Below are positions 1-64,000 of a stretch of 64,000 nucleotides of DNA, piece after piece. The stretch comes from an uncultured Actinomycetota bacterium (GTDB lineage: Bacteria > Actinomycetota > Actinomycetes > Actinomycetales > Microbacteriaceae). The notes below the pieces were generated by a model that saw only the letters and a list, made by a program, of their open reading frames with translations, did not search any database and had not been told where the DNA came from. Every line of letters begins with the position of its first letter. Within the stretch, counting starts at the first letter, position 1. Location of the stretch: positions 305,616 to 369,615 of the forward strand of contig CAWIVX010000006.1 of assembly GCA_963839715.1 (NCBI GenBank), in the 5' to 3' direction. Position numbers and translations under genes: made by a program.

Positions 1-400
1 GGGTCTTGGGGGAGGACCGGTTGATCTCGTCTGCGATGACGATGTGCGCGAAGATCGCGCCCGGCTTGAACTCGAACTCGCGGTCGACCGGATTGAAGAC
101 GCTGACGCCGGTCACGTCACCCGGCAGCAGGTCGGGTGTGAACTGGATGCGGCGCACGGTCGCGTCGACCGAGGCAGCGAGCGCGCGGGCGAGCATCGTC
201 TTGCCGACCCCGGGCACATCTTCGATGAGCAGGTGGCCCTCAGCCAGCAGACACACCAGTGCGCTGCGCACCGCTTCGGGCTTGCCGTCGATCACCCGGC
301 CGACGGAGGCCAGGATGCCGTCCGTGACGCGCGCGAAGCTCTCCGCGGTCATCGCTCCCGGCGCGCTGGTCACGGCATCCGTCGTCGCTGTGTCTGCCAA
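1..400 (-). CDS. moxR: MoxR-family AAA+ ATPase (5' part; runs off the window start)
   Basis: Reverse translation gives [13 protein letters not shown] (Walker A), [15 protein letters not shown] and [12 protein letters not shown]. Start is TTG at 400 or ATG at 352. Confidence 0.9.
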
Positions 401-550
401 AAGCGCCCCCTGGATCAGCGTCCGCGGGCGTCGTCACCCACCTGTCGATCGTAACGTGGGCCGGTGCACAGTGGGCCTGGGAGATCGCTGGCTGCGGGTG
501 CGCGCGAACGGTTCCGCCCGGGGTCCGCGTGTGACCCGCCTCGTACCGGC

Positions 551-1021
551 ATGATGACACCCATGACCGACACCGCCCGGCGAACACGCATCACCCTCAT
601 CGCGCTGTTCGCCGGGGTGCTCCTGGTCGTGGTCGTCGCGCTGGTAGCCGTGTTCGCGCGGGGTGGCGCCGCACCACTGGATCCCGGCACGCCGGAGGGG
701 GTGGTGCAGCGGTATTCCCAAGCTCTCGTCGACGGCGACGTGGACACGGCGCTCACCTACGTCGTGCCCGAGATCGCCGATTCGTGCGTGCCCAGGTTCG
801 TGAGTGACGAAGACGTGCGTATCAGTGTGCTGGAGAGCACAGAGCGCGACGACACAGCGAACGTCCGTGTGCTCATCGTCACCGTGTACGGGACGGGGCC
901 GCTCGGCGTCGACCAGTACGAGGCCGAATCCGCCTTCACCCTCGCGAAGGTGGACGGCGACTGGCTGGTCGAGGTAGCCCCCTGGCGACTGGCGGCCTGC
1001 GAGGACATGGGGACGCTATGA
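551..1021 (+). CDS. Hypothetical protein with an N-terminal TM anchor and an extracytoplasmic NTF2/lumazine-binding-like domain
   Basis: Hydrophobic segment LIALFAGVLLVVVVALVAVF, then PEGVVQRY..AL.DGD and C-terminal F.L.KVDGDWLV. Overlaps the next start (ATGA). Confidence 0.7.
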   Translation: MMTPMTDTARRTRITLIALFAGVLLVVVVALVAVFARGGAAPLDPGTPEGVVQRYSQALVDGDVDTALTYVVPEIADSCVPRFVSDEDVRISVLESTERDDTANVRVLIVTVYGTGPLGVDQYEAESAFTLAKVDGDWLVEVAPWRLAACEDMGTL

Positions 1022-2639
1022 CCACTCGCGTGCAATCCGGCGGACGCGCGCAGTCGGCGGTGCGCCGCGTCATCCTCTTCGTGATCCTCTTCGCCCTCGT
1101 CGCCGTGGGGGCGACGGGCATCAGCGGCCTGCTGGAGCGGGTGCTCGGCGCCACCAGCGTGATCGTCTCGAACGATGCCGCACTCGCTCTCTCGCTCGCC
1201 TACGCACTCATCGCGGGTCCGCTGGCGGGTGTCCTGTGGTGGTGGGAGCGCCGCAGACTGATCGCCGACCCGTCGGAAAGAGCATCGCTTGCGTGGGCCC
1301 TGTATGTGACGGCGATGTCGCTGACCTCACTGATCGTCTCGACCACAGCGTTGGTCGGCGCAGCCGCGGCGGGCATCGATGGGGAATGGCGGCCCGCGGA
1401 GCTGTCGACCGGAATCGTCTGGCTCGCCGTATGGTTCTGGCACCGTCACATGCGCCGCAGCGCGGCCACAGCGCCCACGCGTCTCGTCGACGTGCCCACC
1501 GGACTGGGTGCGATCTACGGGCTCGCTGTGGCCGCGTCCGGTGCGATCACCCTCATCGCTGTCGTTCTCACGCAGGCGATCCTCGGCGGCTCGATCGTCA
1601 TCGTCGGATCGCAGTACTGGCTCACCATCGCTCTGCAGAGCCTGCTCTGGTGCGCGATGGGCACGCTGGTGTGGTGGTGGCACTGGTTCAGGGAACAGGC
1701 GAAGGACGCGCCCGGTGGTTTCGCCTCCGTGCTCGTGATCGTCGTGGTCGCGGCGGCCGCCGCGACCACTCTGTTCGCGATCGGGGGCGTGCTGCTGATC
1801 GCACTCCGACTCCTGTTCGACACCGATCCTGCGGCCGACATCGTGTCGGAGCTCGATGTGGCCCTTGCGGCCGCCCTCGTGGGCGCGATCGTCTGGGTGT
1901 ATCACGCGCATGTGCTCGCGAGCCGCTCCGCGAGAAGCCGTCGCGCCGCGCGACTCGTGGTCTCTGCCATAGCCCTCGTCGGTGCCGCGAGCGGCTTCGG
2001 AGTTGTTGTCAACTCGTTGCTGGCGACCTTCTCCGGCGCGCTCGTCGGCGACGACTCGCACACTGCTGCTGGGCGGCGTCAGTTCGCTCGTGGTCGGCGG
2101 CACGGCGTGGGCGATCGCCTGGCGACCGACGCGCGCGGTGGAGCCGGCGGAGGCCACCGATCCTGCACGACGCGTCTACCTCGTCGTGATCTTCGGCGCG
2201 AGCGCCGTCGTCGCGATCGTGACCCTCCTCATCATCGGCTTCCGGATCTTCGAGTTCGTCCTCGAGGTGGGGGGCTCGGATGGCTTCATCGAGCGTGTTC
2301 GCGCGCCGCTCGGCCTGCTGAGTTCGACGGCGGTGGTGTTCGCCTATCACTTCACGATCTGGCGCCGCGATCGATCGCATCGTGCCGCCGGCCGCACGCC
2401 GGCAGGTGATCGGCAAGGTCGTCGTGGTCAGTGCCGGCGATGTGACCGCCCTCACAGCGGCCATTCGCGCCGATACGGGGGCGGCGGTGTCGCTGTGGCC
2501 CGTAGCGGTGGGCACGCCCGGGGTGGTCGACGCCGATGCCCCCGCGGTGCTCGAGCTGCTGGCCGCGTCCGACGCACGCCGAGTGCTCGTGATCGCCGGT
2601 GAGAGCGGCGGTGTGCGGGTCATCCCGCTGGCCGAGTGA
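1018..2639 (+). CDS. Polytopic membrane protein, DUF5671-like repeats (apparent frameshifts near 2058 and 2398)
   Basis: Repeated TM units ending W.WH / VWVYH / FAYH and an RRVYL motif. The frame continues through ORFs 1018, 1982 and 2382. Confidence 0.7.
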
Positions 2640-2686
2640 CCAGACCGCGCTGAAGCGCGCCTCGGCGATCGGGTTAGACTTGGGGC

Positions 2687-2775
2687 AGCTCTCCGCGAGG
2701 CGGCATCCAGGCCAACTCCCCCAGGACGGAAACGTAGCAAGGGTAACCAGGCTCTGCCGGGTTCGCGGAGAGTCT
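2687..2775 (+). ncRNA. ffs: Signal recognition particle RNA (small bacterial 4.5S type)
   Basis: Closing stem CTCTCCGCG/CGCGGAGAG, domain IV core CCAGG-ACG-GAAA-CGT-AGCAAGG, -10 TAGACT at 2675-2680, T-rich tail. Confidence 0.88.
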
Positions 2776-2803
2776 TACTTTTTCTCGAGCCGTTCCGGAA
2801 TCC

Positions 2804-3484
2804 TCACCGGGCGAACGGACCGTCGATCGCCGCCCATTGCAGCAGCATGATGGTCTTCGCGTCCTGGATGCGGCCGTCGCGGATCATCGCGAGCGACTCG
2901 TCGAAGTCGAGCTCGACGACGTCGATGTCCTCGCCTTCGTGCGCGAGCCCGCCCCCGGCCCCCGTGCGTGAAGAGGCGTCGTACGCCGCCGCGAAGAAGT
3001 GGAGCCGCTCGGTGACCGATCCGGGACTCATGTAGACGTCGAAGACGTGCTCGAGCTCCCCGATCTGCACGCCCGTCTCCTCGGCCGTCTCCCGTCGGAT
3101 CGCCGTCGCGGGGTCGTCGTCGTCCAGGAGTCCCGCCGCGGTCTCGATCAGCATGCCGTCGGGGTGGTCGTTCACGTAGACCGGATAGCGGAACTGCCGC
3201 GTGAGCAGCACCGTGTGCAGGTCGCGGTTGTACAGCAGCACTGTGGCGCCGTTTCCCCGGTCATAGGTCTCGCGCTGCTGGCGGGTCCACACGCCGTCGG
3301 CGCCCTCGTACTCGAGGGTCGTGCGCCGAAGCACGTGCCACCCCGCAGCCAGAAGCTCAACGTCGACGACGCGCACGCGCGGATTCCCGGTCAGATCGCG
3401 GCCGATGCGGTCGAGTCCGGTACGGCCACGGTGATCGGGAACGTCGACTCCGGGGACGGATGCTGCGGATGCCTCGGCGCTCAT
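2804..3484 (-). CDS. nudK: NUDIX hydrolase, GDP-mannose pyrophosphatase NudK-like
   Basis: RETYDRGNGA, RQFRYP, Nudix box GLLD..DP..AIRRETAEETG, YMSPGSVTE, DAKT. Confidence 0.85.
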   Translation of the reverse strand: MSAEASAASVPGVDVPDHRGRTGLDRIGRDLTGNPRVRVVDVELLAAGWHVLRRTTLEYEGADGVWTRQQRETYDRGNGATVLLYNRDLHTVLLTRQFRYPVYVNDHPDGMLIETAAGLLDDDDPATAIRRETAEETGVQIGELEHVFDVYMSPGSVTERLHFFAAAYDASSRTGAGGGLAHEGEDIDVVELDFDESLAMIRDGRIQDAKTIMLLQWAAIDGPFAR

Positions 3485-3561
3485 GAACCGGAGCCTAGCG
3501 TCGGGCCAACGGCACCCGACGCGCATCGGCTCGCGCACGACGCGGCGCATAGGCTGTGCTC

Positions 3562-5706
3562 GTGGCGCAGAGCATCTTCATCACGTCGGCCGAGGGCCAT
3601 TCGGGGAAGTCCACCGTGGCTCTCGGAGTCCTTGAGGCGCTCAGTCACGCCACGCCCAAGGTCGGGGTGTTCCGTGCGATCGCGCGCTCGACCGTGGAGC
3701 GCGACTACGTCCTGGAGATGCTGCTCGCCCACGACGGCGTCGATCTCGCGTACGAGGACTGTGTGGGCGTGACGTACGACGACGTGCGTACGGACCCGGA
3801 TGCCGCGCTCGCCACGATCGTCGAACGATTCAAGGCCGTGGAGGCGCAGTGCGACGCCGTGGTCGTGGTCGGCAGCGACTACACGGACGTCGGCAGTCCG
3901 GCGGAGCTCGCCTACAACGCCCGGATCGCCGCGAACCTGGGCGCGCCGGTGCTGCTGGTGCTCGGCGGTCGCTCCGCGCAGGACGAGACCCAGCCCGAGC
4001 TTCTGGGCTCGTCGCTGCCCCGCACGGCCGCCGAGATGGGTCAGATCGCCGACCTCGCGCTCACCGAGCTGGCCCACGAGCGGGCCGAGCTGTTCGCCGT
4101 CGTCGCGAACCGCGCCGATCCCGACACCGCCGCCGACGCGATCGCCGCGATCGAGCGGTCTCTGGCGGGTCACGTCCGGCTGGCGCCGAGCACGGTGCCC
4201 GTGTGGGCGATCCCCGAGGACCGCTACCTCGTCGCTCCGTCCATGCGCGGCATCATGCGCTCGGTCGACGGCGAGCTGCTCTCCGGTGATCCTGATCGAC
4301 TCACCCGCGAGGCGCTCGGAGTCGTGGTCGCCGGCATGTCGATGGTCAACGTGCTGCCGCGTCTTCTCGAGGGCGCCGTGGTCATCATCCCCGCCGACCG
4401 CTCCGAAGTGCTGCTCGCGACCCTGCTCGCGAACGCCTCGGGCACATTCCCGTCGATCTCGGGCATCGTGCTCAACGGCGGCTTCGAACTGCCCGAGCCC
4501 GTGGCGCGGCTGCTGGACGGCCTGGGCTCCAATGTGCCGATCGTCACGACCGACCTCGGGACCTACGAGACGGCCGTGCGCATCATGAGCACCCGCGGCC
4601 GCCTGGCCGCAGATTCGCAGCGCCGCTACGACACCGCGCTGGCCCTCTTCGAGACGAACGTCGACACCGACGAGCTCCTGCGTGCGTTCGGCGTCGCGCG
4701 GGCGACCGTCGTCACGCCGCTCATGTTCGAGTTCCAGCTCATCGAGCGAGCGCGGTCGGTCCGCAAGCGCATCGTGCTGCCCGAAGGCGACGACGACCGG
4801 GTGCTCCGCGCGGCCGCCACCGTGCTCAAGCGCCGCATCGCCGACCTCGTCATCCTCGGCGAGCCGTTCGAGGTGCGCTCCCGCGCGGTCGAGCTCGGCA
4901 TCGACATCCAGCGCGCCGAGGTGCTCTCGCCGTTCGATCCCGTGCACGTCGCGAAGTTCGCGGACGAGTACGCGCGACTCCGGGCCCACAAGGGCGTCAC
5001 GCTCGCGCAGGCATCCGACTCCGTCACCGACGTGTCGTACTTCGGCACGATGATGGTGCATCTCGGCCTGGCCGACGGCATGGTCTCCGGCGCCGCGCAC
5101 ACGACGGCCCACACCATCCGCCCGGCATTCGAGATCATCAAGACCAGGCCCGGGGTCTCGGTGGTCTCGTCCGTGTTCCTCATGGCACTCGCCGATCGCG
5201 TCCTCGTCTACGGCGACTGCGCCGTGATCCCCGATCCCACGTCGGAGCAGCTCGCCGACATCGCGATCTCCTCCGCCGCGACGGCGACGCAGTTCGGGAT
5301 CGAGCCCCGCATCGCGATGCTGTCGTACTCGACGGGGGAGTCGGGCTCGGGCGCTGAAGTCGAGAAGGTCCGCGCGGCGACCGCGCTCGTGCGCGAGCGG
5401 GCGCCGCAGCTGCTGGTGGAGGGCCCGATCCAGTACGACGCCGCCGCCGACGTCGCCGTGGCGGCGGCCAAGATGCCGGGGTCGGCCGTGGCCGGCCGTG
5501 CGACGGTGTTCATCTTCCCCGACCTGAACACCGGCAACAACACGTACAAGGCGGTGCAGCGCTCAGCCGGTGCCGTCGCGATCGGCCCGGTGCTGCAGGG
5601 CCTGAACAAGCCGATCAACGATCTCTCACGCGGTGCACTCGTGGACGACATCGTCAACACGATCGCGATCACCGCAATCCAGGCGCAGGGCGAGGTGCCG
5701 GCGTGA
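3562..5706 (+). CDS. pta: Phosphate acetyltransferase (long AAA_26-DRTGG-PTA form)
   Basis: SGKS N-terminus, IVLPEG, GMVSGA.HTT, FIFPDLNTGNNTYKAVQR, DLSRG. Confidence 0.96.
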   Translation: MAQSIFITSAEGHSGKSTVALGVLEALSHATPKVGVFRAIARSTVERDYVLEMLLAHDGVDLAYEDCVGVTYDDVRTDPDAALATIVERFKAVEAQCDAVVVVGSDYTDVGSPAELAYNARIAANLGAPVLLVLGGRSAQDETQPELLGSSLPRTAAEMGQIADLALTELAHERAELFAVVANRADPDTAADAIAAIERSLAGHVRLAPSTVPVWAIPEDRYLVAPSMRGIMRSVDGELLSGDPDRLTREALGVVVAGMSMVNVLPRLLEGAVVIIPADRSEVLLATLLANASGTFPSISGIVLNGGFELPEPVARLLDGLGSNVPIVTTDLGTYETAVRIMSTRGRLAADSQRRYDTALALFETNVDTDELLRAFGVARATVVTPLMFEFQLIERARSVRKRIVLPEGDDDRVLRAAATVLKRRIADLVILGEPFEVRSRAVELGIDIQRAEVLSPFDPVHVAKFADEYARLRAHKGVTLAQASDSVTDVSYFGTMMVHLGLADGMVSGAAHTTAHTIRPAFEIIKTRPGVSVVSSVFLMALADRVLVYGDCAVIPDPTSEQLADIAISSAATATQFGIEPRIAMLSYSTGESGSGAEVEKVRAATALVRERAPQLLVEGPIQYDAAADVAVAAAKMPGSAVAGRATVFIFPDLNTGNNTYKAVQRSAGAVAIGPVLQGLNKPINDLSRGALVDDIVNTIAITAIQAQGEVPA

Positions 5707-6947
5707 GCGTCGTCCTGGTGGTCAACAGCGGCTCGTCGTCGTTCAAATACCAGTTGATCGACATGGATGCCGCCACCGTCCTCGCGTCGGGACTCGTGGA
5801 GCGGATCGGCGAGCGATCCACCGACGGAGGGCCGGTCGGGCGCTCATCGCACACGGTCTTCGCTCCGCCTCGCGACGGCCCGGCGCCCGCCATGCTGAAC
5901 GCGACCTACGACCGCGAGCTCCCGATCCCCGACCACACCGCGGGCTTCGCCGTGATGCTCGAGGCGTTCGCGCAGAACGGGCCCTCCCTGGACGACCACG
6001 CTCCGACGGCGGTCGGGCATCGCGTCGTCCACGGCGGCGCCCGCTTCTTCGAGCCCACGCTGATCTCGCCCGCGGTCGAGGCGGGCATCGACGAGCTCTC
6101 GGTGCTCGCGCCCCTCCACAATCCCGCCAACCTGGCCGGCATCGTCGCGGCGAAGAAGGCCTTTCCCGACGTGCCGCACGTGGCGGTGTTCGACACGGCG
6201 TTCCATCAGACGCTTCCGCGGGCGGCCTACACGTACGCGATCGACGCGGAGCTGGCGGCATCCCACAGCATCCGCCGGTACGGCTTCCATGGAACGTCGC
6301 ACAAGTTCGTCAGCGAAGCAGCCGCCGCCTTCCTCGGGAGGCCGCTGGCGGAGCTGAAGCAGATCGTGTTCCATCTCGGCAACGGCGCATCGGTCACGGC
6401 GATCGACGGCGGGCGCTCGGTGGAGACCTCGATGGGCCTCACACCGCTCGAGGGCCTCGTGATGGGCACCCGCTCCGGTGACATCGACCCCGCGGTGCTG
6501 TTCCACCTGGCACGGCGCGCCGACATGTCGATCGACGACCTCGACGATTTGCTCAACAAGCGGAGCGGCCTGCTCGGCCTCTCGGGATACTCCGACTACC
6601 GCGACATCCGCGCCGCCATGGAGGCCGGCGACGACAGCGCGATGCTGGCCTTCGAGGTGTACGTGCACCGGCTGCGCGCCTACGCCGGTGCCTACCTCGC
6701 ACAGCTGGGTGGCGTGGACGTCATCTCCTTCACGGCCGGAGTGGGGGAGAACACCCCACGTGTGCGCGCGGCCGCCCTCGAGACGCTCGGCTTCGCCGGC
6801 GTGGAGATCGACCCGGCACGCAACGAAAGCCCGGGTCGCGGCATCCGCCTCATCTCGACGGACGCCTCGCGCGTGGCCGTGCTGGTCGTGCCGACCGACG
6901 AGGAGATGGAGATCGCCCGTCAGAGTCTGCAGGCGGCGCGCGCCTGA
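5703..6947 (+). CDS. ackA: Acetate kinase
   Basis: VNSGSSSFKY, GHRVVHGG, APLHNP, FDTAFH, RYGFHGTSH, HLGNGAS, FTAGVGEN. Confidence 0.97.
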   Translation: MSVVLVVNSGSSSFKYQLIDMDAATVLASGLVERIGERSTDGGPVGRSSHTVFAPPRDGPAPAMLNATYDRELPIPDHTAGFAVMLEAFAQNGPSLDDHAPTAVGHRVVHGGARFFEPTLISPAVEAGIDELSVLAPLHNPANLAGIVAAKKAFPDVPHVAVFDTAFHQTLPRAAYTYAIDAELAASHSIRRYGFHGTSHKFVSEAAAAFLGRPLAELKQIVFHLGNGASVTAIDGGRSVETSMGLTPLEGLVMGTRSGDIDPAVLFHLARRADMSIDDLDDLLNKRSGLLGLSGYSDYRDIRAAMEAGDDSAMLAFEVYVHRLRAYAGAYLAQLGGVDVISFTAGVGENTPRVRAAALETLGFAGVEIDPARNESPGRGIRLISTDASRVAVLVVPTDEEMEIARQSLQAARA

Positions 6948-7059
6948 CCCTGTTCGGCATCGCCGGGTTACGGCGCGCGATGCCGTCGGACTACGCTGGC
7001 AGGACGGCACGAAGAGGCGCCGAGCCCCCCTCATATCCACCCCCGCCCGGAGGTTCTGC

Positions 7060-7860
7060 GTGGCCCACGACCCCCTGCCCGATCTCGCCTCGTACGACGC
7101 CGTGCTGTTCGATCTGGACGGTGTGCTGACGCCCACCGCCGAGGTGCACATGCACGCCTGGCAGACGATGTTCGAGGAGCTGTTCGCGGCCTGGGACATC
7201 GAGCCGCCGTACACCGAGCGCGACTACTTCGACTACCTCGACGGCAAGAAGCGCTATGACGGCGTCGCGTCGCTGCTGCGCAGCCGCGACGTCGAGGTGC
7301 CGTGGGGCGATCCGTCGGACGATCCCTCCGTCGACACGGTCTGCGGCATCGGCAATCGCAAGAACGAGGTGTTCTCCCGCGTGCTGCGTGCCGAGGGCAT
7401 CGTCGCGTATCCCGGATCGGTCGCGCTCCTGGACGAGCTCGAGGCCGCCGGCATCCCCACCGCCGTCGTGTCGAGCTCGAAGAACGCCGACGAGGTCCTG
7501 CGGTCGGCCGGCCTGCGCGAGAGGTTCACGGTCGTGATGGACGGCGTGATCGCCGAGCGCGACCACCTCGCGTCCAAGCCCGCCCCCGACGTGTTCGTCG
7601 AGGCGGCGCGGATGCTGGGGGTCGACCCCGCACGCAGTGTCGCCGTCGAGGACGCCATCAGCGGTGTGCAGTCCGCCGCGGCGGGCGGGTTCGCGCTCGT
7701 GATCGGCGTGGATCGGGGAACGGGTCCCGACGAGCTGCGCAGCGCCGGCGCTCACCTCGTCGTCGAGGATCTCGCCGAACTCCTCAGCAGACCCGGGCCC
7801 GGCGCTTCCGCGTCAGAGCCCCCCGCACCCGCCTCCGATGCGCAGGAGAAGTCCGAATGA
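7060..7860 (+). CDS. HAD-IA hydrolase, beta-phosphoglucomutase family
   Basis: FDLDGVLT, VSSSKNA, KPAPD, VEDAISGV. Coupled to a GH65 gene. Start approximate. Confidence 0.85.
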   Translation: MAHDPLPDLASYDAVLFDLDGVLTPTAEVHMHAWQTMFEELFAAWDIEPPYTERDYFDYLDGKKRYDGVASLLRSRDVEVPWGDPSDDPSVDTVCGIGNRKNEVFSRVLRAEGIVAYPGSVALLDELEAAGIPTAVVSSSKNADEVLRSAGLRERFTVVMDGVIAERDHLASKPAPDVFVEAARMLGVDPARSVAVEDAISGVQSAAAGGFALVIGVDRGTGPDELRSAGAHLVVEDLAELLSRPGPGASASEPPAPASDAQEKSE

Positions 7861-10376
7861 TCGACCGCGACCGGTTCCCCGTCGACCCCTGGTGCCTCAT
7901 CGAGGACGAGTGCTCGCTCGATGATGTGGCAGTCACCGAGACGCTGTTCTCCGTCGGGAACGGCTACCTGGGTCTGCGCGGCAATCACATCGAGGGCCGC
8001 TTCGCCCACGAGCACGGCACCTTCGTCAACGGCTTCCACGAGACCTTCCCGATCCGCCACGCCGAGCAGGCCTACGGATTCGCCGAGGTCGGGCAGACGA
8101 TCATCAACGCGCCCGACGCGAAGGTCATGCGGGTCTACGTCGACGACGAGCCGCTCTCGCTCGACGTCGCGGACGTGCGCGAGTACACCCGCACGCTCGA
8201 CATGCGCGCCGGCGTGCTGCGGCGCCGGGTGCGGTGGACGACGCCGTCGGGCAAGGACGTCCTGATCGAGGACGACCGCCTGGTCTCGTTCGAGGAGAAG
8301 CACCTCGCGGTGCTGCGGCTCGAGGTCACCGTCCTGAACGCCGACGCCCCCGTGACGATCAACTGCCAGGTGATCAACCGGCAGGACGGCGAGGACGTCT
8401 ACGGCGGAAGCCCGACCCCCACGCGGAAGGGCGGCTTCGACCCCCGCAAGGCGGAGCGCATCCAGGAGCGGGTGCTGCAGCCGGAGGAGTACTGGCAGGA
8501 GGGTGGCCGGTCCGTCCTTTCGTACCGGGTGACCGACTCGGGCATGACCGCGGCTGTGGTCGCCGATCACCTGATCGACACGGAGAACGAGTACAACGCC
8601 CGCACGCTGGTCGAGCCCGACATCGCCAAGAACGTGTTCCGCGTGCAGGCCAAGGCCGGCGTGCCCATTCGCGTGACCAAGCTCGTGAGCTACCACACGT
8701 CGCGCGGCGTACCGGCCCGCGAACTCGTCGACCGCTGCCGCCGCACCCTCGACCGCGTCGAGTTCGAGGGCGTGGAGCGTCAGTACGAGCGCCAGCGCAT
8801 CTGGCTCGACGGCTTCTGGGAGCGCTCGGACGTCTGCATCGGTGGCCAAGACGACCTGCAGCAGGCCACCCGCTGGTGCCTGTTCCAGCTCGCCCAGGCC
8901 GCGGCTCGCGCCGACGGGCAGGGAGTCCCCGCGAAGGGCGTCACCGGGTCGGGCTACAGCGGCCACTATTTCTGGGACACCGAGATCTACGTCCTCCCGT
9001 TCCTCGCCTACACGACGCCGCTCTGGGCGCGCAACGCGATCCGGATGCGGTATCTCATGCTTCCGGCTGCCCGTCGCCGTGCCCAGCAGCTCAACGAGCA
9101 CGGGGTGCTCTTCCCGTGGCGCACGATCAACGGCGAAGAGGCGTCGGCTTACTACGCGGCCGGAACCGCGCAGTACCACATCAACGCCGACGTGAGCTTC
9201 GCGCTGGCGAAGTACATCCGAGCCACGGGCGACACCGAATTCCTCCACCGCGAGGGCGTCGACATCGCGGTCGAGACCGCACGCCTGTGGGCGACCCTCG
9301 GCTTCTGGCGGACGAGCGACAGCGACGGAGAGGAGTCGTTCCACATCCACGGGGTCACCGGCCCGGACGAGTACACGACGGTCGTGAACGACAACCTGTT
9401 CACGAACGTCATGGCCCGGTTCAACCTGCGCTTCGCGGCGCGCACCGTGCGCGAGATGGCCGAGGATGACCCCGAGGCGTACCGGCTCATGGTGGACCGG
9501 CTGCATCTGGACTCCTCCGAGGCGGAGTCGTGGGATCGCGCGGCCGAGGCCATGCACATCCCGTTCAGCCCGGCCCTCGGCATCCACCCGCAGGATGCCG
9601 TGTTCCTCGAGCGTGAGGTCTGGGATCTCGAGCACACGCCGTCCGACCAGCGGCCGCTGCTGCTGCACTTCCACCCGCTCGTGATCTACCGCTACCAGGT
9701 GCTCAAGCAGGCCGACGTGGTGCTCGCGCTGTTCCTGCAGGGCAATCACTTCTCCGACGAGGACAAGCTCGCCGACTTCGAGTACTACGACCCGCTGACC
9801 ACCGGCGACTCCACCCTGTCGGCGGTCGTGCAGGCCATCCTGGCCGCGGAGGTCGGCTATCAGGACCTCGCGCTGGAGTACTTCCGGCAGTCGATCTTCG
9901 TCGACCTCGGCGACCTGCACCACAACGCCGCCGACGGCGTGCACGTCGCCTCGGCGGGCGGCGTCTGGACGGCGCTCGTGTGCGGTTTCGGCGGGATGCG
10001 GGATCACTTCGGCGAGCTGTCGTTCGATCCCCGACTGCCCGCGGACTGGCCCGAGCTGTCGTACGCGCTCCACTGGCACGGCACGCCGCTGCGCGTCACC
10101 CTGACCCGCGACACGCTGCGGGTCTCGGCGGGCGACGAGGGCGAGCCGCTCGTTTTCAGCGTGCGCGGCTCCGCGTACGCGTTGGGCCCCGGCGAAGAGG
10201 TCGTGGTGCCGCTGGCCGACCAGGGCCCTGTGATCTCGGGCCGTCCCTCGCTCAAGCAGTTCGCCGACGTCCGCCGGGAGGACGGCACGCTGCTGTCGGC
10301 ATCCGTCCCCACCGTCACGACGACGATCCCGATCATCGGTGCGGCCGCCGACGTCGAGCACGGCGTCGACGCCTGA
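7857..10376 (+). CDS. Glycoside hydrolase family 65 (trehalose/maltose/kojibiose-type phosphorylase)
   Basis: ETLFSVGNGYLGLRG, KGVTGSGYSGHYFWDTE, GPDEY, KQADVV, DSTLS. Confidence 0.93.
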   Translation: MIDRDRFPVDPWCLIEDECSLDDVAVTETLFSVGNGYLGLRGNHIEGRFAHEHGTFVNGFHETFPIRHAEQAYGFAEVGQTIINAPDAKVMRVYVDDEPLSLDVADVREYTRTLDMRAGVLRRRVRWTTPSGKDVLIEDDRLVSFEEKHLAVLRLEVTVLNADAPVTINCQVINRQDGEDVYGGSPTPTRKGGFDPRKAERIQERVLQPEEYWQEGGRSVLSYRVTDSGMTAAVVADHLIDTENEYNARTLVEPDIAKNVFRVQAKAGVPIRVTKLVSYHTSRGVPARELVDRCRRTLDRVEFEGVERQYERQRIWLDGFWERSDVCIGGQDDLQQATRWCLFQLAQAAARADGQGVPAKGVTGSGYSGHYFWDTEIYVLPFLAYTTPLWARNAIRMRYLMLPAARRRAQQLNEHGVLFPWRTINGEEASAYYAAGTAQYHINADVSFALAKYIRATGDTEFLHREGVDIAVETARLWATLGFWRTSDSDGEESFHIHGVTGPDEYTTVVNDNLFTNVMARFNLRFAARTVREMAEDDPEAYRLMVDRLHLDSSEAESWDRAAEAMHIPFSPALGIHPQDAVFLEREVWDLEHTPSDQRPLLLHFHPLVIYRYQVLKQADVVLALFLQGNHFSDEDKLADFEYYDPLTTGDSTLSAVVQAILAAEVGYQDLALEYFRQSIFVDLGDLHHNAADGVHVASAGGVWTALVCGFGGMRDHFGELSFDPRLPADWPELSYALHWHGTPLRVTLTRDTLRVSAGDEGEPLVFSVRGSAYALGPGEEVVVPLADQGPVISGRPSLKQFADVRREDGTLLSASVPTVTTTIPIIGAAADVEHGVDA

Positions 10377-10392
10377 CCGACGGCGCGGCGGT

Positions 10393-10461
10393 TTCAGGAC
10401 ATGCGCCCGGATCAGGACGGATCGCCGGCCGATCGTCCTGATCCTGGACGCAACTCCTGAA
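10393..10461. repeat. Intergenic nested palindrome (TTCAGGA...TCCTGAA, REP-like or terminator)
   Basis: Outer arms TTCAGGA/TCCTGAA and inner arms GGATCAGGACG/CGTCCTGATCC. Confidence 0.65.
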
Positions 10462-10532
10462 CACGACGCGGGCCGCCGAGGGAGCGCGCCCGCGCCCATC
10501 GCGATGTCGCGGCCACGCCGTAGGCTGGGTGC

Positions 10533-12572
10533 GTGACGACCGCTCTGTACCGCCGATACCGTCCCGAGACGTTCGGCGAGATGATCGGCCAGTCCCAGGT
10601 GACCGAGCCGCTGATGACGGCGCTGCGCGGTGATCGCGTCGGCCACGCCTATCTCTTCTCCGGACCCCGCGGATGCGGCAAGACGACATCCGCGCGCATC
10701 CTCGCGCGGTGCCTCAACTGCGCCGAAGGCCCGACCGACGTGCCGTGCGGCGTGTGCGAGAGCTGCGTCGAGCTGGGCCGGGGAGGGGGCGGTTCGCTCG
10801 ACGTGGTCGAGATCGACGCGGCGAGCCACAACGGCGTCGACGACGCGCGCGACCTGCGCGAGCGCGCGGTGTTCGCTCCGGCGCGCGACAGGTTCAAGAT
10901 CTTCATCCTCGATGAGGCGCACATGGTCACGCCGCAGGGCTTCAACGCCCTGCTGAAGCTCGTCGAGGAGCCGCCGGATCACGTGAAGTTCATCTTCGCG
11001 ACGACCGAGCCCGAGAAGGTGATCGGCACGATCCGGTCACGGACGCACCACTACCCGTTCCGCCTCGTCCCGCCGGCCGCGATGCTCGAGTACGTCCAGG
11101 CCCTGTGCGAGACCGAGGGCGTGACGGTCGAGCCCGGCGTGCTGTCTCTCGTCGTGCGCGCCGGGGGCGGCTCACCGCGAGACACGCTCTCTCTGCTCGA
11201 TCAGCTGATCGCCGGCTCCGAGGGCACCCTTGTGACCTATGCGCGGGCGGTCGCCCTTCTCGGCTACACGCATGCCGAGCTTCTCGACGAGGTGGTCGAC
11301 GCCTTCGGCGCGGCGGATGCCGCGGCGGCGTTCGCCGCGGTCGACCGGGTGGTGCAGACCGGCCAGGATCCGCGCCGGTTCGTGGACGACCTGCTGGAGC
11401 GCCTGCGCGACCTCATCGTCGTCGCGGCGACCGGGCAGGATGCCGCCGCGGTGCTGCGGGGCGTGTCGGCCGAGTCGCTCGCGCGCATGATGCGCCAGGC
11501 CGAGGTCTTCGGATCCCTGCGCCTCTCGCGCACCGCCGATCTCGTGATCGCCACGCTCGACGAGATGACCGGAGCGACATCGCCCCGGCTGCAGCTCGAG
11601 CTCATGGTCGCCCGGGTGCTCGCGCAGACCGATGCCGCGCCGCGGGCACGCGCCAGGCGGCGCCGGAGCCGCGTCCCCGCGCCCGAGGCTCCTCCGATCG
11701 CGGAGCCCGCGGTCGCGCCGGTGGCGGCCGTTCCCGCGCCGACTCCCGCCGCATCCGAACCGGTTCCGGCCGCCGCGCCCGCACCCGTCGGACCGATCAC
11801 CCTGCAGCACCTGCGCGATGCGTGGCCCGAAGTGCTCGCCCGGCTCGAGGAGACCAGCCGGTCGTCGTGGCTGCTGGCATCCGGCGCACGGGTCAGCGAG
11901 CTCGACGGGGACGTGCTGACTCTCTCGTTCCAGAGCCAGTCCGACGTCTCGAAGTTCAAGAAGCTCGCGGCCGGTGCCGGTCCGAGCGAAGATCTGCGTC
12001 AGGCGATCCTCGCCGTGCTCGGGGTGCGCGTGAAGTACCTCGCCAAGCACGACAGCGAGACCGGCCCCGCCGCGCCGCCCGCCGGAGCCCCGACCGGTCA
12101 GCCGCCGTCAGCGACTCCGCCGAAGACGGCGGCCATGGGCTCGGCCCGGGCTGCTGCCTCCCCCGTCACCGAATGGGTCGTCGCGGCGATCCCGAGCGAC
12201 GCCGACGCGCCGCCTGCGGATGAGCCGGAGCCGCCGGCTGCGGCGGTCGCGCAGTTCGCCGTCGACGACGAGCCCGAAGAGGCCGCCGAGGCGGCGCGCT
12301 CGCACGTCGCCACGCTCGCACCTCCCCGCGAGGGCGACGTCCTGCCGGCGGCCGACATCGAGCCGTCGTCCGAGTCCGAGGACGACGCCGATCTCGACGC
12401 GGATGCCGCCTCCTCCGCCCCCGTGCCGCCGGTCGTCGCCCCGCCGATGCCGAGCTCGGCCGTCCGCACGTCCGGCCACACGCAGCGCTACGGCGAAGCG
12501 GTCATCCGCCAGGTGCTGCACGCGCGGTTCGTGCGGGAAGAGCCGTACGAGCCGCCCACGAGGTTCAGCTGA
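10533..12572 (+). CDS. dnaX: DNA polymerase III gamma/tau subunit
   Basis: ALYRRYRP, GPRGCGKTT, Zn cysteines, EIDAAS, DEAHM, Pro/Ala-rich linker. Confidence 0.96.
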   Translation: MTTALYRRYRPETFGEMIGQSQVTEPLMTALRGDRVGHAYLFSGPRGCGKTTSARILARCLNCAEGPTDVPCGVCESCVELGRGGGGSLDVVEIDAASHNGVDDARDLRERAVFAPARDRFKIFILDEAHMVTPQGFNALLKLVEEPPDHVKFIFATTEPEKVIGTIRSRTHHYPFRLVPPAAMLEYVQALCETEGVTVEPGVLSLVVRAGGGSPRDTLSLLDQLIAGSEGTLVTYARAVALLGYTHAELLDEVVDAFGAADAAAAFAAVDRVVQTGQDPRRFVDDLLERLRDLIVVAATGQDAAAVLRGVSAESLARMMRQAEVFGSLRLSRTADLVIATLDEMTGATSPRLQLELMVARVLAQTDAAPRARARRRRSRVPAPEAPPIAEPAVAPVAAVPAPTPAASEPVPAAAPAPVGPITLQHLRDAWPEVLARLEETSRSSWLLASGARVSELDGDVLTLSFQSQSDVSKFKKLAAGAGPSEDLRQAILAVLGVRVKYLAKHDSETGPAAPPAGAPTGQPPSATPPKTAAMGSARAAASPVTEWVVAAIPSDADAPPADEPEPPAAAVAQFAVDDEPEEAAEAARSHVATLAPPREGDVLPAADIEPSSESEDDADLDADAASSAPVPPVVAPPMPSSAVRTSGHTQRYGEAVIRQVLHARFVREEPYEPPTRFS

Positions 12573-12575
12573 CCC

Positions 12576-13169
12576 ATGTACGACGGCATCGTCCAAGACC
12601 TGATCGACGAGTTCGGCCGGCTCCCCGGCATCGGCCCGAAGTCGGCGCAGCGCATCACGTTCCACATCGTGCAGTCGCCCTCCTTCGATGTCTCCCGCCT
12701 CGCGCAGCTGCTGGCGGAGGTCCGTGACAAGGTCCGCTTCTGCGAGATCTGCGGCAACGTGTCGGAGCAGGATCGCTGCGGAATCTGCCGCGATCCCCGC
12801 CGCAGCCCAGCCGTCATCTGCGTCGTGGAGGACGCCAAGGACGTCGCGGCCATCGAGCGGACACGGGAGTTCCGCGGGCTGTACCACGTGCTGGGCGGCG
12901 CGATCAGCCCGATCGCCGGGATCGGCCCGGAAGACCTTCGCATCACCCAGCTCATGCAGCGGCTGGCCGACGGAACCGTGCAGGAGGTCATCCTCGCGAC
13001 GAACCCGAACCTCGAGGGAGAGGCGACGGCGACCTACCTGAGCCGGCTGCTGCACACCCTCGAGATCTCGGTGACACGGCTGGCCTCAGGCCTGCCCGTC
13101 GGCGGCGACCTGGAGTACGCCGACGAGGTCACGCTCGGGCGGGCATTCGAGGGGCGCCGCGCCGTCTGA
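12576..13169 (+). CDS. recR: Recombination mediator RecR
   Basis: [12 protein letters not shown]4 zinc finger, Toprim [18 protein letters not shown]. Confidence 0.97.
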
Positions 13170-14101
13170 TGAGTGCCGTGGTTGCGCGTTTCGACGCTCG
13201 TGCCTGGATCCTGTTCGCCGCGATGGCCGTGCTGTGGGGAATGCCGTACCTGTTCATCAAGCAGGCGGTCGACTCGTACTCCCCGGCCTCCGTCGTCGCC
13301 GGACGCGCGCTGCTGGCCGCCGCGCTCCTGCTTCCCTTCGCGCTGCACCGCCGCGCCCTGCGTCCGGCGCTGTCCAAGATCGGCTGGGTGCTCGCCTTCG
13401 GGGCGATCGAGATGGCCGGCCCGTTCCTGCTGCTCGGGCACGCCGAGCAGACGCTGCCGTCGGGTCTGACCGGCCTCCTCGTGGCGACGGTGCCGCTGTT
13501 CGCAGCCCTCATCGCCTTCACCGGCGGCGACCGGAGCGTGCTCAGGCCGGCCCGCATGATCGGGCTCTTCGTCGGATTCATCGGAGTCGCGATCATCGTC
13601 ATCGGCCCGGGCCTTGCAGCCGGCGGCACGGCCGGACTCGTCGCGATCGGCGAAGTACTGCTCGTCGCGGTCTGCTACGCCGTCGCTCCGTTCATCGTCG
13701 CGCGCAGGCTCGCTGATGTGCCCGCACTCGGCACCATCACCATCGCGCTTGCCGCGGTGGGGCTGTTCTATCTCCCGATCGGGTTCCTCACCCAGACCGA
13801 GACGCCCACGGCGCAGAGCACGGTCTCGCTGATCGCGCTGGCGGTCCTGTGCACCGCCGTCGCGTTCATCGTCTTCTTCGCCCTGATCGACCGCGTCGGT
13901 CCTGTCCGCGCGCCCCTGTTCACGTACCTGAATCCCGTCGTGGCGATCGTGCTCGGGATCATCGTCCTGGGAGAGGAGGTGACTCCCGGGCTGCTCATCG
14001 GGTTTCCGATCGTCATTCTCGGCTGCTGGCTGGCCGCCACCGGGGGTACCGTCCGCACGCGGGAGCCCATCGGCGATCTCCCGCCGCTGGCCCCCGGCTG
14101 A
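13169..14101 (+). CDS. DMT/EamA family transporter
   Basis: About 10 TM segments, LWG.PYLFIK, TYLNPVVA..LG...LGE. Confidence 0.9.
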   Translation: MSAVVARFDARAWILFAAMAVLWGMPYLFIKQAVDSYSPASVVAGRALLAAALLLPFALHRRALRPALSKIGWVLAFGAIEMAGPFLLLGHAEQTLPSGLTGLLVATVPLFAALIAFTGGDRSVLRPARMIGLFVGFIGVAIIVIGPGLAAGGTAGLVAIGEVLLVAVCYAVAPFIVARRLADVPALGTITIALAAVGLFYLPIGFLTQTETPTAQSTVSLIALAVLCTAVAFIVFFALIDRVGPVRAPLFTYLNPVVAIVLGIIVLGEEVTPGLLIGFPIVILGCWLAATGGTVRTREPIGDLPPLAPG

Positions 14102-14107
14102 GGTCGG

Positions 14108-14599
14108 TCAGCGCAGCACCTCGACCAGCACGACCCACGACACGATGATCGCCGCCACGATCGCCAGCAGACATCCGGCCGCGGCGAACGACAGCCCCGC
14201 GGGATGTTCGAGCAGGATCGCGAGCCCCGCGATGAGGTAGGCCGCGATCGGGAGGAATCCGAATGCCGATTTGGGCAGCTTCGCCCGGGCGGCAGGGTCG
14301 TGGTTGGCGAAGATGGCGCGCGTCGCCTGCACCTGGAACACTCCGGCCCCGAGGGTTGCGACCAGCAGCAGGATGCCGAACCAGAACGGCGTGAGGGTGG
14401 GGACCAGTCCCAGTCCCGACGCGATGATCGCGAGCACGAGGGCGGCGATGCCGGCGGCCAGACGGGCTGTGAGCGCGCGCGCCTTGATGATCTCGGCGAT
14501 GTTCACGCTCGACGCCACGATCACCAGACCCGCGAGCGCCGCGGTGGCTCCGACCATCGCGACATTGAAATCCGCCCACAGCTCCAATTCGTCCGTCAT
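14108..14599 (-). CDS. Hypothetical membrane protein (W.DF.VA..GA.AALAGL..VA.SVN family)
   Basis: About 5 TM segments ending W..LVEVLR. -10 TAGCAT lies 7 nt upstream of the ATG. Confidence 0.75.
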   Translation of the reverse strand: MTDELELWADFNVAMVGATAALAGLVIVASSVNIAEIIKARALTARLAAGIAALVLAIIASGLGLVPTLTPFWFGILLLVATLGAGVFQVQATRAIFANHDPAARAKLPKSAFGFLPIAAYLIAGLAILLEHPAGLSFAAAGCLLAIVAAIIVSWVVLVEVLR

Positions 14600-14724
14600 G
14601 GTCGGGATGCTATCGCGGCCGATCGCCGGCCGCTGATTGTTCCGGTCCGCCCGCCCGCCCCCTGGCGATGATGCCCGCCGACCGGGCACGATGGGGGAAA
14701 GCTCACAGCGGCGTGGGAGGCAGC

Positions 14725-16806
14725 ATGGACGCGACGTCAGGTCCGACGCATCGGACGGTGGCCATCGTGGGGGGTGCCGGCTCGGGCAAGACGACTCTCG
14801 CCGAGGGTCTCCTCTTCCGCGCGGGGGCGATCGCTCGGCGCGGCTCGGTGGAGCAGGGGACGACGGTGTGCGACCACGACCCCGAGGAGATCGCCCGGCA
14901 GACGACGCTCGGCATCTCTCCGGCGCATCTGACATGGCAGGCGGACGGCGCCGAGTTCGCGCTCACGCTGATCGACACGCCGGGGCATCCCGACTTCATC
15001 GGGGGTGTCGACACCGCGCTGGCGGTCGCGGATGCCGCAGCCGTCGTCGTCAGCGCGGTCGACGGGGTCACCGCCGGCACGCGTGCCGTCTGGGCGGCCG
15101 CGCGAGATGCCGGCGTCCCGCGGATCGTGATCGTGACGCAGGAAGACCGTGCGAGGGCCGACTTCCGCCGGGTGCTCGCCGAACTGCGCGCGGCGTTCGG
15201 CGAGAACCTGTGGCCACTCGAGCTGCCCCTCGGGGAGGAGCAGGACTTCCACGCTGTCGCCGACGTCCTGGGCGAGCAGGCCCTGGTCTACGACGATCAG
15301 GGCAACCACCGTGAGGAACCGCTCCCCGCCGAGGTGGAGGCCGAGGAGCACGCGGCGCACGTCAGCGTCACCGAGGAGATCGTGTCGCACGACGATGCGC
15401 AGCTCGAGGCCTACCTGGACGGCGACGAACCGTCGGCGGCTGAGCTCGCCCACTCGTTCGCGCACGAGGTGGCGACGGGCGAGGCGATCCCGGTGCTGCT
15501 GTGCTCCGGGCTCACCGGAACCGGCGTCGACCGGGTCGCAGATCTGCTCTGCGAGCTGTCGCCGGGCTCGCGCGATCACGACAGCCGCATCGTGGTCGGC
15601 GAGGCCGCCGACGGCCAGGGCGGAACGGTCGTGAGCGTCGCCCCGAATCCCGACGGCGAGACGGTGGTCCACGTCTTCCGGACCGTCGCCGACCCGTTCG
15701 TCGGGCAGATCGCGATGCTGAAGGTGCTCTCCGGCACACTGCGTCCGAGCGACCGCCTGCGCAATGCCACGACGGGCGCAGACGAGCGGATGCCGGCGCT
15801 CTTCCGTCTGCGAGGAGCCCAGCACCTGCCGGCGGATGCGCTCCGGACCGGCGAAGTGGGCGCGGTCGCCAAGCTGGTCGGGTCGCCGTCGGGATCGCTG
15901 CTCTGGTCCCGACCCAACGGGACCGCGCGCCCGGCACCGCTGCCGCGCCGGCATCCGGTGTACGCGGTGAGCCTCACTCCTGCCACGCAGTCCGACGACG
16001 CGAAGCTCTCCACGGCGCTCGGTCGGCTCCTCGCGGAGGACCAGACGCTCGTGATCGATCGTGCGGGCGGGGCGACGATCCTGCGCGGTCTCGGCGAGAC
16101 GCACGTCTCGGTCGCCGTCGAACGGCTCGCCCGGGTGCTGGGGGTGACCGTGACGACGGGACCGGCCCCGGTGGCGTACCGCGAGACGATCGCGCGGCCG
16201 GCGCAGGCGGAGGGAAAGCTCAAGAAGCAGTCCGGCGGGCACGGGCAGTTCGCGGTCGTGCAGCTTCGGGTCAGTCCGCTGCCCCTGGGCGGCGGGTTCG
16301 AGTTCGTCGACGCCGTCGTCGGCGGGGCGGTGCCCCGCTCGTACATCCCCGCCGTCGAGAAGGGCTCCCGTGACGCGCTCGCCACGGGCGGGCCGCAGGG
16401 CCACCCGGTGGTCGATGTGCGCGTCGAGCTCTACGACGGGAAATCGCACTCGGTCGACTCGTCGGAGATGGCCTTCCGCACCGCCGCCTCGATCGGCGTC
16501 AAGGCGGCGCTCGCCGAAGCCGGCACGATCGTGCTCGAGCCGGTGTCGATCGTGACCATCACGGTGCCCGCGCACCTGCAGGGGCCGGTCCTCACCGACC
16601 TCTCGTCCCGGCGCGCGCACGTGAACGCGACCGAGACGACGGATGAGGCGGACGCGCGCATCGTGGCGAGCGTCCCGGAGGCCGAGCTCGGGCGCTATGT
16701 GCTGGAACTGCGCTCGCTCACCGGCGGTCAGGCTCAGCTGACCATCACGCCGGACCGCTACGAGCGGGCGCCGGAATCGACCCGAAGTCATCACGCGCCG
16801 GTGTGA
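14725..16806 (+). CDS. Elongation factor G-like protein (EF-G2 type paralog)
   Basis: [44 protein letters not shown] domain V. G2 and G4 motifs are divergent. Confidence 0.9.
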
Positions 16807-16922
16807 CGCATGGCGGAGGCGGCATGGCCGCATCCGTAAGATGGGGCGTGGGGTCGCGGCATCCGATCGCCCGTCCATCACCACACGCGCGTCACCGCAG
16901 TGACGCCCCCGGGAGTCTCATC

Positions 16923-18247
16923 GTGGCGTTGTTCGTGCAGAAGTACGGCGGGTCGTCGGTCGCCGACGCGGAGAGCATCAAGCGCGTCGCGAAGCGGATC
17001 GTCGACACCCGCCGCGCCGGTCACGACGTCGTCGTCGCCGTCAGCGCGATGGGCGACACCACCGACGAGCTGCTCGACCTCGCAGCCCAGGTGGCGCCGA
17101 TCCCCGCGCCGCGCGAGCTCGACATGCTGCTGTCGAGCGGCGAGCGCATCTCGATGGCTCTGCTGGCGATGGCGATCCACTCGATGGGCTTCGAGGCCCG
17201 CTCGTTCACGGGATCCCAGGCGGGCATGATCACGGATGCCACGCACGGCGCCGCGCGGATCGTCGATGTGACCCCGATCCGGCTCCGCGAAGCCCTCGAC
17301 GAGGGTGCGATCGTGATCGTCGCGGGCTTCCAGGGTTTCAACCGCGACACCCGCGACATCACGACGCTGGGGCGCGGGGGCTCCGACACCACTGCGGTCG
17401 CCCTTGCGGCCGCACTGAATGCGGACGTGTGCGAGATCTACAGCGATGTCGAGGGCATCTTCACCGCCGATCCCGCGTGTCGTGCCCCGCGCCCAGAAGC
17501 TGACCCACGTCTCGAGCGAGGAGATGCTCGAGCTGGCCGCCAACGGCGCGAAGGTGCTGTACATCCGAGCTGTCGAGTACGCGCGCCGGCACGGGGTGCT
17601 GATCCATGCCCGGTCGACGTTCAGTTCGGCGGAGGGCACGTGGGTGCTCGGCAACGGCATGACTGTCCCCGCGGGCATCGCCGCACCGGCCGGAGCCTTC
17701 GGGCAGCCCGGCGCAGAAGGAGGAGAGATGGAAGAGCCGATCGTCGCGGGCGTCGCGACAGACCTCAGCCAGGCCAAGATCACCGTCATCGGCGTGCCCG
17801 GACGTTCCCGGCAAGGCTGCCGAGATCTTCAAGATCGTCGCCAAGTCGGGGGCGAACGTCGACATGATCGTGCAGAACGTGTCGGCCGCCTCGACGGGAC
17901 GGACCGACATCTCGTTCACCCTTCCGAAGGAGGATGCCGGGGTCGCGCTGCGTGCGCTCGCCGCCGAGCAGGCCGGAGTGGGCTTCGAGAACCTGGTGCA
18001 CGACGACCAGATCGGCAAGCTGTCCGTCGTGGGGGCGGGCATGCGCACGCACTCGGGCGTGTCGGCGACGCTGTTCGAGGCGCTCAGCGTCTCCGGCATC
18101 AACATCGAGATGATCTCGACCAGCGAGATCCGCATCTCGGTCGTCGTCCGCGGTGATGAGCTCGCCGAGGCGGCACGGATGGTGCACACGGCGTACGGCC
18201 TCGACGGCGACGCCGAAGCGGTCGTCCACGCCGGCACGGGCCGCTGA
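16923..18247 (+). CDS. lysC: Aspartate kinase (alpha subunit, with in-frame beta subunit from 17728); apparent frameshifts near 17473 and 17800
   Basis: [32 protein letters not shown] domains DMIVQN and [11 protein letters not shown]-terminal AGTGR. Confidence 0.93.
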
Positions 18248-18314
18248 CGCCGGGCACCGATTCCCAGCCGCACCCCAGCGCACCGCCGTAGCATCGGCGC
18301 GTCGAAGGGGCGTG

Positions 18315-20055
<1,741 letters not shown>

Positions 20056-20145
20056 GTCTTGCGGCCCGCGAAAGATCCCCGGAACCTTCGCCGGAACCAG
20101 GTGCTCCCGTCCGGGTGCCCGACGCCGGACAACTAGACTTCTGGG

Positions 20146-21618
20146 GTGACAGAAACCGTCGATGTCGTGCTCATCGGGGGCGGCATCATGAGCGCCACCC
20201 TCGGCACCCTCCTCTCCGAGCTGCAGCCCGACTGGAAGATCGTCGTCTACGAGCGGCTCCACGACGTCGGCCTGGAGAGCTCCAACGCGTGGAACAACGC
20301 CGGAACCGGTCACGCCGCGCTGTGCGAGCTGAACTACACGCCCGAGGGGCCTGACGGCACGGTCGACCCGTCCAAGGCGATCGCGATCAACGAGCAATTC
20401 CAGCAGAGCCGTCAGTTCTGGTCGTCGCTCGTCGAGGAGGGCGCGCTGGACGCGCCGTCGACGTTCATCAACTCGACGCCGCACATGACGTTCGTGCGCG
20501 GAGAGAAGGACGTCGCATTCCTCAAGGCCCGCTACGAGGCGCTCAAGGACCAGCCGCTTTTCGCCGGGATCGAGTACAGCGAGGATTCGCGCGTCATCAA
20601 CCAGTGGGCTCCGCTCCTGATGCAGAAGCGACGCAAGGGCGAGCCGTTCGCGGCCACGCGCGTGCCCGCCGGAACCGACGTGGACTTCGGAGCCCTGACC
20701 CGGCAGCTGTTCGACAGCCTGAGGGAGCGCGGCGCAGAGGTCGTGACAAACCGCGAAGTGCGCACACTGAAGCGGCGCAGCGACGGAACGTGGCGCATCA
20801 CATGGCGCAACTCGGTCGGCCGCACCCCCGGGGCCACGAACGCCCGCTTCGTCTTCGTCGGCGCCGGCGGCTGGGCGATCAAGCTCCTCCAGCGCTCCGG
20901 CATCCCCGAGATCAAGGGATACGGCGTCTTCCCCATCGGAGGTCAGTGGCTCAAGACGAGCAACCCGGCGCTCGTGGCCAAGCACAAGGCGAAGGTGTAC
21001 TCGCAGGCTTCCGTGGGGGCGCCGCCGATGTCGGTTCCGCACCTCGACACGCGTGTCGTCGACGGGGAGACCTCGCTCCTGTTCGGGCCCTTCGCGACCT
21101 TCAGTCCCAAGTTCCTCAGGAACGGCTCGATGCTCGACCTCGTCGCTCAGGTGCGGCCGAGCAACCTGTGGCCCATGATCAAGGTCGCGATCGACAACCC
21201 GTCGCTCATCACGTATCTCGTCGGGGAACTGCTGAAGAACCACGCGAAGAAGGTGGACAGCCTGCGGACGTTCGTGCCCACCGCCAAGGACGAGGACTGG
21301 GAGCTGCTCAACGCCGGCCAGCGCGCCCAGGTGATGAAGAAGGACCCCAAGAAGGGCGGCGTGCTCCAGTTCGGCACCGAGGTCGTCACGGGCGCCGACG
21401 GCACGATCGCCGGTCTGCTGGGCGCCTCACCGGGAGCGTCGACCGCGGTCTCGATCATGCTGGGGCTCCTGCAGACCTGCTTCCCCGATCGGATGCCGGA
21501 GTGGGAGCCGCGCCTGCGCCAGCTCATCCCGAGCTACGGGGAGCAGCTCAACCCGCGCCCCGAGCTCGCCGAAGAGATCCTCACCGAGACCGCCGAGACC
21601 CTCGCGCTCACGGCGTAG
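20146..21618 (+). CDS. mqo: Malate:quinone oxidoreductase
   Basis: IGGGIMSATL, WNNAGTGHAALCELNY, PPMSVPHLD, AGQR.Q, LLGASPGAS. Confidence 0.96.
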   Translation: MTETVDVVLIGGGIMSATLGTLLSELQPDWKIVVYERLHDVGLESSNAWNNAGTGHAALCELNYTPEGPDGTVDPSKAIAINEQFQQSRQFWSSLVEEGALDAPSTFINSTPHMTFVRGEKDVAFLKARYEALKDQPLFAGIEYSEDSRVINQWAPLLMQKRRKGEPFAATRVPAGTDVDFGALTRQLFDSLRERGAEVVTNREVRTLKRRSDGTWRITWRNSVGRTPGATNARFVFVGAGGWAIKLLQRSGIPEIKGYGVFPIGGQWLKTSNPALVAKHKAKVYSQASVGAPPMSVPHLDTRVVDGETSLLFGPFATFSPKFLRNGSMLDLVAQVRPSNLWPMIKVAIDNPSLITYLVGELLKNHAKKVDSLRTFVPTAKDEDWELLNAGQRAQVMKKDPKKGGVLQFGTEVVTGADGTIAGLLGASPGASTAVSIMLGLLQTCFPDRMPEWEPRLRQLIPSYGEQLNPRPELAEEILTETAETLALTA

Positions 21619-21688
21619 CGCGGGACGCGGAGACCCGCGCCGCACGGCCGGGAGGCGCGACGCGTCGGCCGACCCCTAATGTGGGGGG

Positions 21689-23689
21689 ATGCCGGCAGTC
21701 TGGGGACCGCGATCGCGGCGCGCGATCGCAGGAGTGCTCGCGTTCGCGGTCGCGGTGATCCTGATGGCCGCACCCGCGGCGGCGTCCGGCCGCGGGGCGG
21801 CGGATGTCAGAGCCGGCACCGGCGGCGTTGCTCCGGCATCCGTTCAGGATTTCACCTTCGACTCGTTCGACGCGGACTACTGGCTCGTCCGCGGCACCGG
21901 CGAGCTGAGTCACCTGTTCACGACCGAGACGATCGTGGCCCGTTTCCCCGACTTCGACCAGAACAAGGGGATCGTCCGGTGGATCCCGAAGGCCGACTCC
22001 GGCATCGGCCACGACACGCAGGTCGTCACTGTGACCGGTGCGGATGGAGCACCGATCCCGTGGTGGACCGAAGAGGACGAGGACTGGGTCTACGTGCTCA
22101 CCGGCGACGACTCGTACGTGCGCGGAACGCAGACCTACGTCATCTCCTACACGATGAGCAACGTCGTCCTCCGCTACGACGACACCGACTCCGACGAGTT
22201 CTACTGGGACACCGTCGGCACCGACCACGCCCAGCCGTACGGCTCGGTCACCGCGAACGTGCACGTGGTCGGCAACGCCGCGGACGGACTCCTCCCTGGG
22301 CGCGCGTTCTGCTACTCAGGTCCGGGGGGCTCGCAGGACCCCTGCGAGATCCGGGAGACGGCGGCAGCGGACCTCCCGCCGGAGGTGGCGTTCTGGGCCG
22401 AAGAGGTAGGGGCGACGGGCATCGGCAACCGGTCGGCGTCGTTCACGGCGGGTGACGTGGACCTCGGTCCGAACGAGAACGTCACCGTCGCGATCGGATT
22501 CACCCAGGGCACCTTCGCTGCTCCGAGTCCGCCTCCCTATCCCTGGTGGGAGTGGATCCTGCCCGCGCTGGCGCTGCTGTCCGGGATCGGCGGCCTGATC
22601 TTCGTCCTCGTCATGAAGGTCGTCCTGCGGCGCAATCCGGATCGCTCGCCCGTGATCGTGCAGTACACCCCGCCCGAGGACGAGTCGCTCACGCTGTCGG
22701 CCGGCGTCCTCGACGTGCCGGCGCGGGCGATGGCCGCCCACGTCGTGGACCTCGCGGTGCGCGACGCGGTGGAGCTGCGTGCGTCGGGGGACAGGAACGA
22801 CCCGGCGGACTTCGACGTCGTGCTGCGCAGCACGGAGGGCCTCGAGCACGACGACCTCCGCGTGATCCAGACGCTGTACGGCAAGAACACCGGGGAAGGA
22901 GCAGTCGTCGACCTGGGCGCCTTCGCGAAGTCGCCGCCCGTGCGCGCCGTCACGTATGTCCGCCGTATCGACGAGTTCACCGTGCAGCGCGGCTACCGCA
23001 GCAAGGTTCCGCGCTGGGTCGGCTCGGTGCGGGGGGTGGCGCAACTGGGCGGCTTCCTCCTCGCGATGGGCTTGATCTTCTTCGCGGACGACGCGTTCGC
23101 CGTGCTGTCCGACGCCGGCCCGATCGGCAATCTCATCTACATCAGCGCGATCGTCAGCGGATTCTTCGCCTTCATCGTGCTCCCGTTCTTCAGTCTCCCG
23201 AAGTCGATGCTCACCCTCGCGGGCGGCATCCACAAGACGTATCTCGAGGGGATCCGGGAATACCTCCGCCTCGCCGAGGAGGACCGCCTGCGCGCCGCGC
23301 AGTCGCCGCGCACCGCCGACCTCGTCTCCTCCGGCCGACGAGCGTACGGAGATGAGCCCAACGCCCCCGGCGACAGCATCGTCAACGTCTACGAGCGGCT
23401 TCTGCCCTACGCCGTGCTGTTCGGCATGGAGCGCGAGTGGGTCGACGTCATCCGCAGCGCCGCGCCCGTCGCCGAGACCGCAACGCGCGTGTCGCTGTTC
23501 GACGCGGTCTCGTCGCGGTCGCTCTCCGACGCCTCCTCGTCGATCGGCCGGCTGGCGGTGACCCCGGTGACCCGGTCGGGATCGTCGAGCAGTTCTTCGT
23601 CGAGCTCGAGCTGGTCATCGTCCGGCGGGTCCTCCGGCGGCGGGTCGTCGGGCGGGGGCGGTGGCGGCGGCGGGTCCGGAGGCCGCTGA
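21689..23689 (+). CDS. DUF2207 family membrane protein
   Basis: Signal-like N-terminus, [23 protein letters not shown], Ser/Gly tail [12 protein letters not shown]. Confidence 0.88.
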
Positions 23690-23744
23690 CGCACGCGCGC
23701 CCCGGGGGCCGGTCGAGCGGGCCGCCGGCGACTACGCTCGGCAC

Positions 23745-24404
23745 GTGGCAAAACTGTACTTCCGCTACGGCGCGATGAACTCGGGCAAGTCCTCCTCGCT
23801 CCTGCAGGCGGCCTACAACTACGAGGAGCGCGGCCAGCACGTGCTGCTGGCCAAACCGGCGATCGACACGAAGGAATCGGACAAGATCTCGAGCCGTCTC
23901 GGCATGTCGCGGGCGGTGGACTTCCTGGTCGAACCGGATGCCGACCTCCGCGCTCTGTTCGCCGAGCACCGGGCACGGGTGCAGTCCGCCGTCGCCGAGG
24001 CGCTGATCCCCGAGCAGACGCCGATGGGCCGTCCGGTGGAGATCGCCTGCCTCCTCATCGACGAGGCGCAGTTCCTCACGCCCGCCCAGGTCGACGATCT
24101 CCTGCGCATCGTCGTGCTGGACGGCGTGCCGGTGCTCGCATACGGCATCCGCACCGACTTCCGCACCGAGGCGTTCCCGGGCTCGCGCCGTCTGCTGGAG
24201 CTCGCGCACAGCCTGGAGGAGCTCAAGACGATCTGCCGCTGCGGTCGCAAGGCGATCTTCAACGCGCGCCTGGTGGGCGGCCGGTTCGTCTTCGACGGCG
24301 ACCAGGTGGCGATCGACGAGCTGTCCGCAGACCGCATCACGTACGAGTCGATGTGTGCCGAGTGCTATCTCCGGGAGTCCGGCGGCCGCCTCGACGGGCG
24401 CTGA
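23745..24404 (+). CDS. tdk: Thymidine kinase
   Basis: KLYFRYGAMNSGKS, IDEAQF, YGIRTDF, KTICRC, Y.S.C..C. Confidence 0.95.
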   Translation: MAKLYFRYGAMNSGKSSSLLQAAYNYEERGQHVLLAKPAIDTKESDKISSRLGMSRAVDFLVEPDADLRALFAEHRARVQSAVAEALIPEQTPMGRPVEIACLLIDEAQFLTPAQVDDLLRIVVLDGVPVLAYGIRTDFRTEAFPGSRRLLELAHSLEELKTICRCGRKAIFNARLVGGRFVFDGDQVAIDELSADRITYESMCAECYLRESGGRLDGR

Positions 24405-24434
24405 GTCCGCCCGGGCCCTCGCTAGGCTCGGAGC

Positions 24435-25454
24435 ATGCGCGTACTCCTCGCCGGCGGTGCCGGCTACATCGGCGCCCACACGGCGGTCTCCCTGTTGGAT
24501 GCCGGTCACGAGGTCGTCCTGCTCGACGACCTCTCCGGCACGAGCGCGATCGCCGCGGACCGGGTCGCGGAGATCACCGGGAAGGAGGCACCTCTCGTCG
24601 TCGGCGACGCGGCGGACGACGAGATCGTCGAGCAGGTGTTCGCTGCGCACGGCCCCATCGACGCCATCATCCACCTCGCCGCCTTCAAGGCGGTGGGGGA
24701 GTCCACGCAGAAGCCACTCGAGTACTACTCCAACAACGTCGACACCACGTTCGCCCTGCTGCGCGCGGGCCTGAGGCACGGCATCCGCTCGTTCGTCTTC
24801 TCGAGCACCGGCACGGTCTACTCCGACCCCGCCGATCTGCCGTTCACCGAGGACTCGACGACCAGCATCGACCTGTCCAACGCGTACTCGAAGTCGAAGC
24901 GGATCAACGAGGTCGTCCTCGCCGACGTCGCGCGCGTCAATCCCGAGCTCAACGTCACCGTGCTTCGGTACTTCAACCCGGTGGGGGCGCACCCGAGTGG
25001 TCTGATCGGCGAAGACCCGGCCGGCATCCCCAACAACCTGATGCCGTTCGTCGCCCGGGTCGCGGTGGGCAAGCTCGAGCGGATCGGCGTCTTCGGTGAC
25101 GACTACGACACCCCCGACGGCACCGGCCTGCGCGACTACATCCATGTCGTCGACCTGGCGGAGGGTCACGTCACCGCGCTGGAGCAGGCCTCGCCCGGCT
25201 TCGTCGTGTACAACCTCGGCACGGGCCAGCCGGTCAGCGTGCTCGAGCTGATCGCGTCGTTCGAGAGGGCGGCCGGACGCGAGCTGCCGCGGGAGATCCT
25301 GGCGCGGCGCCCCGGAGACGTCGCCGCGACCTACTGCGATCCGTCGAAGGCGCAGCGCGAGCTGGGCTGGAAGGCGCGTCTCACGATCGACGACTCGTGC
25401 CGCGACTACTGGAACTGGCAGTCACGCAATCCTGACGGATACGCCACTGTCTGA
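24435..25454 (+). CDS. galE: UDP-glucose 4-epimerase
   Basis: GGAGYIGAH, KAVGES, YSKSK, LRYFNPVGAH, PNNLMP, RDYIHV, RRPGD. Confidence 0.95.
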   Translation: MRVLLAGGAGYIGAHTAVSLLDAGHEVVLLDDLSGTSAIAADRVAEITGKEAPLVVGDAADDEIVEQVFAAHGPIDAIIHLAAFKAVGESTQKPLEYYSNNVDTTFALLRAGLRHGIRSFVFSSTGTVYSDPADLPFTEDSTTSIDLSNAYSKSKRINEVVLADVARVNPELNVTVLRYFNPVGAHPSGLIGEDPAGIPNNLMPFVARVAVGKLERIGVFGDDYDTPDGTGLRDYIHVVDLAEGHVTALEQASPGFVVYNLGTGQPVSVLELIASFERAAGRELPREILARRPGDVAATYCDPSKAQRELGWKARLTIDDSCRDYWNWQSRNPDGYATV

Positions 25455-25463
25455 GGCCTTCAC

Positions 25464-25499
25464 TGTGGTCTGACCACATGCTACTGTGGTCAGACCACA
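25464..25499 (+). promoter_or_regulatory. Tandem LldR/FadR-type operators overlapping the promoter
   Basis: TGTGGTCTGACCACA (25464-25478) and TGTGGTCAGACCACA (25485-25499), with -10 TACTGT at 25482-25487. Confidence 0.85.
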
Positions 25500-26257
25500 G
25501 AGGAGCACGCATCGACGCGACCACCCACCCCACCGCCCCGCCGAGCACGCGGGCATGGCGTGTGGTGCTCGAACGCATCGAGGGCGACCTCCTGGAGGGC
25601 CGTCTCGCACCGGGCGACCGGCTGCCGCCCGAGCGTGAGCTGGCGGCCACGCTGGGCGTGGGTCGCTCCAGTGTGCGCGAGGCGCTGCGTGTGCTGGAGG
25701 TGCTCGGCCTGGTGCGCACCGGCACAGGCTCGGGCCCGACCTCGGGTGCGATCATCGTCGCCACACCGCAGGGCGGCATGTCGGCGCTCCTGCGTCTGCA
25801 GGTCGCCGCGCACGGCTTCCCCCTGGACGATGTCGTGAGCACGCGGCTCATCCTGGAATCGGCGGTCGTCGAAGTCCTCGCGGGCGACCCGGAACGTGCG
25901 ACCGATGCCGCACGAGCCGTTCTGACCGCGATGGATGCCGACGACCTGACCCCCGCGGAGTTCTTGGCTCTGGACGCGCAGCTGCATCTGGCGCTCGCCG
26001 AAGCGTCCGGCAACATCGTGATCGCCGCGATGATGGCCGGGTTGCGCACTTCGATCGAGTCGTACGTGCAGGCCGGCGCCGCTCTCATCCCGGACTGGGC
26101 CGCCACCGCCGTGCGACTGCGCCGCGAGCACCGTGCGATCGTCGACGCGGTCGACGCCGGCGACGCCGCGACCGCCCGCACGCTCATCCGCGACCACATC
26201 ACCGGCTACTACGCCGAGGCGGGCCTGGCCCGTCCTCACGGAAAGGACTCCCGATGA
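25478..26257 (+). CDS. lldR: GntR/FadR-family regulator (LldR-like); start uncertain, possibly 25511
   Basis: w[25 protein letters not shown] and FCD domain D..H..LA..SGN...EH..I. Precedes the lactate dehydrogenase. Confidence 0.85.
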
Positions 26258-27534
26258 CGAAGCGCCAGCTTCCAAAACCCGCCGAGATGCTCGAGCTCAT
26301 GCAGTTCAAGAAGCCCGAGCTCAACGGCAGGAAGCGCCGACTGCAGTCGGCGCTGACGATCTACGACCTCCGCGCGATCGCGAAGCGCCGCACGCCGAAG
26401 GCGGCGTTCGACTACACGGACGGCGCCGCGGAGGGCGAGCTCTCGCTGTCGCGGGCCCGGCAGGCGTTCGAGGACATCGAGTTCCACCCCGGAATCCTCC
26501 GTCCCGCCCCGGAGGTGGACACCTCGGTGGAGATCCTGGGCGGTCGATCAGCGCTTCCGTTCGGCATAGCGCCCACCGGATTCACCCGCCTGATGCAGAC
26601 GGAGGGCGAGAGCGCGGGCGCGGCAGCCGCCGGGGCCGCCGGCATCCCGTTCACCCTCTCCACCCTCGGCACGACGTCGATCGAAGACGTGAAGCGCGCG
26701 AACCCGTACGGGCGGAACTGGTTCCAGCTGTACGTCATGCGCGATCGCGAGATCTCCTACGGGCTGGTGCGCCGGGCAGCGGAGGCGGGCTTCGACACGC
26801 TCCAGTTCACGGTGGACACGCCGGTCGCCGGAGCGCGCCTGCGCGACAAGCGGAACGGATTCGCGATTCCGCCGCAGCTGACTGTCGGCACGATCGTCAA
26901 CGCGATCCCGCGTCCGTGGTGGTGGTACGACTTCCTCACGACACCCAAGCTCGAGTTCGCGTCGCTCTCGACCACCGGCGGCACGGTCGGCGAGCTGCTG
27001 AATGCGGCGATGGACCCCACGATCAGCTACGACGACCTCGCGATCATCCGCGATCTCTGGCCCGGAAAGATCGTCGTCAAGGGCGTCCAGAACGTCGAAG
27101 ACTCCGCGCGTCTGATCGACGCCGGCGTCGACGGGATCATCCTGTCCAACCATGGCGGCCGTCAGCTCGACCGGGCACCCATCCCGTTTCACCTGCTGCC
27201 GACGGTCGTGCGAGAGGTCGGCAAGGACGCGACCGTCATGATCGACACCGGCATCATGAACGGCGCCGACATCGTCGCCTCGATCGCGCTCGGGGCGAAG
27301 TTCACGCTGATCGGCCGCGCCTATCTGTACGGCTTGATGGCCGGGGGACGGCAGGGGGTCGACCGCACGATCGCGATCCTGCGCGATGAGATCGAGCGCA
27401 CGATGAAGCTGCTCGGAGTCTCGACGCTCGCCGAGCTCGAGCCCAAGCACGTCACCCAGCTCACCCGCCTCGTGCCGGTCTCACAGCCGGCCGCCCGGCC
27501 CGTGCGCACGCGCAGCGCGGCTGCGAAGCGCTGA
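26254..27534 (+). CDS. lldD: FMN-dependent alpha-hydroxy acid oxidase / quinone-dependent L-lactate dehydrogenase
   Basis: [40 protein letters not shown]. Confidence 0.9.
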
Positions 27535-27552
27535 CCGACGCCCGCGCGCAGG

Positions 27553-28341
27553 TCAGCTGCGCGCGGGCAGGGTCGGCAGGAGGGCGTCGAGATACTGCGC
27601 CGTGTCCTCCCAGCCCTCGACGGCATGGCACGGCACGCCGATGGCCAGGACGGGGTAGTCGTTGCCGTCGGGGTCGAGCCGGTCGCCGACGAACAGCATG
27701 TCATCAAGCGGGATGCCGGTCTGCTCGGCGAGCTGGCGCATGCCGTAGGCCTTGTCGATTCCGCGGTGGGTGATGTCGACCGACGTCGAGCCTCCCGAGC
27801 GCACCTCCAGATCGGGGATCTGCGCGGCGACCGCCTCCCGCAGAGCGCTCTTCTTGGCGCCGGTCGGGTCCCACGCCATCTTCGCGTCCAGCGGAGCGCG
27901 CTGGCCGAGAGCCGAGAAGGTGATCTGCGAGCCGCGATCCTCCAGGATGTCGCCCCAGGTCTCCGCCTCCCAGAGGCCCAGCCGGCGCGCTTCCCCCTCG
28001 ACGGCGGACAGTGCTCGACGCTTCTCGTCGCCGGTCAGCGCGTGGGCGTAGACGGTGACGATCCGGCCGCCCTCGATGCGGTAGTACTGCGTTCCGCACG
28101 TGGGGAGCAGGTGGATGTGCGAGAGCGTCTCGGCAGGCGCGTCCGGCAGTCGTTCGACGACCTGCGCCTGGAACTGCTGGAGCTGGCCGCCCGAGATGAT
28201 CGCGACTTCGACTCGCTCGGCCAGGGCGATCAGCAGGGCGCCGATCCGCGGGTCGATCGCGCTCTTGGACGGCGCAAGGGTGTCGTCCAGGTCGAACGCC
28301 ACGAGGCGGGGCGGGTCGAGGCGTGCTGTCGAGTCGGTCAC
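27553..28341 (-). CDS. HAD-IIB hydrolase (eukaryote-type phosphomannomutase-like)
   Basis: FDLDDTLA, ISGG, EDRGSQITFS, GGSTSVD, FVGD....GNDYP. Confidence 0.85.
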   Translation of the reverse strand: MTDSTARLDPPRLVAFDLDDTLAPSKSAIDPRIGALLIALAERVEVAIISGGQLQQFQAQVVERLPDAPAETLSHIHLLPTCGTQYYRIEGGRIVTVYAHALTGDEKRRALSAVEGEARRLGLWEAETWGDILEDRGSQITFSALGQRAPLDAKMAWDPTGAKKSALREAVAAQIPDLEVRSGGSTSVDITHRGIDKAYGMRQLAEQTGIPLDDMLFVGDRLDPDGNDYPVLAIGVPCHAVEGWEDTAQYLDALLPTLPARS

Positions 28342-28422
28342 CGTGCTCCTGTCCGGGGGGTCGTGAGACGCGAAAGGCTCCGTCCCATCCCCTTCTCAGG
28401 AGCGAGCGGAGCCTCTCTGCGG

Positions 28423-28496
28423 TCGGGGTGACAGGATTTGAACCTGCGGCCTCGTCGTCCCGAACGACGCGCGCTACCAAGCTGCGCCACACCCCG
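28423..28496 (-). tRNA. tRNA-Pro (anticodon CGG)
   Basis: CGGGGTG acceptor stem, anticodon arm CGTCG-TTCGGGA-CGACG, GGTTCAAATCC T-arm. CCA not encoded. Confidence 0.97.
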
Positions 28497-28545
28497 TGGC
28501 CAACCCCCCGAGTCTACCGGATGCACGGAGGTGGTCCGAACTGGG

Positions 28546-29484
28546 CTAGGCGCGGGGGAGCAGCGTGATGAGCGACGCCTCGGGCCGGCACGCGAAGCGC
28601 ACCGGCGCGTAGATCGAGTGCCCGATCCCCGCGCTGACGTTCAGCGGGGCGTCGCGTCCGTCGCGCTGCCAGGCGCTGAGTCCGCGGGCCTGGTCGAGGG
28701 GGATGTCGCAATTGGCCACCAGGGCGCCCACGCCCGGCACCCGCACCTGGCCGCCGTGCGTGTGGCCCGCGAAGATCATGTCGGCGCCCAGCTCCAGGTA
28801 AGCATCGAGCACGCGGCGATACGGCGCGTGGGTGACGCCGAGTGTCGCGGCCGGCGGAGCGACGTCGGCCTGTCGCTTCTCGAGGAGGCGCGGGATGACG
28901 TCGAGGTCATCCCATCCGCGATGCGCGTCGCTGACGCCGAAGGCGTCGATCCTCATGCCGGCCACCTCGAGCGAGCCGACGTCGTTGTTCAGGTCGAGCC
29001 AGCCCAGCTCGTCGGTGAGGTATCCGTCCAGGGCCTCCGTGTCGAGCGGTTCGCTCGCGACCCGGACGGTGGACGGACCCGTGAAGTACAGCAGCGGGTT
29101 GCGCGGCGTCGGCGCCGCGTGGTCGTTCGATCCGTGCACGAAGACCCCGGGGATGCCGCGGAGCGGGTCGAGCGCGGAACGCAGTCCTCGCAAGCCCTGC
29201 GGGTGGCCCAGATTGTCGCCCGTGTTGACCACGAGGTCCGGGCGCCAGCTCTCGGCGAGCGCCGCCATCCACCGCTGCTTGCGACGCTGCCACGGAGCCA
29301 TGTGGGCATCGGAGATGTGCAGCACCCGCACGGCGGGTGCGCCGGGGGGCAGGATGCGCGCCTCGTGCTCGCGGACCGTGAACAGGTATCGCTCGATGCC
29401 GATTCCCCAGATCGCCGCGCCCGCGCCGACCGCCCCCACTGCCGCGAGGGCAGTGAGGGCGGTGCGGGCGTGCCCGTTCGGCAC
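28546..29484 (-). CDS. Metallophosphoesterase (calcineurin-like)
   Basis: HISDAH, TGDN, GSND, GHTHGGQ, PVRFACRPE. Confidence 0.9.
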   Translation of the reverse strand: MPNGHARTALTALAAVGAVGAGAAIWGIGIERYLFTVREHEARILPPGAPAVRVLHISDAHMAPWQRRKQRWMAALAESWRPDLVVNTGDNLGHPQGLRGLRSALDPLRGIPGVFVHGSNDHAAPTPRNPLLYFTGPSTVRVASEPLDTEALDGYLTDELGWLDLNNDVGSLEVAGMRIDAFGVSDAHRGWDDLDVIPRLLEKRQADVAPPAATLGVTHAPYRRVLDAYLELGADMIFAGHTHGGQVRVPGVGALVANCDIPLDQARGLSAWQRDGRDAPLNVSAGIGHSIYAPVRFACRPEASLITLLPRA

Positions 29485-32208
29485 TAGGCGCACTTCGCGC
29501 GGCTGTAATCCACCGTGATCGCGGAGTTGCGGTTGACCACCGAACCGGCACCGGGGCTCGTGCCGGTGGCCTTGCCCTGCGGGCCGGCGGTGACATCCTC
29601 GGTACACGTGCCGGGCTGCACGTTGCCGAAGCCGGCACCGCGCAGATCGCTCAGCGCCCTGTCGAGCGGCTTGCCGGCGACGTCGGGTACGGGGATCCCC
29701 TGACCGTTGCTCGGGCTGATCGTCACGGTCGTCCCGCCTGCCGCGCGGCCTGCTCCGGGGTTCTGCGCCGCGACGATGCCGGCGGCCTCGCCCGAATCGA
29801 CAGCCTCGCCCACACTCACGTTGAAGCCGGCGTCCTCGAGCCGCGCCGTCGCCTCGTCGATCGACAGGCCGATGACGCTCGGGAGGTCACGCGTGACCTG
29901 GCGGGTCAGTTCGCCGAAGTTCTGCGGGAACTCATCGCCGCCGTACAGCTCGTTCGCGCGGTACTGGATGGCTTCGGCGATCACGTATCGCAGGTCGGAG
30001 ACGCGCCGGTCGGCGTAGTACATCTCGAAGATGTTCGCCTCGCCGGTGCTGTTGCCCACCCAGGTCGCGGTGGCAACCTTGGTCGAAGACTCGATCATCC
30101 ACGACTGCCACCCCTCGTGGGTGCCGGTCTTGCCGATCACCGGGGCGTTGCCCGGGTTCGCCTGCGCGCCGGTGCCGCCGCCGCGCATCACGCCCTGCAG
30201 GGTGAACGAAGCCGTGGCCGCCACAACCGGGTCCAGCACGGGGGTGCACGACCGGACGGGCACGAGCTCCGGCCGTTCGACGCCGTCGGAGTCGGTCACC
30301 CGGTCGATGACCTTCGGCTGGCAGTAGACGCCGTTGTTCGCGACGGTGCCGTACGCGCCGGCCATGGCGATGGGGGCGACGTTGTCGTCGCCGATCACGT
30401 TGTTGGCCACACCCATCGTGATGGGCCGCCCGTCACCGGTGGTCACGCCCATCTTGGTCGCGACGTTGGCGATGTCGCACAGGTCGAGCTCGGATGCCAT
30501 CGCGAGGTAGCCCGAGTTCAGCGACGCGGCCGTGAACTGCAGCGGCGTCCCCGTGAAGCCGCTCACCTGGCCGAAGTTGCCGATGCGGGCACGCTCCACG
30601 TTGACCCAGTCTCCGGTGCATGAGTTCGTCATGCGCGGGAAGACACGGTTCACACCGTTGAGCACCTCGTTGACGGAGCGGCCCTGCTCGAGCCAGTCGA
30701 TGAGGGTGAACAGCTTGAAGGTGGATCCGGCGCTGAAGCCGTCGGACTTGCCGTAGGTCCGGTCGCCCGCGTAGACGAGCGACGAGTAATTCGGGTCTGC
30801 GGCGAGCGTCGCATCCTCGCTGAACGTCGTGTTCTGCCCGATCGCGAGGACGCGCCCGGTCGCGTTGTCGAGGCTGACGGTCGCTGCGCCGAACTTGCCC
30901 GTCTCCGGCCCGGTGAGGCCCTCGAGGGAGGTGGGCGTCCAGTCGCGCATCGTCTGCTCGACCGACGCCTGCAGCCGCGGATCCAGCGTCGTGTAGATGT
31001 TCAGTCCGCCCCGCTGGAGCGTGCGGTAGCGATCGTCGATCGTGGCGCCGAAGGCGGGATCGGCGAGGATCGTGTTCTTGACGTACTGGCAGTAGTAGGC
31101 GGCGCCGCCGGCTGCCGAGCATCCGGTGGTGGGCGGGGTGATCACGGGGGTGATGGGCTCGATGGCGGCGGCGACGTACTCGTCGCGCGTGATCTTGCCG
31201 TCATCCAGCATCCGGCTCAGCACGTAGAGCTGCCGGCCCTTCGTGACGCTGTAGCCGTCCGCGGCGGCGAGATACTGCTCCTGGGTGATCGTGCCCTCCG
31301 CGAGGAGGGTGTCCAGCGCCGCCAGGCGGCCTTCGCCGACGTCGTCGATCAGGCCGTCGGGAGCCTTGTTGTAGCCGATGCCCTCGTCGTCGTAGATCGA
31401 GCCTTCCGGCTGGTCGATGCGATACGTGTTCGGGTTCTGGACGATGCCGGCGAGCGCCGCAGCCTGGGAGAGCGTGAGCGTGCTCGCGGTGGAGTTGAAG
31501 TAGTACTTGGCAGCGGCGTCGATTCCGTAGGTGCGCCCGCCGAAGTTCGCGATGTTCAGGTATCCGAGAAGGATGTCGTTCTTGGAATACTTCTGCTCGA
31601 GCGCGATCGCGTACCGCATCTCCTGGAGCTTGCGCTCGATGCCCTCGTAGCCGGACGCGGTCGTCGCCTGCGTCCAGCAGTTCGCGAGCACCTCGGATTC
31701 GGTGAGCTCCTCGGTGGCCACGGCATCGCGCTCGCATCGCTGGATCAGCACGTTCTTGACGTACTGCTGGCTGATCGATGATCCGCCCTGCGTCTCGCCG
31801 CCACCGCGCAGGTTCTGCAGGACGGCGCGCGACGTGCCGATCAGGTCGACACCGCCGTGCTGGTAGAAGCGCGGGATCCTCGCTGGAGAGGACGGCGTCG
31901 TACATGACGGGGGTGACCTGATCGAAGTCCACCGGCGACCGGTTCTGGTCGTAGAACGACGTCAGCTCCAGGGCTTCGCCCGTGTCGGGGTTCGTGTAGT
32001 AGAAAGTGGTCGGCAGCATGAGCTTGTCGATGTCGAGCACGCTCGGCAGGTTGTCGAACATCGTGATGGCGCTCGTGGCTGCGGCACCCGAAACAGCGAT
32101 CGCGGGGGTGACGGTTGCGGTGATGAGAACACCCGCTGCAGCGCTCAGTCCGACCAGTCCCAGGAGGCCGCCGAACACGCCGCTGGCCGTCCGTTTCGTA
32201 TCAGGCAT
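29484..32208 (-). CDS. ponA: Class A penicillin-binding protein (PonA2-like; GT + TP + PASTA); apparent frameshift near 31875
   Basis: ED.RFY.H.G, GGSSISQQYVKN, RKLQE, YLN, STFK, SLN, KTG, two C-terminal PASTA repeats. Confidence 0.92.
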
Positions 32209-32305
32209 AGGCTTGATCGTAGGGGAGCTACCTGGGCGAACCCTTGACAGACCCGCCCGGTCACGGCGTACTCCCCGCTTCCGCCTGCGACCTTTCGGAG
32301 ACTCC

Positions 32306-32527
32306 ATGACCACGTGGGAGTACCTCACCACCCCCCTTCTGATCCACAACACCGCCGCCATCCTGAACAACTGGGGCAAGCAGGGCTGGGAGCTCGTCCA
32401 GATCGTCACCGGGCCGGAAGGCGGCCTGGTCGCCTACCTGAAGCGACCCTCGGGCGGCGGCACCGCCAATACGGGGCTGGATGCCGCGGCCCAGGCGGCG
32501 CAGCAGTTCGAGGAACCGCAGATATGA
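32306..32527 (+). CDS. DUF4177 small protein
   Basis: MTTWEY...LNNWG.QGWELV...YLKRP. Confidence 0.85.
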   Translation: MTTWEYLTTPLLIHNTAAILNNWGKQGWELVQIVTGPEGGLVAYLKRPSGGGTANTGLDAAAQAAQQFEEPQI

Positions 32528-32991
32528 GCGTTTCGGAATCGCTCGCCGCGCTCGGGATCGCGCTGCCGTCGGTCGTTCCGCCCGTCGCCGCCTATGTTCC
32601 CGCGAAGGCGCACGGCGACCTCGTCTTCACCTCCGGCCAGCTGCCGATGGTCTCCGGCGAGATGCCGGCGACCGGCAAAGTGGGAGAGGGGCCGGGGCTC
32701 GTTCCGGCAGCCGACGCGACGGGCTATGCCCGGCAGTGCGCGCTGAACGCCCTCGCCGCAGCGGCCGCCGCAGTCGGCGATGTCGACCGTCTCACGGGCG
32801 TCGTGAAGGTGGTCGGGTTCGTGGCATCCGTGCCCGACTTCACCGGCCAGCCGAAGGTGATCAACGGAGCGAGCGAGGTGCTCGGCGAGATCTTCGGCGA
32901 TGCCGGACGCCATGCGCGCTCGGCCGTCGGCGTGCCGGTCCTCCCGCTCGACAGTCCGGTCGAGGTCGAGGTCGTCTTCAGCTTCGCGTGA
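32524..32991 (+). CDS. RidA/YjgF family protein
   Basis: SGQLP, GFVAS..DF..QP.V.NGASE, HARSAVGV..LP. Confidence 0.92.
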   Translation: MSVSESLAALGIALPSVVPPVAAYVPAKAHGDLVFTSGQLPMVSGEMPATGKVGEGPGLVPAADATGYARQCALNALAAAAAAVGDVDRLTGVVKVVGFVASVPDFTGQPKVINGASEVLGEIFGDAGRHARSAVGVPVLPLDSPVEVEVVFSFA

Positions 32992-33000
32992 CGGCCGCGA

Positions 33001-34968
<1,968 letters not shown>

Positions 34969-35182
34969 GCTCGCTCCTTCGCAGGGCCGTACCGGGTGAC
35001 GCGATCAGAAGGGCGCGCCGTGACGACACCGGTCAATCTACCCAGACCACCTGACCGTCACTACCTCCGATCGCGAGGGCCGAGCCCTTTCTCCGGTCGA
35101 CGGTGGGAACTCCAGCGATATATCGGTAACGACCTGATGAGTCCGTTTGGAAGGCAACGTCCCATTGCGTATGCTCATCTCC

Positions 35183-35286
35183 GGCCGAACATTCGATTCT
35201 GGCATTGCGACACCCGACTCACCCCCGAACTGCGGTGTCGCTCGTGGCGGCATCCCATTCCCCCCATGGGATGCCGCCTTCTCTTT
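35183..35286 (+). ncRNA. 6C RNA (B11-like sRNA)
   Basis: Two hairpins with C-rich loops: GCGACACC..ACCCCC..GGTGTCGC and GGCGGCATCCCAT-TCCCCCC-ATGGGATGCCGCC plus a pyrimidine tail. -10 TATGCT at 35170-35175. Location before the Tad cluster matches mycobacterial B11. Confidence 0.8.
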
Positions 35287-35383
35287 CTCCGCCGCTCCTC
35301 CCCAGCGGTCGGTGGGGAAGGCCCGTCCACCGAGCGCCCTGATCTCGCGCGCCGCCTCGGGAGCCGGACCTAGCTTCGGATGC

Positions 35384-36466
35384 ATGTCCGAACGCTTCGT
35401 CGTCCAGCAGCGAGCGGTCGCCGAGCGCGGTCCCGGGAGCCCGGCGCGGCCCGCTGCCGAGACGTCCTCCGGTGCAGCGGCCGGGGATGCGCGCCGTCCC
35501 GCAACGAGCCGGCGGAGGGTCAGCGCCCGGCATCCCACCCTCGCCCCGCTGTCGCGCTACCTCGACGACCCGGAGGTGACCGACCTCTTCGTCAACGGCG
35601 CCGCCGGCCTGTTCGTCGACCGCGGCTCGGGTGCGGAACCGGCGCCGGAGTGGCGCGCGCGAGAGGAGGATGTGCGCGACCTCGCGGTGGCACTGATCAG
35701 CCTCGGCGATCGCCACATCGACGACGCGACTCCCTGCGTGGACGTTCGGCTCGAGGGCGGCATCCGCGTGCACGCGGTGCTTCCGCCGGTCGCGGCCGAG
35801 GGAACGGTCATCTCGATCCGCGTTCCGCGGCTCGACGGTCCCGACCTCGAGGTGCTCGAGTCGACGGGCATGTTCGACGCCGTGACCCGGACCCGTCTGC
35901 AGGAGCTCGTGAGCGCGCGAGAGAACCTGCTGATCACCGGGGCGGCGGGTGCGGGCAAGACCACTCTGCTGTGCGCGCTCCTGGGGTTCGCCGCACCGTC
36001 CGACCGGATCGTCACGATCGAAGACGTCGCCGAACTGCGGCTGGATCACCCGCATCACGTGCGGCTCGAAGCGCGTCAGGCCAACCTCGAGGGTGCCGGC
36101 GCCATCGGACTTGCGCGGCTCGTGCGCGAGGCGCTGCGCATGCGGCCGGATCGACTGGTCGTGGGGGAATGTCGCGGCGAAGAGGTGCGGGAGCTGCTGT
36201 CGGCTCTGAACACCGGACACGACGGGGGCGCCGGAACCCTGCATGCGAACTCCCTCGCCGATGTGCCGGCCCGGCTCGAGGCGCTCGGCGCGCTCGCCGG
36301 CCTCGACGACCGGGCGCTGGCCAGGCAGGTGGCCTCGGCCATCGGCCACGTGCTGCACGTCGGCCGCGACCCGGACGGCGCACGCCGGCTGATCGCAGCC
36401 GGGCGACCGGTCATCGGGGCAGAGGGCCGGCTCCACATGGAGGAACTGCCGTGGCCCGCACGCTGA
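35384..36466 (+). CDS. tadA: Tad pilus assembly ATPase TadA/CpaF
   Basis: GAAGAGKTT, TIEDVAEL, ALRMRPDRLVVGECRG, NTGHDGGAGTLHAN. Confidence 0.93.
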   Translation: MSERFVVQQRAVAERGPGSPARPAAETSSGAAAGDARRPATSRRRVSARHPTLAPLSRYLDDPEVTDLFVNGAAGLFVDRGSGAEPAPEWRAREEDVRDLAVALISLGDRHIDDATPCVDVRLEGGIRVHAVLPPVAAEGTVISIRVPRLDGPDLEVLESTGMFDAVTRTRLQELVSARENLLITGAAGAGKTTLLCALLGFAAPSDRIVTIEDVAELRLDHPHHVRLEARQANLEGAGAIGLARLVREALRMRPDRLVVGECRGEEVRELLSALNTGHDGGAGTLHANSLADVPARLEALGALAGLDDRALARQVASAIGHVLHVGRDPDGARRLIAAGRPVIGAEGRLHMEELPWPAR

Positions 36467-37383
36467 CGATGCCCGCCGTCGCCGATACGGTCCTCAAGCT
36501 CGCCGTTCTGCTTCAAACGGGGGTCGCGCCTGCCCGCGCCTGGTCGCACCTCGCCGAAGCCGGAGACGACCACGCCGCACGCGTCTGCGCCGCGGTCGCC
36601 GGTGGCACTCCTCTCTCCCGTGCGATCGCCGCCGACGCCTCGCCGGCAACAGCAGGGCGCGGGGGCCGCGCCGCACGCCTCACCGCCGATGCCCAGAAGG
36701 CATCCTGGAGCGACGTGTCGGCGGCATGGCACGTGGCGACGGCTGTCGGTGCACCGCTGGCCGAGAGTCTGCGCTCTCTGGCCGTCGCGCTGCGCGACGG
36801 CCAGGAGGCGGCCGACGAGGTGCGCATCGCCCTCGCCGAGCCCGCGGCGACGGCGAAGCTGATGGGATGGCTGCCTCTCGTGGCGGTGGCGCTCGGGGTG
36901 GCGCTCGGATTCGACACGTTCGGCACGCTCCTGAGCAACCCGATCGGCATCGCCTGTCTCGTTCTGGGTGCCGCTCTGATCATCGGGGCTCAGCGGTGGA
37001 ACGCCGCTCTTGTGCGGCGCGCGCGGTCGGGCGACGGCGTGCCGGGCCTGGACGCCGAGCTGCTCGCGATCGCGTTGAGCGGCGGTGTGTCCATCGATCG
37101 TGCGCGGGCTCTCGTCGCCGAGGCGACGGGTGCGCAGGCGGATGCCGCGACGGAGGCGGTGCTCAGCCTGTCGCGGACGGCGGGGGTGCCGGCGGTGGAG
37201 CTGCTGCGGGCGTCGTCGGCGCTCGCCCGGCACCAGGCGCGCGTGGACGGCCGCCTGCGCGCCGCGCGCCTGTCCACCCGACTCCTCCTTCCTCTCGGGG
37301 TCTGCACGCTGCCGGCGTTCCTGCTGCTCGGCGTCGCCCCGATGCTTCTGAGTGTCATGACCACGGTTCCGCTGTCCTTCTGA
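36451..37383 (+). CDS. Type II secretion F-family platform protein, apparent TadB-TadC fusion
   Basis: First T2SSF unit (GAPLAESL...ATAKLMGWLP), then a second (ALSGG.S...LLLPLGVCTLPAFLLLGVAP). GGAGG precedes GTG 36451. Confidence 0.8.
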   Translation: MARTLTMPAVADTVLKLAVLLQTGVAPARAWSHLAEAGDDHAARVCAAVAGGTPLSRAIAADASPATAGRGGRAARLTADAQKASWSDVSAAWHVATAVGAPLAESLRSLAVALRDGQEAADEVRIALAEPAATAKLMGWLPLVAVALGVALGFDTFGTLLSNPIGIACLVLGAALIIGAQRWNAALVRRARSGDGVPGLDAELLAIALSGGVSIDRARALVAEATGAQADAATEAVLSLSRTAGVPAVELLRASSALARHQARVDGRLRAARLSTRLLLPLGVCTLPAFLLLGVAPMLLSVMTTVPLSF

Positions 37384-37434
37384 CCATGCCCGCCGATCCA
37401 TGCCCCATCCGTGCCCACCGATCCGTGCCCACCG
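37384..37434 (+). repeat. Short imperfect tandem repeat (unit ATCCGTGCCCACCG, about 3.5 copies)
   Basis: Exact copies at 37407-37420 and 37421-37434, degenerate copies at 37384-37406. Confidence 0.7.
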
Positions 37435-37453
37435 AACCCTGGAAGGAAATCCC

Positions 37454-37648
37454 ATGTCACTGCCCCGACTCACCCACCGCCGTTCCGCGCGGCTCTTCAC
37501 CGACGAGACCGGCGCCGCCACCGCCGAGTATGCGATCGCGACGATGGCGGCTGTCGCGTTCGCCGGCCTCCTGGTCGTCATCATGCGCAGCGACGAGGTG
37601 CGCGGCATCCTCACGGATCTGGTCCGTCGCGCGCTGACCGTCGCATGA
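37454..37648 (+). CDS. Flp-type pilin (DUF4244)
   Basis: Prepilin site DETG|AATAEY followed by a hydrophobic helix. SD AAGGA. Confidence 0.88.
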   Translation: MSLPRLTHRRSARLFTDETGAATAEYAIATMAAVAFAGLLVVIMRSDEVRGILTDLVRRALTVA

Positions 37649-37986
37649 TGCGGCGCGGGCTCGGCGACGACCGCGGTTCGGTGGTCGCCGAGTTCGCGGT
37701 GGCCCTTCCGGCGGTGGCGCTGGTTCTGCTCCTGGGCGCCGGCACCCTGGGCGCATGCGCCCGCCACGTGAGACTGCAGGACGGCGCGGCCGACGCCGCC
37801 CGCCTGGTCGCACGGGGGGAGTCCCACGCGCGCGCGAGTGCGGCCGTCGCGGCCGGCGTGTCCGGCGCCTCGGTCGTCGTCGGCGACCGGGGAGACCTCG
37901 TGTGCGTCACCGCGACGGCGCCGGCATTGGGCTCCGTGCCGATCATGCTGAGCGCGGTCAGCTGCGCGCTGGACGGGGGGCTGTGA
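37645..37986 (+). CDS. TadE-family minor pilin
   Basis: DDRG|SVVAEFAVALP, DAARLVARG. Confidence 0.85.
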   Translation: MMRRGLGDDRGSVVAEFAVALPAVALVLLLGAGTLGACARHVRLQDGAADAARLVARGESHARASAAVAAGVSGASVVVGDRGDLVCVTATAPALGSVPIMLSAVSCALDGGL

Positions 37987-38306
37987 TGGCGGGCACGATC
38001 CTGTCGGTCGGCGTCGTGGTGTGCACGGCCACGCTCGCGGTGGGACTCGCCACCGCCGGGTCGGCCGCCGCCTTCGCGCAGCGACTGACGGGCGTCGCGG
38101 ATGCCGCCGCGCTGGCGGCCGCGGATGCGGCATCCGGGGCGGTCCTGGGCGAACCCTGCGCCCGTGCGGCGGAGGTGGCGTCGGCATCGGGTGCCGGGCT
38201 GGCCGCCTGCACGCTCGACGAGCTGGTCGCCACGGTGACGGTGACGGGGTCGTTCGGACGCGTCGCGGGCTCGGCCTCGGCGAGAGCGGGACCGCCCGAC
38301 CCGTGA
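37986..38306 (+). CDS. Rv3654c-family TadE-like protein
   Basis: ADAAALAAA, C..A..VA...GA.L..C, C-terminal ARAGPP. Confidence 0.85.
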   Translation: MAGTILSVGVVVCTATLAVGLATAGSAAAFAQRLTGVADAAALAAADAASGAVLGEPCARAAEVASASGAGLAACTLDELVATVTVTGSFGRVAGSASARAGPPDP

Positions 38307-38414
38307 CCGAGGCACCCTGATCCCGCTCGCTGAGGGCGTACCGGCCCGCCGACGCTCTGGGGCGGAGCCTCAGTGCGTGTGTGTATGGTGTGCTTCGAAG
38401 AAAGGACGCCCCCG

Positions 38415-41156
38415 TTGGCAACAGGCAAGAAGCTCGTCATCGTCGAGTCACCGACGAAGATGAGGTCGATCCAGGGGTACCTCGGCGACGATTACGAGGT
38501 GCTGAGCTCCGTCGGTCATATCCGCGATCTCGCAAGCAAGAAGGACATCCCGGCCGAGAAGAAGACCGCGTACGGCAAGTACTCGATCGACATCGACAAC
38601 GACTTCGACCCCTATTACGTCGTCAACGACCGCAAGACCAAGACGGTCGCCGAACTCAAGCGCGCCCTCAAGACGGCCGACGAGGTCCTGCTCGCAACGG
38701 ATGAGGACCGCGAAGGCGAGGCCATCGCGTGGCATCTCCTCGAGGTGCTCAAGCCGAAGGTCCCCGTGCACCGCATGGTCTTCCACGAGATCACCAAGGA
38801 GGCCATCCGCGCCGCCGTCGACAACACCCGCGACCTCGACCTTGCGCTCGTCGACGCGCAGGAGACGCGGCGCGTGCTCGACCGCCTCTACGGCTGGGAC
38901 GTCTCGCCGGTGCTGTGGCGCAAGGTGGGGAGCGGGCGCGAAGGCGCGGCTCTGAGCGCCGGGCGCGTCCAGTCGGCGGCGACCCGCCTGGTCGTCGACC
39001 GCGAGCGCGAGCGGATGGCGTTCGTGTCCGCGGCGTACTGGGACGTCGAGGCGCTTGCGCTGAAGGCAGAGGCGTCGTTCACGACGCGCCTGGCGCGCGT
39101 GGACGGTGCGCCCCTGGCGCGCGGCACCGACTTCGACGACCGCGGCGAGCTCAAGAAGGTCGTCGTCGTCCTCGACGAGTCGCAGGCTCGCGCGCTGTCG
39201 ACCGCGATCGAGGGCGTCGGACAGGCTGCCGTCACCGCGCTCGAGTCCAAGCCCGGCACGCGCAGCCCCAAGCCCCCGTTCACGACCTCGACTCTCCAGC
39301 AGGAGGCCGGGCGAAAGCTCTCGATGAGCGCGAAGCACGCCATGAGCGTGGCTCAGCGCCTCTACGAGAAGGGCTTCATCACCTATATGCGCACCGACTC
39401 GGTCGCCCTCAGCACTCAGGCGATCACGGCGGCGCGCGAGCAGGCGGTCTCGCTCTACGGCGAGAAGGCCGTGCCGCTGAATCCGCGCGTCTACCGCAGC
39501 AACAGCAAGAACGCCCAAGAGGCGCACGAGGCGATCCGGCCGTCAGGGGAGCAGTTCCGCACGCCGGCATCCGTGTCCGGCGAACTGGACCGCGACGAGC
39601 AGCGCATGTACGACCTCATCTGGAAGCGCACGATCGCCAGCCAGATGTCCGACGCGAAGTACGAGACCACGACGGTCACGCTCGCCGTTGAGGCGCCGGT
39701 CGACGGAGCGGTCACGCGCGCCGAGTTCACGGCATCCGGCACCGTCTACACGTTCAAGGGGTTCCTCGAGGCCTACGAAGAGGGCCGCGACGAGAAGCGC
39801 AGCGACGCCGACAAGGCCGACGACCAGTCGCTGCCCGTGCTGGCCGTCGGCGACACCCTCCGTCTGAAGGAGGTCGAGCCGAAGGGTCACGCGACCACCC
39901 CGAAGCCCCGGTACACCGAGGCGAGCCTCGTGAAGGCACTCGAGGAGAAGGGCATCGGCCGGCCCTCCACGTTCGCGAGCATCATCGACGTGATCCTCGA
40001 TCGCGGCTACGTGACCAAGCGCGGGACGGCCCTCGTTCCCAGCTGGCTCGCCTTCAGCGTCGTCCGGCTGCTCGAGGAGCACTTCGCCGACCTCGTGGAC
40101 TACGACTTCACCGCGGCGCTCGAGGACGACCTCGACGCCATCGCACGCGGCGAGCAGCAGCGCACCGAATGGCTGAAGGAGTTCTACTTCGGCTCGGACG
40201 CCCAGCCGGGGCTGCGCAACATCGTCGAGAACCTCGGCGAGATCGACGCGCGCGAGCTCAACGCCACCCGCATCAGCGACACGACGACCCTGCGCTTCGG
40301 CAAGTACGGGCCGTACCTCGACGTGGTCGACCCGGCGGATCCTGACGCTCCGCCCCGCCGCGTCAACATCCCGGATGATCTGGCGCCCGACGAACTGACG
40401 GCGCAGAAGGCCCAGGAGCTGATCGATGCACCGGTCGCGGGCAACCGCGTGCTCGGGGAGAACCCTGAGAACGGCAGGCTCATCGTGGTCAAGGACGGCC
40501 GGTTCGGTCCGTACATCGAGGAGACCGAACCCGACGACGTGACCGCCGTCGATGAGGCCACCGGCGAGATCGTGGACGAGACGCCGAAGAAGAAGCCTGC
40601 TTCTAAGACCAGCGCGGCGAAGAAGGATGCCGCACCCAAGCCGCGGACCGCGTCTCTGTTCCGGTCGATGTCGGTCGACACGATCGATCTGGAGACCGCC
40701 CTCCGCCTGCTCGAGCTGCCGCGCACGGTCGGCACCGATCCGGAATCCGGTGAGGTGATCACGGCGCAGAACGGCCGCTACGGTCCGTACCTGAAGAAGG
40801 GCACCGACTCGCGCACGCTCGACTCCGAGCAGCTGATCTTCGACGTCACCCTGGAGCAGGCGCTCGCCATCTACGCGCTGCCCAAGTACGGCGCGCGGCG
40901 CGCGTCCACCGCGCTCGCCGAATTCGACGACGACCCGGTCAGCGGCAAGCCGATCCGGGTGCGCGACGGCCGATTCGGCGCGTACGTGACCGACGGAGAG
41001 ACGAACGTCACGATTCCGCGCGGTCAGACCGTTGCGGACATCACCTTCGAGATCGCCGTGCAGATGCTCGCCGACAAGCGAGCGAAGGGACCCGCTCCCA
41101 AGCGGACTCCGGCGCGCAAGGCGGCGACCACGCGCAAGGCGCCGGCCAAGAAGTGA
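38415..41156 (+). CDS. topA: DNA topoisomerase I
   Basis: LVIVESPTK, ATDEDREGEAI, SAGRVQ, ITYMRTD, AHEAIRP, actinobacterial C-terminal repeats and Lys tail. TTG start after AAAGGA. Confidence 0.97.
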   Translation: MATGKKLVIVESPTKMRSIQGYLGDDYEVLSSVGHIRDLASKKDIPAEKKTAYGKYSIDIDNDFDPYYVVNDRKTKTVAELKRALKTADEVLLATDEDREGEAIAWHLLEVLKPKVPVHRMVFHEITKEAIRAAVDNTRDLDLALVDAQETRRVLDRLYGWDVSPVLWRKVGSGREGAALSAGRVQSAATRLVVDRERERMAFVSAAYWDVEALALKAEASFTTRLARVDGAPLARGTDFDDRGELKKVVVVLDESQARALSTAIEGVGQAAVTALESKPGTRSPKPPFTTSTLQQEAGRKLSMSAKHAMSVAQRLYEKGFITYMRTDSVALSTQAITAAREQAVSLYGEKAVPLNPRVYRSNSKNAQEAHEAIRPSGEQFRTPASVSGELDRDEQRMYDLIWKRTIASQMSDAKYETTTVTLAVEAPVDGAVTRAEFTASGTVYTFKGFLEAYEEGRDEKRSDADKADDQSLPVLAVGDTLRLKEVEPKGHATTPKPRYTEASLVKALEEKGIGRPSTFASIIDVILDRGYVTKRGTALVPSWLAFSVVRLLEEHFADLVDYDFTAALEDDLDAIARGEQQRTEWLKEFYFGSDAQPGLRNIVENLGEIDARELNATRISDTTTLRFGKYGPYLDVVDPADPDAPPRRVNIPDDLAPDELTAQKAQELIDAPVAGNRVLGENPENGRLIVVKDGRFGPYIEETEPDDVTAVDEATGEIVDETPKKKPASKTSAAKKDAAPKPRTASLFRSMSVDTIDLETALRLLELPRTVGTDPESGEVITAQNGRYGPYLKKGTDSRTLDSEQLIFDVTLEQALAIYALPKYGARRASTALAEFDDDPVSGKPIRVRDGRFGAYVTDGETNVTIPRGQTVADITFEIAVQMLADKRAKGPAPKRTPARKAATTRKAPAKK

Positions 41157-41854
41157 CGCTCCGGCAGGAGCGGAGCAGGAAAGGCGCTCCCGTCCCCCCG
41201 AGGGGTCTGTTCATCACGTTCGAGGGGGGCGACGGCGTCGGCAAGACCACGCAGGCGGCACTCCTCGAGGAGTGGCTGTCGGCTCGCGGGCGCACCGTGG
41301 TGCGTACCCGTGAACCGGGCGGCACCGAGGTCGGCGTGCTGATCCGCGACATCGTCCTGCATCACCGCGGCGAGGTCGCCCCTCGCGCCGAGGCGCTGCT
41401 GTACGCGGCTGACCGCGCTCACCACGTCGAGACGGTCGTGCGGCCTGCGCTCGAGCGGGGTGAGGTCGTCATCCAGGACCGCTACCTCGACTCCTCCGTC
41501 GCCTACCAGGGAGCCGGCCGTGTGCTCGGCCGCGACGAAGTGCGCGACCTGTCCCTGTGGGCGACGGGCCGGCTGCTGCCCGACCTGACGGTGCTGCTCG
41601 ATCTCGACCACGCGGTCGCCCGGGATCGACTGGATGCGGACGAGAAGCCGTTCGACCGGCTCGAGTCCGAGCGGGCGGCGTTCCACGACAGCGTCCGCGC
41701 GGAGTTCCTGGCCCTGGCCGCGGACGAACCCGACCGGTTCCTCGTCCTCGACGCGTCACGTTCGCCGGCGGACCTTGCGACCGACATCCAGGGGCGTGTG
41801 GCGGCACTCCTCGACCGGGCCGCCGCCGCCGATGCCGTCGGCGGTGCGGATTAG
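41153..41854 (+). CDS. tmk: Thymidylate kinase
   Basis: FITFEGGDGVGKTTQ, REPGGT, DRY.DSSVAYQG. Confidence 0.96.
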   Translation: MTLRQERSRKGAPVPPRGLFITFEGGDGVGKTTQAALLEEWLSARGRTVVRTREPGGTEVGVLIRDIVLHHRGEVAPRAEALLYAADRAHHVETVVRPALERGEVVIQDRYLDSSVAYQGAGRVLGRDEVRDLSLWATGRLLPDLTVLLDLDHAVARDRLDADEKPFDRLESERAAFHDSVRAEFLALAADEPDRFLVLDASRSPADLATDIQGRVAALLDRAAAADAVGGAD

Positions 41855-41863
41855 GCTGGTGCC

Positions 41864-43054
41864 ATGGTGAACCCGGCGGTACCGGCGGCGCCCGCGCCAC
41901 CGATGCCCGGGGTTCCGTGGGGTGCGGTCTGGGGGCAGGACGCGGCCGTCGCGACGCTGCAGGCGGCCGCATCCGATCCCGAGTCGATGACGCACGCGTG
42001 GCTCATCACCGGGCCGCCCGGATCGGGACGGTCGACGCTCGCCTATGCGTTCGCGGCGGCTCTCATCGCGGAAGAGGGCGATGAGCGGGCGATGCGGCAG
42101 GTGCTGGCCGGCACGCACCCCGACATGACGGCGCTGCGCACCGAGGGCGTGATCATCTCCATCAAGGACGCCCGGTCGCTGGTGGAGCGCTCGTACTTCA
42201 GCCCGTCGCTCGGCCGTCACCGCGTGATCGTGATGGAGGATGCCGACCGCATGGTCGAGCGCACCTCCAACGTGCTGCTCAAGGCGCTCGAGGAGCCGCC
42301 GGAACGCACGGTGTGGATCCTGTGCGCCCCGAGCGACGCCGACCTCCTGCCCACGATCAGGTCGCGGGTGCGCACGCTGCGGCTCCGCGAACCCGACATC
42401 GCCGACGTGGCGCGCCTGATCGCACAGCGCACCGGCGTCGACCCCGCCATCGCAGAGCAGTCCGCCCGCCACGCCCAGCGTCACATCGGCATGGCGCAGC
42501 GTCTGGCGACGGATGCCGCCGCCCGCGCCCGGCGGAACGATGTCCTGCGCGGGGTGCTCGCCGTGCGCGGCGTGGGCGACGCCGTCGATGTCGCCGGCCG
42601 CGTCGTGGGCGCCGCGACCGACGACGCCAAGGCGCTCACCGCCGAACGGGACGAAGCAGAGCGCGCCGGCCTGCTGCGCACGCTCGGGATCGCCGAAGGC
42701 GCGGCCGTGCCGCCCGCGGTCCGATCGCAGCTGAGCGCGCTCGAGGACGACCAGAAACGTCGTGCCACGCGCAGCCTGCGCGACGGGATCGATCGCGTGC
42801 TGACCGATCTGCAGTCGATGTTCCGCGACGTCATCATGCTGCAGTTCGGCCGCGGCGGTCCCGCGGACGGAGACCTGATCAACCGCGAACTCGAGCCCGA
42901 GCTGCGGGCCGTCGCCTCGGCCTGGTCGATCGAGCGGACGCTCGTCGTGCTCGACCAGATCGCCGAGACCCGCCGAAACCTCGAGCAGAACGTCGCACCC
43001 ACACTCGCCCTGGAAAGCATGCTCGTGACTGTCGCGAGCGGGAGGAAACCGTGA
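41864..43054 (+). CDS. holB: DNA polymerase III delta' subunit
   Basis: HAWLITGPPGSGRS, HPD, NVLLKALEEP, PTIRSR. Follows tmk. Confidence 0.94.
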   Translation: MVNPAVPAAPAPPMPGVPWGAVWGQDAAVATLQAAASDPESMTHAWLITGPPGSGRSTLAYAFAAALIAEEGDERAMRQVLAGTHPDMTALRTEGVIISIKDARSLVERSYFSPSLGRHRVIVMEDADRMVERTSNVLLKALEEPPERTVWILCAPSDADLLPTIRSRVRTLRLREPDIADVARLIAQRTGVDPAIAEQSARHAQRHIGMAQRLATDAAARARRNDVLRGVLAVRGVGDAVDVAGRVVGAATDDAKALTAERDEAERAGLLRTLGIAEGAAVPPAVRSQLSALEDDQKRRATRSLRDGIDRVLTDLQSMFRDVIMLQFGRGGPADGDLINRELEPELRAVASAWSIERTLVVLDQIAETRRNLEQNVAPTLALESMLVTVASGRKP

Positions 43055-44621
43055 GACCCACCGCACACCCCTCGACCTCTCCGCGGCGGGCGGCCCGCAT
43101 CATCGCCGTCCTGGCAGGACTGGTGGCGGCATCCGTCGCCCTCTCGGGGTGCCTGTACTCGCTCATCCCCGAGACGCGGGCCACTTCCACGGCCAGCCCC
43201 GCCCCCGACACCGAGGGCGTCGCCGCCGACCTGCTGCCCTTCTACCAGCAGACACTGTCGTGGTCGGCGTGCGACGCGTTCGAATGCGCGACGGTCAGAG
43301 CCCCGCTCGATTGGGCCGACCCGGGCGCGGGAGAGATCGAGCTGTCGGTCATCCGGCAGCGCGCGCTGTCGGGCGATCCGATCGGATCGCTGTTGACCAA
43401 CCCCGGCGGTCCCGGTGCGAGCGGCGTGGCCCTCATCCGCGACAGCATCGGCTTCGCGATCGGCGCGCCCCTTCAGGAGCAGTTCGACGTCATCGGCTTC
43501 GATCCGCGCGGGGTGGGCGAGTCGACGGCGGTGCGGTGCCTCGACGCCGCGGGCATGGACTCCTACCTGTTCGACATCCCCGACGACCCCCGCGGGTCCG
43601 CCGGCTGGACCGCGGAGCGGACGCAGGCGAACCAGGTGTTCTCCGATGCGTGCGAGGCCGGCAGCGGCGGCATCCTCCCGTTCATCACCACCGAGAACGC
43701 CGCGCGCGACATGGACCTCCTGCGCGCGGTGCTCGGCGACCCGCAATTGAACTACCTCGGGTACTCGTACGGCACCTTCCTCGGCGCCACGTACGCGAAG
43801 CTCTTCCCGGAGCGGGTCGGGCGCCTCGTGCTCGACGGCGCGATCGATCCCTCCGTGTCCGGCGTCGATGTCGAGCATCAACGCAAGCCATCGGCTTCGA
43901 GTCGGCCTTGCGCGCTTATATGACCGACTGCCTCGCGGGCTCGGACTGCCCGTTCCGCGGGTCGGTGGACGAGGCGATGGCCGACCTGGGGACTCTGCTG
44001 GCGAGCGTCGACCAGTCGCCGCTTCCGGCCGCGGACGGCCGCCTGCTCGGCGCCGACTCGCTCCTGACGGGCATCATCGCCGCGCTGTACTCGCAGGAGA
44101 GCTGGCCGTTCCTCACGGTCGCCTTGAGCGACGCCCTGCAGGGCGATCCCGAAGTCGCCTTCCAGCTCGCCGACTTCTACTACAACCGCGAGAACGGCGC
44201 CTATCTGGACAACTCCACCGAAGCCTTCCGCGCCTACAACTGCATGGACTATCCCGCCGACACCACCGATGCGGCGCAGGCGGCGGCGGACGCCGTGATA
44301 GCCGCTGAGGCGCCCACGGTTGCTCCGTACTGGTCGGGTCCCGATCCGTGCAAGACATGGCCGTATCCGCCCACCGGAACGCGCGGTCCGATCGCTGCCG
44401 ACGGCGCCGCACCGATCGTGGTGGTCGGAACGACCAACGATCCCGCAACGCCCTACGAGTGGTCGGTCGCACTGGCCGACCAGCTGTCCTCCGGAGTGCT
44501 GATCACCCGTGTCGGGGAGGGTCACACGGGGTACAACAAGGGCAACGCGTGCGTCGACACCGCCGTGGAAGCGTACCTGCTGCAGGGAACGGTTCCGGAG
44601 GACGGACTGCGCTGCGAGTAG
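43051..44621 (+). CDS. Lipoprotein alpha/beta hydrolase (TAP-like/Hip1-type peptidase); apparent frameshift near 43875
   Basis: Lipobox LSGC, NPGGPG, FDPRGVG, GYSYG nucleophile, DPATP, GEGH. Confidence 0.88.
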
Positions 44622-44694
44622 CCCCGTCGGCGCGTTCGCGGGTGCCCCGACGACACGGTAAGATCGATGATCGTGCATCGCGCAAGCGGCGCGC

Positions 44695-44767
44695 GCCACC
44701 TTAGCTCAGTCGGCAGAGCATCTCACTCGTAATGAGAAGGTCGAGAGTTCGATTCTCTCAGGTGGCT
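44695..44767 (+). tRNA. tRNA-Thr (anticodon CGT)
   Basis: GCCACCT/AGGTGGC acceptor, TCTCA-CTCGTAA-TGAGA anticodon arm, GTTCGATTC T-loop. Confidence 0.97.
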
Positions 44768-44885
44768 CGGATGGGCTCCGGCCCGGTTCCCACGGCATGA
44801 GGCCCGACGTCCGACGGGCCTGCGTCCTCGGCCCCGATCTGGATCAGCGGCAATGCTGGGACACAGACAGAGGTGGAAAAGCGGC

Positions 44886-45281
44886 ATGCACACAGCGGTC
44901 GATGCCGTCGTCGAGATCTTCACGTGGGTCGGCTTCGGCGTGGGCGCGCTGCTGGCGGGCATCGCCCTCGTCGCGTACCTGCTGGACGGCACGTGGGTGC
45001 CCGTGCGCGCCGTCGTCGAGGCCACCGACGACGGCGCGGTCGTCCGCTGGTTCGATGAGGACGGCGGGGTGAATGAGGCGCCGCTCAGTCACGAGCAGAC
45101 AGCCCTGGTCGGGACGGCGGAGATGTACGACATCTTCACCCGGCGGGGGTGGAACAACCGCATGCGGCTCACGCAGCACTCGCCGTTCGTGCGCGCCATC
45201 ACTCTCCTGGCTGCGGGCCTGATCGCCCTCGGCGTGATCGCGCTGATCGTCTCGTGGGTGCTCCTCTTCGCGCGCGGCTGA
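44886..45281 (+). CDS. Hypothetical two-TM protein (DUF3592-like topology)
   Basis: N- and C-terminal TM helices flanking a small beta-rich region. Codon usage typical of real genes. Confidence 0.7.
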   Translation: MHTAVDAVVEIFTWVGFGVGALLAGIALVAYLLDGTWVPVRAVVEATDDGAVVRWFDEDGGVNEAPLSHEQTALVGTAEMYDIFTRRGWNNRMRLTQHSPFVRAITLLAAGLIALGVIALIVSWVLLFARG

Positions 45282-45303
45282 AAGGCCGGCCACTCGTTCT
45301 GCG

Positions 45304-46295
45304 TCAGGCCACGGCGAGCATCCCGCCTGCGACGAGCGCGAGCGCCAGCCCCACCCACTGCACCCCCGCGACGCGTTCGCGCAGGACGAGCGCAGCCAGC
45401 AGGATGGTCCCCGCCGGGTAGAGCGCCGTCAGCGCCGAGACGATCGACAGGTCGCCGATGCGCAGCGCCAGCAGCATGAGAGCGTTGGCGGCGGCATCCA
45501 CGACACCGCATGCGAGCGCCAGCAGCCACGCGCGCCGAGCCGACCCCGTCACCGGCCGTGTCGGTGCTGTTCCGTGCCGGGACGACGCCGAGGCCACCTG
45601 GGCGTGCTCGAGGTCGGCATGCCCCGTCGGCGTCGCGCCGATGGCGATTCCGCTCACGTCCAGGACGGATGCCGCGCGCTCGCCCCTGCGGAGCGCACGA
45701 GCGATGAGCGCGCCGATGATCACCGCGGTGATCGCGAGGTTCGTCACGCGGGTCATCACGAGCGGAACGAGCCCGCTCTCGTCGCTCGTCTGATCGATCG
45801 CGATCAGGAAGGCGCCGATCGCAAGGCCCGCGCCCAGCGCCATCAGAAGGCCCCGAGCCTGGGGCCGCACGACCTTCTCTCCGGGGATGAAGCCGACGAG
45901 CACCACTGCGACCAGCGCGACCGCGAGTCCTGCATAGCCGATGGGCGACAGGCTCTCGCCGTTCACGAAGAGCCCCCACAGCATCGGTGCGATCGCCGAG
46001 ACGACCGCGGTCAGCGGCGACAGGATGCTCATCGGACCGATGGCGAGGCAGGCGTACAGCAGCGCGATGGCGACGACGCCGAATGCACCGGCCAGCACTC
46101 CCCATGCGACGTCGTCGGGTGACCACGCCCCCCGACGAAGGGCAGGGCCAGCGAGAGGACGACGAGACCGGATGCCGCCGCCGCCGACGTGACGACGATC
46201 GACCGCAGGCGCTTCGCCGCGAGACCGCCGAGGAAGTCGGCCGCGCCGTAGACGATCGCGCCGACGAGCGCCAATCCCGCAGAGAGCATGGTCAC
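45304..46295 (-). CDS. DMT/EamA family transporter; apparent frameshift near 46130
   Basis: YGAADFLGG, GPMSILSP, LTALYPAGTILLA..VLRER. Confidence 0.87.
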
Positions 46296-46386
46296 TCCAG
46301 CTTAGGGAGGGCCTGGGACGGGTTCCCGCCGGTCGCCTGCGACGGAGCCCGATGACGCGCGGGCGCGAGCGTCGTACCCTCGAATC

Positions 46387-46968
46387 ATGACCAGAGCACT
46401 GTTCATCGTCGACGTCCAGAATGACTTCACCGAGCACGGAGCACTCGGTGTCGCGGGAGGCGACGAGGTGGCTGCGCGCATCACGCGGTTCCTCGCCGAG
46501 CATCGGGACGACTACGAGATCGTGGTCGCATCGCGCGACTGGCACGATGCCGACAACGACAACGGCGGCCACTTCGCCTCCGGCGAGCCCGACTTCGTCG
46601 ACACCTGGCCGGCGCACTGCGTCGCCGGCACAGCCGGCGCCGACTACGACGACGCGTTCGACACGTCGGCGGTCACGCACCACCTGAAGAAGGGCCAGGG
46701 CAAGCCGGCGTACTCGCTGTTCGAGGCCACCGGTGACGACGGCACGACCGCATCTCAGCTGCTCGAACGGCACGGCATCATCGACATCGACGTGGTGGGC
46801 CTGGCCACCGACTACTGCGTGCGGGCATCGGCGCTGGACGCGATCGAGCACGGCCGCCACGTCCGGGTCTTCACGGATCTGGTCGCCGGCGTCCACCCTC
46901 AGTCCAGCGAGCGCGCGCTCGCCGAGATCGCCCATGCGGGTGCGGAGCTGGTCGAGTCGGGTGACTGA
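46387..46968 (+). CDS. pncA: Nicotinamidase/pyrazinamidase
   Basis: VDVQNDF, DWH, WPAHC, K.....YS.F, GLATDYCV. Confidence 0.93.
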   Translation: MTRALFIVDVQNDFTEHGALGVAGGDEVAARITRFLAEHRDDYEIVVASRDWHDADNDNGGHFASGEPDFVDTWPAHCVAGTAGADYDDAFDTSAVTHHLKKGQGKPAYSLFEATGDDGTTASQLLERHGIIDIDVVGLATDYCVRASALDAIEHGRHVRVFTDLVAGVHPQSSERALAEIAHAGAELVESGD

Positions 46969-47494
46969 GACCGTCTCGGTCCGCCGCGTCCGGATGAGTG
47001 AGGCGTCGCGAGTGCGGAGCATCCGCCTCGAAGCCCTGGGAGATCCGGCCGCCGGCATCGCGTTCCTCGAGACCAGGCAGGAGGCCGAGGCGCGACCGGA
47101 GTCGTTCTGGCAGGAGCGCGCGGCGGGGGTGGCTCTCAGCGAGTCGACCGCACAGTTCGTCGCCGAGGCGGGCCGGGACTGGGTGGGCACGCTCAGCGTG
47201 CTGAGGCCCCACCCGGGCTCCAGGGACTACTTCGGCCGCCCTGCGCGTGCCGGACGGGCCCTGGTGGTCGCGGTGTACGTCCGCCCCTCGCACCGCGGGC
47301 GAGGCACTCTGGAAGCCCTCGTGGACGCCGCGGCCGACTGGACGCGCGATGCCGGCGAGAGGGAGCTCCAGCTCGACGTGCATGCTGACAATGCCCGTGC
47401 GCAGCGCGCGTACACCAGGCTGGGATTCGTGCCCACGGGTCACACCTCCGAGGGCCCGAACGGGGCGGAGCTCGAGATGGTCCTCGTGCTGTGA
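46961..47494 (+). CDS. GNAT acetyltransferase
   Basis: VYVRPSHRGRG motif A and N.RA...Y.RLGF. Confidence 0.88.
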   Translation: MTETVSVRRVRMSEASRVRSIRLEALGDPAAGIAFLETRQEAEARPESFWQERAAGVALSESTAQFVAEAGRDWVGTLSVLRPHPGSRDYFGRPARAGRALVVAVYVRPSHRGRGTLEALVDAAADWTRDAGERELQLDVHADNARAQRAYTRLGFVPTGHTSEGPNGAELEMVLVL

Positions 47495-48163
47495 TCGCGA
47501 CCGCGACCGACGTCCGGGCGGCGCTGCACGCGGCGGCATCCGACCGCGAGCGGCTGAAGATCCGCACGCGGGTGCCCGACGAAGCCACGGGCGTGATCGG
47601 GGTCCGGATGGGCACCGTCTTCGACATCGCCAAGACGAGCACCGATCTGCCGCTGCCGGAGGTGGAGCGACTTCTCGTCTCGGATGTCTACGAGGAGCGG
47701 ATGGTCGCCGTCAGCATCCTCGACTTCAAGGCGCGCAGGCGCGGCGTCGACCGGGACGCACTCTACGACCTGTGGATGCGGCGGATCGACCTCATCGACA
47801 CGTGGGACTACATCGACCGGGCGGCGCCGCGCGTGATCGGCTGGTACCTGCTCGACAAGCCCCGCGATGTGCTGTTCGATCTTGCACGATCCGAGAACCG
47901 CTGGCACCGTCGGACGGCGATCACCGCCGCGTTCTGGATCATCCGGGCGCGGTGACCTGGACGACCCGCTCGCGCTCTGCGAGATCCTCGCCGACGACCC
48001 GGAGCACCTCGTTCAGACGAACGTGGGCGTCGCCCTGAGGGAGATCGGGCGCATCGACCGCGGACGGCTGGAGGAGTTCCTCGCCCGGCGCGGAGCGGAG
48101 CTGTCGGCGCCACGCGCGACGGACGGCGCGCACCGCACTCTGAGCGGTGACGAGCCGAAGTAG
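47491..48163 (+). CDS. AlkD-like DNA alkylation repair protein; apparent frameshifts near 47950 and the 3' end
   Basis: GVRMG, YEER, IDTWD..D, W.RR.A, VGVALREIG. Confidence 0.8.
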
Positions 48164-48175
48164 GCTGGATGCCGA

Positions 48176-48248
48176 GGGCCTCTAGCTCAGTCGGTAGAGC
48201 ATCGGACTTTTAATCCGCGGGTCGTGGGTTCGAGCCCCACGGGGCCCA
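48176..48248 (+). tRNA. tRNA-Lys (anticodon TTT)
   Basis: GGGCCTC/GGGGCCC acceptor, CGGA-CTTTTAA-TCCG arm, GGTTCGAGCCC T-arm. -10 TAGGCT at 48161-48166. Confidence 0.97.
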
Positions 48249-48254
48249 CGCAGA

Positions 48255-48288
48255 GCGGGAGGGCGTCACCGAAGTGACGCCCTCCCGC
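48255..48288. terminator. 15-bp perfect hairpin after tRNA-Lys
   Basis: GCGGGAGGGCGTCAC-CGAA-GTGACGCCCTCCCGC. Confidence 0.7.
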
Positions 48289-48419
48289 CTGGGAGCTGCC
48301 CGACCCTCGACGCCACCTCGCAGGCGTCGCAGGTCGGACCGCTTCCTCTGGGGCTGAGCCCCAGACCCCCTGCATGCTCACGCATGCCCCCCAGGGACCC
48401 GGCCGAAGCCGGGAGTCTG

Positions 48420-49085
48420 TCAGCTCGCCGGCGGCATCAGCACCGTGTCGATGAGGTACACGGTCGCGTTGGCGGTCTGGACGCCACCGCAGATGACGGC
48501 GGCCTGGCCGTTGACGACGATCGCGTCACCGCTGCCGGTGACCTCGAGGTCGGCGCCGTTGACCGTGGTGTGCATGCCTTCGATGTCGTCGGGCACGATC
48601 TGACCGGGCACCACGTGGTACGTGAGGATCGAGGTCAGCAGAGCGCTGTCGGTCTTCAGGACCTCGATCGTGCCGGCGTCGATCTTCGCGAACGCGTCGT
48701 CCACCGGGGCGAAGACCGTGAACTCGTCACCGTTCAGCGTGTCGACCAGGTCGACGCTCGGGTTCAGCTCCCCCGAGACCGCGGCGGTCAGCGTGGTGAG
48801 GATCGGGTTGTTCGAGGCGGCGACTGCCACCGGGTCCTGCGCCATTCCGGCGACGGAGCCGGCGCCATCCGGCACAGCCTCGGCGTAGCCGGCGCAGCCG
48901 GCGCCCACGAGGTTGGCGGCCGGGTCCATCTCGGCCTCGGGAGCCATCGTCTCCTCCGCGGCGGGCGGAGCGGCGGTCTCTTCGGCGGCCGTGTCGGTTC
49001 CGCTCGACATGGGCGAACATGCGCTCAGGGCGATCGCGGCGGCGAAAGCGAGGGGACCGAGCAGGTACAGCTTCTTGCGGGACAT
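48420..49085 (-). CDS. Fasciclin-domain lipoprotein (MPT83/MPT70-like)
   Basis: Lipobox [47 protein letters not shown]. Confidence 0.93.
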
Positions 49086-49169
49086 CTTGTCCTCCTAGGT
49101 TTCGCGACGCCGGTGCGGTGCCGCAGGTCCAGTGGTGCTGTGGCCACGTGAAGCGGCCTACACGGGGTC

Positions 49170-49195
49170 TTCGGTGCGGTCGCCTGATCGGATGG
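49170..49195 (-). promoter_or_regulatory. SigK-type promoter of the fasciclin gene
   Basis: Minus strand CCATCC-N15-CCGAA, matching the mycobacterial SigK consensus. Confidence 0.8.
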
Positions 49196-49279
49196 GACAT
49201 TGTCCGAATCGGGGTCAGCCCGATCTCCCCGCCTCGCGTCGTGCGCGGGCGCGCGCGTGTGTTAAGGCATGCTGGGGGA

Positions 49280-49871
49280 GTGGTGATCGATGGCGTGGAC
49301 GTGCCCCCGGGCGGCGCCGACGCCATCGACCATGCCGGCGACCTGCTCGTGCGCGTCGCGAACGGCGATCAGGATGCCTTCGCGCCAGCTCTACGACATG
49401 CTCTCGCCGCGCGCCTTCGGCCTCATCCTCCGCGTCCTCGTCGATCGATCGCAGAGCGAAGAGGTGCTGCAGGAGGTCTTCCTGGAGATCTGGCAATCCG
49501 CGTCGCGGTTCGCTCCGAACAAGGGTCAGGGAAGATCGTGGGTACTCACGATCGCACATCGCCGGGCAGTGGACCGCGTGCGGTCCGCTCAGGCGAGCAC
49601 CGATCGGGACGTCAAAGCGGGCTTCCGTGACATCGGCGTCGCGCACGACGGCGTCGCCGAGGAAGTGGAACTGCGGATCGAAGGGCAGCGCGTCTCCGAG
49701 GCGCTCTCGACCCTTCCCGACCCGCAGCGCGAGGCCATCACCCTCGCGTACTTCGGAGGTTACAGTCAGAGCGAGATCGCGGCGCTGGTGGGGGCGCCTC
49801 TGGGAACGATCAAGACGAGGATGCGGGACGGGCTGTCCCGGCTTCGAGTGGAGATGGGGGTGACATCATGA
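49280..49871 (+). CDS. sigK: ECF sigma factor SigK; apparent frameshift near 49380
   Basis: EEVLQEVFLEIW..A.RF, W..TIAHRRAVDRVRS, LAYFGG.S..E, GTIKTRMRDGL. Flanked by fasciclin and anti-sigma genes. Confidence 0.88.
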
Positions 49872-50645
49872 ACGAGCAGGAATTCGCCGAGCTGGCGGCC
49901 GGACACGCTCTGGGAGCCCTGTCGCCCGATGACAGCAGAGCCTTCGCGGACGCACGTCGACAGCATCCGGAATGGGAGCACCACGTGACAGCGGATGCCG
50001 CAACAGCGGCCGTGCTGGCCGAGGGCGTCGCCGAGGTCGCTCCGCCCGCGCGCATCCGAGATGCTCTGCTCGCCCAGATCTCCTCGTCGCCGCGTCGCTC
50101 TGGAACCGGCGGAGGATGCCGAAGCGCCCACCCTGCGCTCCGACCGCCGCTCCGAGACCCGTGCTTCCGAGGCGCCGAGCCGACGGCGCTGGGGCGCGCG
50201 CTCGTGGTTCGCGCTGGCCGCCTCGCTTGCTCTCCTGGTCGGCGTCGGGTGGGGTGCGGTGTTCGTCAGCGAGCAGCTCAACCCTCCGGCATCCGTCGTC
50301 GCGCTCGACCAGATCGAATCCGCGCCGGACGCGCAATCGGAGACCGCGACACTCGCCGACGGCGGCGAGGTCACCGCGCACTGGTCGGAGTCGCTCGGCA
50401 AGGCCGTGCTCGTCTCGGACGGGCTGCCGGAGATCGCCGATGAAGAGGCCTTCCAGCTGTGGTTCGTCCGCGACGGCACCGCCGTCTCGGCCGGAACCTT
50501 CACCGCCGATGAGGGCAGCACGACCGCCCTGCTCGACGGTGCTCTCGAGCCCGGCGACATCATCGCCGTGACGGTGGAGCCGGCCGGCGGGTCGCCGACC
50601 GGCGCTCCCACGTCGGAGCCGATCGTCGCGATCGAGACTGCCTGA
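49868..50645 (+). CDS. rskA: Anti-sigma K factor RskA; apparent frameshift near 50080
   Basis: LAAGHALGAL, PP..IRD.LL, TM helix, FQLW, AVTVEPAGGSP..PTSEP. Confidence 0.88.
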
Positions 50646-50705
50646 GCCGTCCCCAGAGCGCACGATGTCAGGCTCGCTGCGAGGATCCGCGGGTAGCCTG
50701 GTAGG

Positions 50706-51344
50706 GTGAGCGACGATTCGAGGGAGTTCCACAAGCCCGTGCGGCGCCCGGCCGAACTCTTCGATCGGCGCTTCGCGGCGGAAGACCCTGCCGAAGTCTC
50801 ACGGGTCGCGCACTCGACGGCTCAGGCGCTGCTGGCGCGGGCCCGCAGCGACCCGGACGGAGCGATCGTCGATCGGCTCGTGGCGTTCACCTACGAGCAC
50901 GGCATCGACGACATCGCCGAGCTGTGGTCGCGCTCGCCGGCGCGCTCGCTGCCCGGCGCGCTCTGGCGGCTGTACCTGATCCAGCTCATGATCCACGACG
51001 ATCCGCATACGGCGGCGCTGCTCTACGAGCGCGGCAGGGTGCAGATCACCTCCGCTGACCCGGTCGTCGCTGGAGCCCCCACCCCGGCCGGCCCGGAAGA
51101 GCTCGTCGAGCTCATCGACACGATCCTGCGCGGGCTGTTCCAGGGTGACTTCGCCGTCGCGCTCGATCGGGCGGCCGCGTTCTGCCGGGTGCAGGCATCC
51201 GGAGCCAGTCACCTCGCCGACGACTACGAGGCGACCGAGCCCGAGCGGGCCTCGGTCCTGACGACCCGTGCACTGCGGCTGGCCGATTACGCGACCGACC
51301 TCGCCGGCTGCGCTGCGCTGTGGCGTCGCGATTCGCTGACCTGA
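50706..51344 (+). CDS. Conserved all-alpha hypothetical protein
   Basis: Clean 212-aa ORF with ELW...PARSLPGALWRLY and GDFAVALDRAAAF. -10 TAGCCT 6 nt upstream. No catalytic motif recognised. Confidence 0.8.
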   Translation: MSDDSREFHKPVRRPAELFDRRFAAEDPAEVSRVAHSTAQALLARARSDPDGAIVDRLVAFTYEHGIDDIAELWSRSPARSLPGALWRLYLIQLMIHDDPHTAALLYERGRVQITSADPVVAGAPTPAGPEELVELIDTILRGLFQGDFAVALDRAAAFCRVQASGASHLADDYEATEPERASVLTTRALRLADYATDLAGCAALWRRDSLT

Positions 51345-51346
51345 GT

Positions 51347-51424
51347 GCCGGGCCGCAGAACGCCTCTCGGCGCGGAGCCGCTCGCAGCGGCAGAAGATGG
51401 AGCCCGGGGTTACTGCGGCCCGGC
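51347..51424 (-). ncRNA. Candidate 78-nt structured small RNA (family not recognised)
   Basis: 12-bp closing stem, two internal hairpins (one with GAGA tetraloop), -10 TACACT 6 nt upstream on the minus strand. Confidence 0.6.
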
Positions 51425-51485
51425 TGTTCCAGTGTAACCGAGGCTCCGGCGTGGGCATTCCCGTCGCGTAGGTAGGCTCGCATCC

Positions 51486-52370
51486 ATGGCCTGGCGCTTC
51501 GCTCTCATGATCGACCCCGCGACATCCGACGATCCCGGTCCTGACTTCTCCGCGACCTTCACGGCTGTCGACCCGACGGCGCCTGCCCTCAGCGTCGGCG
51601 AGCTCAGCACGCAGCGCGGCGACGGCATCTTCGAGTCCATCGGCGTGGTCGACGGCCACGCCCAGGAAGTGCGGCCCCACCTCGACCGCCTCGCACACTC
51701 CGCGGAGATCTGCGACCTGCCCGTGCCGAACCGGCGCCAGTGGCAGCAGGCGATCGGTCTGGCGGCGGAGCACTGCGAACCGGGCGAGAGCGTGATCAAG
51801 CTCATCCTGAGCCGCGGCGTGGAGCATGGTCCTGCGCCCACGGCCTGGGTGACTGCGGCGCCGGCCGCCGACTTCTCTCAGGTGCGCCGCGACGGCGTCC
51901 GGATCGTCACGCTCGATCGCGGCTATGACAGCGGAGTGCCGGTGCGCGCGCCGTGGCTGCTGCTCGGGGCGAAGACCCTCTCGTACGCCGTGAACATGGC
52001 GGCGATCCGCGAGGCCAAGCGACGGGGGGCCGACGACGCGATCTTCGTGTCGTCGGACGGCATCGTGCTCGAGGCGCCGACCGCCTCGGTCATCCTTCGC
52101 ATCGGCGACGAGTTCGTCACGCCCGCGCCCAACGGCGGCATCCTGCAGGGGACCACGCAGCTGAGCGCTTTCGCCTGGCTGGAGGAGCAGGGGCTGCGGA
52201 CCGCCTATCGCGATCTTCCGGCGTCAGAGCTCTTCACGGCGGATGCCGGGTGGCTCGTGTCGTCGGTGCGGCTGGCGGCCCCGATCACCGAGATCGACGG
52301 CGTCCCGATTCCGCGCGACCCGGAGTTCACCGCGCGCCTGAACGCCTACCTGCTCAGCCCGCGGGACTGA
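51486..52370 (+). CDS. Class IV PLP enzyme (aminodeoxychorismate lyase-like)
   Basis: RGDGIFES, HLDRL..SA, AKTLSYA.NMAA.R, EAPTA, ILQGTT. Confidence 0.9.
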   Translation: MAWRFALMIDPATSDDPGPDFSATFTAVDPTAPALSVGELSTQRGDGIFESIGVVDGHAQEVRPHLDRLAHSAEICDLPVPNRRQWQQAIGLAAEHCEPGESVIKLILSRGVEHGPAPTAWVTAAPAADFSQVRRDGVRIVTLDRGYDSGVPVRAPWLLLGAKTLSYAVNMAAIREAKRRGADDAIFVSSDGIVLEAPTASVILRIGDEFVTPAPNGGILQGTTQLSAFAWLEEQGLRTAYRDLPASELFTADAGWLVSSVRLAAPITEIDGVPIPRDPEFTARLNAYLLSPRD

Positions 52371-52392
52371 CTGCCTACCGGGCGCCGGAGAC

Positions 52393-53172
52393 CTATCCGA
52401 AGCGGCCGGAGACGTAGTCCTCGGTCGCCTGCACGGTCGGGGTCGTGAAGATCGAGCGGGTGTCGTCGTACTCGATGAGCTTGCCGGGCTTGCCGGTGCC
52501 GGCGATGTTGAAGAACGCCGTGCGATCCGACACGCGGGAGGCCTGCTGCATGTTGTGCGTCACGATCACGATCGTGTACTCGTTCTTCAGCTCGCCGATC
52601 AGCTCCTCGATCGCGTAGGTCGAGATCGGGTCGAGCGCCGAGCACGGCTCGTCCATCAGCAGGACCTCCGGCGACACGGCGATCGCGCGCGCGATGCAGA
52701 GGCGCTGCTGCTGCCCGCCCGACAGGCCCGAGCCGGGCTTGTCGAGGCGGTCCTTGACCTCGTTCCACAGGTTCGCACCCGTGAGCGACTTCTCCACGAG
52801 GGCGTCGGCATCCGACCTGGAGATGCGCTTGTTGTTGAGCTTGACGCCGGCCAGCACGTTCTCCTTGATCGACATCGTCGGGAACGGGTTCGGGCGCTGG
52901 AAGACCATGCCGACCTGGCGGCGCACCAGCACGGGGTCGACCGTGGGTCCGTAGAGGTTGTCGCCGTCCAGCAGCACCTCGCCCTCGACGCGGGCCTTGG
53001 GGATGACCTCGTGCATGCGGTTGAGCGTGCGCAGGAACGTCGACTTGCCGCAGCCGGAGGGGCCGATGAACGCGGTCACGCTGCGCGGCTCGATCGACAG
53101 CGAGACGCCCTCGACGGCGAGGAATTCGCCGTAGTAGACGTTCAGATCGTTGACTTCGATGCTCTTCGACAC
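52393..53172 (-). CDS. pstB: Phosphate ABC transporter ATPase
   Basis: [39 protein letters not shown]. Confidence 0.97.
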
Positions 53173-53209
53173 TTCGTTCCTCTGAGATTCGGGTTCGGGT
53201 GAGGCTGCG

Positions 53210-54316
53210 TCAGCGGCCGATCTTGGGCGCGAAGATCTTCGCGACGAGGCGGGCGATGAGGTTGAGCACCATCACGATGACGATCAGCACGAACGCCGCG
53301 GCCCACGCGCGGTCGATGTACGCCTGCGCGGGGATGCCCTGGTTCATGTACTGCGAGTACGCGAAGACCGGCAGCGTCATCATGCGGCCCTCGAACAGGT
53401 TGTAGTTCATGGATGCCGTCACGCCGGCGGTGAGCAGCAGCGGAGCCGTCTCGCCGATGACGCGGGAGATCGACAGCATGATGCCCGTGGTGATGCCGGC
53501 GATCGACGTGGGCAGCACGACCTTGACGATCGTGAGCCACTTGGGCACACCCAGGGCGAAGGCCGCTTCGCGGAGCTCGTTGGGCACCAGGCGCAGCATC
53601 TCCTCGCTGGAGCGCACGACGACCGGGATCATCAGCACGGCCAGGGCGACCGAGCCCATGAAACCCATCCGGATGCCGGGACCGAGGAAGAGCGCGAACA
53701 GCGCGTAGGCGAACAGGCCGGCGACGATCGACGGGATGCCGGTCATGACGTCGACGAGGAACGTGATGCCCTGCGCGAGGCGCTTGCCGGCGCCGTACTC
53801 GACGAGGTAGATGGCCGTGAACAGGCCGATCGGGATGGAGATCACGGCCGCTGCGAGGGTGATGAGCAGCGTGCCGATGATCGCGTGCAGAGCGCCGCCG
53901 CCCTCGCCGACGACGTTGCGCATCGAGGAGGTGAAGAACTCGGCCGACAGGCCCGCGATGCCGTTGACCAGCACCGTCCACGCGACCGAGACGAGCGGCA
54001 CCATCGCCACGAGGAAGGCGGAGGCCACGATGCCGGTGACGAGGCGGTCGACGCCCTTGCGGCTGCCCTCCACGACGCTGGAGATCACCGTGATGAGCAC
54101 GAGATAGGCGAGCGCGGTGACGATGGCGAAGCCAGCGATGCTGAAGCCGGTGCCGGAGGCGACCGCCATGATGCCGAAGAAGACGAGGCTGACGGCGGCG
54201 CTGCCGCCGAGCACCGCCCACGGCGCCCACTTGGGCAGCCGCCCGCTGGTCAGGCGCACCGGTGCCGGGACCGGCGAAGCCGGGGGAGCACTGGGGGGAG
54301 CAGTCGTGATCGTCAT
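53210..54316 (-). CDS. pstA: Phosphate ABC permease PstA
   Basis: [34 protein letters not shown]. Confidence 0.95.
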
Positions 54317-54317
54317 G

Positions 54318-55261
54318 TCAGTTGGCTCCCGAGAATTCCTTGCGGCGGCTGACGATCCAGCGTGCCAGCGCGTTGACCGCGAACGTGACGATGAAGAGGA
54401 TGAGGCCGGTCGCGATCAGCACATTGATGTTCGTCCCGTACGCCTCGGGGAACGTCAGGGCGATGTTCGCCGGGATCGTGCTGGGGTTGGTCGAAGTGAA
54501 CAGCTGGAAGGTGATGACGCCGCTCGCGGAGAGGACGAGGGCGACGGCCATCGTCTCGCCGAGCGCGCGGCCCAGCCCCAGCATGGCCGCCGAGACGATT
54601 CCGCTGCGGCCGAACGGGAAGACCGCCATCCGGATCATCTCCCACCGCGTGGCGCCGAGGGCGAGAGCGGCTTCCTCGTGCAGGACCGGGGTCTGGAGGA
54701 AGATCTCGCGGCAGATGGCGGTGATGATCGGCACGACCATGACGGCGAGCACGATCGCAGCGGTGAAGATCGTGCGGCCGGTGGCGGACACCTCGCCGGC
54801 GAACAGCGGGAACCATCCCATGTTCTCGGTGAACCAGGCGTACACCGGCTGCACCGCCGGTGCCAGCACCAGGATGCCCCAGAGGCCGAACACCACGGAG
54901 GGCACGGCGGCCAGCAGGTCGACGATGTAGCCGAGTCCCTGGGCCAGACGGCGCGGTGCGTAGTGCGAGATGAAGAGCGCGACGGCCACGCTGAGCGGGA
55001 CCGCCATGAGCAGGGCGAGGAGCGAAGCCCAGATCGTGCCGAACGCGAGGGGCCAGACGTAGTCCCAGAAGTTCGTCGTGAGGATGGAGGCTTCTTCGCT
55101 GGTGGCGCTGAGTCCTGGGATGGACTGGATGATCAGGAAGATCGCCACCGCGGCGAGGGTGACCAGGATCATCGACCCGCCGCCAGGGCCGTGCCTGAGA
55201 ACCAGCGGTCGCCGGGCCGCTGCTTGGCCTTGGGGGCCGGGGGAGCGGTGGTGGTGGTCAT
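54318..55261 (-). CDS. pstC: Phosphate ABC permease PstC; apparent frameshift near 55185
   Basis: LLAAVPSVVFGLWG, EAALALGATRWE, LGRALGETMAV. Confidence 0.94.
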
Positions 55262-55296
55262 CTCATCCTGTCGGGTCGTGCGGATGTCTTATGGGG

Positions 55297-55332
55297 AGGC
55301 GCCCGGCCCGCGAACCCGCGGGCCGGGCGCCT
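55297..55332 (-). terminator. 16-bp GC hairpin between pstS and pstC (stabiliser or partial terminator)
   Basis: AGGCGCCCGGCCCGCG-AACC-CGCGGGCCGGGCGCCT. Confidence 0.7.
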
Positions 55333-55337
55333 GAGCG

Positions 55338-56441
55338 CTACGGGACGACGATCAGATCGATCGCGGCCTGCATGGCGTCACGCTGAGCGTCGGAGATCGG
55401 CGCGCTGCCGGCGGCCTCGGCCGAGGCCTGCTGGCCTTCCTCGCTGATCGCGTAGTTCAGGAAGCCCTTCACGAGCGGGGCCAGAGCCTCATCGGCGTAC
55501 TCCTCGCACGCGATGCTGTAGGCGACCAGCACGATCGGGTAGGCGGCCTCGTCCGGGGTGCGGTCCAGGGCGACCGAGAGGTCACCCTCGGTGCGGCCCT
55601 CTTCGCGCGGCGACGCGTCGACGATCGCGGCGGCGGCTTCGGGGGAGAACGTCACGAACTCCTCGCCGACCTGCACGGCCACGGTGCCGAAGCCCTCGGC
55701 GCGCGAGGCGTCGGCGTAGCCGATCGTTCCCTCACCGCCCTCGACGGCCGAGACGACGCCCGAGGTGCCCTGCGCGGCCTCACCGGACTGCAGCGGCCAT
55801 TCGCCATCGGCCTCGTAGGTCCAGACCTCGGGTGCGGCCTGAGCCAGGTAGTCGGTGAAGTTCTCGGTCGTGCCCGAGTCGTCGGCGCGGTGCACCGGCG
55901 TGATGGCCAGGTCGGGCAGCGTCGCATCCGCGTTCAGCGCGGCGATCGCCGGGTCGTTCCAGTTCGTGATCGTGCCGGCGAAGATGCCTGCGACGGTCGC
56001 GGCATCCAGGTTCAGCGAGTCGATGCCCTCGAGGTTGAAGATGACCGCGATCGGGGAGATGTAGGCCGGGAGCTGGATGATCCCGGTGCCCGTGACGCAG
56101 CCGTCGAAGGGGCCTTCGGCGATCTCGTCGGAGGTGAAGGCACGGTCGGATCCGGCGTAGGGCACCGCGCCCGCCTGGAACGACTCGCGGCCCGCGCCGG
56201 AGCCGGCGGGGTCGTAGGTGACCGTGACGTCGGGATTGAGGGTCTGGAACCCGGCAGCCCAAGCCTGGACGCCGACCTCCTGCGCGGAGGAGCCGATGCC
56301 GGCGAGCTCGCCGGAGAGGCTGGCCTCATCCGGCGCGGCGGTCTCGCCGGAGGTGCCACCTTCATTTGAGGCGCATGCGGTGAGTGCGAGGGCCGCGATC
56401 GCGCCGATGGCGCCGATCTTGGCAATGCGGGTGAGCTTCAC
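55338..56441 (-). CDS. pstS: Phosphate-binding lipoprotein PstS
   Basis: Lipobox LTAC, GSSAQ, GSGAG, AGSD, R.DDSGTT, YPI. Confidence 0.95.
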   Translation of the reverse strand: MKLTRIAKIGAIGAIAALALTACASNEGGTSGETAAPDEASLSGELAGIGSSAQEVGVQAWAAGFQTLNPDVTVTYDPAGSGAGRESFQAGAVPYAGSDRAFTSDEIAEGPFDGCVTGTGIIQLPAYISPIAVIFNLEGIDSLNLDAATVAGIFAGTITNWNDPAIAALNADATLPDLAITPVHRADDSGTTENFTDYLAQAAPEVWTYEADGEWPLQSGEAAQGTSGVVSAVEGGEGTIGYADASRAEGFGTVAVQVGEEFVTFSPEAAAAIVDASPREEGRTEGDLSVALDRTPDEAAYPIVLVAYSIACEEYADEALAPLVKGFLNYAISEEGQQASAEAAGSAPISDAQRDAMQAAIDLIVVP

Positions 56442-56530
56442 TGTGGATCCTTCACGATTGTCGGGTTGCATGCCCGGTGCGGGGCACGCACCGACCGTAG
56501 GGACCGACTCTTAAGAGAGTGGGCGACGAC

Positions 56531-56548
56531 GGTGAACGGAAGGTGAAC
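56531..56548 (-). promoter_or_regulatory. PHO box (PhoP/RegX3-type direct repeats)
   Basis: GTTCACC twice, 11 bp apart, upstream of -10 TACGGT (56494-56499) of pstS. Confidence 0.8.
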
Positions 56549-56584
56549 GCGGCCGGGCAGATGCGCCTGTGCCGGCGGCTCGCG

Positions 56585-57521
56585 TCAGCGTTTCGGAGCG
56601 TGCGTCTCGATCGCGACGATGCCCGATCCGGGGTTGTCCGATGACAGGTGCACGACGGAGAACGCGCCCGTCTCGAGCGCGGACGCGCTGCCGAGGTAGG
56701 AGCCGCGGAGTGTCCCTGTCGCCAGGGCGATCTCGGCGAGGATCTCGGGCAGCACGGGGCCGTGGCTGCACAGCACGGCGGGCTTTCGCGCGCTCACCCG
56801 ATCGCCGACGACCGTGCGGGCATCGGACTGCCCTTCCTCCCAGGCGTCCTGGCTGATGAGCGGCGATCTGTCGATCTTCCGTCCGAGCGCCGATGAGAGC
56901 GGGGCCACGGTCTTGACGCAGCGCGTGGCCGGGCTGGAGATGATCTTGCGGACCCCGAAGGCCAGCAGGGGACCCGACGATCGCGTTGGCCTGCTTCTTG
57001 CCGCGCGGGGACAGCGGCCGCGCGGAGTCCTTGCCGTTCCAGTCCTCGCGCCCGACCGCCTTGCCGTGGCGGAGGGCGATGATCGGGAAACGTGCGCAGC
57101 ACGCCCTCGTCGACGAGACGGGTGAAAGTCTCGATGATCTCCACGTCGACGGGATAGCTCAGACGCGACGTCGCCTTCTTGAGGGGCACCCACTCGAGCG
57201 CGGCGATCTCCTTGTTGGGCACGAAGGCCGAGGCGCGGATCGCGGCGTCCGTCGCCTCCGCCGCCCAGTAGTGCACGATCTTCTGCCGCTTGTTCGGCAT
57301 GTGATACCGGGAGACGCCGACGGGCACGCCGAGGCTCACGCGGATGCCGGTCTCCTCGAAGACCTCCCGAGCAGCCGTCTCGGCGAGCATCTCGCCCGGG
57401 TCGACCTTGCCCTTGGGAAGCGTGACGTCGCGATAGCGGGTGCGGTGGATGAGCAGCACGAGGATCTTCTCCTCGACGATGCGCCAGAGCACGCCGCCCG
57501 CCGCGTAGACGGCGGTCTCGG

Positions 57522-57525
<4 letters not shown>
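56585..57525 (-). CDS. NUDIX + histidine-phosphatase fusion (MutT1-like); apparent frameshifts near 57090 and 56972
   Basis: [17 protein letters not shown]...AARE..EETG, LRHGKA, SSP..RC, CSHG. Confidence 0.85.
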
Positions 57526-59688
<2,163 letters not shown>

Positions 59689-59757
59689 CCCCTCATCATT
59701 GCAGGGTGAAGTGACGTGCGTGTGAACGCATCCGCCGCAGCGATCCGGCGGGCCGGG

Positions 59758-60456
59758 TCACGCGCCGGTGCGCTCCCGGGGGGCAGGCAGCTGGTCGTCC
59801 TCATAGACGTTGAAGCGGTAGCCGACGTTGCGGACGGTGCCGATCAGCTGCTCGAGGTCGCCGAGCTTGGCGCGGAGCCGTCGCACGTGGACATCGACGG
59901 TGCGCGTCCCGCCGAAGTAGTCGTATCCCCACACCTCGCTGAGCAGCTGCTCGCGGGTGAAGACGCGGGAGGGATGAGTGGCGAAGAAGTGCAGGAGCTG
60001 GAACTCCTTGTACGTCAGATCCAGGGGTTTGCCGTGCACCTTGGCGGAGTACGACGACTCGTCGATCGTGATCCCGGAGGTCTGGATGCGCGTGGAGACC
60101 TGGTCCTTCGTCATGCGGCCGATCGCCAGACGCACGCGCGCGTCGACCTCGGCCGGACCGGCCGTGACGAGGATGACATCGTCCACGCCCCAGTCCGTGG
60201 AGACGGCGGTGAGCCCGCCCTCGGTGACCACGAGCATGAGGGGGGCGTCGAGTCCCGTGGTGTTCAGGATCTTGCAGAGCGACTTCGCACCCACGAGGTC
60301 GACACGGGCGTCGACGAAGATGATGTCGGCACTGGGAGCGTTCACCAGCTGCGCAGGTTCGGCCGGGATCTGCCGCACTCGATGGCTCAGCAGCTCGAGC
60401 GAGGGCAGGACAGGACCGCCACCATGTGCTGAGCTCAGAACGAGAAGCTGTGCCAA
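59758..60456 (-). CDS. glnR: Orphan OmpR-family response regulator, GlnR-like
   Basis: Atypical receiver ([15 protein letters not shown]) and w[40 protein letters not shown] start after GGAGG. Confidence 0.85.
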
Positions 60457-60604
60457 GAACGCCGTCCTCCCGGCGCAGGGGGAGCGCCGTCGGACCAGTT
60501 TAGGGCTTCGGAGCGGATCGATTCGATTCGGGTGTCCTCGCGATTCGTCCGCGCCGGCGCGGGGCACGCGTGCGTCGCAGGCTCTTCTGCGGGAGAATGG
60601 CGGT

Positions 60605-60895
60605 GTGACCGTCCCCGAACTCGCCCCCCGCCGCACGTTCGGCGGTGTGATCGCCGTCTGGGTGGTCGCCGCTCTGATCGGCATCTCGATCGGCCTGTTC
60701 GTTCCTTCCGAGTGGCGCGCGGCGTGGCTCACGGTCGGGTTCGGCGGCTGCCTCGTCCTCGCCTTCGCGATCCAGCTGTGGTTCGGCCGGTCGCAGGGAT
60801 TCACCGATCGTGTCGCAGCCAGCGTGCTCGGAGCGCTGCTGGTGATGGGCTTCATCAGCCTCGGCTTCGGGCTGTCGTCGATCGTTCCCGGCTAG
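60605..60895 (+). CDS. Small 3-TM hypothetical protein
   Basis: Three hydrophobic helices, FAIQL, GF..R. Confidence 0.7.
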
Positions 60896-60904
60896 ACTTG
60901 CCGC

Positions 60905-61018
60905 ATGGATCTCGTCGCGCTCGAACTGTTCTATCTGGGCCTTCTCGGGCTCGCGTCGCTCGCGATCGCGTTCGTGTCCGTCGTCGTGCTCAAGAACCTC
61001 TATCGCGGCCAGCGCTGA
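60905..61018 (+). CDS. 37-aa single-TM microprotein
   Basis: MDLVALELFYLGLLGLASLAIAFVSVVVLKNLYRGQR*. -10 TAGACT 6 nt upstream. High GC3. Confidence 0.72.
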   Translation: MDLVALELFYLGLLGLASLAIAFVSVVVLKNLYRGQR

Positions 61019-61032
61019 CCGGCGGTCGCGTC

Positions 61033-61656
61033 GTGTTCGACCTTCCGACGGATCTGCCCGCCGACCTCGCCCCGCTGTCGTGGCTGATCGGCGTCTGGGA
61101 GGGCACCGGCGTCATCGACTACGAGGTGGGCGACCACCGCTACGCGGGTGAGTTCCTCCACCGCGTGAGCTTCAGCCACGACGGCGGCAACTATCTGAAC
61201 TACTCCGCGAGCGCCTGGCTCCTCGGCGACGCGCACGCCTCCGAGGAGGGTGAGAGCGGGCGGACTCCGCTCGTCGCGGAGGTGGGGTACTGGCGCCTGT
61301 CCCGCGCAGGCGACGGACGCCGAAGCCGGGCCCGGTCTGCTGCCACCCCTCGAGCCGCCCGTGGCGCGCTCGGCCGACGACGTCGAGCAGCTGCGCAACC
61401 CCGAGGGCGGTTTCGACATCGAGGTGTCGGTCATCCACTCCGACGGCGTGAGCGAGCTGTACCTCGGGCAGATCCGCGGGCCGCGGATCGACTGGCCACG
61501 GATGCCGTCGTGCGAACGGCCGGCACGAAGGTGTACGCGGCGGCCACGCGCATGTACGGCCTCGTCGATGCCCATCTGCTCTGGGCGTGGGACATCGCGG
61601 CGCTCGGTCGCGACCTCGGTTCGCACGCGTCGGCGCGTCTCGCGCGGGTGGACTGA
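61033..61656 (+). CDS. Nitrobindin/FABP-like protein (DUF1794, Rv0813c-like); compensating frameshifts near 61308 and 61492
   Basis: PLSWLIGVWEG.G, E.GYWR, RMYGLV, SH.SA.L.R. Confidence 0.85.
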   Translation: MFDLPTDLPADLAPLSWLIGVWEGTGVIDYEVGDHRYAGEFLHRVSFSHDGGNYLNYSASAWLLGDAHASEEGESGRTPLVAEVGYWRLSRAGDGRRSRARSAATPRAARGALGRRRRAAAQPRGRFRHRGVGHPLRRRERAVPRADPRAADRLATDAVVRTAGTKVYAAATRMYGLVDAHLLWAWDIAALGRDLGSHASARLARVD

Positions 61657-62761
61657 TGGCCGGGATCTTCGCTCGCGTACCGGGCGCCGTGGTGGACGAG
61701 ACCGGCCTGCAGCACCTCGGCAGCCCGCTCGGCGAACAGCGGGCGCTCGCCGCGGGGCGCGCGCGTGGCACCTCTCGGCGATCGTTCGGTCCTGGCCGTG
61801 CCGGGCGAGGACAGGCTGTCATGGCTCGACTCGCTCACCTCGCAGGGCCTCACCCGCCTCGCGCCGGGCGAGAGCACCGAACTGCTGGTGCTCGACCCGC
61901 ACGGGCACGTCGAGCACGCGGCATCCGTCCTCGACGACGGCGAGACGACGTGGCTCATCGTGGATCGAGCGGATGCCGAGGGGCTGCTGTCCTGGCTGCG
62001 CAAGATGCGCTTCCGTCTGCGCGTCGACCCGCGGGATGCCGATCAGGAGTACGCCGTGATCGGCGGGGCGCGCGCCGCGATCGCGGCCGTCGATGCGGCG
62101 GCGCCCGCGGGACTGCCGCTCGTGTGGACCGACCCCTGGCCGCGCGTATCGGTCGGCGGCCACGGGTACGCGACCGTCGACCCGCACCCGGCCGCCGGGC
62201 GCGATTGGGCCGAGGCGATCGTGACTCGCGCCGAGGAGCAGCGGATCGCCGACGCCGCAGCACAGGGCGAGATCGCCCTCGCCGGGCTCGTCGCGGTCGA
62301 AGCTCTCCGGGTCGCGCGCATGGCGCCCGCGGTGGTCGACGGAGGTCGACGACCGGGCGCTCCCGCACGAGCTGGACTGGCTCCGAACCGCGGTGCACCT
62401 GGAGAAGGGCTGCTATCGCGGCCAGGAGACCGTCGCCAAGGTGCACAATCTCGGTCATCCGCCCCGCCGCATCGTGGCGCTCCAACTCGATGGGAGTGAC
62501 TCGCTGTCTGCCGTCGCACGGCGACGAGGTGTTCGCGGGAGAGAACGCCGTCGGCGTGGTCACATCGGCGGCCCTTCACTTCGAGGAGGGCCCGATCGCG
62601 CTGGCGGTCGTGCGCCGCAGCACCCCGACCGACGCGCCGCTGCTCGGTCCGCACAGCCGACGGCGACATCGTCGGCGGCGCAGGAGGTCATCGTCCCGCC
62701 CGAGGCCGGAGCCACCGCCAACGTCCCCCGTCTTCCCCGGCTCGGGCGCCGAGCCGGCTGA
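61656..62761 (+). CDS. ygfZ: Folate-binding protein YgfZ; several apparent frameshifts
   Basis: G.DRLSWL, LDPHG.VEH, VHLEKGCYRGQETVAKV, GPIALA. Confidence 0.88.
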
Positions 62762-62768
62762 GGGCGCC

Positions 62769-63877
62769 GTGGGCGAGACCCCCGAGCCGACCACGACGGT
62801 GATCGCCACCGGATGGCGCAGCCGCATCGATCCGCGCCGCGGTCTCGCGCGCGTGCAGCATTCGTCGATCGCGATCCTCCAGATCGTGGTGGCGGCGACC
62901 GGCGCGTACGCCTTCGCCGCGTACGTGCTGGGTCACCCGGCGCCGCTGCTGGCGGCCACCGTCTGCGTCTCGAGCCTCGGACTCGTGCGCGACGCGCGTC
63001 CGCGGCGCGTGCTCGAGACCGTGCTCGGGCATGCTGGTGGGCATCCTGGTGGCCGAGCTGCTCCTGCTCACGGCAGGCTCGGGATGGTGGCAGCTCGCAC
63101 TGGCGCTGGGCGTCACCCTCATCGTGGCCCGGTTCCTCTCGGCCCAGGCGAGCTTCGCGATCGCCGCCGCCATCCAGGCGCTGATCGTCATGGTGATCCC
63201 CGCCGCCTCGCCGTTCGTGCGCCTGCTCGACGGCATCGTGGGCGGCATCGCGGCGCTGCTCGTGACCGCTCTCATTCCGCGCACGCTGCAGCGCGACGAG
63301 GCGCGGTCGGGAGTCGCGGTCTTCAAGGCGCTCGATTCGGCGATGGGCACGCTCGCGCAGGCGCTGCGCCGCGGCGACCGTCTCCGCGCCGAGCGCGGGC
63401 TGGAGAAGGCCAGGGCCCTCCAGCCGCTCGTGGACGCGTGGGGGACGACCCTGGACTCGGGCCTTGCGATCGCGCGCATCTCGCCCTTCCTGAGGCGGCA
63501 GCGCTCCGAGCTCCAGCGCCACGAGCGCATCCGCCAGTCCACGGATCTCGCCACGCGCAACGTCCGAGTGATCGCACGCAGGGTGGTGTATCTGTGCGAC
63601 GACGGCGTGCCGCGGCCGGTCGCCGCCGACGCTGCTCGGCGACCTCGCCCGGGCGGCCGAGCTCGTCTCGCAGTCGCTCACCGACATCTCGCTCGAGCCG
63701 GTCGCGCGCGAAGCCGTGCGAGCCGTGGCCGGGCGGCTCGATCCCGCCGTGCTCCAGCCGGACGCGTCGCTGGGTGACCAGAACCTCCTCGCCGCGCTGC
63801 GGCCGCTCGCCGTCGACCTGCTGACGGCGACGGGCATGTCCAGCGCAGAAGCGCGGGCCTGCGTCCCGCGGATCTGA
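62769..63877 (+). CDS. FUSC/aromatic acid exporter family membrane protein; apparent frameshifts near 63030 and 63635
   Basis: A...LGH..P.LAA, RLLDG.VG, D.A.RNVRV.ARR. Confidence 0.8.
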
Positions 63878-63972
63878 CAGTCATCAACGCGGAGCGACGA
63901 GCCCCGTGATGCCAGGGTGCCGGCGGACGTCCGGCGCCGGGAGGGGTTCGCCGCCGTCGCTATCATGGGGCC

Positions 63973-64000
63973 ATGACCGAGACCTCCACGCTGATCCTCC
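63973..64000 (+). CDS. gpmA: Start of a probable phosphoglycerate mutase (truncated by the window end)
   Basis: MTETSTLIL resembles the TLILLRHG N-terminus, -10 TATCAT 6 nt upstream, usual synteny. Only 9 codons are visible. Confidence 0.45.

Follow-up and report, generated by a model that had tools for sequence, protein, structure and literature searches.

GGATGCCG, a local dialect of hyperabundant GGAT-centred words in Microbacteriaceae

The octamer GGATGCCG occurred 3225 times on the two strands of a 2.76-Mb Microbacterium genome, about once per kilobase, and is the local dialect of a set of hyperabundant GGAT-centred words in Microbacteriaceae. The count was 6 to 10 times the Markov expectation (320 to 520 copies under models of order 1 to 3), and the word ranked first at each k from 5 to 9, even with maximal-order Markov models. 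The heptamer GGATGCC occurred 3781 times, with G at position +8 in 85% of copies and C at position -1 in 54%. Across the genome, sequence information in the flanks was confined to positions -1 to +9; a dispersed repeat of the REP or MITE type was rejected because conservation stopped outside these positions. None of the one-letter neighbors of the word was depleted, and its C-to-T neighbors were mildly enriched. A published description of the word was not found in a literature search.

The window, which is the whole stretch of 64,000 nt analyzed here, contained 85 copies of GGATGCC (44 on the + strand and 41 on the - strand), compared to 15.6 ± 3.8 (maximum, 25) in 100 dinucleotide-preserving shuffles. 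A first-pass annotation had counted about 84 (44 and 40) against an expectation of about 15, and its counts were correct, as were all ten of its example coordinates. The full 8-mer, GGATGCCG or CGGCATCC, made up 72 of the 85 copies (order-2 Markov expectation, 8.9), and 37 of the 85 extended to CGGATGCCG. Called genes contained 73 copies and noncoding DNA contained 12. Two placements in the same annotation, a copy inside the SRP RNA and an inverted pair in the stem of a 6C terminator, were recovered at the positions in Table 1; the second RNA is 6C-like, with a score against Rfam 6C of 33.6 bits (E = 0.008) that lies under the gathering score of 47. The pair in the last open reading frame (ORF) of the Tad cluster was written with GAT and GCA-TCC codons.

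Table 1. Copies of the word and neighboring features named in the text (positions in the window)
Feature	Position	Strand	Remarks
First example copy of GGATGCCG	313..320	+	Partner CGGCATCC at 373-380
Word copy within SRP RNA gene (2684-2780)	2701..2708	-	+ strand reads CGGCATCC; Rfam RF00169, 54.8 bits
Close inverted pair CGGCATCC-N6-GGATGCCG	9578..9600		Within GH65 glycoside hydrolase gene (7857-10376)
6C-like small RNA	35206-35282	+	Directly 5' of tadA; cmscan vs Rfam 6C
Inverted pair CGGCATCC...GGATGCCG	35248..35276		Stem of second (3') hairpin of 6C-like RNA
Tad/Flp-type pilus cluster	35312..38306	+	Context, not part of the word; Pfam T2SSE, T2SSF, DUF4244
TadA/CpaF ATPase	35312-36466	+	Pfam
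TadB/C	36451-37383	+	Pfam
Flp-like DUF4244 pilin	37454-37648	+	Pfam
Two small ORFs ending the Tad cluster	Last, 37983-38306	+
Pair GGATGCCG...CGGCATCC	38099..38135		Starts 29 bases apart; within last small ORF of Tad cluster (37983-38306)

Copies of GGATGCCG were evenly distributed along all contigs and divided between the strands genome-wide (1653 on + and 1572 on -). Each 50-kb bin was near 1:1 (heterogeneity chi-square, 45 on 57 df), in a genome whose GC skew was very weak. This upholds the view in the first-pass annotation that the word is nonpolar, which had been taken to argue against Chi and KOPS; KOPS or another polar architecture motif was not supported, as strand polarity did not switch at the origin or terminus. 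At distances up to about 200 bp, copies in the same orientation avoided one another; pairs in opposite orientation did not uniformly do so. Intragenic singletons accounted for 79% of copies, and 5.9% were located ≤80 nt downstream of stop codons. Close inverted pairs numbered 81, with 51 in called genes, and pair density was approximately 5-fold higher just 3' of stop codons. The association with terminators is real and is much weaker than that of the DUS of Neisseriaceae and the USS of Pasteurellaceae, about half of which are in terminators (bioRxiv 10.1101/2025.10.24.684340), as are most of their inverted pairs.

Individual copies are kept by a sustained selection-like force. In relatives with approximately 82% identity, 59 to 61% of word copies were identical, compared to 22 to 28% of other 8-mers. 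The codon GAT was retained in 77 to 88% of cases within the word versus 30 to 35% outside it, and GCA was retained in 50% versus 13 to 15%. Noncoding copies were kept in 9 of 11 and 6 of 9 cases, compared to approximately 37% for other noncoding 7-mers. Turnover was also found, in that 62 of 120 orthologous motif columns were present in just one or two of up to approximately 80 species, depending on the gene.

The word is set at the level of double-stranded DNA: it was found in both orientations, in all frames, and in noncoding DNA, overriding codon preference and shifting peptide usage. Synonymous shuffling that preserved protein sequence and codon usage left 1021 ± 23 coding copies, about one-third of the 2937 observed, so that the enrichment persisted. 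All six reading frames were enriched (1.4- to 14-fold), with the frames that use rare codons enriched 4- to 14-fold, and densities were alike in coding (1.34/kb) and noncoding (1.39/kb) DNA. Where the protein permitted the word, it occupied 24 to 73% of sites, compared to an expected 0.8 to 32%, and the peptides RHP, RMP, GMP, and GCR were approximately 1.6 to 2.4 times more common than their reversed peptides. Among the 73 genic copies in the window, 25 read xxG-GAT-GCC (rare Asp codon), 20 read xxG-GCA-TCC (rare Ala codon), and 22 read GGC-ATC-C, which substantiates an earlier remark that many copies use disfavored codons. The last of these frames (Gly-Ile) uses preferred codons, and many copies are expected in it; shuffling accounted for 583 of its 832 copies. 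In the same order, further high-GC families remained at baseline, and no such word was found in the four that were sampled. The two results that the first-pass annotation had named as refuting, loss of enrichment under such a shuffle and equal enrichment in other high-GC genomes, were not obtained. An artifact of codon, dipeptide, or dinucleotide usage is refuted by the shuffle, site occupancy, and codon retention results, and we regard it as having almost no chance of being correct.

Within Microbacteriaceae, different genera carried the variants GGATGCCG, GGATGCGC, GGATG[A/C]CC, GGATCC, and GCAGGATCC, and some genera or genomes carried none; the excess varied continuously in intensity among genera. 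Because related genera use variant words, the word behaves in the manner of the self-DNA tags known in Neisseria, Haemophilus, and cyanobacteria. It was approximately 9-fold depleted in low-GC accessory blocks, the depletion expected of acquired islands. In the Microbacterium phages Franklin22 and Min1, the word was at expectation; the host species of Franklin22 carries it at 0.8 to 1.0/kb.

The word may well be a DUS/USS- or HIP1-like tag of self DNA with a putative reader protein, a reading to which we give slightly less than even weight. A sequence-specific protein would read the word, which most likely would mark own-lineage DNA for preferential handling in the uptake or recombination of incoming DNA, as for the DUS of Neisseriaceae, the USS of Pasteurellaceae, and, by a recent proposal, cyanobacterial HIP1. 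Molecular drive would then build up copies, whether or not selection adds to it, because tagged fragments would be taken up or recombined more often. The first-pass annotation had proposed a recognition signal for DNA uptake, a nucleoid protein, or methylation-linked repair; the genome-wide, shuffle-proof signal at the DNA level stood, and none of these roles was singled out. Its parallel with DUS/USS and HIP1 extends to conservation, dialects, scarcity in phages and islands, proteome distortion, and some inverted pairs 3' of genes.

Like DUS and USS, the Microbacterium word is short and nonpalindromic, occurs about once per kilobase equally on both strands, and lies in both genes and spacers in disregard of codon habits; it skews peptide usage (as reported for USS), and its copies are conserved yet turning over. 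The dialects share a common core, as do those of the DUS of Neisseriaceae, for which the minor pilin ComP is the reader (PMC3630211, PMC3868556). The Microbacterium word differs from those systems in occurring in a Gram-positive actinobacterium that bears a Tad/Flp pilus rather than a type IV pilus. The word is 8 bp long, its excess is lower than that of DUS/USS, and most copies are singletons within genes. The short-range avoidance between same-orientation copies also differs from DUS/USS and is not predicted by a simple double-strand uptake receptor, which argues against an uptake tag. Like HIP1 (GCGATCGC) and the alternate HIPs of cyanobacteria, the word is a hyperabundant octamer conserved within and between genes, with alternate words in some lineages, loss in others, and conserved orphan methyltransferases in the genomes; the function of HIP1 long escaped explanation, and a link to transformation has now been proposed (PMC4390886, PMC5861425, PMC13756078). 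HIPs are palindromes, a property that the asymmetric GGATGCCG lacks and that among the dialects is confined to GGATCC of other genera; the excess of HIP1 is 15- to 300-fold.

More tentatively, the tag would belong to a DNA-uptake-sequence system with genus-level dialects in Microbacteriaceae, in which a putative receptor that works with the Tad/Flp pilus and ComEC would read the word. For the tag reading in general, a Tad/Flp pilus, ComEC, and DprA are on hand as uptake machinery, and an actinobacterium from this order is an established case of natural transformation that requires an Flp pilus (PMC4322843). The suggestion that the Tad/Flp pilus in the window is involved in uptake was confirmed as to the presence of the cluster and gained no phyletic support, since TadA was present in 121 of 121 Microbacteriaceae genomes. 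No genome searched lacked TadA, ComEC, or DprA, the five wordless genomes probed for ComEC and DprA included, and such universal genes are uninformative. A candidate receptor, such as a ComP-type minor pilin, was not found, and neither natural transformation nor uptake bias in Microbacterium was reported in the literature searched.

It is less probable, although worth weighing, that the word is a HIP-like, methylation-linked one, in which a conserved DNA methyltransferase finds its target and which is kept or created by methylation-dependent mismatch repair or by selection for epigenetic strand marking; this would be compatible with a role in transformation. An orphan beta-class adenine methyltransferase (DPPF...FAGSGTTG motifs, Pfam PF01555) adjoins lplA, is syntenic across the genus, and was present in 110 of 120 Microbacteriaceae genomes, including 0.9-Mb genomes. 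Each strand of the word contains exactly one A, a one-strand mark on an asymmetric site would explain the separate spacing of each orientation, and the median excess was lower in genomes without the lplA-linked enzyme (2.9 versus 6.8). Nevertheless, this family-wide methyltransferase appears neither necessary nor sufficient for the word: three genomes had words without the orthologue (G033, with GGATCC; G136, with GGATGCGC; and G090), one had the orthologue without a word (G114), and within-genus pairs did not differ by its presence. A PF01555 enzyme of some kind was present in 5 of 5 genomes with a word, and 3 of 5 genomes lacking a word had one too. The alternate HIPs of cyanobacteria track their cognate methyltransferases (PMC4390886), whereas the conserved orphan enzyme here did not clearly track the word. 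A search for methylome data found none. As in the Dcm/Vsr signature (CCWGG in Escherichia coli), a DNA-level process shifts the abundance of a short word independently of coding, but the effect here is far larger. Classical Dcm/Vsr repair itself did not correlate with the word and was not supported: T variants were not depleted, and Vsr and C5 methyltransferases were not found in three complete high-density genomes (G012, G011, and G002, with 2400 to 4300 copies each).

A translocating helicase-nuclease of the AdnAB type is unlikely to read the word, on single-stranded DNA, as a Chi-like recombination or anti-nuclease signal. The word resembles the Chi sites of RecBCD and AddAB, which are overrepresented G-rich 5- to 8-mers that are characteristic of the core genome and seldom occur in phages. 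Its orientation-specific spacing suggests a directional reader, repair of two-ended breaks would require both orientations, and the very weak GC skew means that replichore bias could be small. All characterized Chi sites are co-oriented with replication, however, whereas the Microbacterium word shows no polarity; a search of 13 Microbacterium genomes found RecC (PF04257) in none of them. A Chi for AdnAB is not known, and other AdnAB-bearing Actinobacteria in the four families sampled lacked such a word. Placement of Chi in hairpin pairs is likewise not known, nor is a series of Chi dialects within one family.

Two further explanations are slightly less likely still. Known nucleoid proteins use degenerate sites, for which an asymmetric exact 8-bp word with dialects and orientation-specific spacing would be unusual, and this counts against a binding site for an abundant nucleoid-associated or chromosome-structuring protein. 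Such a site would fit a conserved, nonpolar word spread evenly at about 1/kb on all contigs, and HIP1 has been interpreted in this manner (PMC5861425), but the model does not call for the word to be missing from phages and islands, and a candidate protein was not found. A functionless by-product of context-specific mutation or repair bias, with the word not used as a signal, appears equally doubtful. Neither function nor reader is demonstrated, and continuous intensity among genera is what a drifting bias might give; against this, synonymous and noncoding copies were conserved well above background, no neighboring word was depleted, and 8-bp specificity with discrete dialect switches would still need a sequence-specific protein.

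Very few lineages are known to have words that tag self DNA (DUS, USS, Chi, and HIP1), and each such word gave insight into how bacteria discriminate between self and foreign DNA. With a word that forms dialects across a large family of Actinobacteria, sequence-biased transformation in this phylum, the identity of the reader, and the switching of specificity between genera would become directly testable, and word-bearing and wordless genera and five or more dialects offer a comparative route to the reader. Practical uses include flagging foreign DNA in Microbacteriaceae genomes, binning metagenome-assembled genomes, and possibly better genetic transformation. If a putative receptor does read the word, these bacteria of soil and plants would favor own-lineage DNA in natural transformation, and the DNA-uptake-sequence system would be the first in Gram-positive Actinobacteria.

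The 64-kb window contained 85 copies of the heptamer GGATGCC, split 44 to 41 between the + and - strands, compared with 15.6 ± 3.8 in 100 dinucleotide-preserving shuffles, none of which reached 26 copies, so that the excess of GGATGCC/GGCATCC reported throughout the window in the first-pass annotation was upheld. The genome carrying the window (G000; a MAG of 2.76 Mb in six contigs, with 69.5% GC, rated 62% complete) was placed in Microbacterium by TopA and its neighbors, with soil MAGs as the nearest matches, and contained 3,781 copies of the heptamer. The true core was the octamer GGATGCCG, with 3,225 copies genome-wide (~1.17 per kb) versus 320 to 520 expected under Markov models of order 1 to 3. 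The word ranked first at each k from 5 to 9, including under maximal-order Markov models. A G followed at position +8 in 85% of copies and a C preceded at position -1 in 54%; no flank conservation beyond these positions was found among genome-wide copies, which indicates a word and rules out a dispersed repeat element. None of the one-letter neighbors of GGATGCCG was depleted genome-wide. A second, weaker group of overrepresented heptamers was present in G000 (AGCGCCT, AGCCGCT, and AGCGACT; 1.7- to 1.9-fold under maximal-order Markov models). The hexamer TACGAT/ATCGTA was 5-fold depleted (122 versus 602 expected) and some octamers containing GTAC or CTAG were almost missing; these are possible restriction-modification targets.

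Coding effects were assessed on genes called approximately, by a home-made codon-usage log-odds scorer trained on G000 (~80% of bases), with synonymous codons permuted within each gene such that proteins, dipeptides, and codon usage were preserved. Coding copies numbered 2,937, and only 1,021 ± 23 were expected from the permutation, placing the excess beyond codon and dipeptide effects. Enrichment was present in all six frames and was greatest in those requiring rare codons (14-fold for xxG-GCA-TCC and 4.3-fold for xxG-GAT-GCC), in agreement with the earlier remark that copies use disfavored codons. Densities were equal in noncoding (1.39 per kb) and coding (1.34 per kb) DNA. Sites at which the protein permitted the octamer were occupied by it in 24 to 73% of cases versus 0.8 to 32% expected from codon usage; Arg-His-Pro, for example, was written CGG-CAT-CCN in 59% of cases versus 4.7% expected. 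Under mutation-selection balance, the occupancy odds ratios of ~6 to 40 would translate into a scaled per-site advantage of about 2 to 4. The peptides RHP, RMP, GMP, and GCR were ~1.6 to 2.4 times more common than their own reversed peptides, and the word shifts proteome composition too. Dinucleotide shuffles, the synonymous shuffle, and site occupancy together rule out a codon, dipeptide, or dinucleotide artifact.

Copies were compared with two relatives collinear with the window (82% and 80% nucleotide identity). Between 59 and 61% of the octamer copies in the window were identical in a relative, versus 22 to 28% of all or composition-matched octamers. Disfavored GAT codons were retained in 77 to 88% of cases inside the word and in 30 to 35% outside it (P = 2e-4 and P = 4e-6), as were GCA codons in 50% versus 13 to 15%. 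Noncoding copies were retained at 9 of 11 and 6 of 9 sites in the two relatives, versus ~37% for other noncoding heptamers. Of 120 motif columns in 13 orthologous genes, compared across up to ~80 Microbacterium species, 62 were confined to one or two species and none exceeded 70%, and three-way presence patterns revealed lineage-specific copies in each genome. Copies are thus conserved yet turning over, which argues for a sustained force that both makes and keeps them.

The two orientations were equally frequent (1,653 versus 1,572 copies genome-wide), a balance held in every 50-kb bin, and strand heterogeneity among bins (chi-square of 45 on 57 df) indicated that replichore polarity is absent. 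The lack of strand bias proposed for the window therefore extended to the genome, and a KOPS-type signal was rejected for want of polarity. Searches for RecC in 13 Microbacterium genomes gave no hit, and RecBCD-Chi, against which the first-pass annotation had argued from strand balance, was rejected on this ground and on the absent polarity; four of eight further families of the order did have RecC. A nonpolar Chi-like signal is a less favored rival explanation. Overall copy spacing was near Poisson (CV, 1.08). Same-orientation pairs were rarer than expected (0.27 of expectation at <30 bp, 0.55 at 30 to 100 bp, and 0.76 at 100 to 200 bp), with slight depletion continuing up to 1 kb. Pairs of GGATGCCG followed by CGGCATCC, its opposite-orientation reading, were 2.9-fold enriched at <30 bp, with start-to-start peaks at 6, 8, and 13 to 15; the reverse arrangement showed no enrichment at <30 bp. 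Many pairs at distance 14 could be read as a 9-bp stem with a tetraloop. Close pairs were ~5 times denser within 80 nucleotides downstream of stop codons; of all copies, 79% were intragenic and only 5.9% lay just downstream of genes. The 3' stem of a 6C-like small RNA in the window was an inverted pair of the word, as first noted by eye.

Counts in Microbacterium ranged from ~630 to 4,400 per genome, and the reversed word, used as a control, occurred ~150 to 250 times. Density was low in the M. oxydans/paraoxydans group, in which a 3- to 7-fold excess over the reversed word persisted and no replacement dialect was seen in 272 kb. Across Microbacteriaceae (120 genomes from 95 genera), the excess ranged from none to ~30-fold, ratios that are a rough guide because the control inflates enrichment in some genomes (in G104, a ratio of 10 accompanied only 19 copies versus 13 expected in a 100-kb sample). 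The related genomes compared are not independent of one another. An unbiased word search of 100-kb samples revealed GGAT-centered variants, or dialects, in other genera. The word of G068 and an unrelated word, ACACCGAT(G), ~10-fold enriched in a streamlined member of the family (G037; 1.4 Mb, 51% GC; L185-L189), may be more dialects or separate signals. In four other families of the order, overrepresented words were all built from preferred codons; the excess was not matched in these high-GC families.

Locations of features and of hyper-abundant words in G000 and in compared Microbacteriaceae genomes (G numbers; 100-kb samples)
Feature or word	Location	Strand	Remarks
6C-like small RNA	Window 35206-35282	+	Two C-rich hairpin loops; directly upstream of tadA; 33.6 bits, below the Rfam gathering score of 47
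Orphan PF01555 methyltransferase	G000 contig C3:62893-64062 = L105:5891-7063	-	Outside window
GGATCC	G066, G033		
GCAGGATCC-type word	G126, G079		CAGGATCC, 15- to 18-fold
GGATGCGC	G136		11.7-fold
GGATGCG	G090		
GGATG[A/C]CC	G073		
GGAGGCGC	G068 (L170-L174)		~7-fold
No hyper-abundant word	G081, G083, G057, G135, G138, G104, G114		

The longest motif-free stretches in G000 were low-GC blocks with accessory functions (glycosyltransferases, a sugar epimerase, an LGFP wall protein, oxidoreductases, and orphan ORFs). The word was ~9-fold depleted in these blocks, for which composition alone predicts ~30%, as would be expected of horizontally acquired islands. The lytic phage Franklin22 contained 5 copies versus 3.7 expected, and 22 kb of chromosome from its host species, M. 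testaceum, contained 18 to 23 versus 2.2 expected; the temperate phage Min1 was at expectation. Capsid and portal models detected no prophage in the 62% complete G000. GGATCC was missing from the whole Franklin22 genome (L191, OK999979; 0 versus ~31 expected), a textbook case of restriction-site avoidance directed at one of the dialect words of Microbacteriaceae.

A binding site of a nucleoid protein is a further rival, as is a functionless repair bias; of repair systems, Dcm/Vsr was rejected, as Vsr and C5 methyltransferases did not track copy number and no neighbor word was depleted. An orphan beta-class N6-adenine methyltransferase (PF01555), present in single copy and adjoining lplA, had M.RsrI and CcrM as its nearest solved relatives. 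It was found in 110 of 120 Microbacteriaceae genomes, including streamlined genomes of 0.9 to 1.6 Mb, was syntenic within Microbacterium, and showed 70 to 83% identity in the catalytic half; this strong conservation suggests a CcrM-like housekeeping role. Median word excess was 6.8 in genomes with the lplA-linked enzyme versus 2.9 in those without it (uncorrected for phylogeny). This weak association was lost in 100-kb samples and in within-genus pairs, in which word excess was no different, and the enzyme was rejected as the reader. Three genomes had a word without the enzyme and one the enzyme without a word. Counting PF01555 enzymes of any kind, 5 of 5 genomes with a word had one, as did 3 of 5 without a word, giving no clean presence rule for a reader. 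A literature search for published methylomes yielded nothing relevant. Given words without the enzyme, the enzyme without a word, and PF01555 in wordless genomes, a methylation-linked word is a possible rival that is so far not supported.

ComEC, DprA, and the TadA of the window were present in every genome searched, and ComEC and DprA also in all five wordless genomes probed; being universal, they are uninformative as clues to the reader. The Tad/Flp pilus, cited initially as support for uptake, is thus present without discriminating power; dependence of natural transformation on the Flp pilus is established in Micrococcus luteus, of the same order (PMC4322843). No published description of the word, or of uptake sequences in Microbacterium, was found in the literature. 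The properties of the word match hallmarks of DUS/USS, the uptake sequences of Neisseriaceae and Pasteurellaceae (PMC3630211; bioRxiv 10.1101/2025.10.24.684340), and of the cyanobacterial octamer HIP1 (PMC4390886, PMC5861425), which raises transformation in a way that depends on methylation, according to work cited in PMC13756078. Among the uptake, nucleoid-protein, and methylation-repair roles initially proposed, this match and the Flp-pilus transformation of M. luteus tentatively favor, by analogy, a self-DNA tag that may act at uptake or recombination. Unlike classical uptake sequences, the word has a weak terminator association and orientation-specific spacing, which hint that such a tag would have a strand-aware reader.

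What the first reader, a model, noticed from the sequence alone, without database searches (positions are those of the whole stretch)
50706..51436. Unnamed tRNA-sized multibranch RNA with its own promoter, tail-to-tail with an uncharacterised conserved protein: candidate RNA-protein module
Seen: minus strand 51424-51347 reads GCCGGGCCGCAG-UAACCCCGGGCUCCAUCUUCU-GCCGC(UGCGA)GCGGC-UCCG-CGCC(GAGA)GGCG-UU-CUGCGGCCCGGC. That is a perfect 12-bp closing stem, two internal hairpins (a GNRA loop only in this orientation) and a ~21-nt open segment containing self-complementary CCCGGG. A TACACT -10 (51436-51431) sits 6 nt before the first base, the same spacing as other promoters here. The 3' end lies 2 nt from the stop of a 212-aa protein with no recognisable motif. 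It is too elaborate for a plain terminator and is not a tRNA (no T-loop or anticodon arm). Inference: an independently transcribed sRNA, possibly dimerising through CCCGGG or bound by the neighbouring protein. I cannot assign it to a known family.
Basis: partly seen in the sequence, partly recalled or inferred. Interest (0 to 1): 0.75.

Follow-up and report, generated by a model that had tools for sequence, protein, structure and literature searches.

The report
Conserved actinomycete small RNA gene
The flagged stretch is a real, free-standing gene for a folded RNA of about 78 bases with a stress-type (SigH/SigR-like) promoter; the family occurs once per genome across most Actinomycetes, has no Rfam family and no known function, and does not depend on the neighbouring protein.

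Summary
Minus strand 51424-51347 folds into a closing stem, two hairpins and a long unpaired C-rich segment.

Comparative data show it is a gene, not a terminator.
- A covariance model finds it in 147 of 151 genomes of the order and 88 of 151 of the class, nearly always as one copy. It found none outside the class.
- The closing stem has compensatory changes at every pair.
- G-U pairs fix the strand as minus.
- The promoter GGGAATG-N16-GGTT matches the SigH/SigR consensus. In this genome the same motif precedes sigH itself and several redox enzymes.

Rfam has no matching family. By synteny and length, the Streptomyces member is most likely scr2952, a sequenced sRNA of unknown function.

The 212-aa neighbour is an acidic, all-helical orphan protein. 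It sits next to the RNA in about half of the lineages, but it was not found in many genomes that have the RNA. It also stays single-copy where the RNA has multiplied. The RNA-protein module idea is therefore not supported.

This scan found the same family twice before on other DNA (e1-5257213, e1-5281101). Function remains unknown. My best guess is a trans-acting stress riboregulator.

The parts
51347..51424 (-). Small RNA core, 78 nt: a three-way junction of P1, P2 and P3. The true 5' end is probably at 51424 or up to 5 nt upstream. The 3' end is not defined in this copy.
   Evidence: Sequence and fold. Model R1 scores it 101.6 bits at window 51346-51425. Family alignments A1 and A4.
51413..51424 (-). 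P1 5' arm (GCCGGGCCGCAG)
   Evidence: Pairs with 51347-51358. All 10 core pairs show compensatory changes class-wide, and 98% of cells are paired against 32-53% when the partner is slid.
51347..51358 (-). P1 3' arm (CUGCGGCCCGGC). In relatives it also serves as the terminator stem.
   Evidence: In 16 of 25 Microbacterium copies at least 5 of the next 12 bases are T on the RNA strand. This copy has only 2, because the 212-aa stop codon abuts it.
51398..51409 (-). Unpaired, invariant CCCCGGGCUCCA segment of the P1/P2 junction: candidate recognition or seed element
   Evidence: Invariant or nearly so across 39 sequences of the order. Class consensus is CCCC(C)GGNNYCA. No partner column found.
51377..51391 (-). 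P2 hairpin GCCGC-UGCGA-GCGGC (5 bp, pentaloop ending in GA)
   Evidence: The stem is invariant within the order. One pair switches C-G to U-A in 21 of 88 distinct class sequences.
51361..51372 (-). P3 hairpin CGCC-GAGA-GGCG (4 bp, GNRA-type loop)
   Evidence: The stem is invariant except C-G to U-G in 15 of 88 sequences. Most loops are GAGA, GCGA or GUGA; a minority read GACA, GACU or GUCA.
51436..51462 (-). Promoter of the RNA: GGGAAT (51462-51457), 18-nt spacer, GTT (51438-51436). Read another way, GGGAATG-N16-GGTT.
   Evidence: Both boxes are conserved over a variable spacer in the genus. It matches the published SigR/SigH consensus (PMC3489674). The same motif precedes sigH in this genome.
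51431..51436 (-). TACACT, a SigA-like -10 hexamer overlapping the GTT by one base, 6 nt before P1
   Evidence: A TAnnnT box at this distance is kept in lineages that lack the GGAAT box.
50706..51344 (+). 212-aa actinomycete-specific helical protein ('p212'), convergent with the RNA. A neighbour, not shown to be a partner.
   Evidence: No Pfam or NCBIfam family. 522 cluster representatives. AF2 pLDDT 92, all helical. No structural relative.
51486..52370 (+). Class IV aminotransferase / aminodeoxychorismate lyase-like gene (pabC-like), divergent from the RNA. Only about 23 bp separate its ATG from the RNA's -35 box.
   Evidence: Pfam PF01063 and NCBIfam PRK07849 models.

Best explanation
Window 51424-51347 (minus strand) is the single-copy gene of a structured small RNA of about 78-80 nt. 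It belongs to a family spread across the class Actinomycetes.

Shown:
- The RNA forms a three-way junction. It has a covarying closing stem P1, two almost invariant hairpins (P2 with a UNCGA-type pentaloop, P3 with a GNRA-type loop) and an invariant unpaired CCCCGGGCUCCA.
- The functional strand is the minus strand.
- The gene carries its own promoter.

Inferred from sequence:
- In this Microbacterium the promoter is of the SigH/SigR type (GGGAATG-N16-GGTT). The RNA would then be made during thiol-oxidative or heat stress.
- Transcription starts at or a few bases before P1.
- P1 doubles as the terminator stem. This works poorly here because the U tail is missing.

Inferred mechanism, my commitment:
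- The RNA acts in trans and does not need the neighbouring 212-aa protein.
- Most likely (about 0.4) the rigid junction presents the C-rich strand for pairing with G-rich, Shine-Dalgarno-like mRNA sites, as the C-rich loops of 6C RNA do.
- Nearly as likely (about 0.3) it binds and titrates a conserved protein or ligand through the invariant hairpins.

Local side effect in this genus: the gene is convergent with the 212-aa gene, so the RNA is fully complementary to any 3' UTR of that mRNA.
For: - Conservation far above the flanks: 74-99% identity for the RNA against 34-48% for the protein in other families.
- Distribution with model R1: 147 of 151 genomes of the order, 62 of 64 genera, nearly always one copy. 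88 of 151 genomes of the class. None outside the class, among 140 sampled genomes of other classes. The own genome has one copy.
- Named hosts include Bifidobacterium, Streptomyces, Nocardia, Nocardioides, Arthrobacter, Cellulomonas and Actinomyces.
- Structure: 97.8-98.0% of cells are paired against 32-53% in slid controls. All 10 core P1 pairs have compensatory changes class-wide.
- Strand: many G-U and U-G cells, which would be A-C on the other strand. The GNRA loop, the promoter and the T-rich tail all sit on the same strand.
- Not coding: lengths of 75-86 nt in all residue classes mod 3, and no 3-periodicity.
- Promoter: GGGAAT and GTT are conserved over a variable spacer in the genus. 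GGAAY-N16-19-GTT occurs at a fixed distance in 97 of 206 family members, including Streptomyces-like and Mycobacteriales-like loci. It also precedes all six near-identical dispersed paralogue cassettes of one genus; a seventh, more divergent copy has a similar AGGAAT..GGTTG promoter.
- Own genome: only 18 GGGAAT-N17-19-GTT sites. One lies 45 nt before the SigH_actino gene (TIGR02947, 305.8 bits). Others precede a flavin oxidoreductase, an NADPH:quinone reductase-like gene and an F420-reductase-like gene. The published consensus is quoted in PMC3489674.
- Expression of the family: in a Streptomyces-like genome the 83-nt match lies between a malic-enzyme gene and a UvrD/HelD-type helicase gene. 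This is the intergenic region where Moody et al. list the 84-nt sRNA scr2952 between sco2951 and sco2952, with orthologues sar5126 and svr2719 (PMC3765725 supplement). PMC8388888 says its expression was confirmed. SCO2952 is a HelD.
- Independence from p212.
Against: - There is no direct evidence of a transcript in this organism. Metatranscriptome contigs that hold the sequence also cover the promoter, so they show nothing.
- This copy has no U tail after P1.
- The total count of the promoter motif in the genome is not above the compositional expectation (18 against about 20). The SigH assignment therefore rests on context, not enrichment.
- About half of the family has SigA-like promoters instead, so stress control is not a family-wide feature.
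- P2 and P3 have almost no covariation (one varying pair each). Their pairing is supported mostly by invariance.
- Near-invariant hairpins fit a protein- or ligand-binding RNA at least as well as a base-pairing one.
- Complements of the C-rich 12-mer are not enriched in the genome (35 sites with at most one mismatch, about 100 expected).
- Identity with scr2952 rests on synteny and length only. I could not align the S. coelicolor sequence or reconcile the strand column of the published table.
Confidence: 0.7

Rival explanations
1. RNA-protein module: the RNA is the partner, cofactor or regulator of the adjacent 212-aa protein.
For: Adjacency is old and tight. The protein lies within 8 kb of the RNA in 58 of 120 named loci. 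In 49 of these the RNA follows the gene's stop codon on the same strand, usually within about 40-200 nt. Adjacency survives local inversion of the RNA cassette in Microbacterium. 35 of the 37 class genomes with the protein also have the RNA.
Against: In the same 151 genomes, 53 of the 88 with the RNA had no detectable protein. These include Streptomyces-like and Mycobacteriales-like genomes. In genus g22 the RNA has 3-8 copies while the protein stays single, and only the roughly 250-nt RNA cassette is duplicated. The protein is acidic (pI 5.0, family median 5.1). It has no known RNA-binding fold (Foldseek E above 0.3, best Z 7.8). It lacks the SigH-type promoter in 123 of 125 cases.
Confidence: 0.12
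2. It is only the intrinsic or bidirectional terminator of the 212-aa gene (a structured 3' end) and not a gene.
For: It starts 2 nt after the stop codon and has a GC-rich 12-bp stem. It lies 3' of the same gene in about half of the named loci.
Against: The interior sequence is invariant across an order while terminators drift. It occurs away from the gene in many lineages and as free cassettes. It has a conserved promoter and a T-rich tail on the strand opposite to the 212-aa gene in this genus. The consensus terminator scan finds nothing on the + strand.
Confidence: 0.03
3. Plus-strand cis-regulatory leader (riboswitch-like) of the downstream pabC-like folate gene.
For: It lies 62 nt upstream of the pabC-like start codon. 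A few Microbacteriaceae have the RNA co-directional with pabC.
Against: The G-U pairs, the GNRA loop and the promoter all lie on the minus strand here. pabC adjacency is confined to Microbacteriaceae.
Confidence: 0.02
4. Short protein-coding gene or repeated mobile element (REP or MITE).
For: Open frames cross the element in this GC-rich DNA. It is flanked by inverted repeats.
Against: Length varies from 75 to 86 nt in all phases. There is no codon periodicity, and no frame is open in all members. It is single-copy in the own genome and in nearly all others.
Confidence: 0.01

Closest known systems
scr2952 of Streptomyces coelicolor (with sar5126 of S. avermitilis and svr2719 of S. venezuelae); Vockenhuber et al. 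2011, Moody et al. 2013
   Same: Same intergenic region in a Streptomyces-like genome (malic enzyme SCO2951-type / HelD-type helicase SCO2952-type). Same size (83 nt against 84 nt; 148 nt for svr2719 fits core plus the downstream terminator seen in L106). Conserved among streptomycetes, with function unknown.
   Different: The published work treats it as a Streptomyces sRNA. In the papers I could read I found no description of its structure, its class-wide distribution or its promoter type. It is not in Rfam 15 despite a statement to that effect in PMC8388888. I could not align the sequences directly, and the strand column of the published table is unreconciled.
6C RNA (Rfam RF01066)
   Same: A small, highly conserved, actinomycete-wide RNA of about 80-100 nt with unpaired C runs. 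It serves as a model for how the C-rich segment could pair with G-rich mRNA sites.
   Different: 6C has two hairpins with C-rich loops and a SigA/SigB promoter (PMC5014011 abstract). Here the C run lies in a junction strand of a three-way junction. No RF01066 match. Another reader noted a separate 6C candidate in this window at 35170-35290 (unchecked).
SigH/SigR regulon promoters of Actinobacteria
   Same: GGGAATG-N16-GGTT fits GGGAAT(G/C)-16 nt-(C/G)GTTG (S. coelicolor SigR), the M. tuberculosis SigH consensus and the C. glutamicum SigH consensus (PMC3489674).
   Different: The known regulon members cited there are protein genes. I found no paper describing a conserved SigH/SigR-dependent small RNA of this kind.
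Sibling or multicopy regulatory sRNAs (Qrr, CsrB/C type; from general knowledge)
   Same: In one genus, 2-7 extra cassettes (promoter, RNA, terminator) are dispersed in the genome and keep the conserved core.
   Different: No sequence or structural similarity. Elsewhere the RNA is single-copy.

Membership tests
Actinomycete-wide small RNA family defined here by model R1 (scr2952-like) | Three-way junction: covarying closing stem, GYCGC-NNNGA-GCGRC hairpin, GCCG-NNN-GGCG hairpin, unpaired CCCC(C)GG..YCA | tested here: met
   The window copy scores 101.6 bits, E 2e-16. Pair counts.
Actinomycete-wide small RNA family defined here by model R1 (scr2952-like) | Own promoter directly upstream on the RNA strand | tested here: met
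   The -35 and -10 boxes are conserved over a variable spacer. By sequence only; no TSS data.
scr2952 (S. coelicolor sRNA) | Located between sco2951 and sco2952, about 84 nt | tested here: met
   The family member in Streptomyces-like locus L106 is 83 nt. It lies between malic-enzyme and UvrD/HelD-type helicase genes. The species of L106 is unnamed.
scr2952 (S. coelicolor sRNA) | Sequence identity with S. coelicolor 3208719-3208802, same strand | not testable with these tools
   The S. coelicolor record could not be fetched (genome-contig scan spent; Vockenhuber 2011 not held).
Any Rfam 15 family | Covariance-model score at or near the gathering threshold | tested here: not met
   No match on the element at gathering score or at E up to 10 in the window. 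None at E up to 0.1 on five distant members.
tRNA / tRNA-like | Cloverleaf with anticodon arm and 7-nt T loop | tested here: not met
   ARAGORN finds none. RF00005 has no match here although it finds three tRNAs elsewhere in the window.
6C RNA (RF01066) | Two hairpins with loops of six or more C | tested here: not met
   No RF01066 match. The loops here are UGCGA and GAGA.
SigH/SigR-dependent promoter | GGGAAT(G/C) - 16 nt - (C/G)GTT at the right distance from the start | tested here: met
   GGGAATG-N16-GGTT lies at 51462-51436, with 11 nt from the GTT to P1. Consensus from PMC3489674.
SigH/SigR-dependent promoter | Transcription depends on SigH and is induced by thiol oxidants or heat | not testable with these tools
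   Indirect support only: the same motif precedes the sigH gene and redox enzymes in this genome.
Intrinsic terminator | GC-rich stem followed directly by a U tract | tested here: inconclusive
   The scan finds none in the window. This copy has 2 T in the 12 nt after P1, whereas 16 of 25 genus copies have at least 5.

The most novel reading that the evidence does not exclude
The family is a new class of structured RNA of the actinomycete stress response. On this reading it is not a simple antisense regulator. A compact three-way-junction RNA would use its invariant hairpins and C-rich strand to bind and titrate a conserved cellular factor or a small molecule. It would be switched on by the SigH/SigR thiol-oxidative regulon in Microbacterium, Streptomyces and Mycobacteriales.
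Probability: 0.3. Interest if true: 0.8.

Novelty: new member of a known kind. Interest (0 to 1): 0.58.

Why it matters
Few small RNAs are conserved across a whole bacterial class; in Actinomycetes 6C is the only one that the papers read here name (PMC4046766). This one is about as widespread. It occurs in antibiotic producers (Streptomyces), gut commensals (Bifidobacterium) and genera that include pathogens (Nocardia, Actinomyces). It is almost invariant in its core, yet it has no Rfam family and no assigned function. A SigH/SigR-type promoter in several distant lineages would tie it to the thiol-oxidative and heat-stress response. I found no conserved RNA arm of that regulon described in the papers I could search. 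The model and alignments made here (R1, A1, A4) could seed an Rfam family and allow routine annotation.

Tried and rejected
- **Rfam.** cmscan on the window and on five distant members gave nothing. The only row was a spurious Thr_leader hit on a downstream terminator.
- **RNA-seq.** 24 runs hold about a tenth of the query words, roughly the size of the RNA. All four runs laid were contigs of related organisms. Some contigs extend over the promoter, so they neither show nor exclude transcription.
- **Target search.** Complements of CCCCGGGCUCCA with at most one mismatch number 35 in the genome, about 100 expected. The only exact match elsewhere has no obvious start-codon context.
- **Pseudoknot search.** Screening all column pairs of A4 found only P1, P2 and chance GC-rich pairs. 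The junction strand is too invariant to test.
- **Two-base-pair extension closing the junction** (AA/UU, AG/CU and similar). Only 70-78% canonical, with A-G/G-A in Streptomyces-like members. Suggestive only.
- **Alternative pairing of the junction CCGGGC with the 3' arm of P1.** Possible here but not kept when P1 covaries. Dropped.
- **tRNA 3'-end mimicry (..GGGCUCCA).** The U and the CCA are not conserved (UUCA, CUCA and CCCA variants). Dropped.
- **Structure of the 212-aa protein.** Foldseek against PDB gave no match at E up to 0.001. VIA-align gave a best Z of 7.8 over half the chain, which is helical-bundle background. The Atlas returned only its own family. A PDB sequence profile found nothing.
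- **Papers.** Vockenhuber 2011 and Heueis 2014 are not held. The RIViT-seq supplements do not mention the locus.
- **sigK-rskA linkage.** Confined to Microbacteriaceae, so not part of the unit.

Full report
**1. What is in the sequence**

The element lies between two plus-strand genes. One is a 212-aa ORF (50706-51344). The other is a class IV aminotransferase / aminodeoxychorismate-lyase-like gene (51486-52370). An RskA-type anti-sigma gene lies upstream at 49995-50645, and a 193-aa ORF before it (49290-49871) is probably its ECF sigma factor. I used that ORF as a query but did not scan it against any family library.

- A perfect 12-bp stem (P1).
- An unpaired stretch containing CCCCGGGCUCCA.
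- The hairpin GCCGC-UGCGA-GCGGC (P2).
- The hairpin CGCC-GAGA-GGCG (P3).

TACACT sits 6 nt upstream of the first stem base. The last stem base is 2 nt from the stop codon of the 212-aa gene.

Folding energy by itself is not striking (z about -2.1 on both strands). Rfam gives nothing at gathering score or up to E = 10, and ARAGORN finds no tRNA. The element is single-copy in its genome.

**2. Comparison shows a gene, not a terminator**

BLAST against 40 relatives showed the 78 nt to be 80-99% identical within the genus. Protein names identify the genus as Microbacterium. In other families of the order the RNA is 74-86% identical, while the flanking protein drops to 34-48%.

I built two alignments: 39 sequences from the order (A1) and 100 named sequences from the class (A4).
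- 98% of cells are paired, against 32-53% when the 3' partner is slid.
- All ten core P1 pairs show compensatory changes.
- P2 has one C-G to U-A switch (21 of 88 distinct sequences).
- P3 has one C-G to U-G change.
- The many G-U and U-G cells would be A-C on the other strand, so the RNA is on the window's minus strand.
- Lengths of 75-86 nt in all phases and the lack of codon periodicity rule out a coding gene.

**3. Distribution**

Covariance model R1 finds the RNA as follows.
- 147 of 151 genomes of the order (24 families, 62 of 64 genera), almost always once per genome.
- 88 of 151 genomes drawn across the class, with Infernal's stricter filters.
- None of the 140 sampled genomes of other classes of the phylum.

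An exact-pattern scan of named genomes lists Bifidobacterium, Streptomyces, Kitasatospora, Nocardia, Nocardioides, Kribbella, Pseudonocardia, Cellulomonas, Arthrobacter, Rothia, Actinomyces, Mobiluncus, Brevibacterium, Modestobacter and others.

Five of the class genomes with a hit are unpublished deposits (G179, G202, G204, G208, G215). Without them the tallies are 83 of 146 for the RNA and 34 of 146 for the protein. One of them (G179, locus L102) also appears in alignment A2. No conclusion depends on them.

**4. Promoter and ends**

In the RNA's sense the genus alignment shows two conserved boxes, GGGAAT and GTTACACT, over a variable spacer. The closing stem follows after 6-7 nt.

In the window this reads GGGAATG-N16-GGTT (51462-51436). 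That matches the published consensus of SigR (S. coelicolor) and SigH (M. tuberculosis, C. glutamicum) promoters, as quoted in PMC3489674.

The own genome has only 18 GGGAAT-N17-19-GTT sites.
- One lies 45 nt before the gene that scores above cut-off for SigH_actino (TIGR02947). This is the classical autoregulated sigH promoter.
- Others lie directly before a flavin oxidoreductase, an NADPH:quinone-reductase-like gene, an MFS transporter and an F420-reductase-like gene.
- The total count is not above compositional expectation, so the argument rests on context rather than enrichment.

The same promoter type precedes the RNA in Streptomyces-like and Mycobacteriales-like genomes. A strict pattern finds it in 97 of 206 family members. 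Micrococcaceae and several others instead have TTGACA/TAnnnT-type, SigA-like promoters.

Downstream of P1, 16 of 25 Microbacterium copies have at least 5 T in 12 nt on the RNA strand, so P1 doubles as the terminator stem. The window's copy has only 2, because the convergent stop codon abuts it. In Streptomyces-like loci a separate terminator hairpin follows the core.

**5. The neighbouring protein**

NCBI calls the 212-aa protein 'DNA-directed RNA polymerase subunit beta', without any domain support.
- It has no Pfam or NCBIfam family.
- It has 522 cluster representatives, with Actinomycetota the commonest phylum among its structural relatives in the Atlas.
- The AF2 model is confident and all-helical (pLDDT 92).
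- No structural relative stands above helical-bundle background.
- It is acidic, with pI 5.0.

Adjacency to the RNA is real and ancient. In 58 of 120 named loci the protein gene is within 8 kb. In 49 of those the RNA follows its stop codon on the same strand, and in 7 (Microbacterium among them) the two are convergent. Within Microbacterium one species (G018) has the cassette in the other orientation at 98.7% identity. The roughly 120-bp promoter-plus-RNA unit has therefore been inverted in place.

Four results argue against a functional pair.
- In the same 151 class genomes the RNA was found in 88 and the protein in 37.
- Streptomyces-like and Mycobacteriales-like loci have other neighbours.
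- In genus g22 the RNA has 3-8 copies, one canonical copy beside the protein plus 2-7 dispersed cassettes of about 250 nt, while the protein is single-copy.
- The protein gene lacks the SigH-type promoter in 123 of 125 cases.

I therefore treat the protein as a syntenic neighbour and give the module idea about 0.12.

**6. What is known**

In a Streptomyces-like genome the 83-nt match lies between a malic-enzyme gene (with an HU gene beyond it) and a UvrD/HelD-type helicase gene.
- Moody et al. 2013 list scr2952, 84 nt, between sco2951 and sco2952. They note it was first seen by Vockenhuber et al. 2011 and give orthologues sar5126 (91 nt) and svr2719 (148 nt) (PMC3765725 supplement).
- SCO2952 is a HelD.
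- PMC8388888 states that the expression of scr2952 was confirmed and that it is conserved in more than half of tested streptomycetes.
- That paper also says it is in Rfam. Rfam 15 has no model that matches either the Streptomyces-like members or the window.

I could not fetch the S. coelicolor sequence, so the identity rests on synteny and size. The strand column of the published table is not reconciled.

Two earlier follow-ups of this scan on other genomes reached the same family and the same scr2952 reading. I had reached scr2952 independently. I used their sar5126 and svr2719 names to find the supplement entry, which I then checked myself.

**7. How it most likely works**

Shown: a single-copy, strongly constrained, structured RNA gene with its own promoter.

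Inferred: SigH-dependent induction in this genus.

Mechanism, inferred only.
- The core presents about 12 invariant unpaired bases rich in C on a rigid junction. Sibling copies in one genus keep this segment. Both features are typical of trans-acting riboregulators that pair with G-rich ribosome-binding regions, as proposed for 6C RNA. I give this about 0.4.
- The near-invariance of both hairpins, including loop bases (GA at the end of the P2 loop, the GNRA-type P3 loop), fits a protein- or ligand-binding RNA about as well (about 0.3).
- A simple search for complementary sites gave no enrichment.
- Because the gene is convergent with the 212-aa gene here, any read-through of either transcript creates a perfect duplex. 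This is a possible side effect specific to the genus.

**8. Verdict**

The 'independent sRNA' reading is supported and sharpened with strand, structure, promoter type and distribution. The RNA-protein module reading is not supported.

The family is real, widespread and absent from Rfam, and its function is unknown. It is not new to this scan, and its Streptomyces member is very probably published. I rate it a new member of a known kind, with interest about 0.58.

Noticed in passing
window 51340-51470 compared with G018 (L020:2145-2338): Within Microbacterium the promoter-plus-RNA cassette of about 120 bp sits in either orientation between the same two genes, at 98.7% identity in the inverted case. 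G018 also carries a second exact copy of the RNA's last 24 nt about 50 nt further on. This may be a footprint of the inversion.
   Followed up: partly
L012 (G022) 2199-2426; L031 (G015) 2210-2365: Extra exact copies of a 20-21-nt stretch (the window's + strand from about 51344: the stop-codon end plus the complement of the RNA's 3' P1 arm) lie about 70 nt apart, just ahead of the full element. There are three in G022 and two in G015. They look like short tandem partial duplications.
   Followed up: no
G107 loci L249-L254 (also G159, G125, G067, G142): One genus of the order has 2-7 dispersed paralogue cassettes of about 250 nt, each with a SigH-type promoter and an 82-nt RNA. In the six near-identical G107 copies the RNA is followed by ACCAC and a terminator hairpin. 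Two lie 275 nt apart. The canonical copy beside the 212-aa gene has a SigA-like TACAAT promoter instead.
   Followed up: partly
L083, L084, L092, L098, L087, L104, L119, L136, L147 (upstream of the RNA): In several lineages an extra short GC-rich hairpin (for example GGCCCUCCGGGGCC) sits between the -10 box and P1. The RNA there would carry a 5' extension.
   Followed up: no
L113:3030-3127: One member is 98 nt long because about 16 nt spanning the 5' half and loop of P2 are duplicated in tandem.
   Followed up: no
window 51462-51486: The RNA's -35 box and the start of the divergent pabC-like gene are only about 23 bp apart. A TAGGCT box sits 8 nt before the ATG, which suggests a leaderless pabC mRNA whose promoter overlaps the RNA promoter back to back.
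   Followed up: no
window 50694-50706: TAGCCT lies 6 nt before the GTG start of the 212-aa gene, which suggests a leaderless mRNA. Only 60 nt separate this start from the stop of the upstream RskA-type anti-sigma gene.
   Followed up: no
window 50706-51344: NCBI and UniRef name this 212-aa family 'DNA-directed RNA polymerase subunit beta', and JGI sometimes names it 'NarL/FixJ response regulator'. No domain or fold evidence supports either name.
   Followed up: partly
G000 C4:252610-253296 with upstream motif: The genome's SigH_actino gene is preceded by GGGAATA-N17-GGTT 45 nt upstream. This identifies the likely autoregulated sigH promoter and a small candidate SigH regulon: a flavin oxidoreductase, a quinone reductase, an MFS transporter and an F420-reductase-like gene.
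   Followed up: partly
L106:2975-3036: In the Streptomyces-like locus a strong terminator hairpin with a U tract follows the RNA core by about 15 nt. This accounts for a spurious weak Rfam Thr_leader hit.
   Followed up: yes
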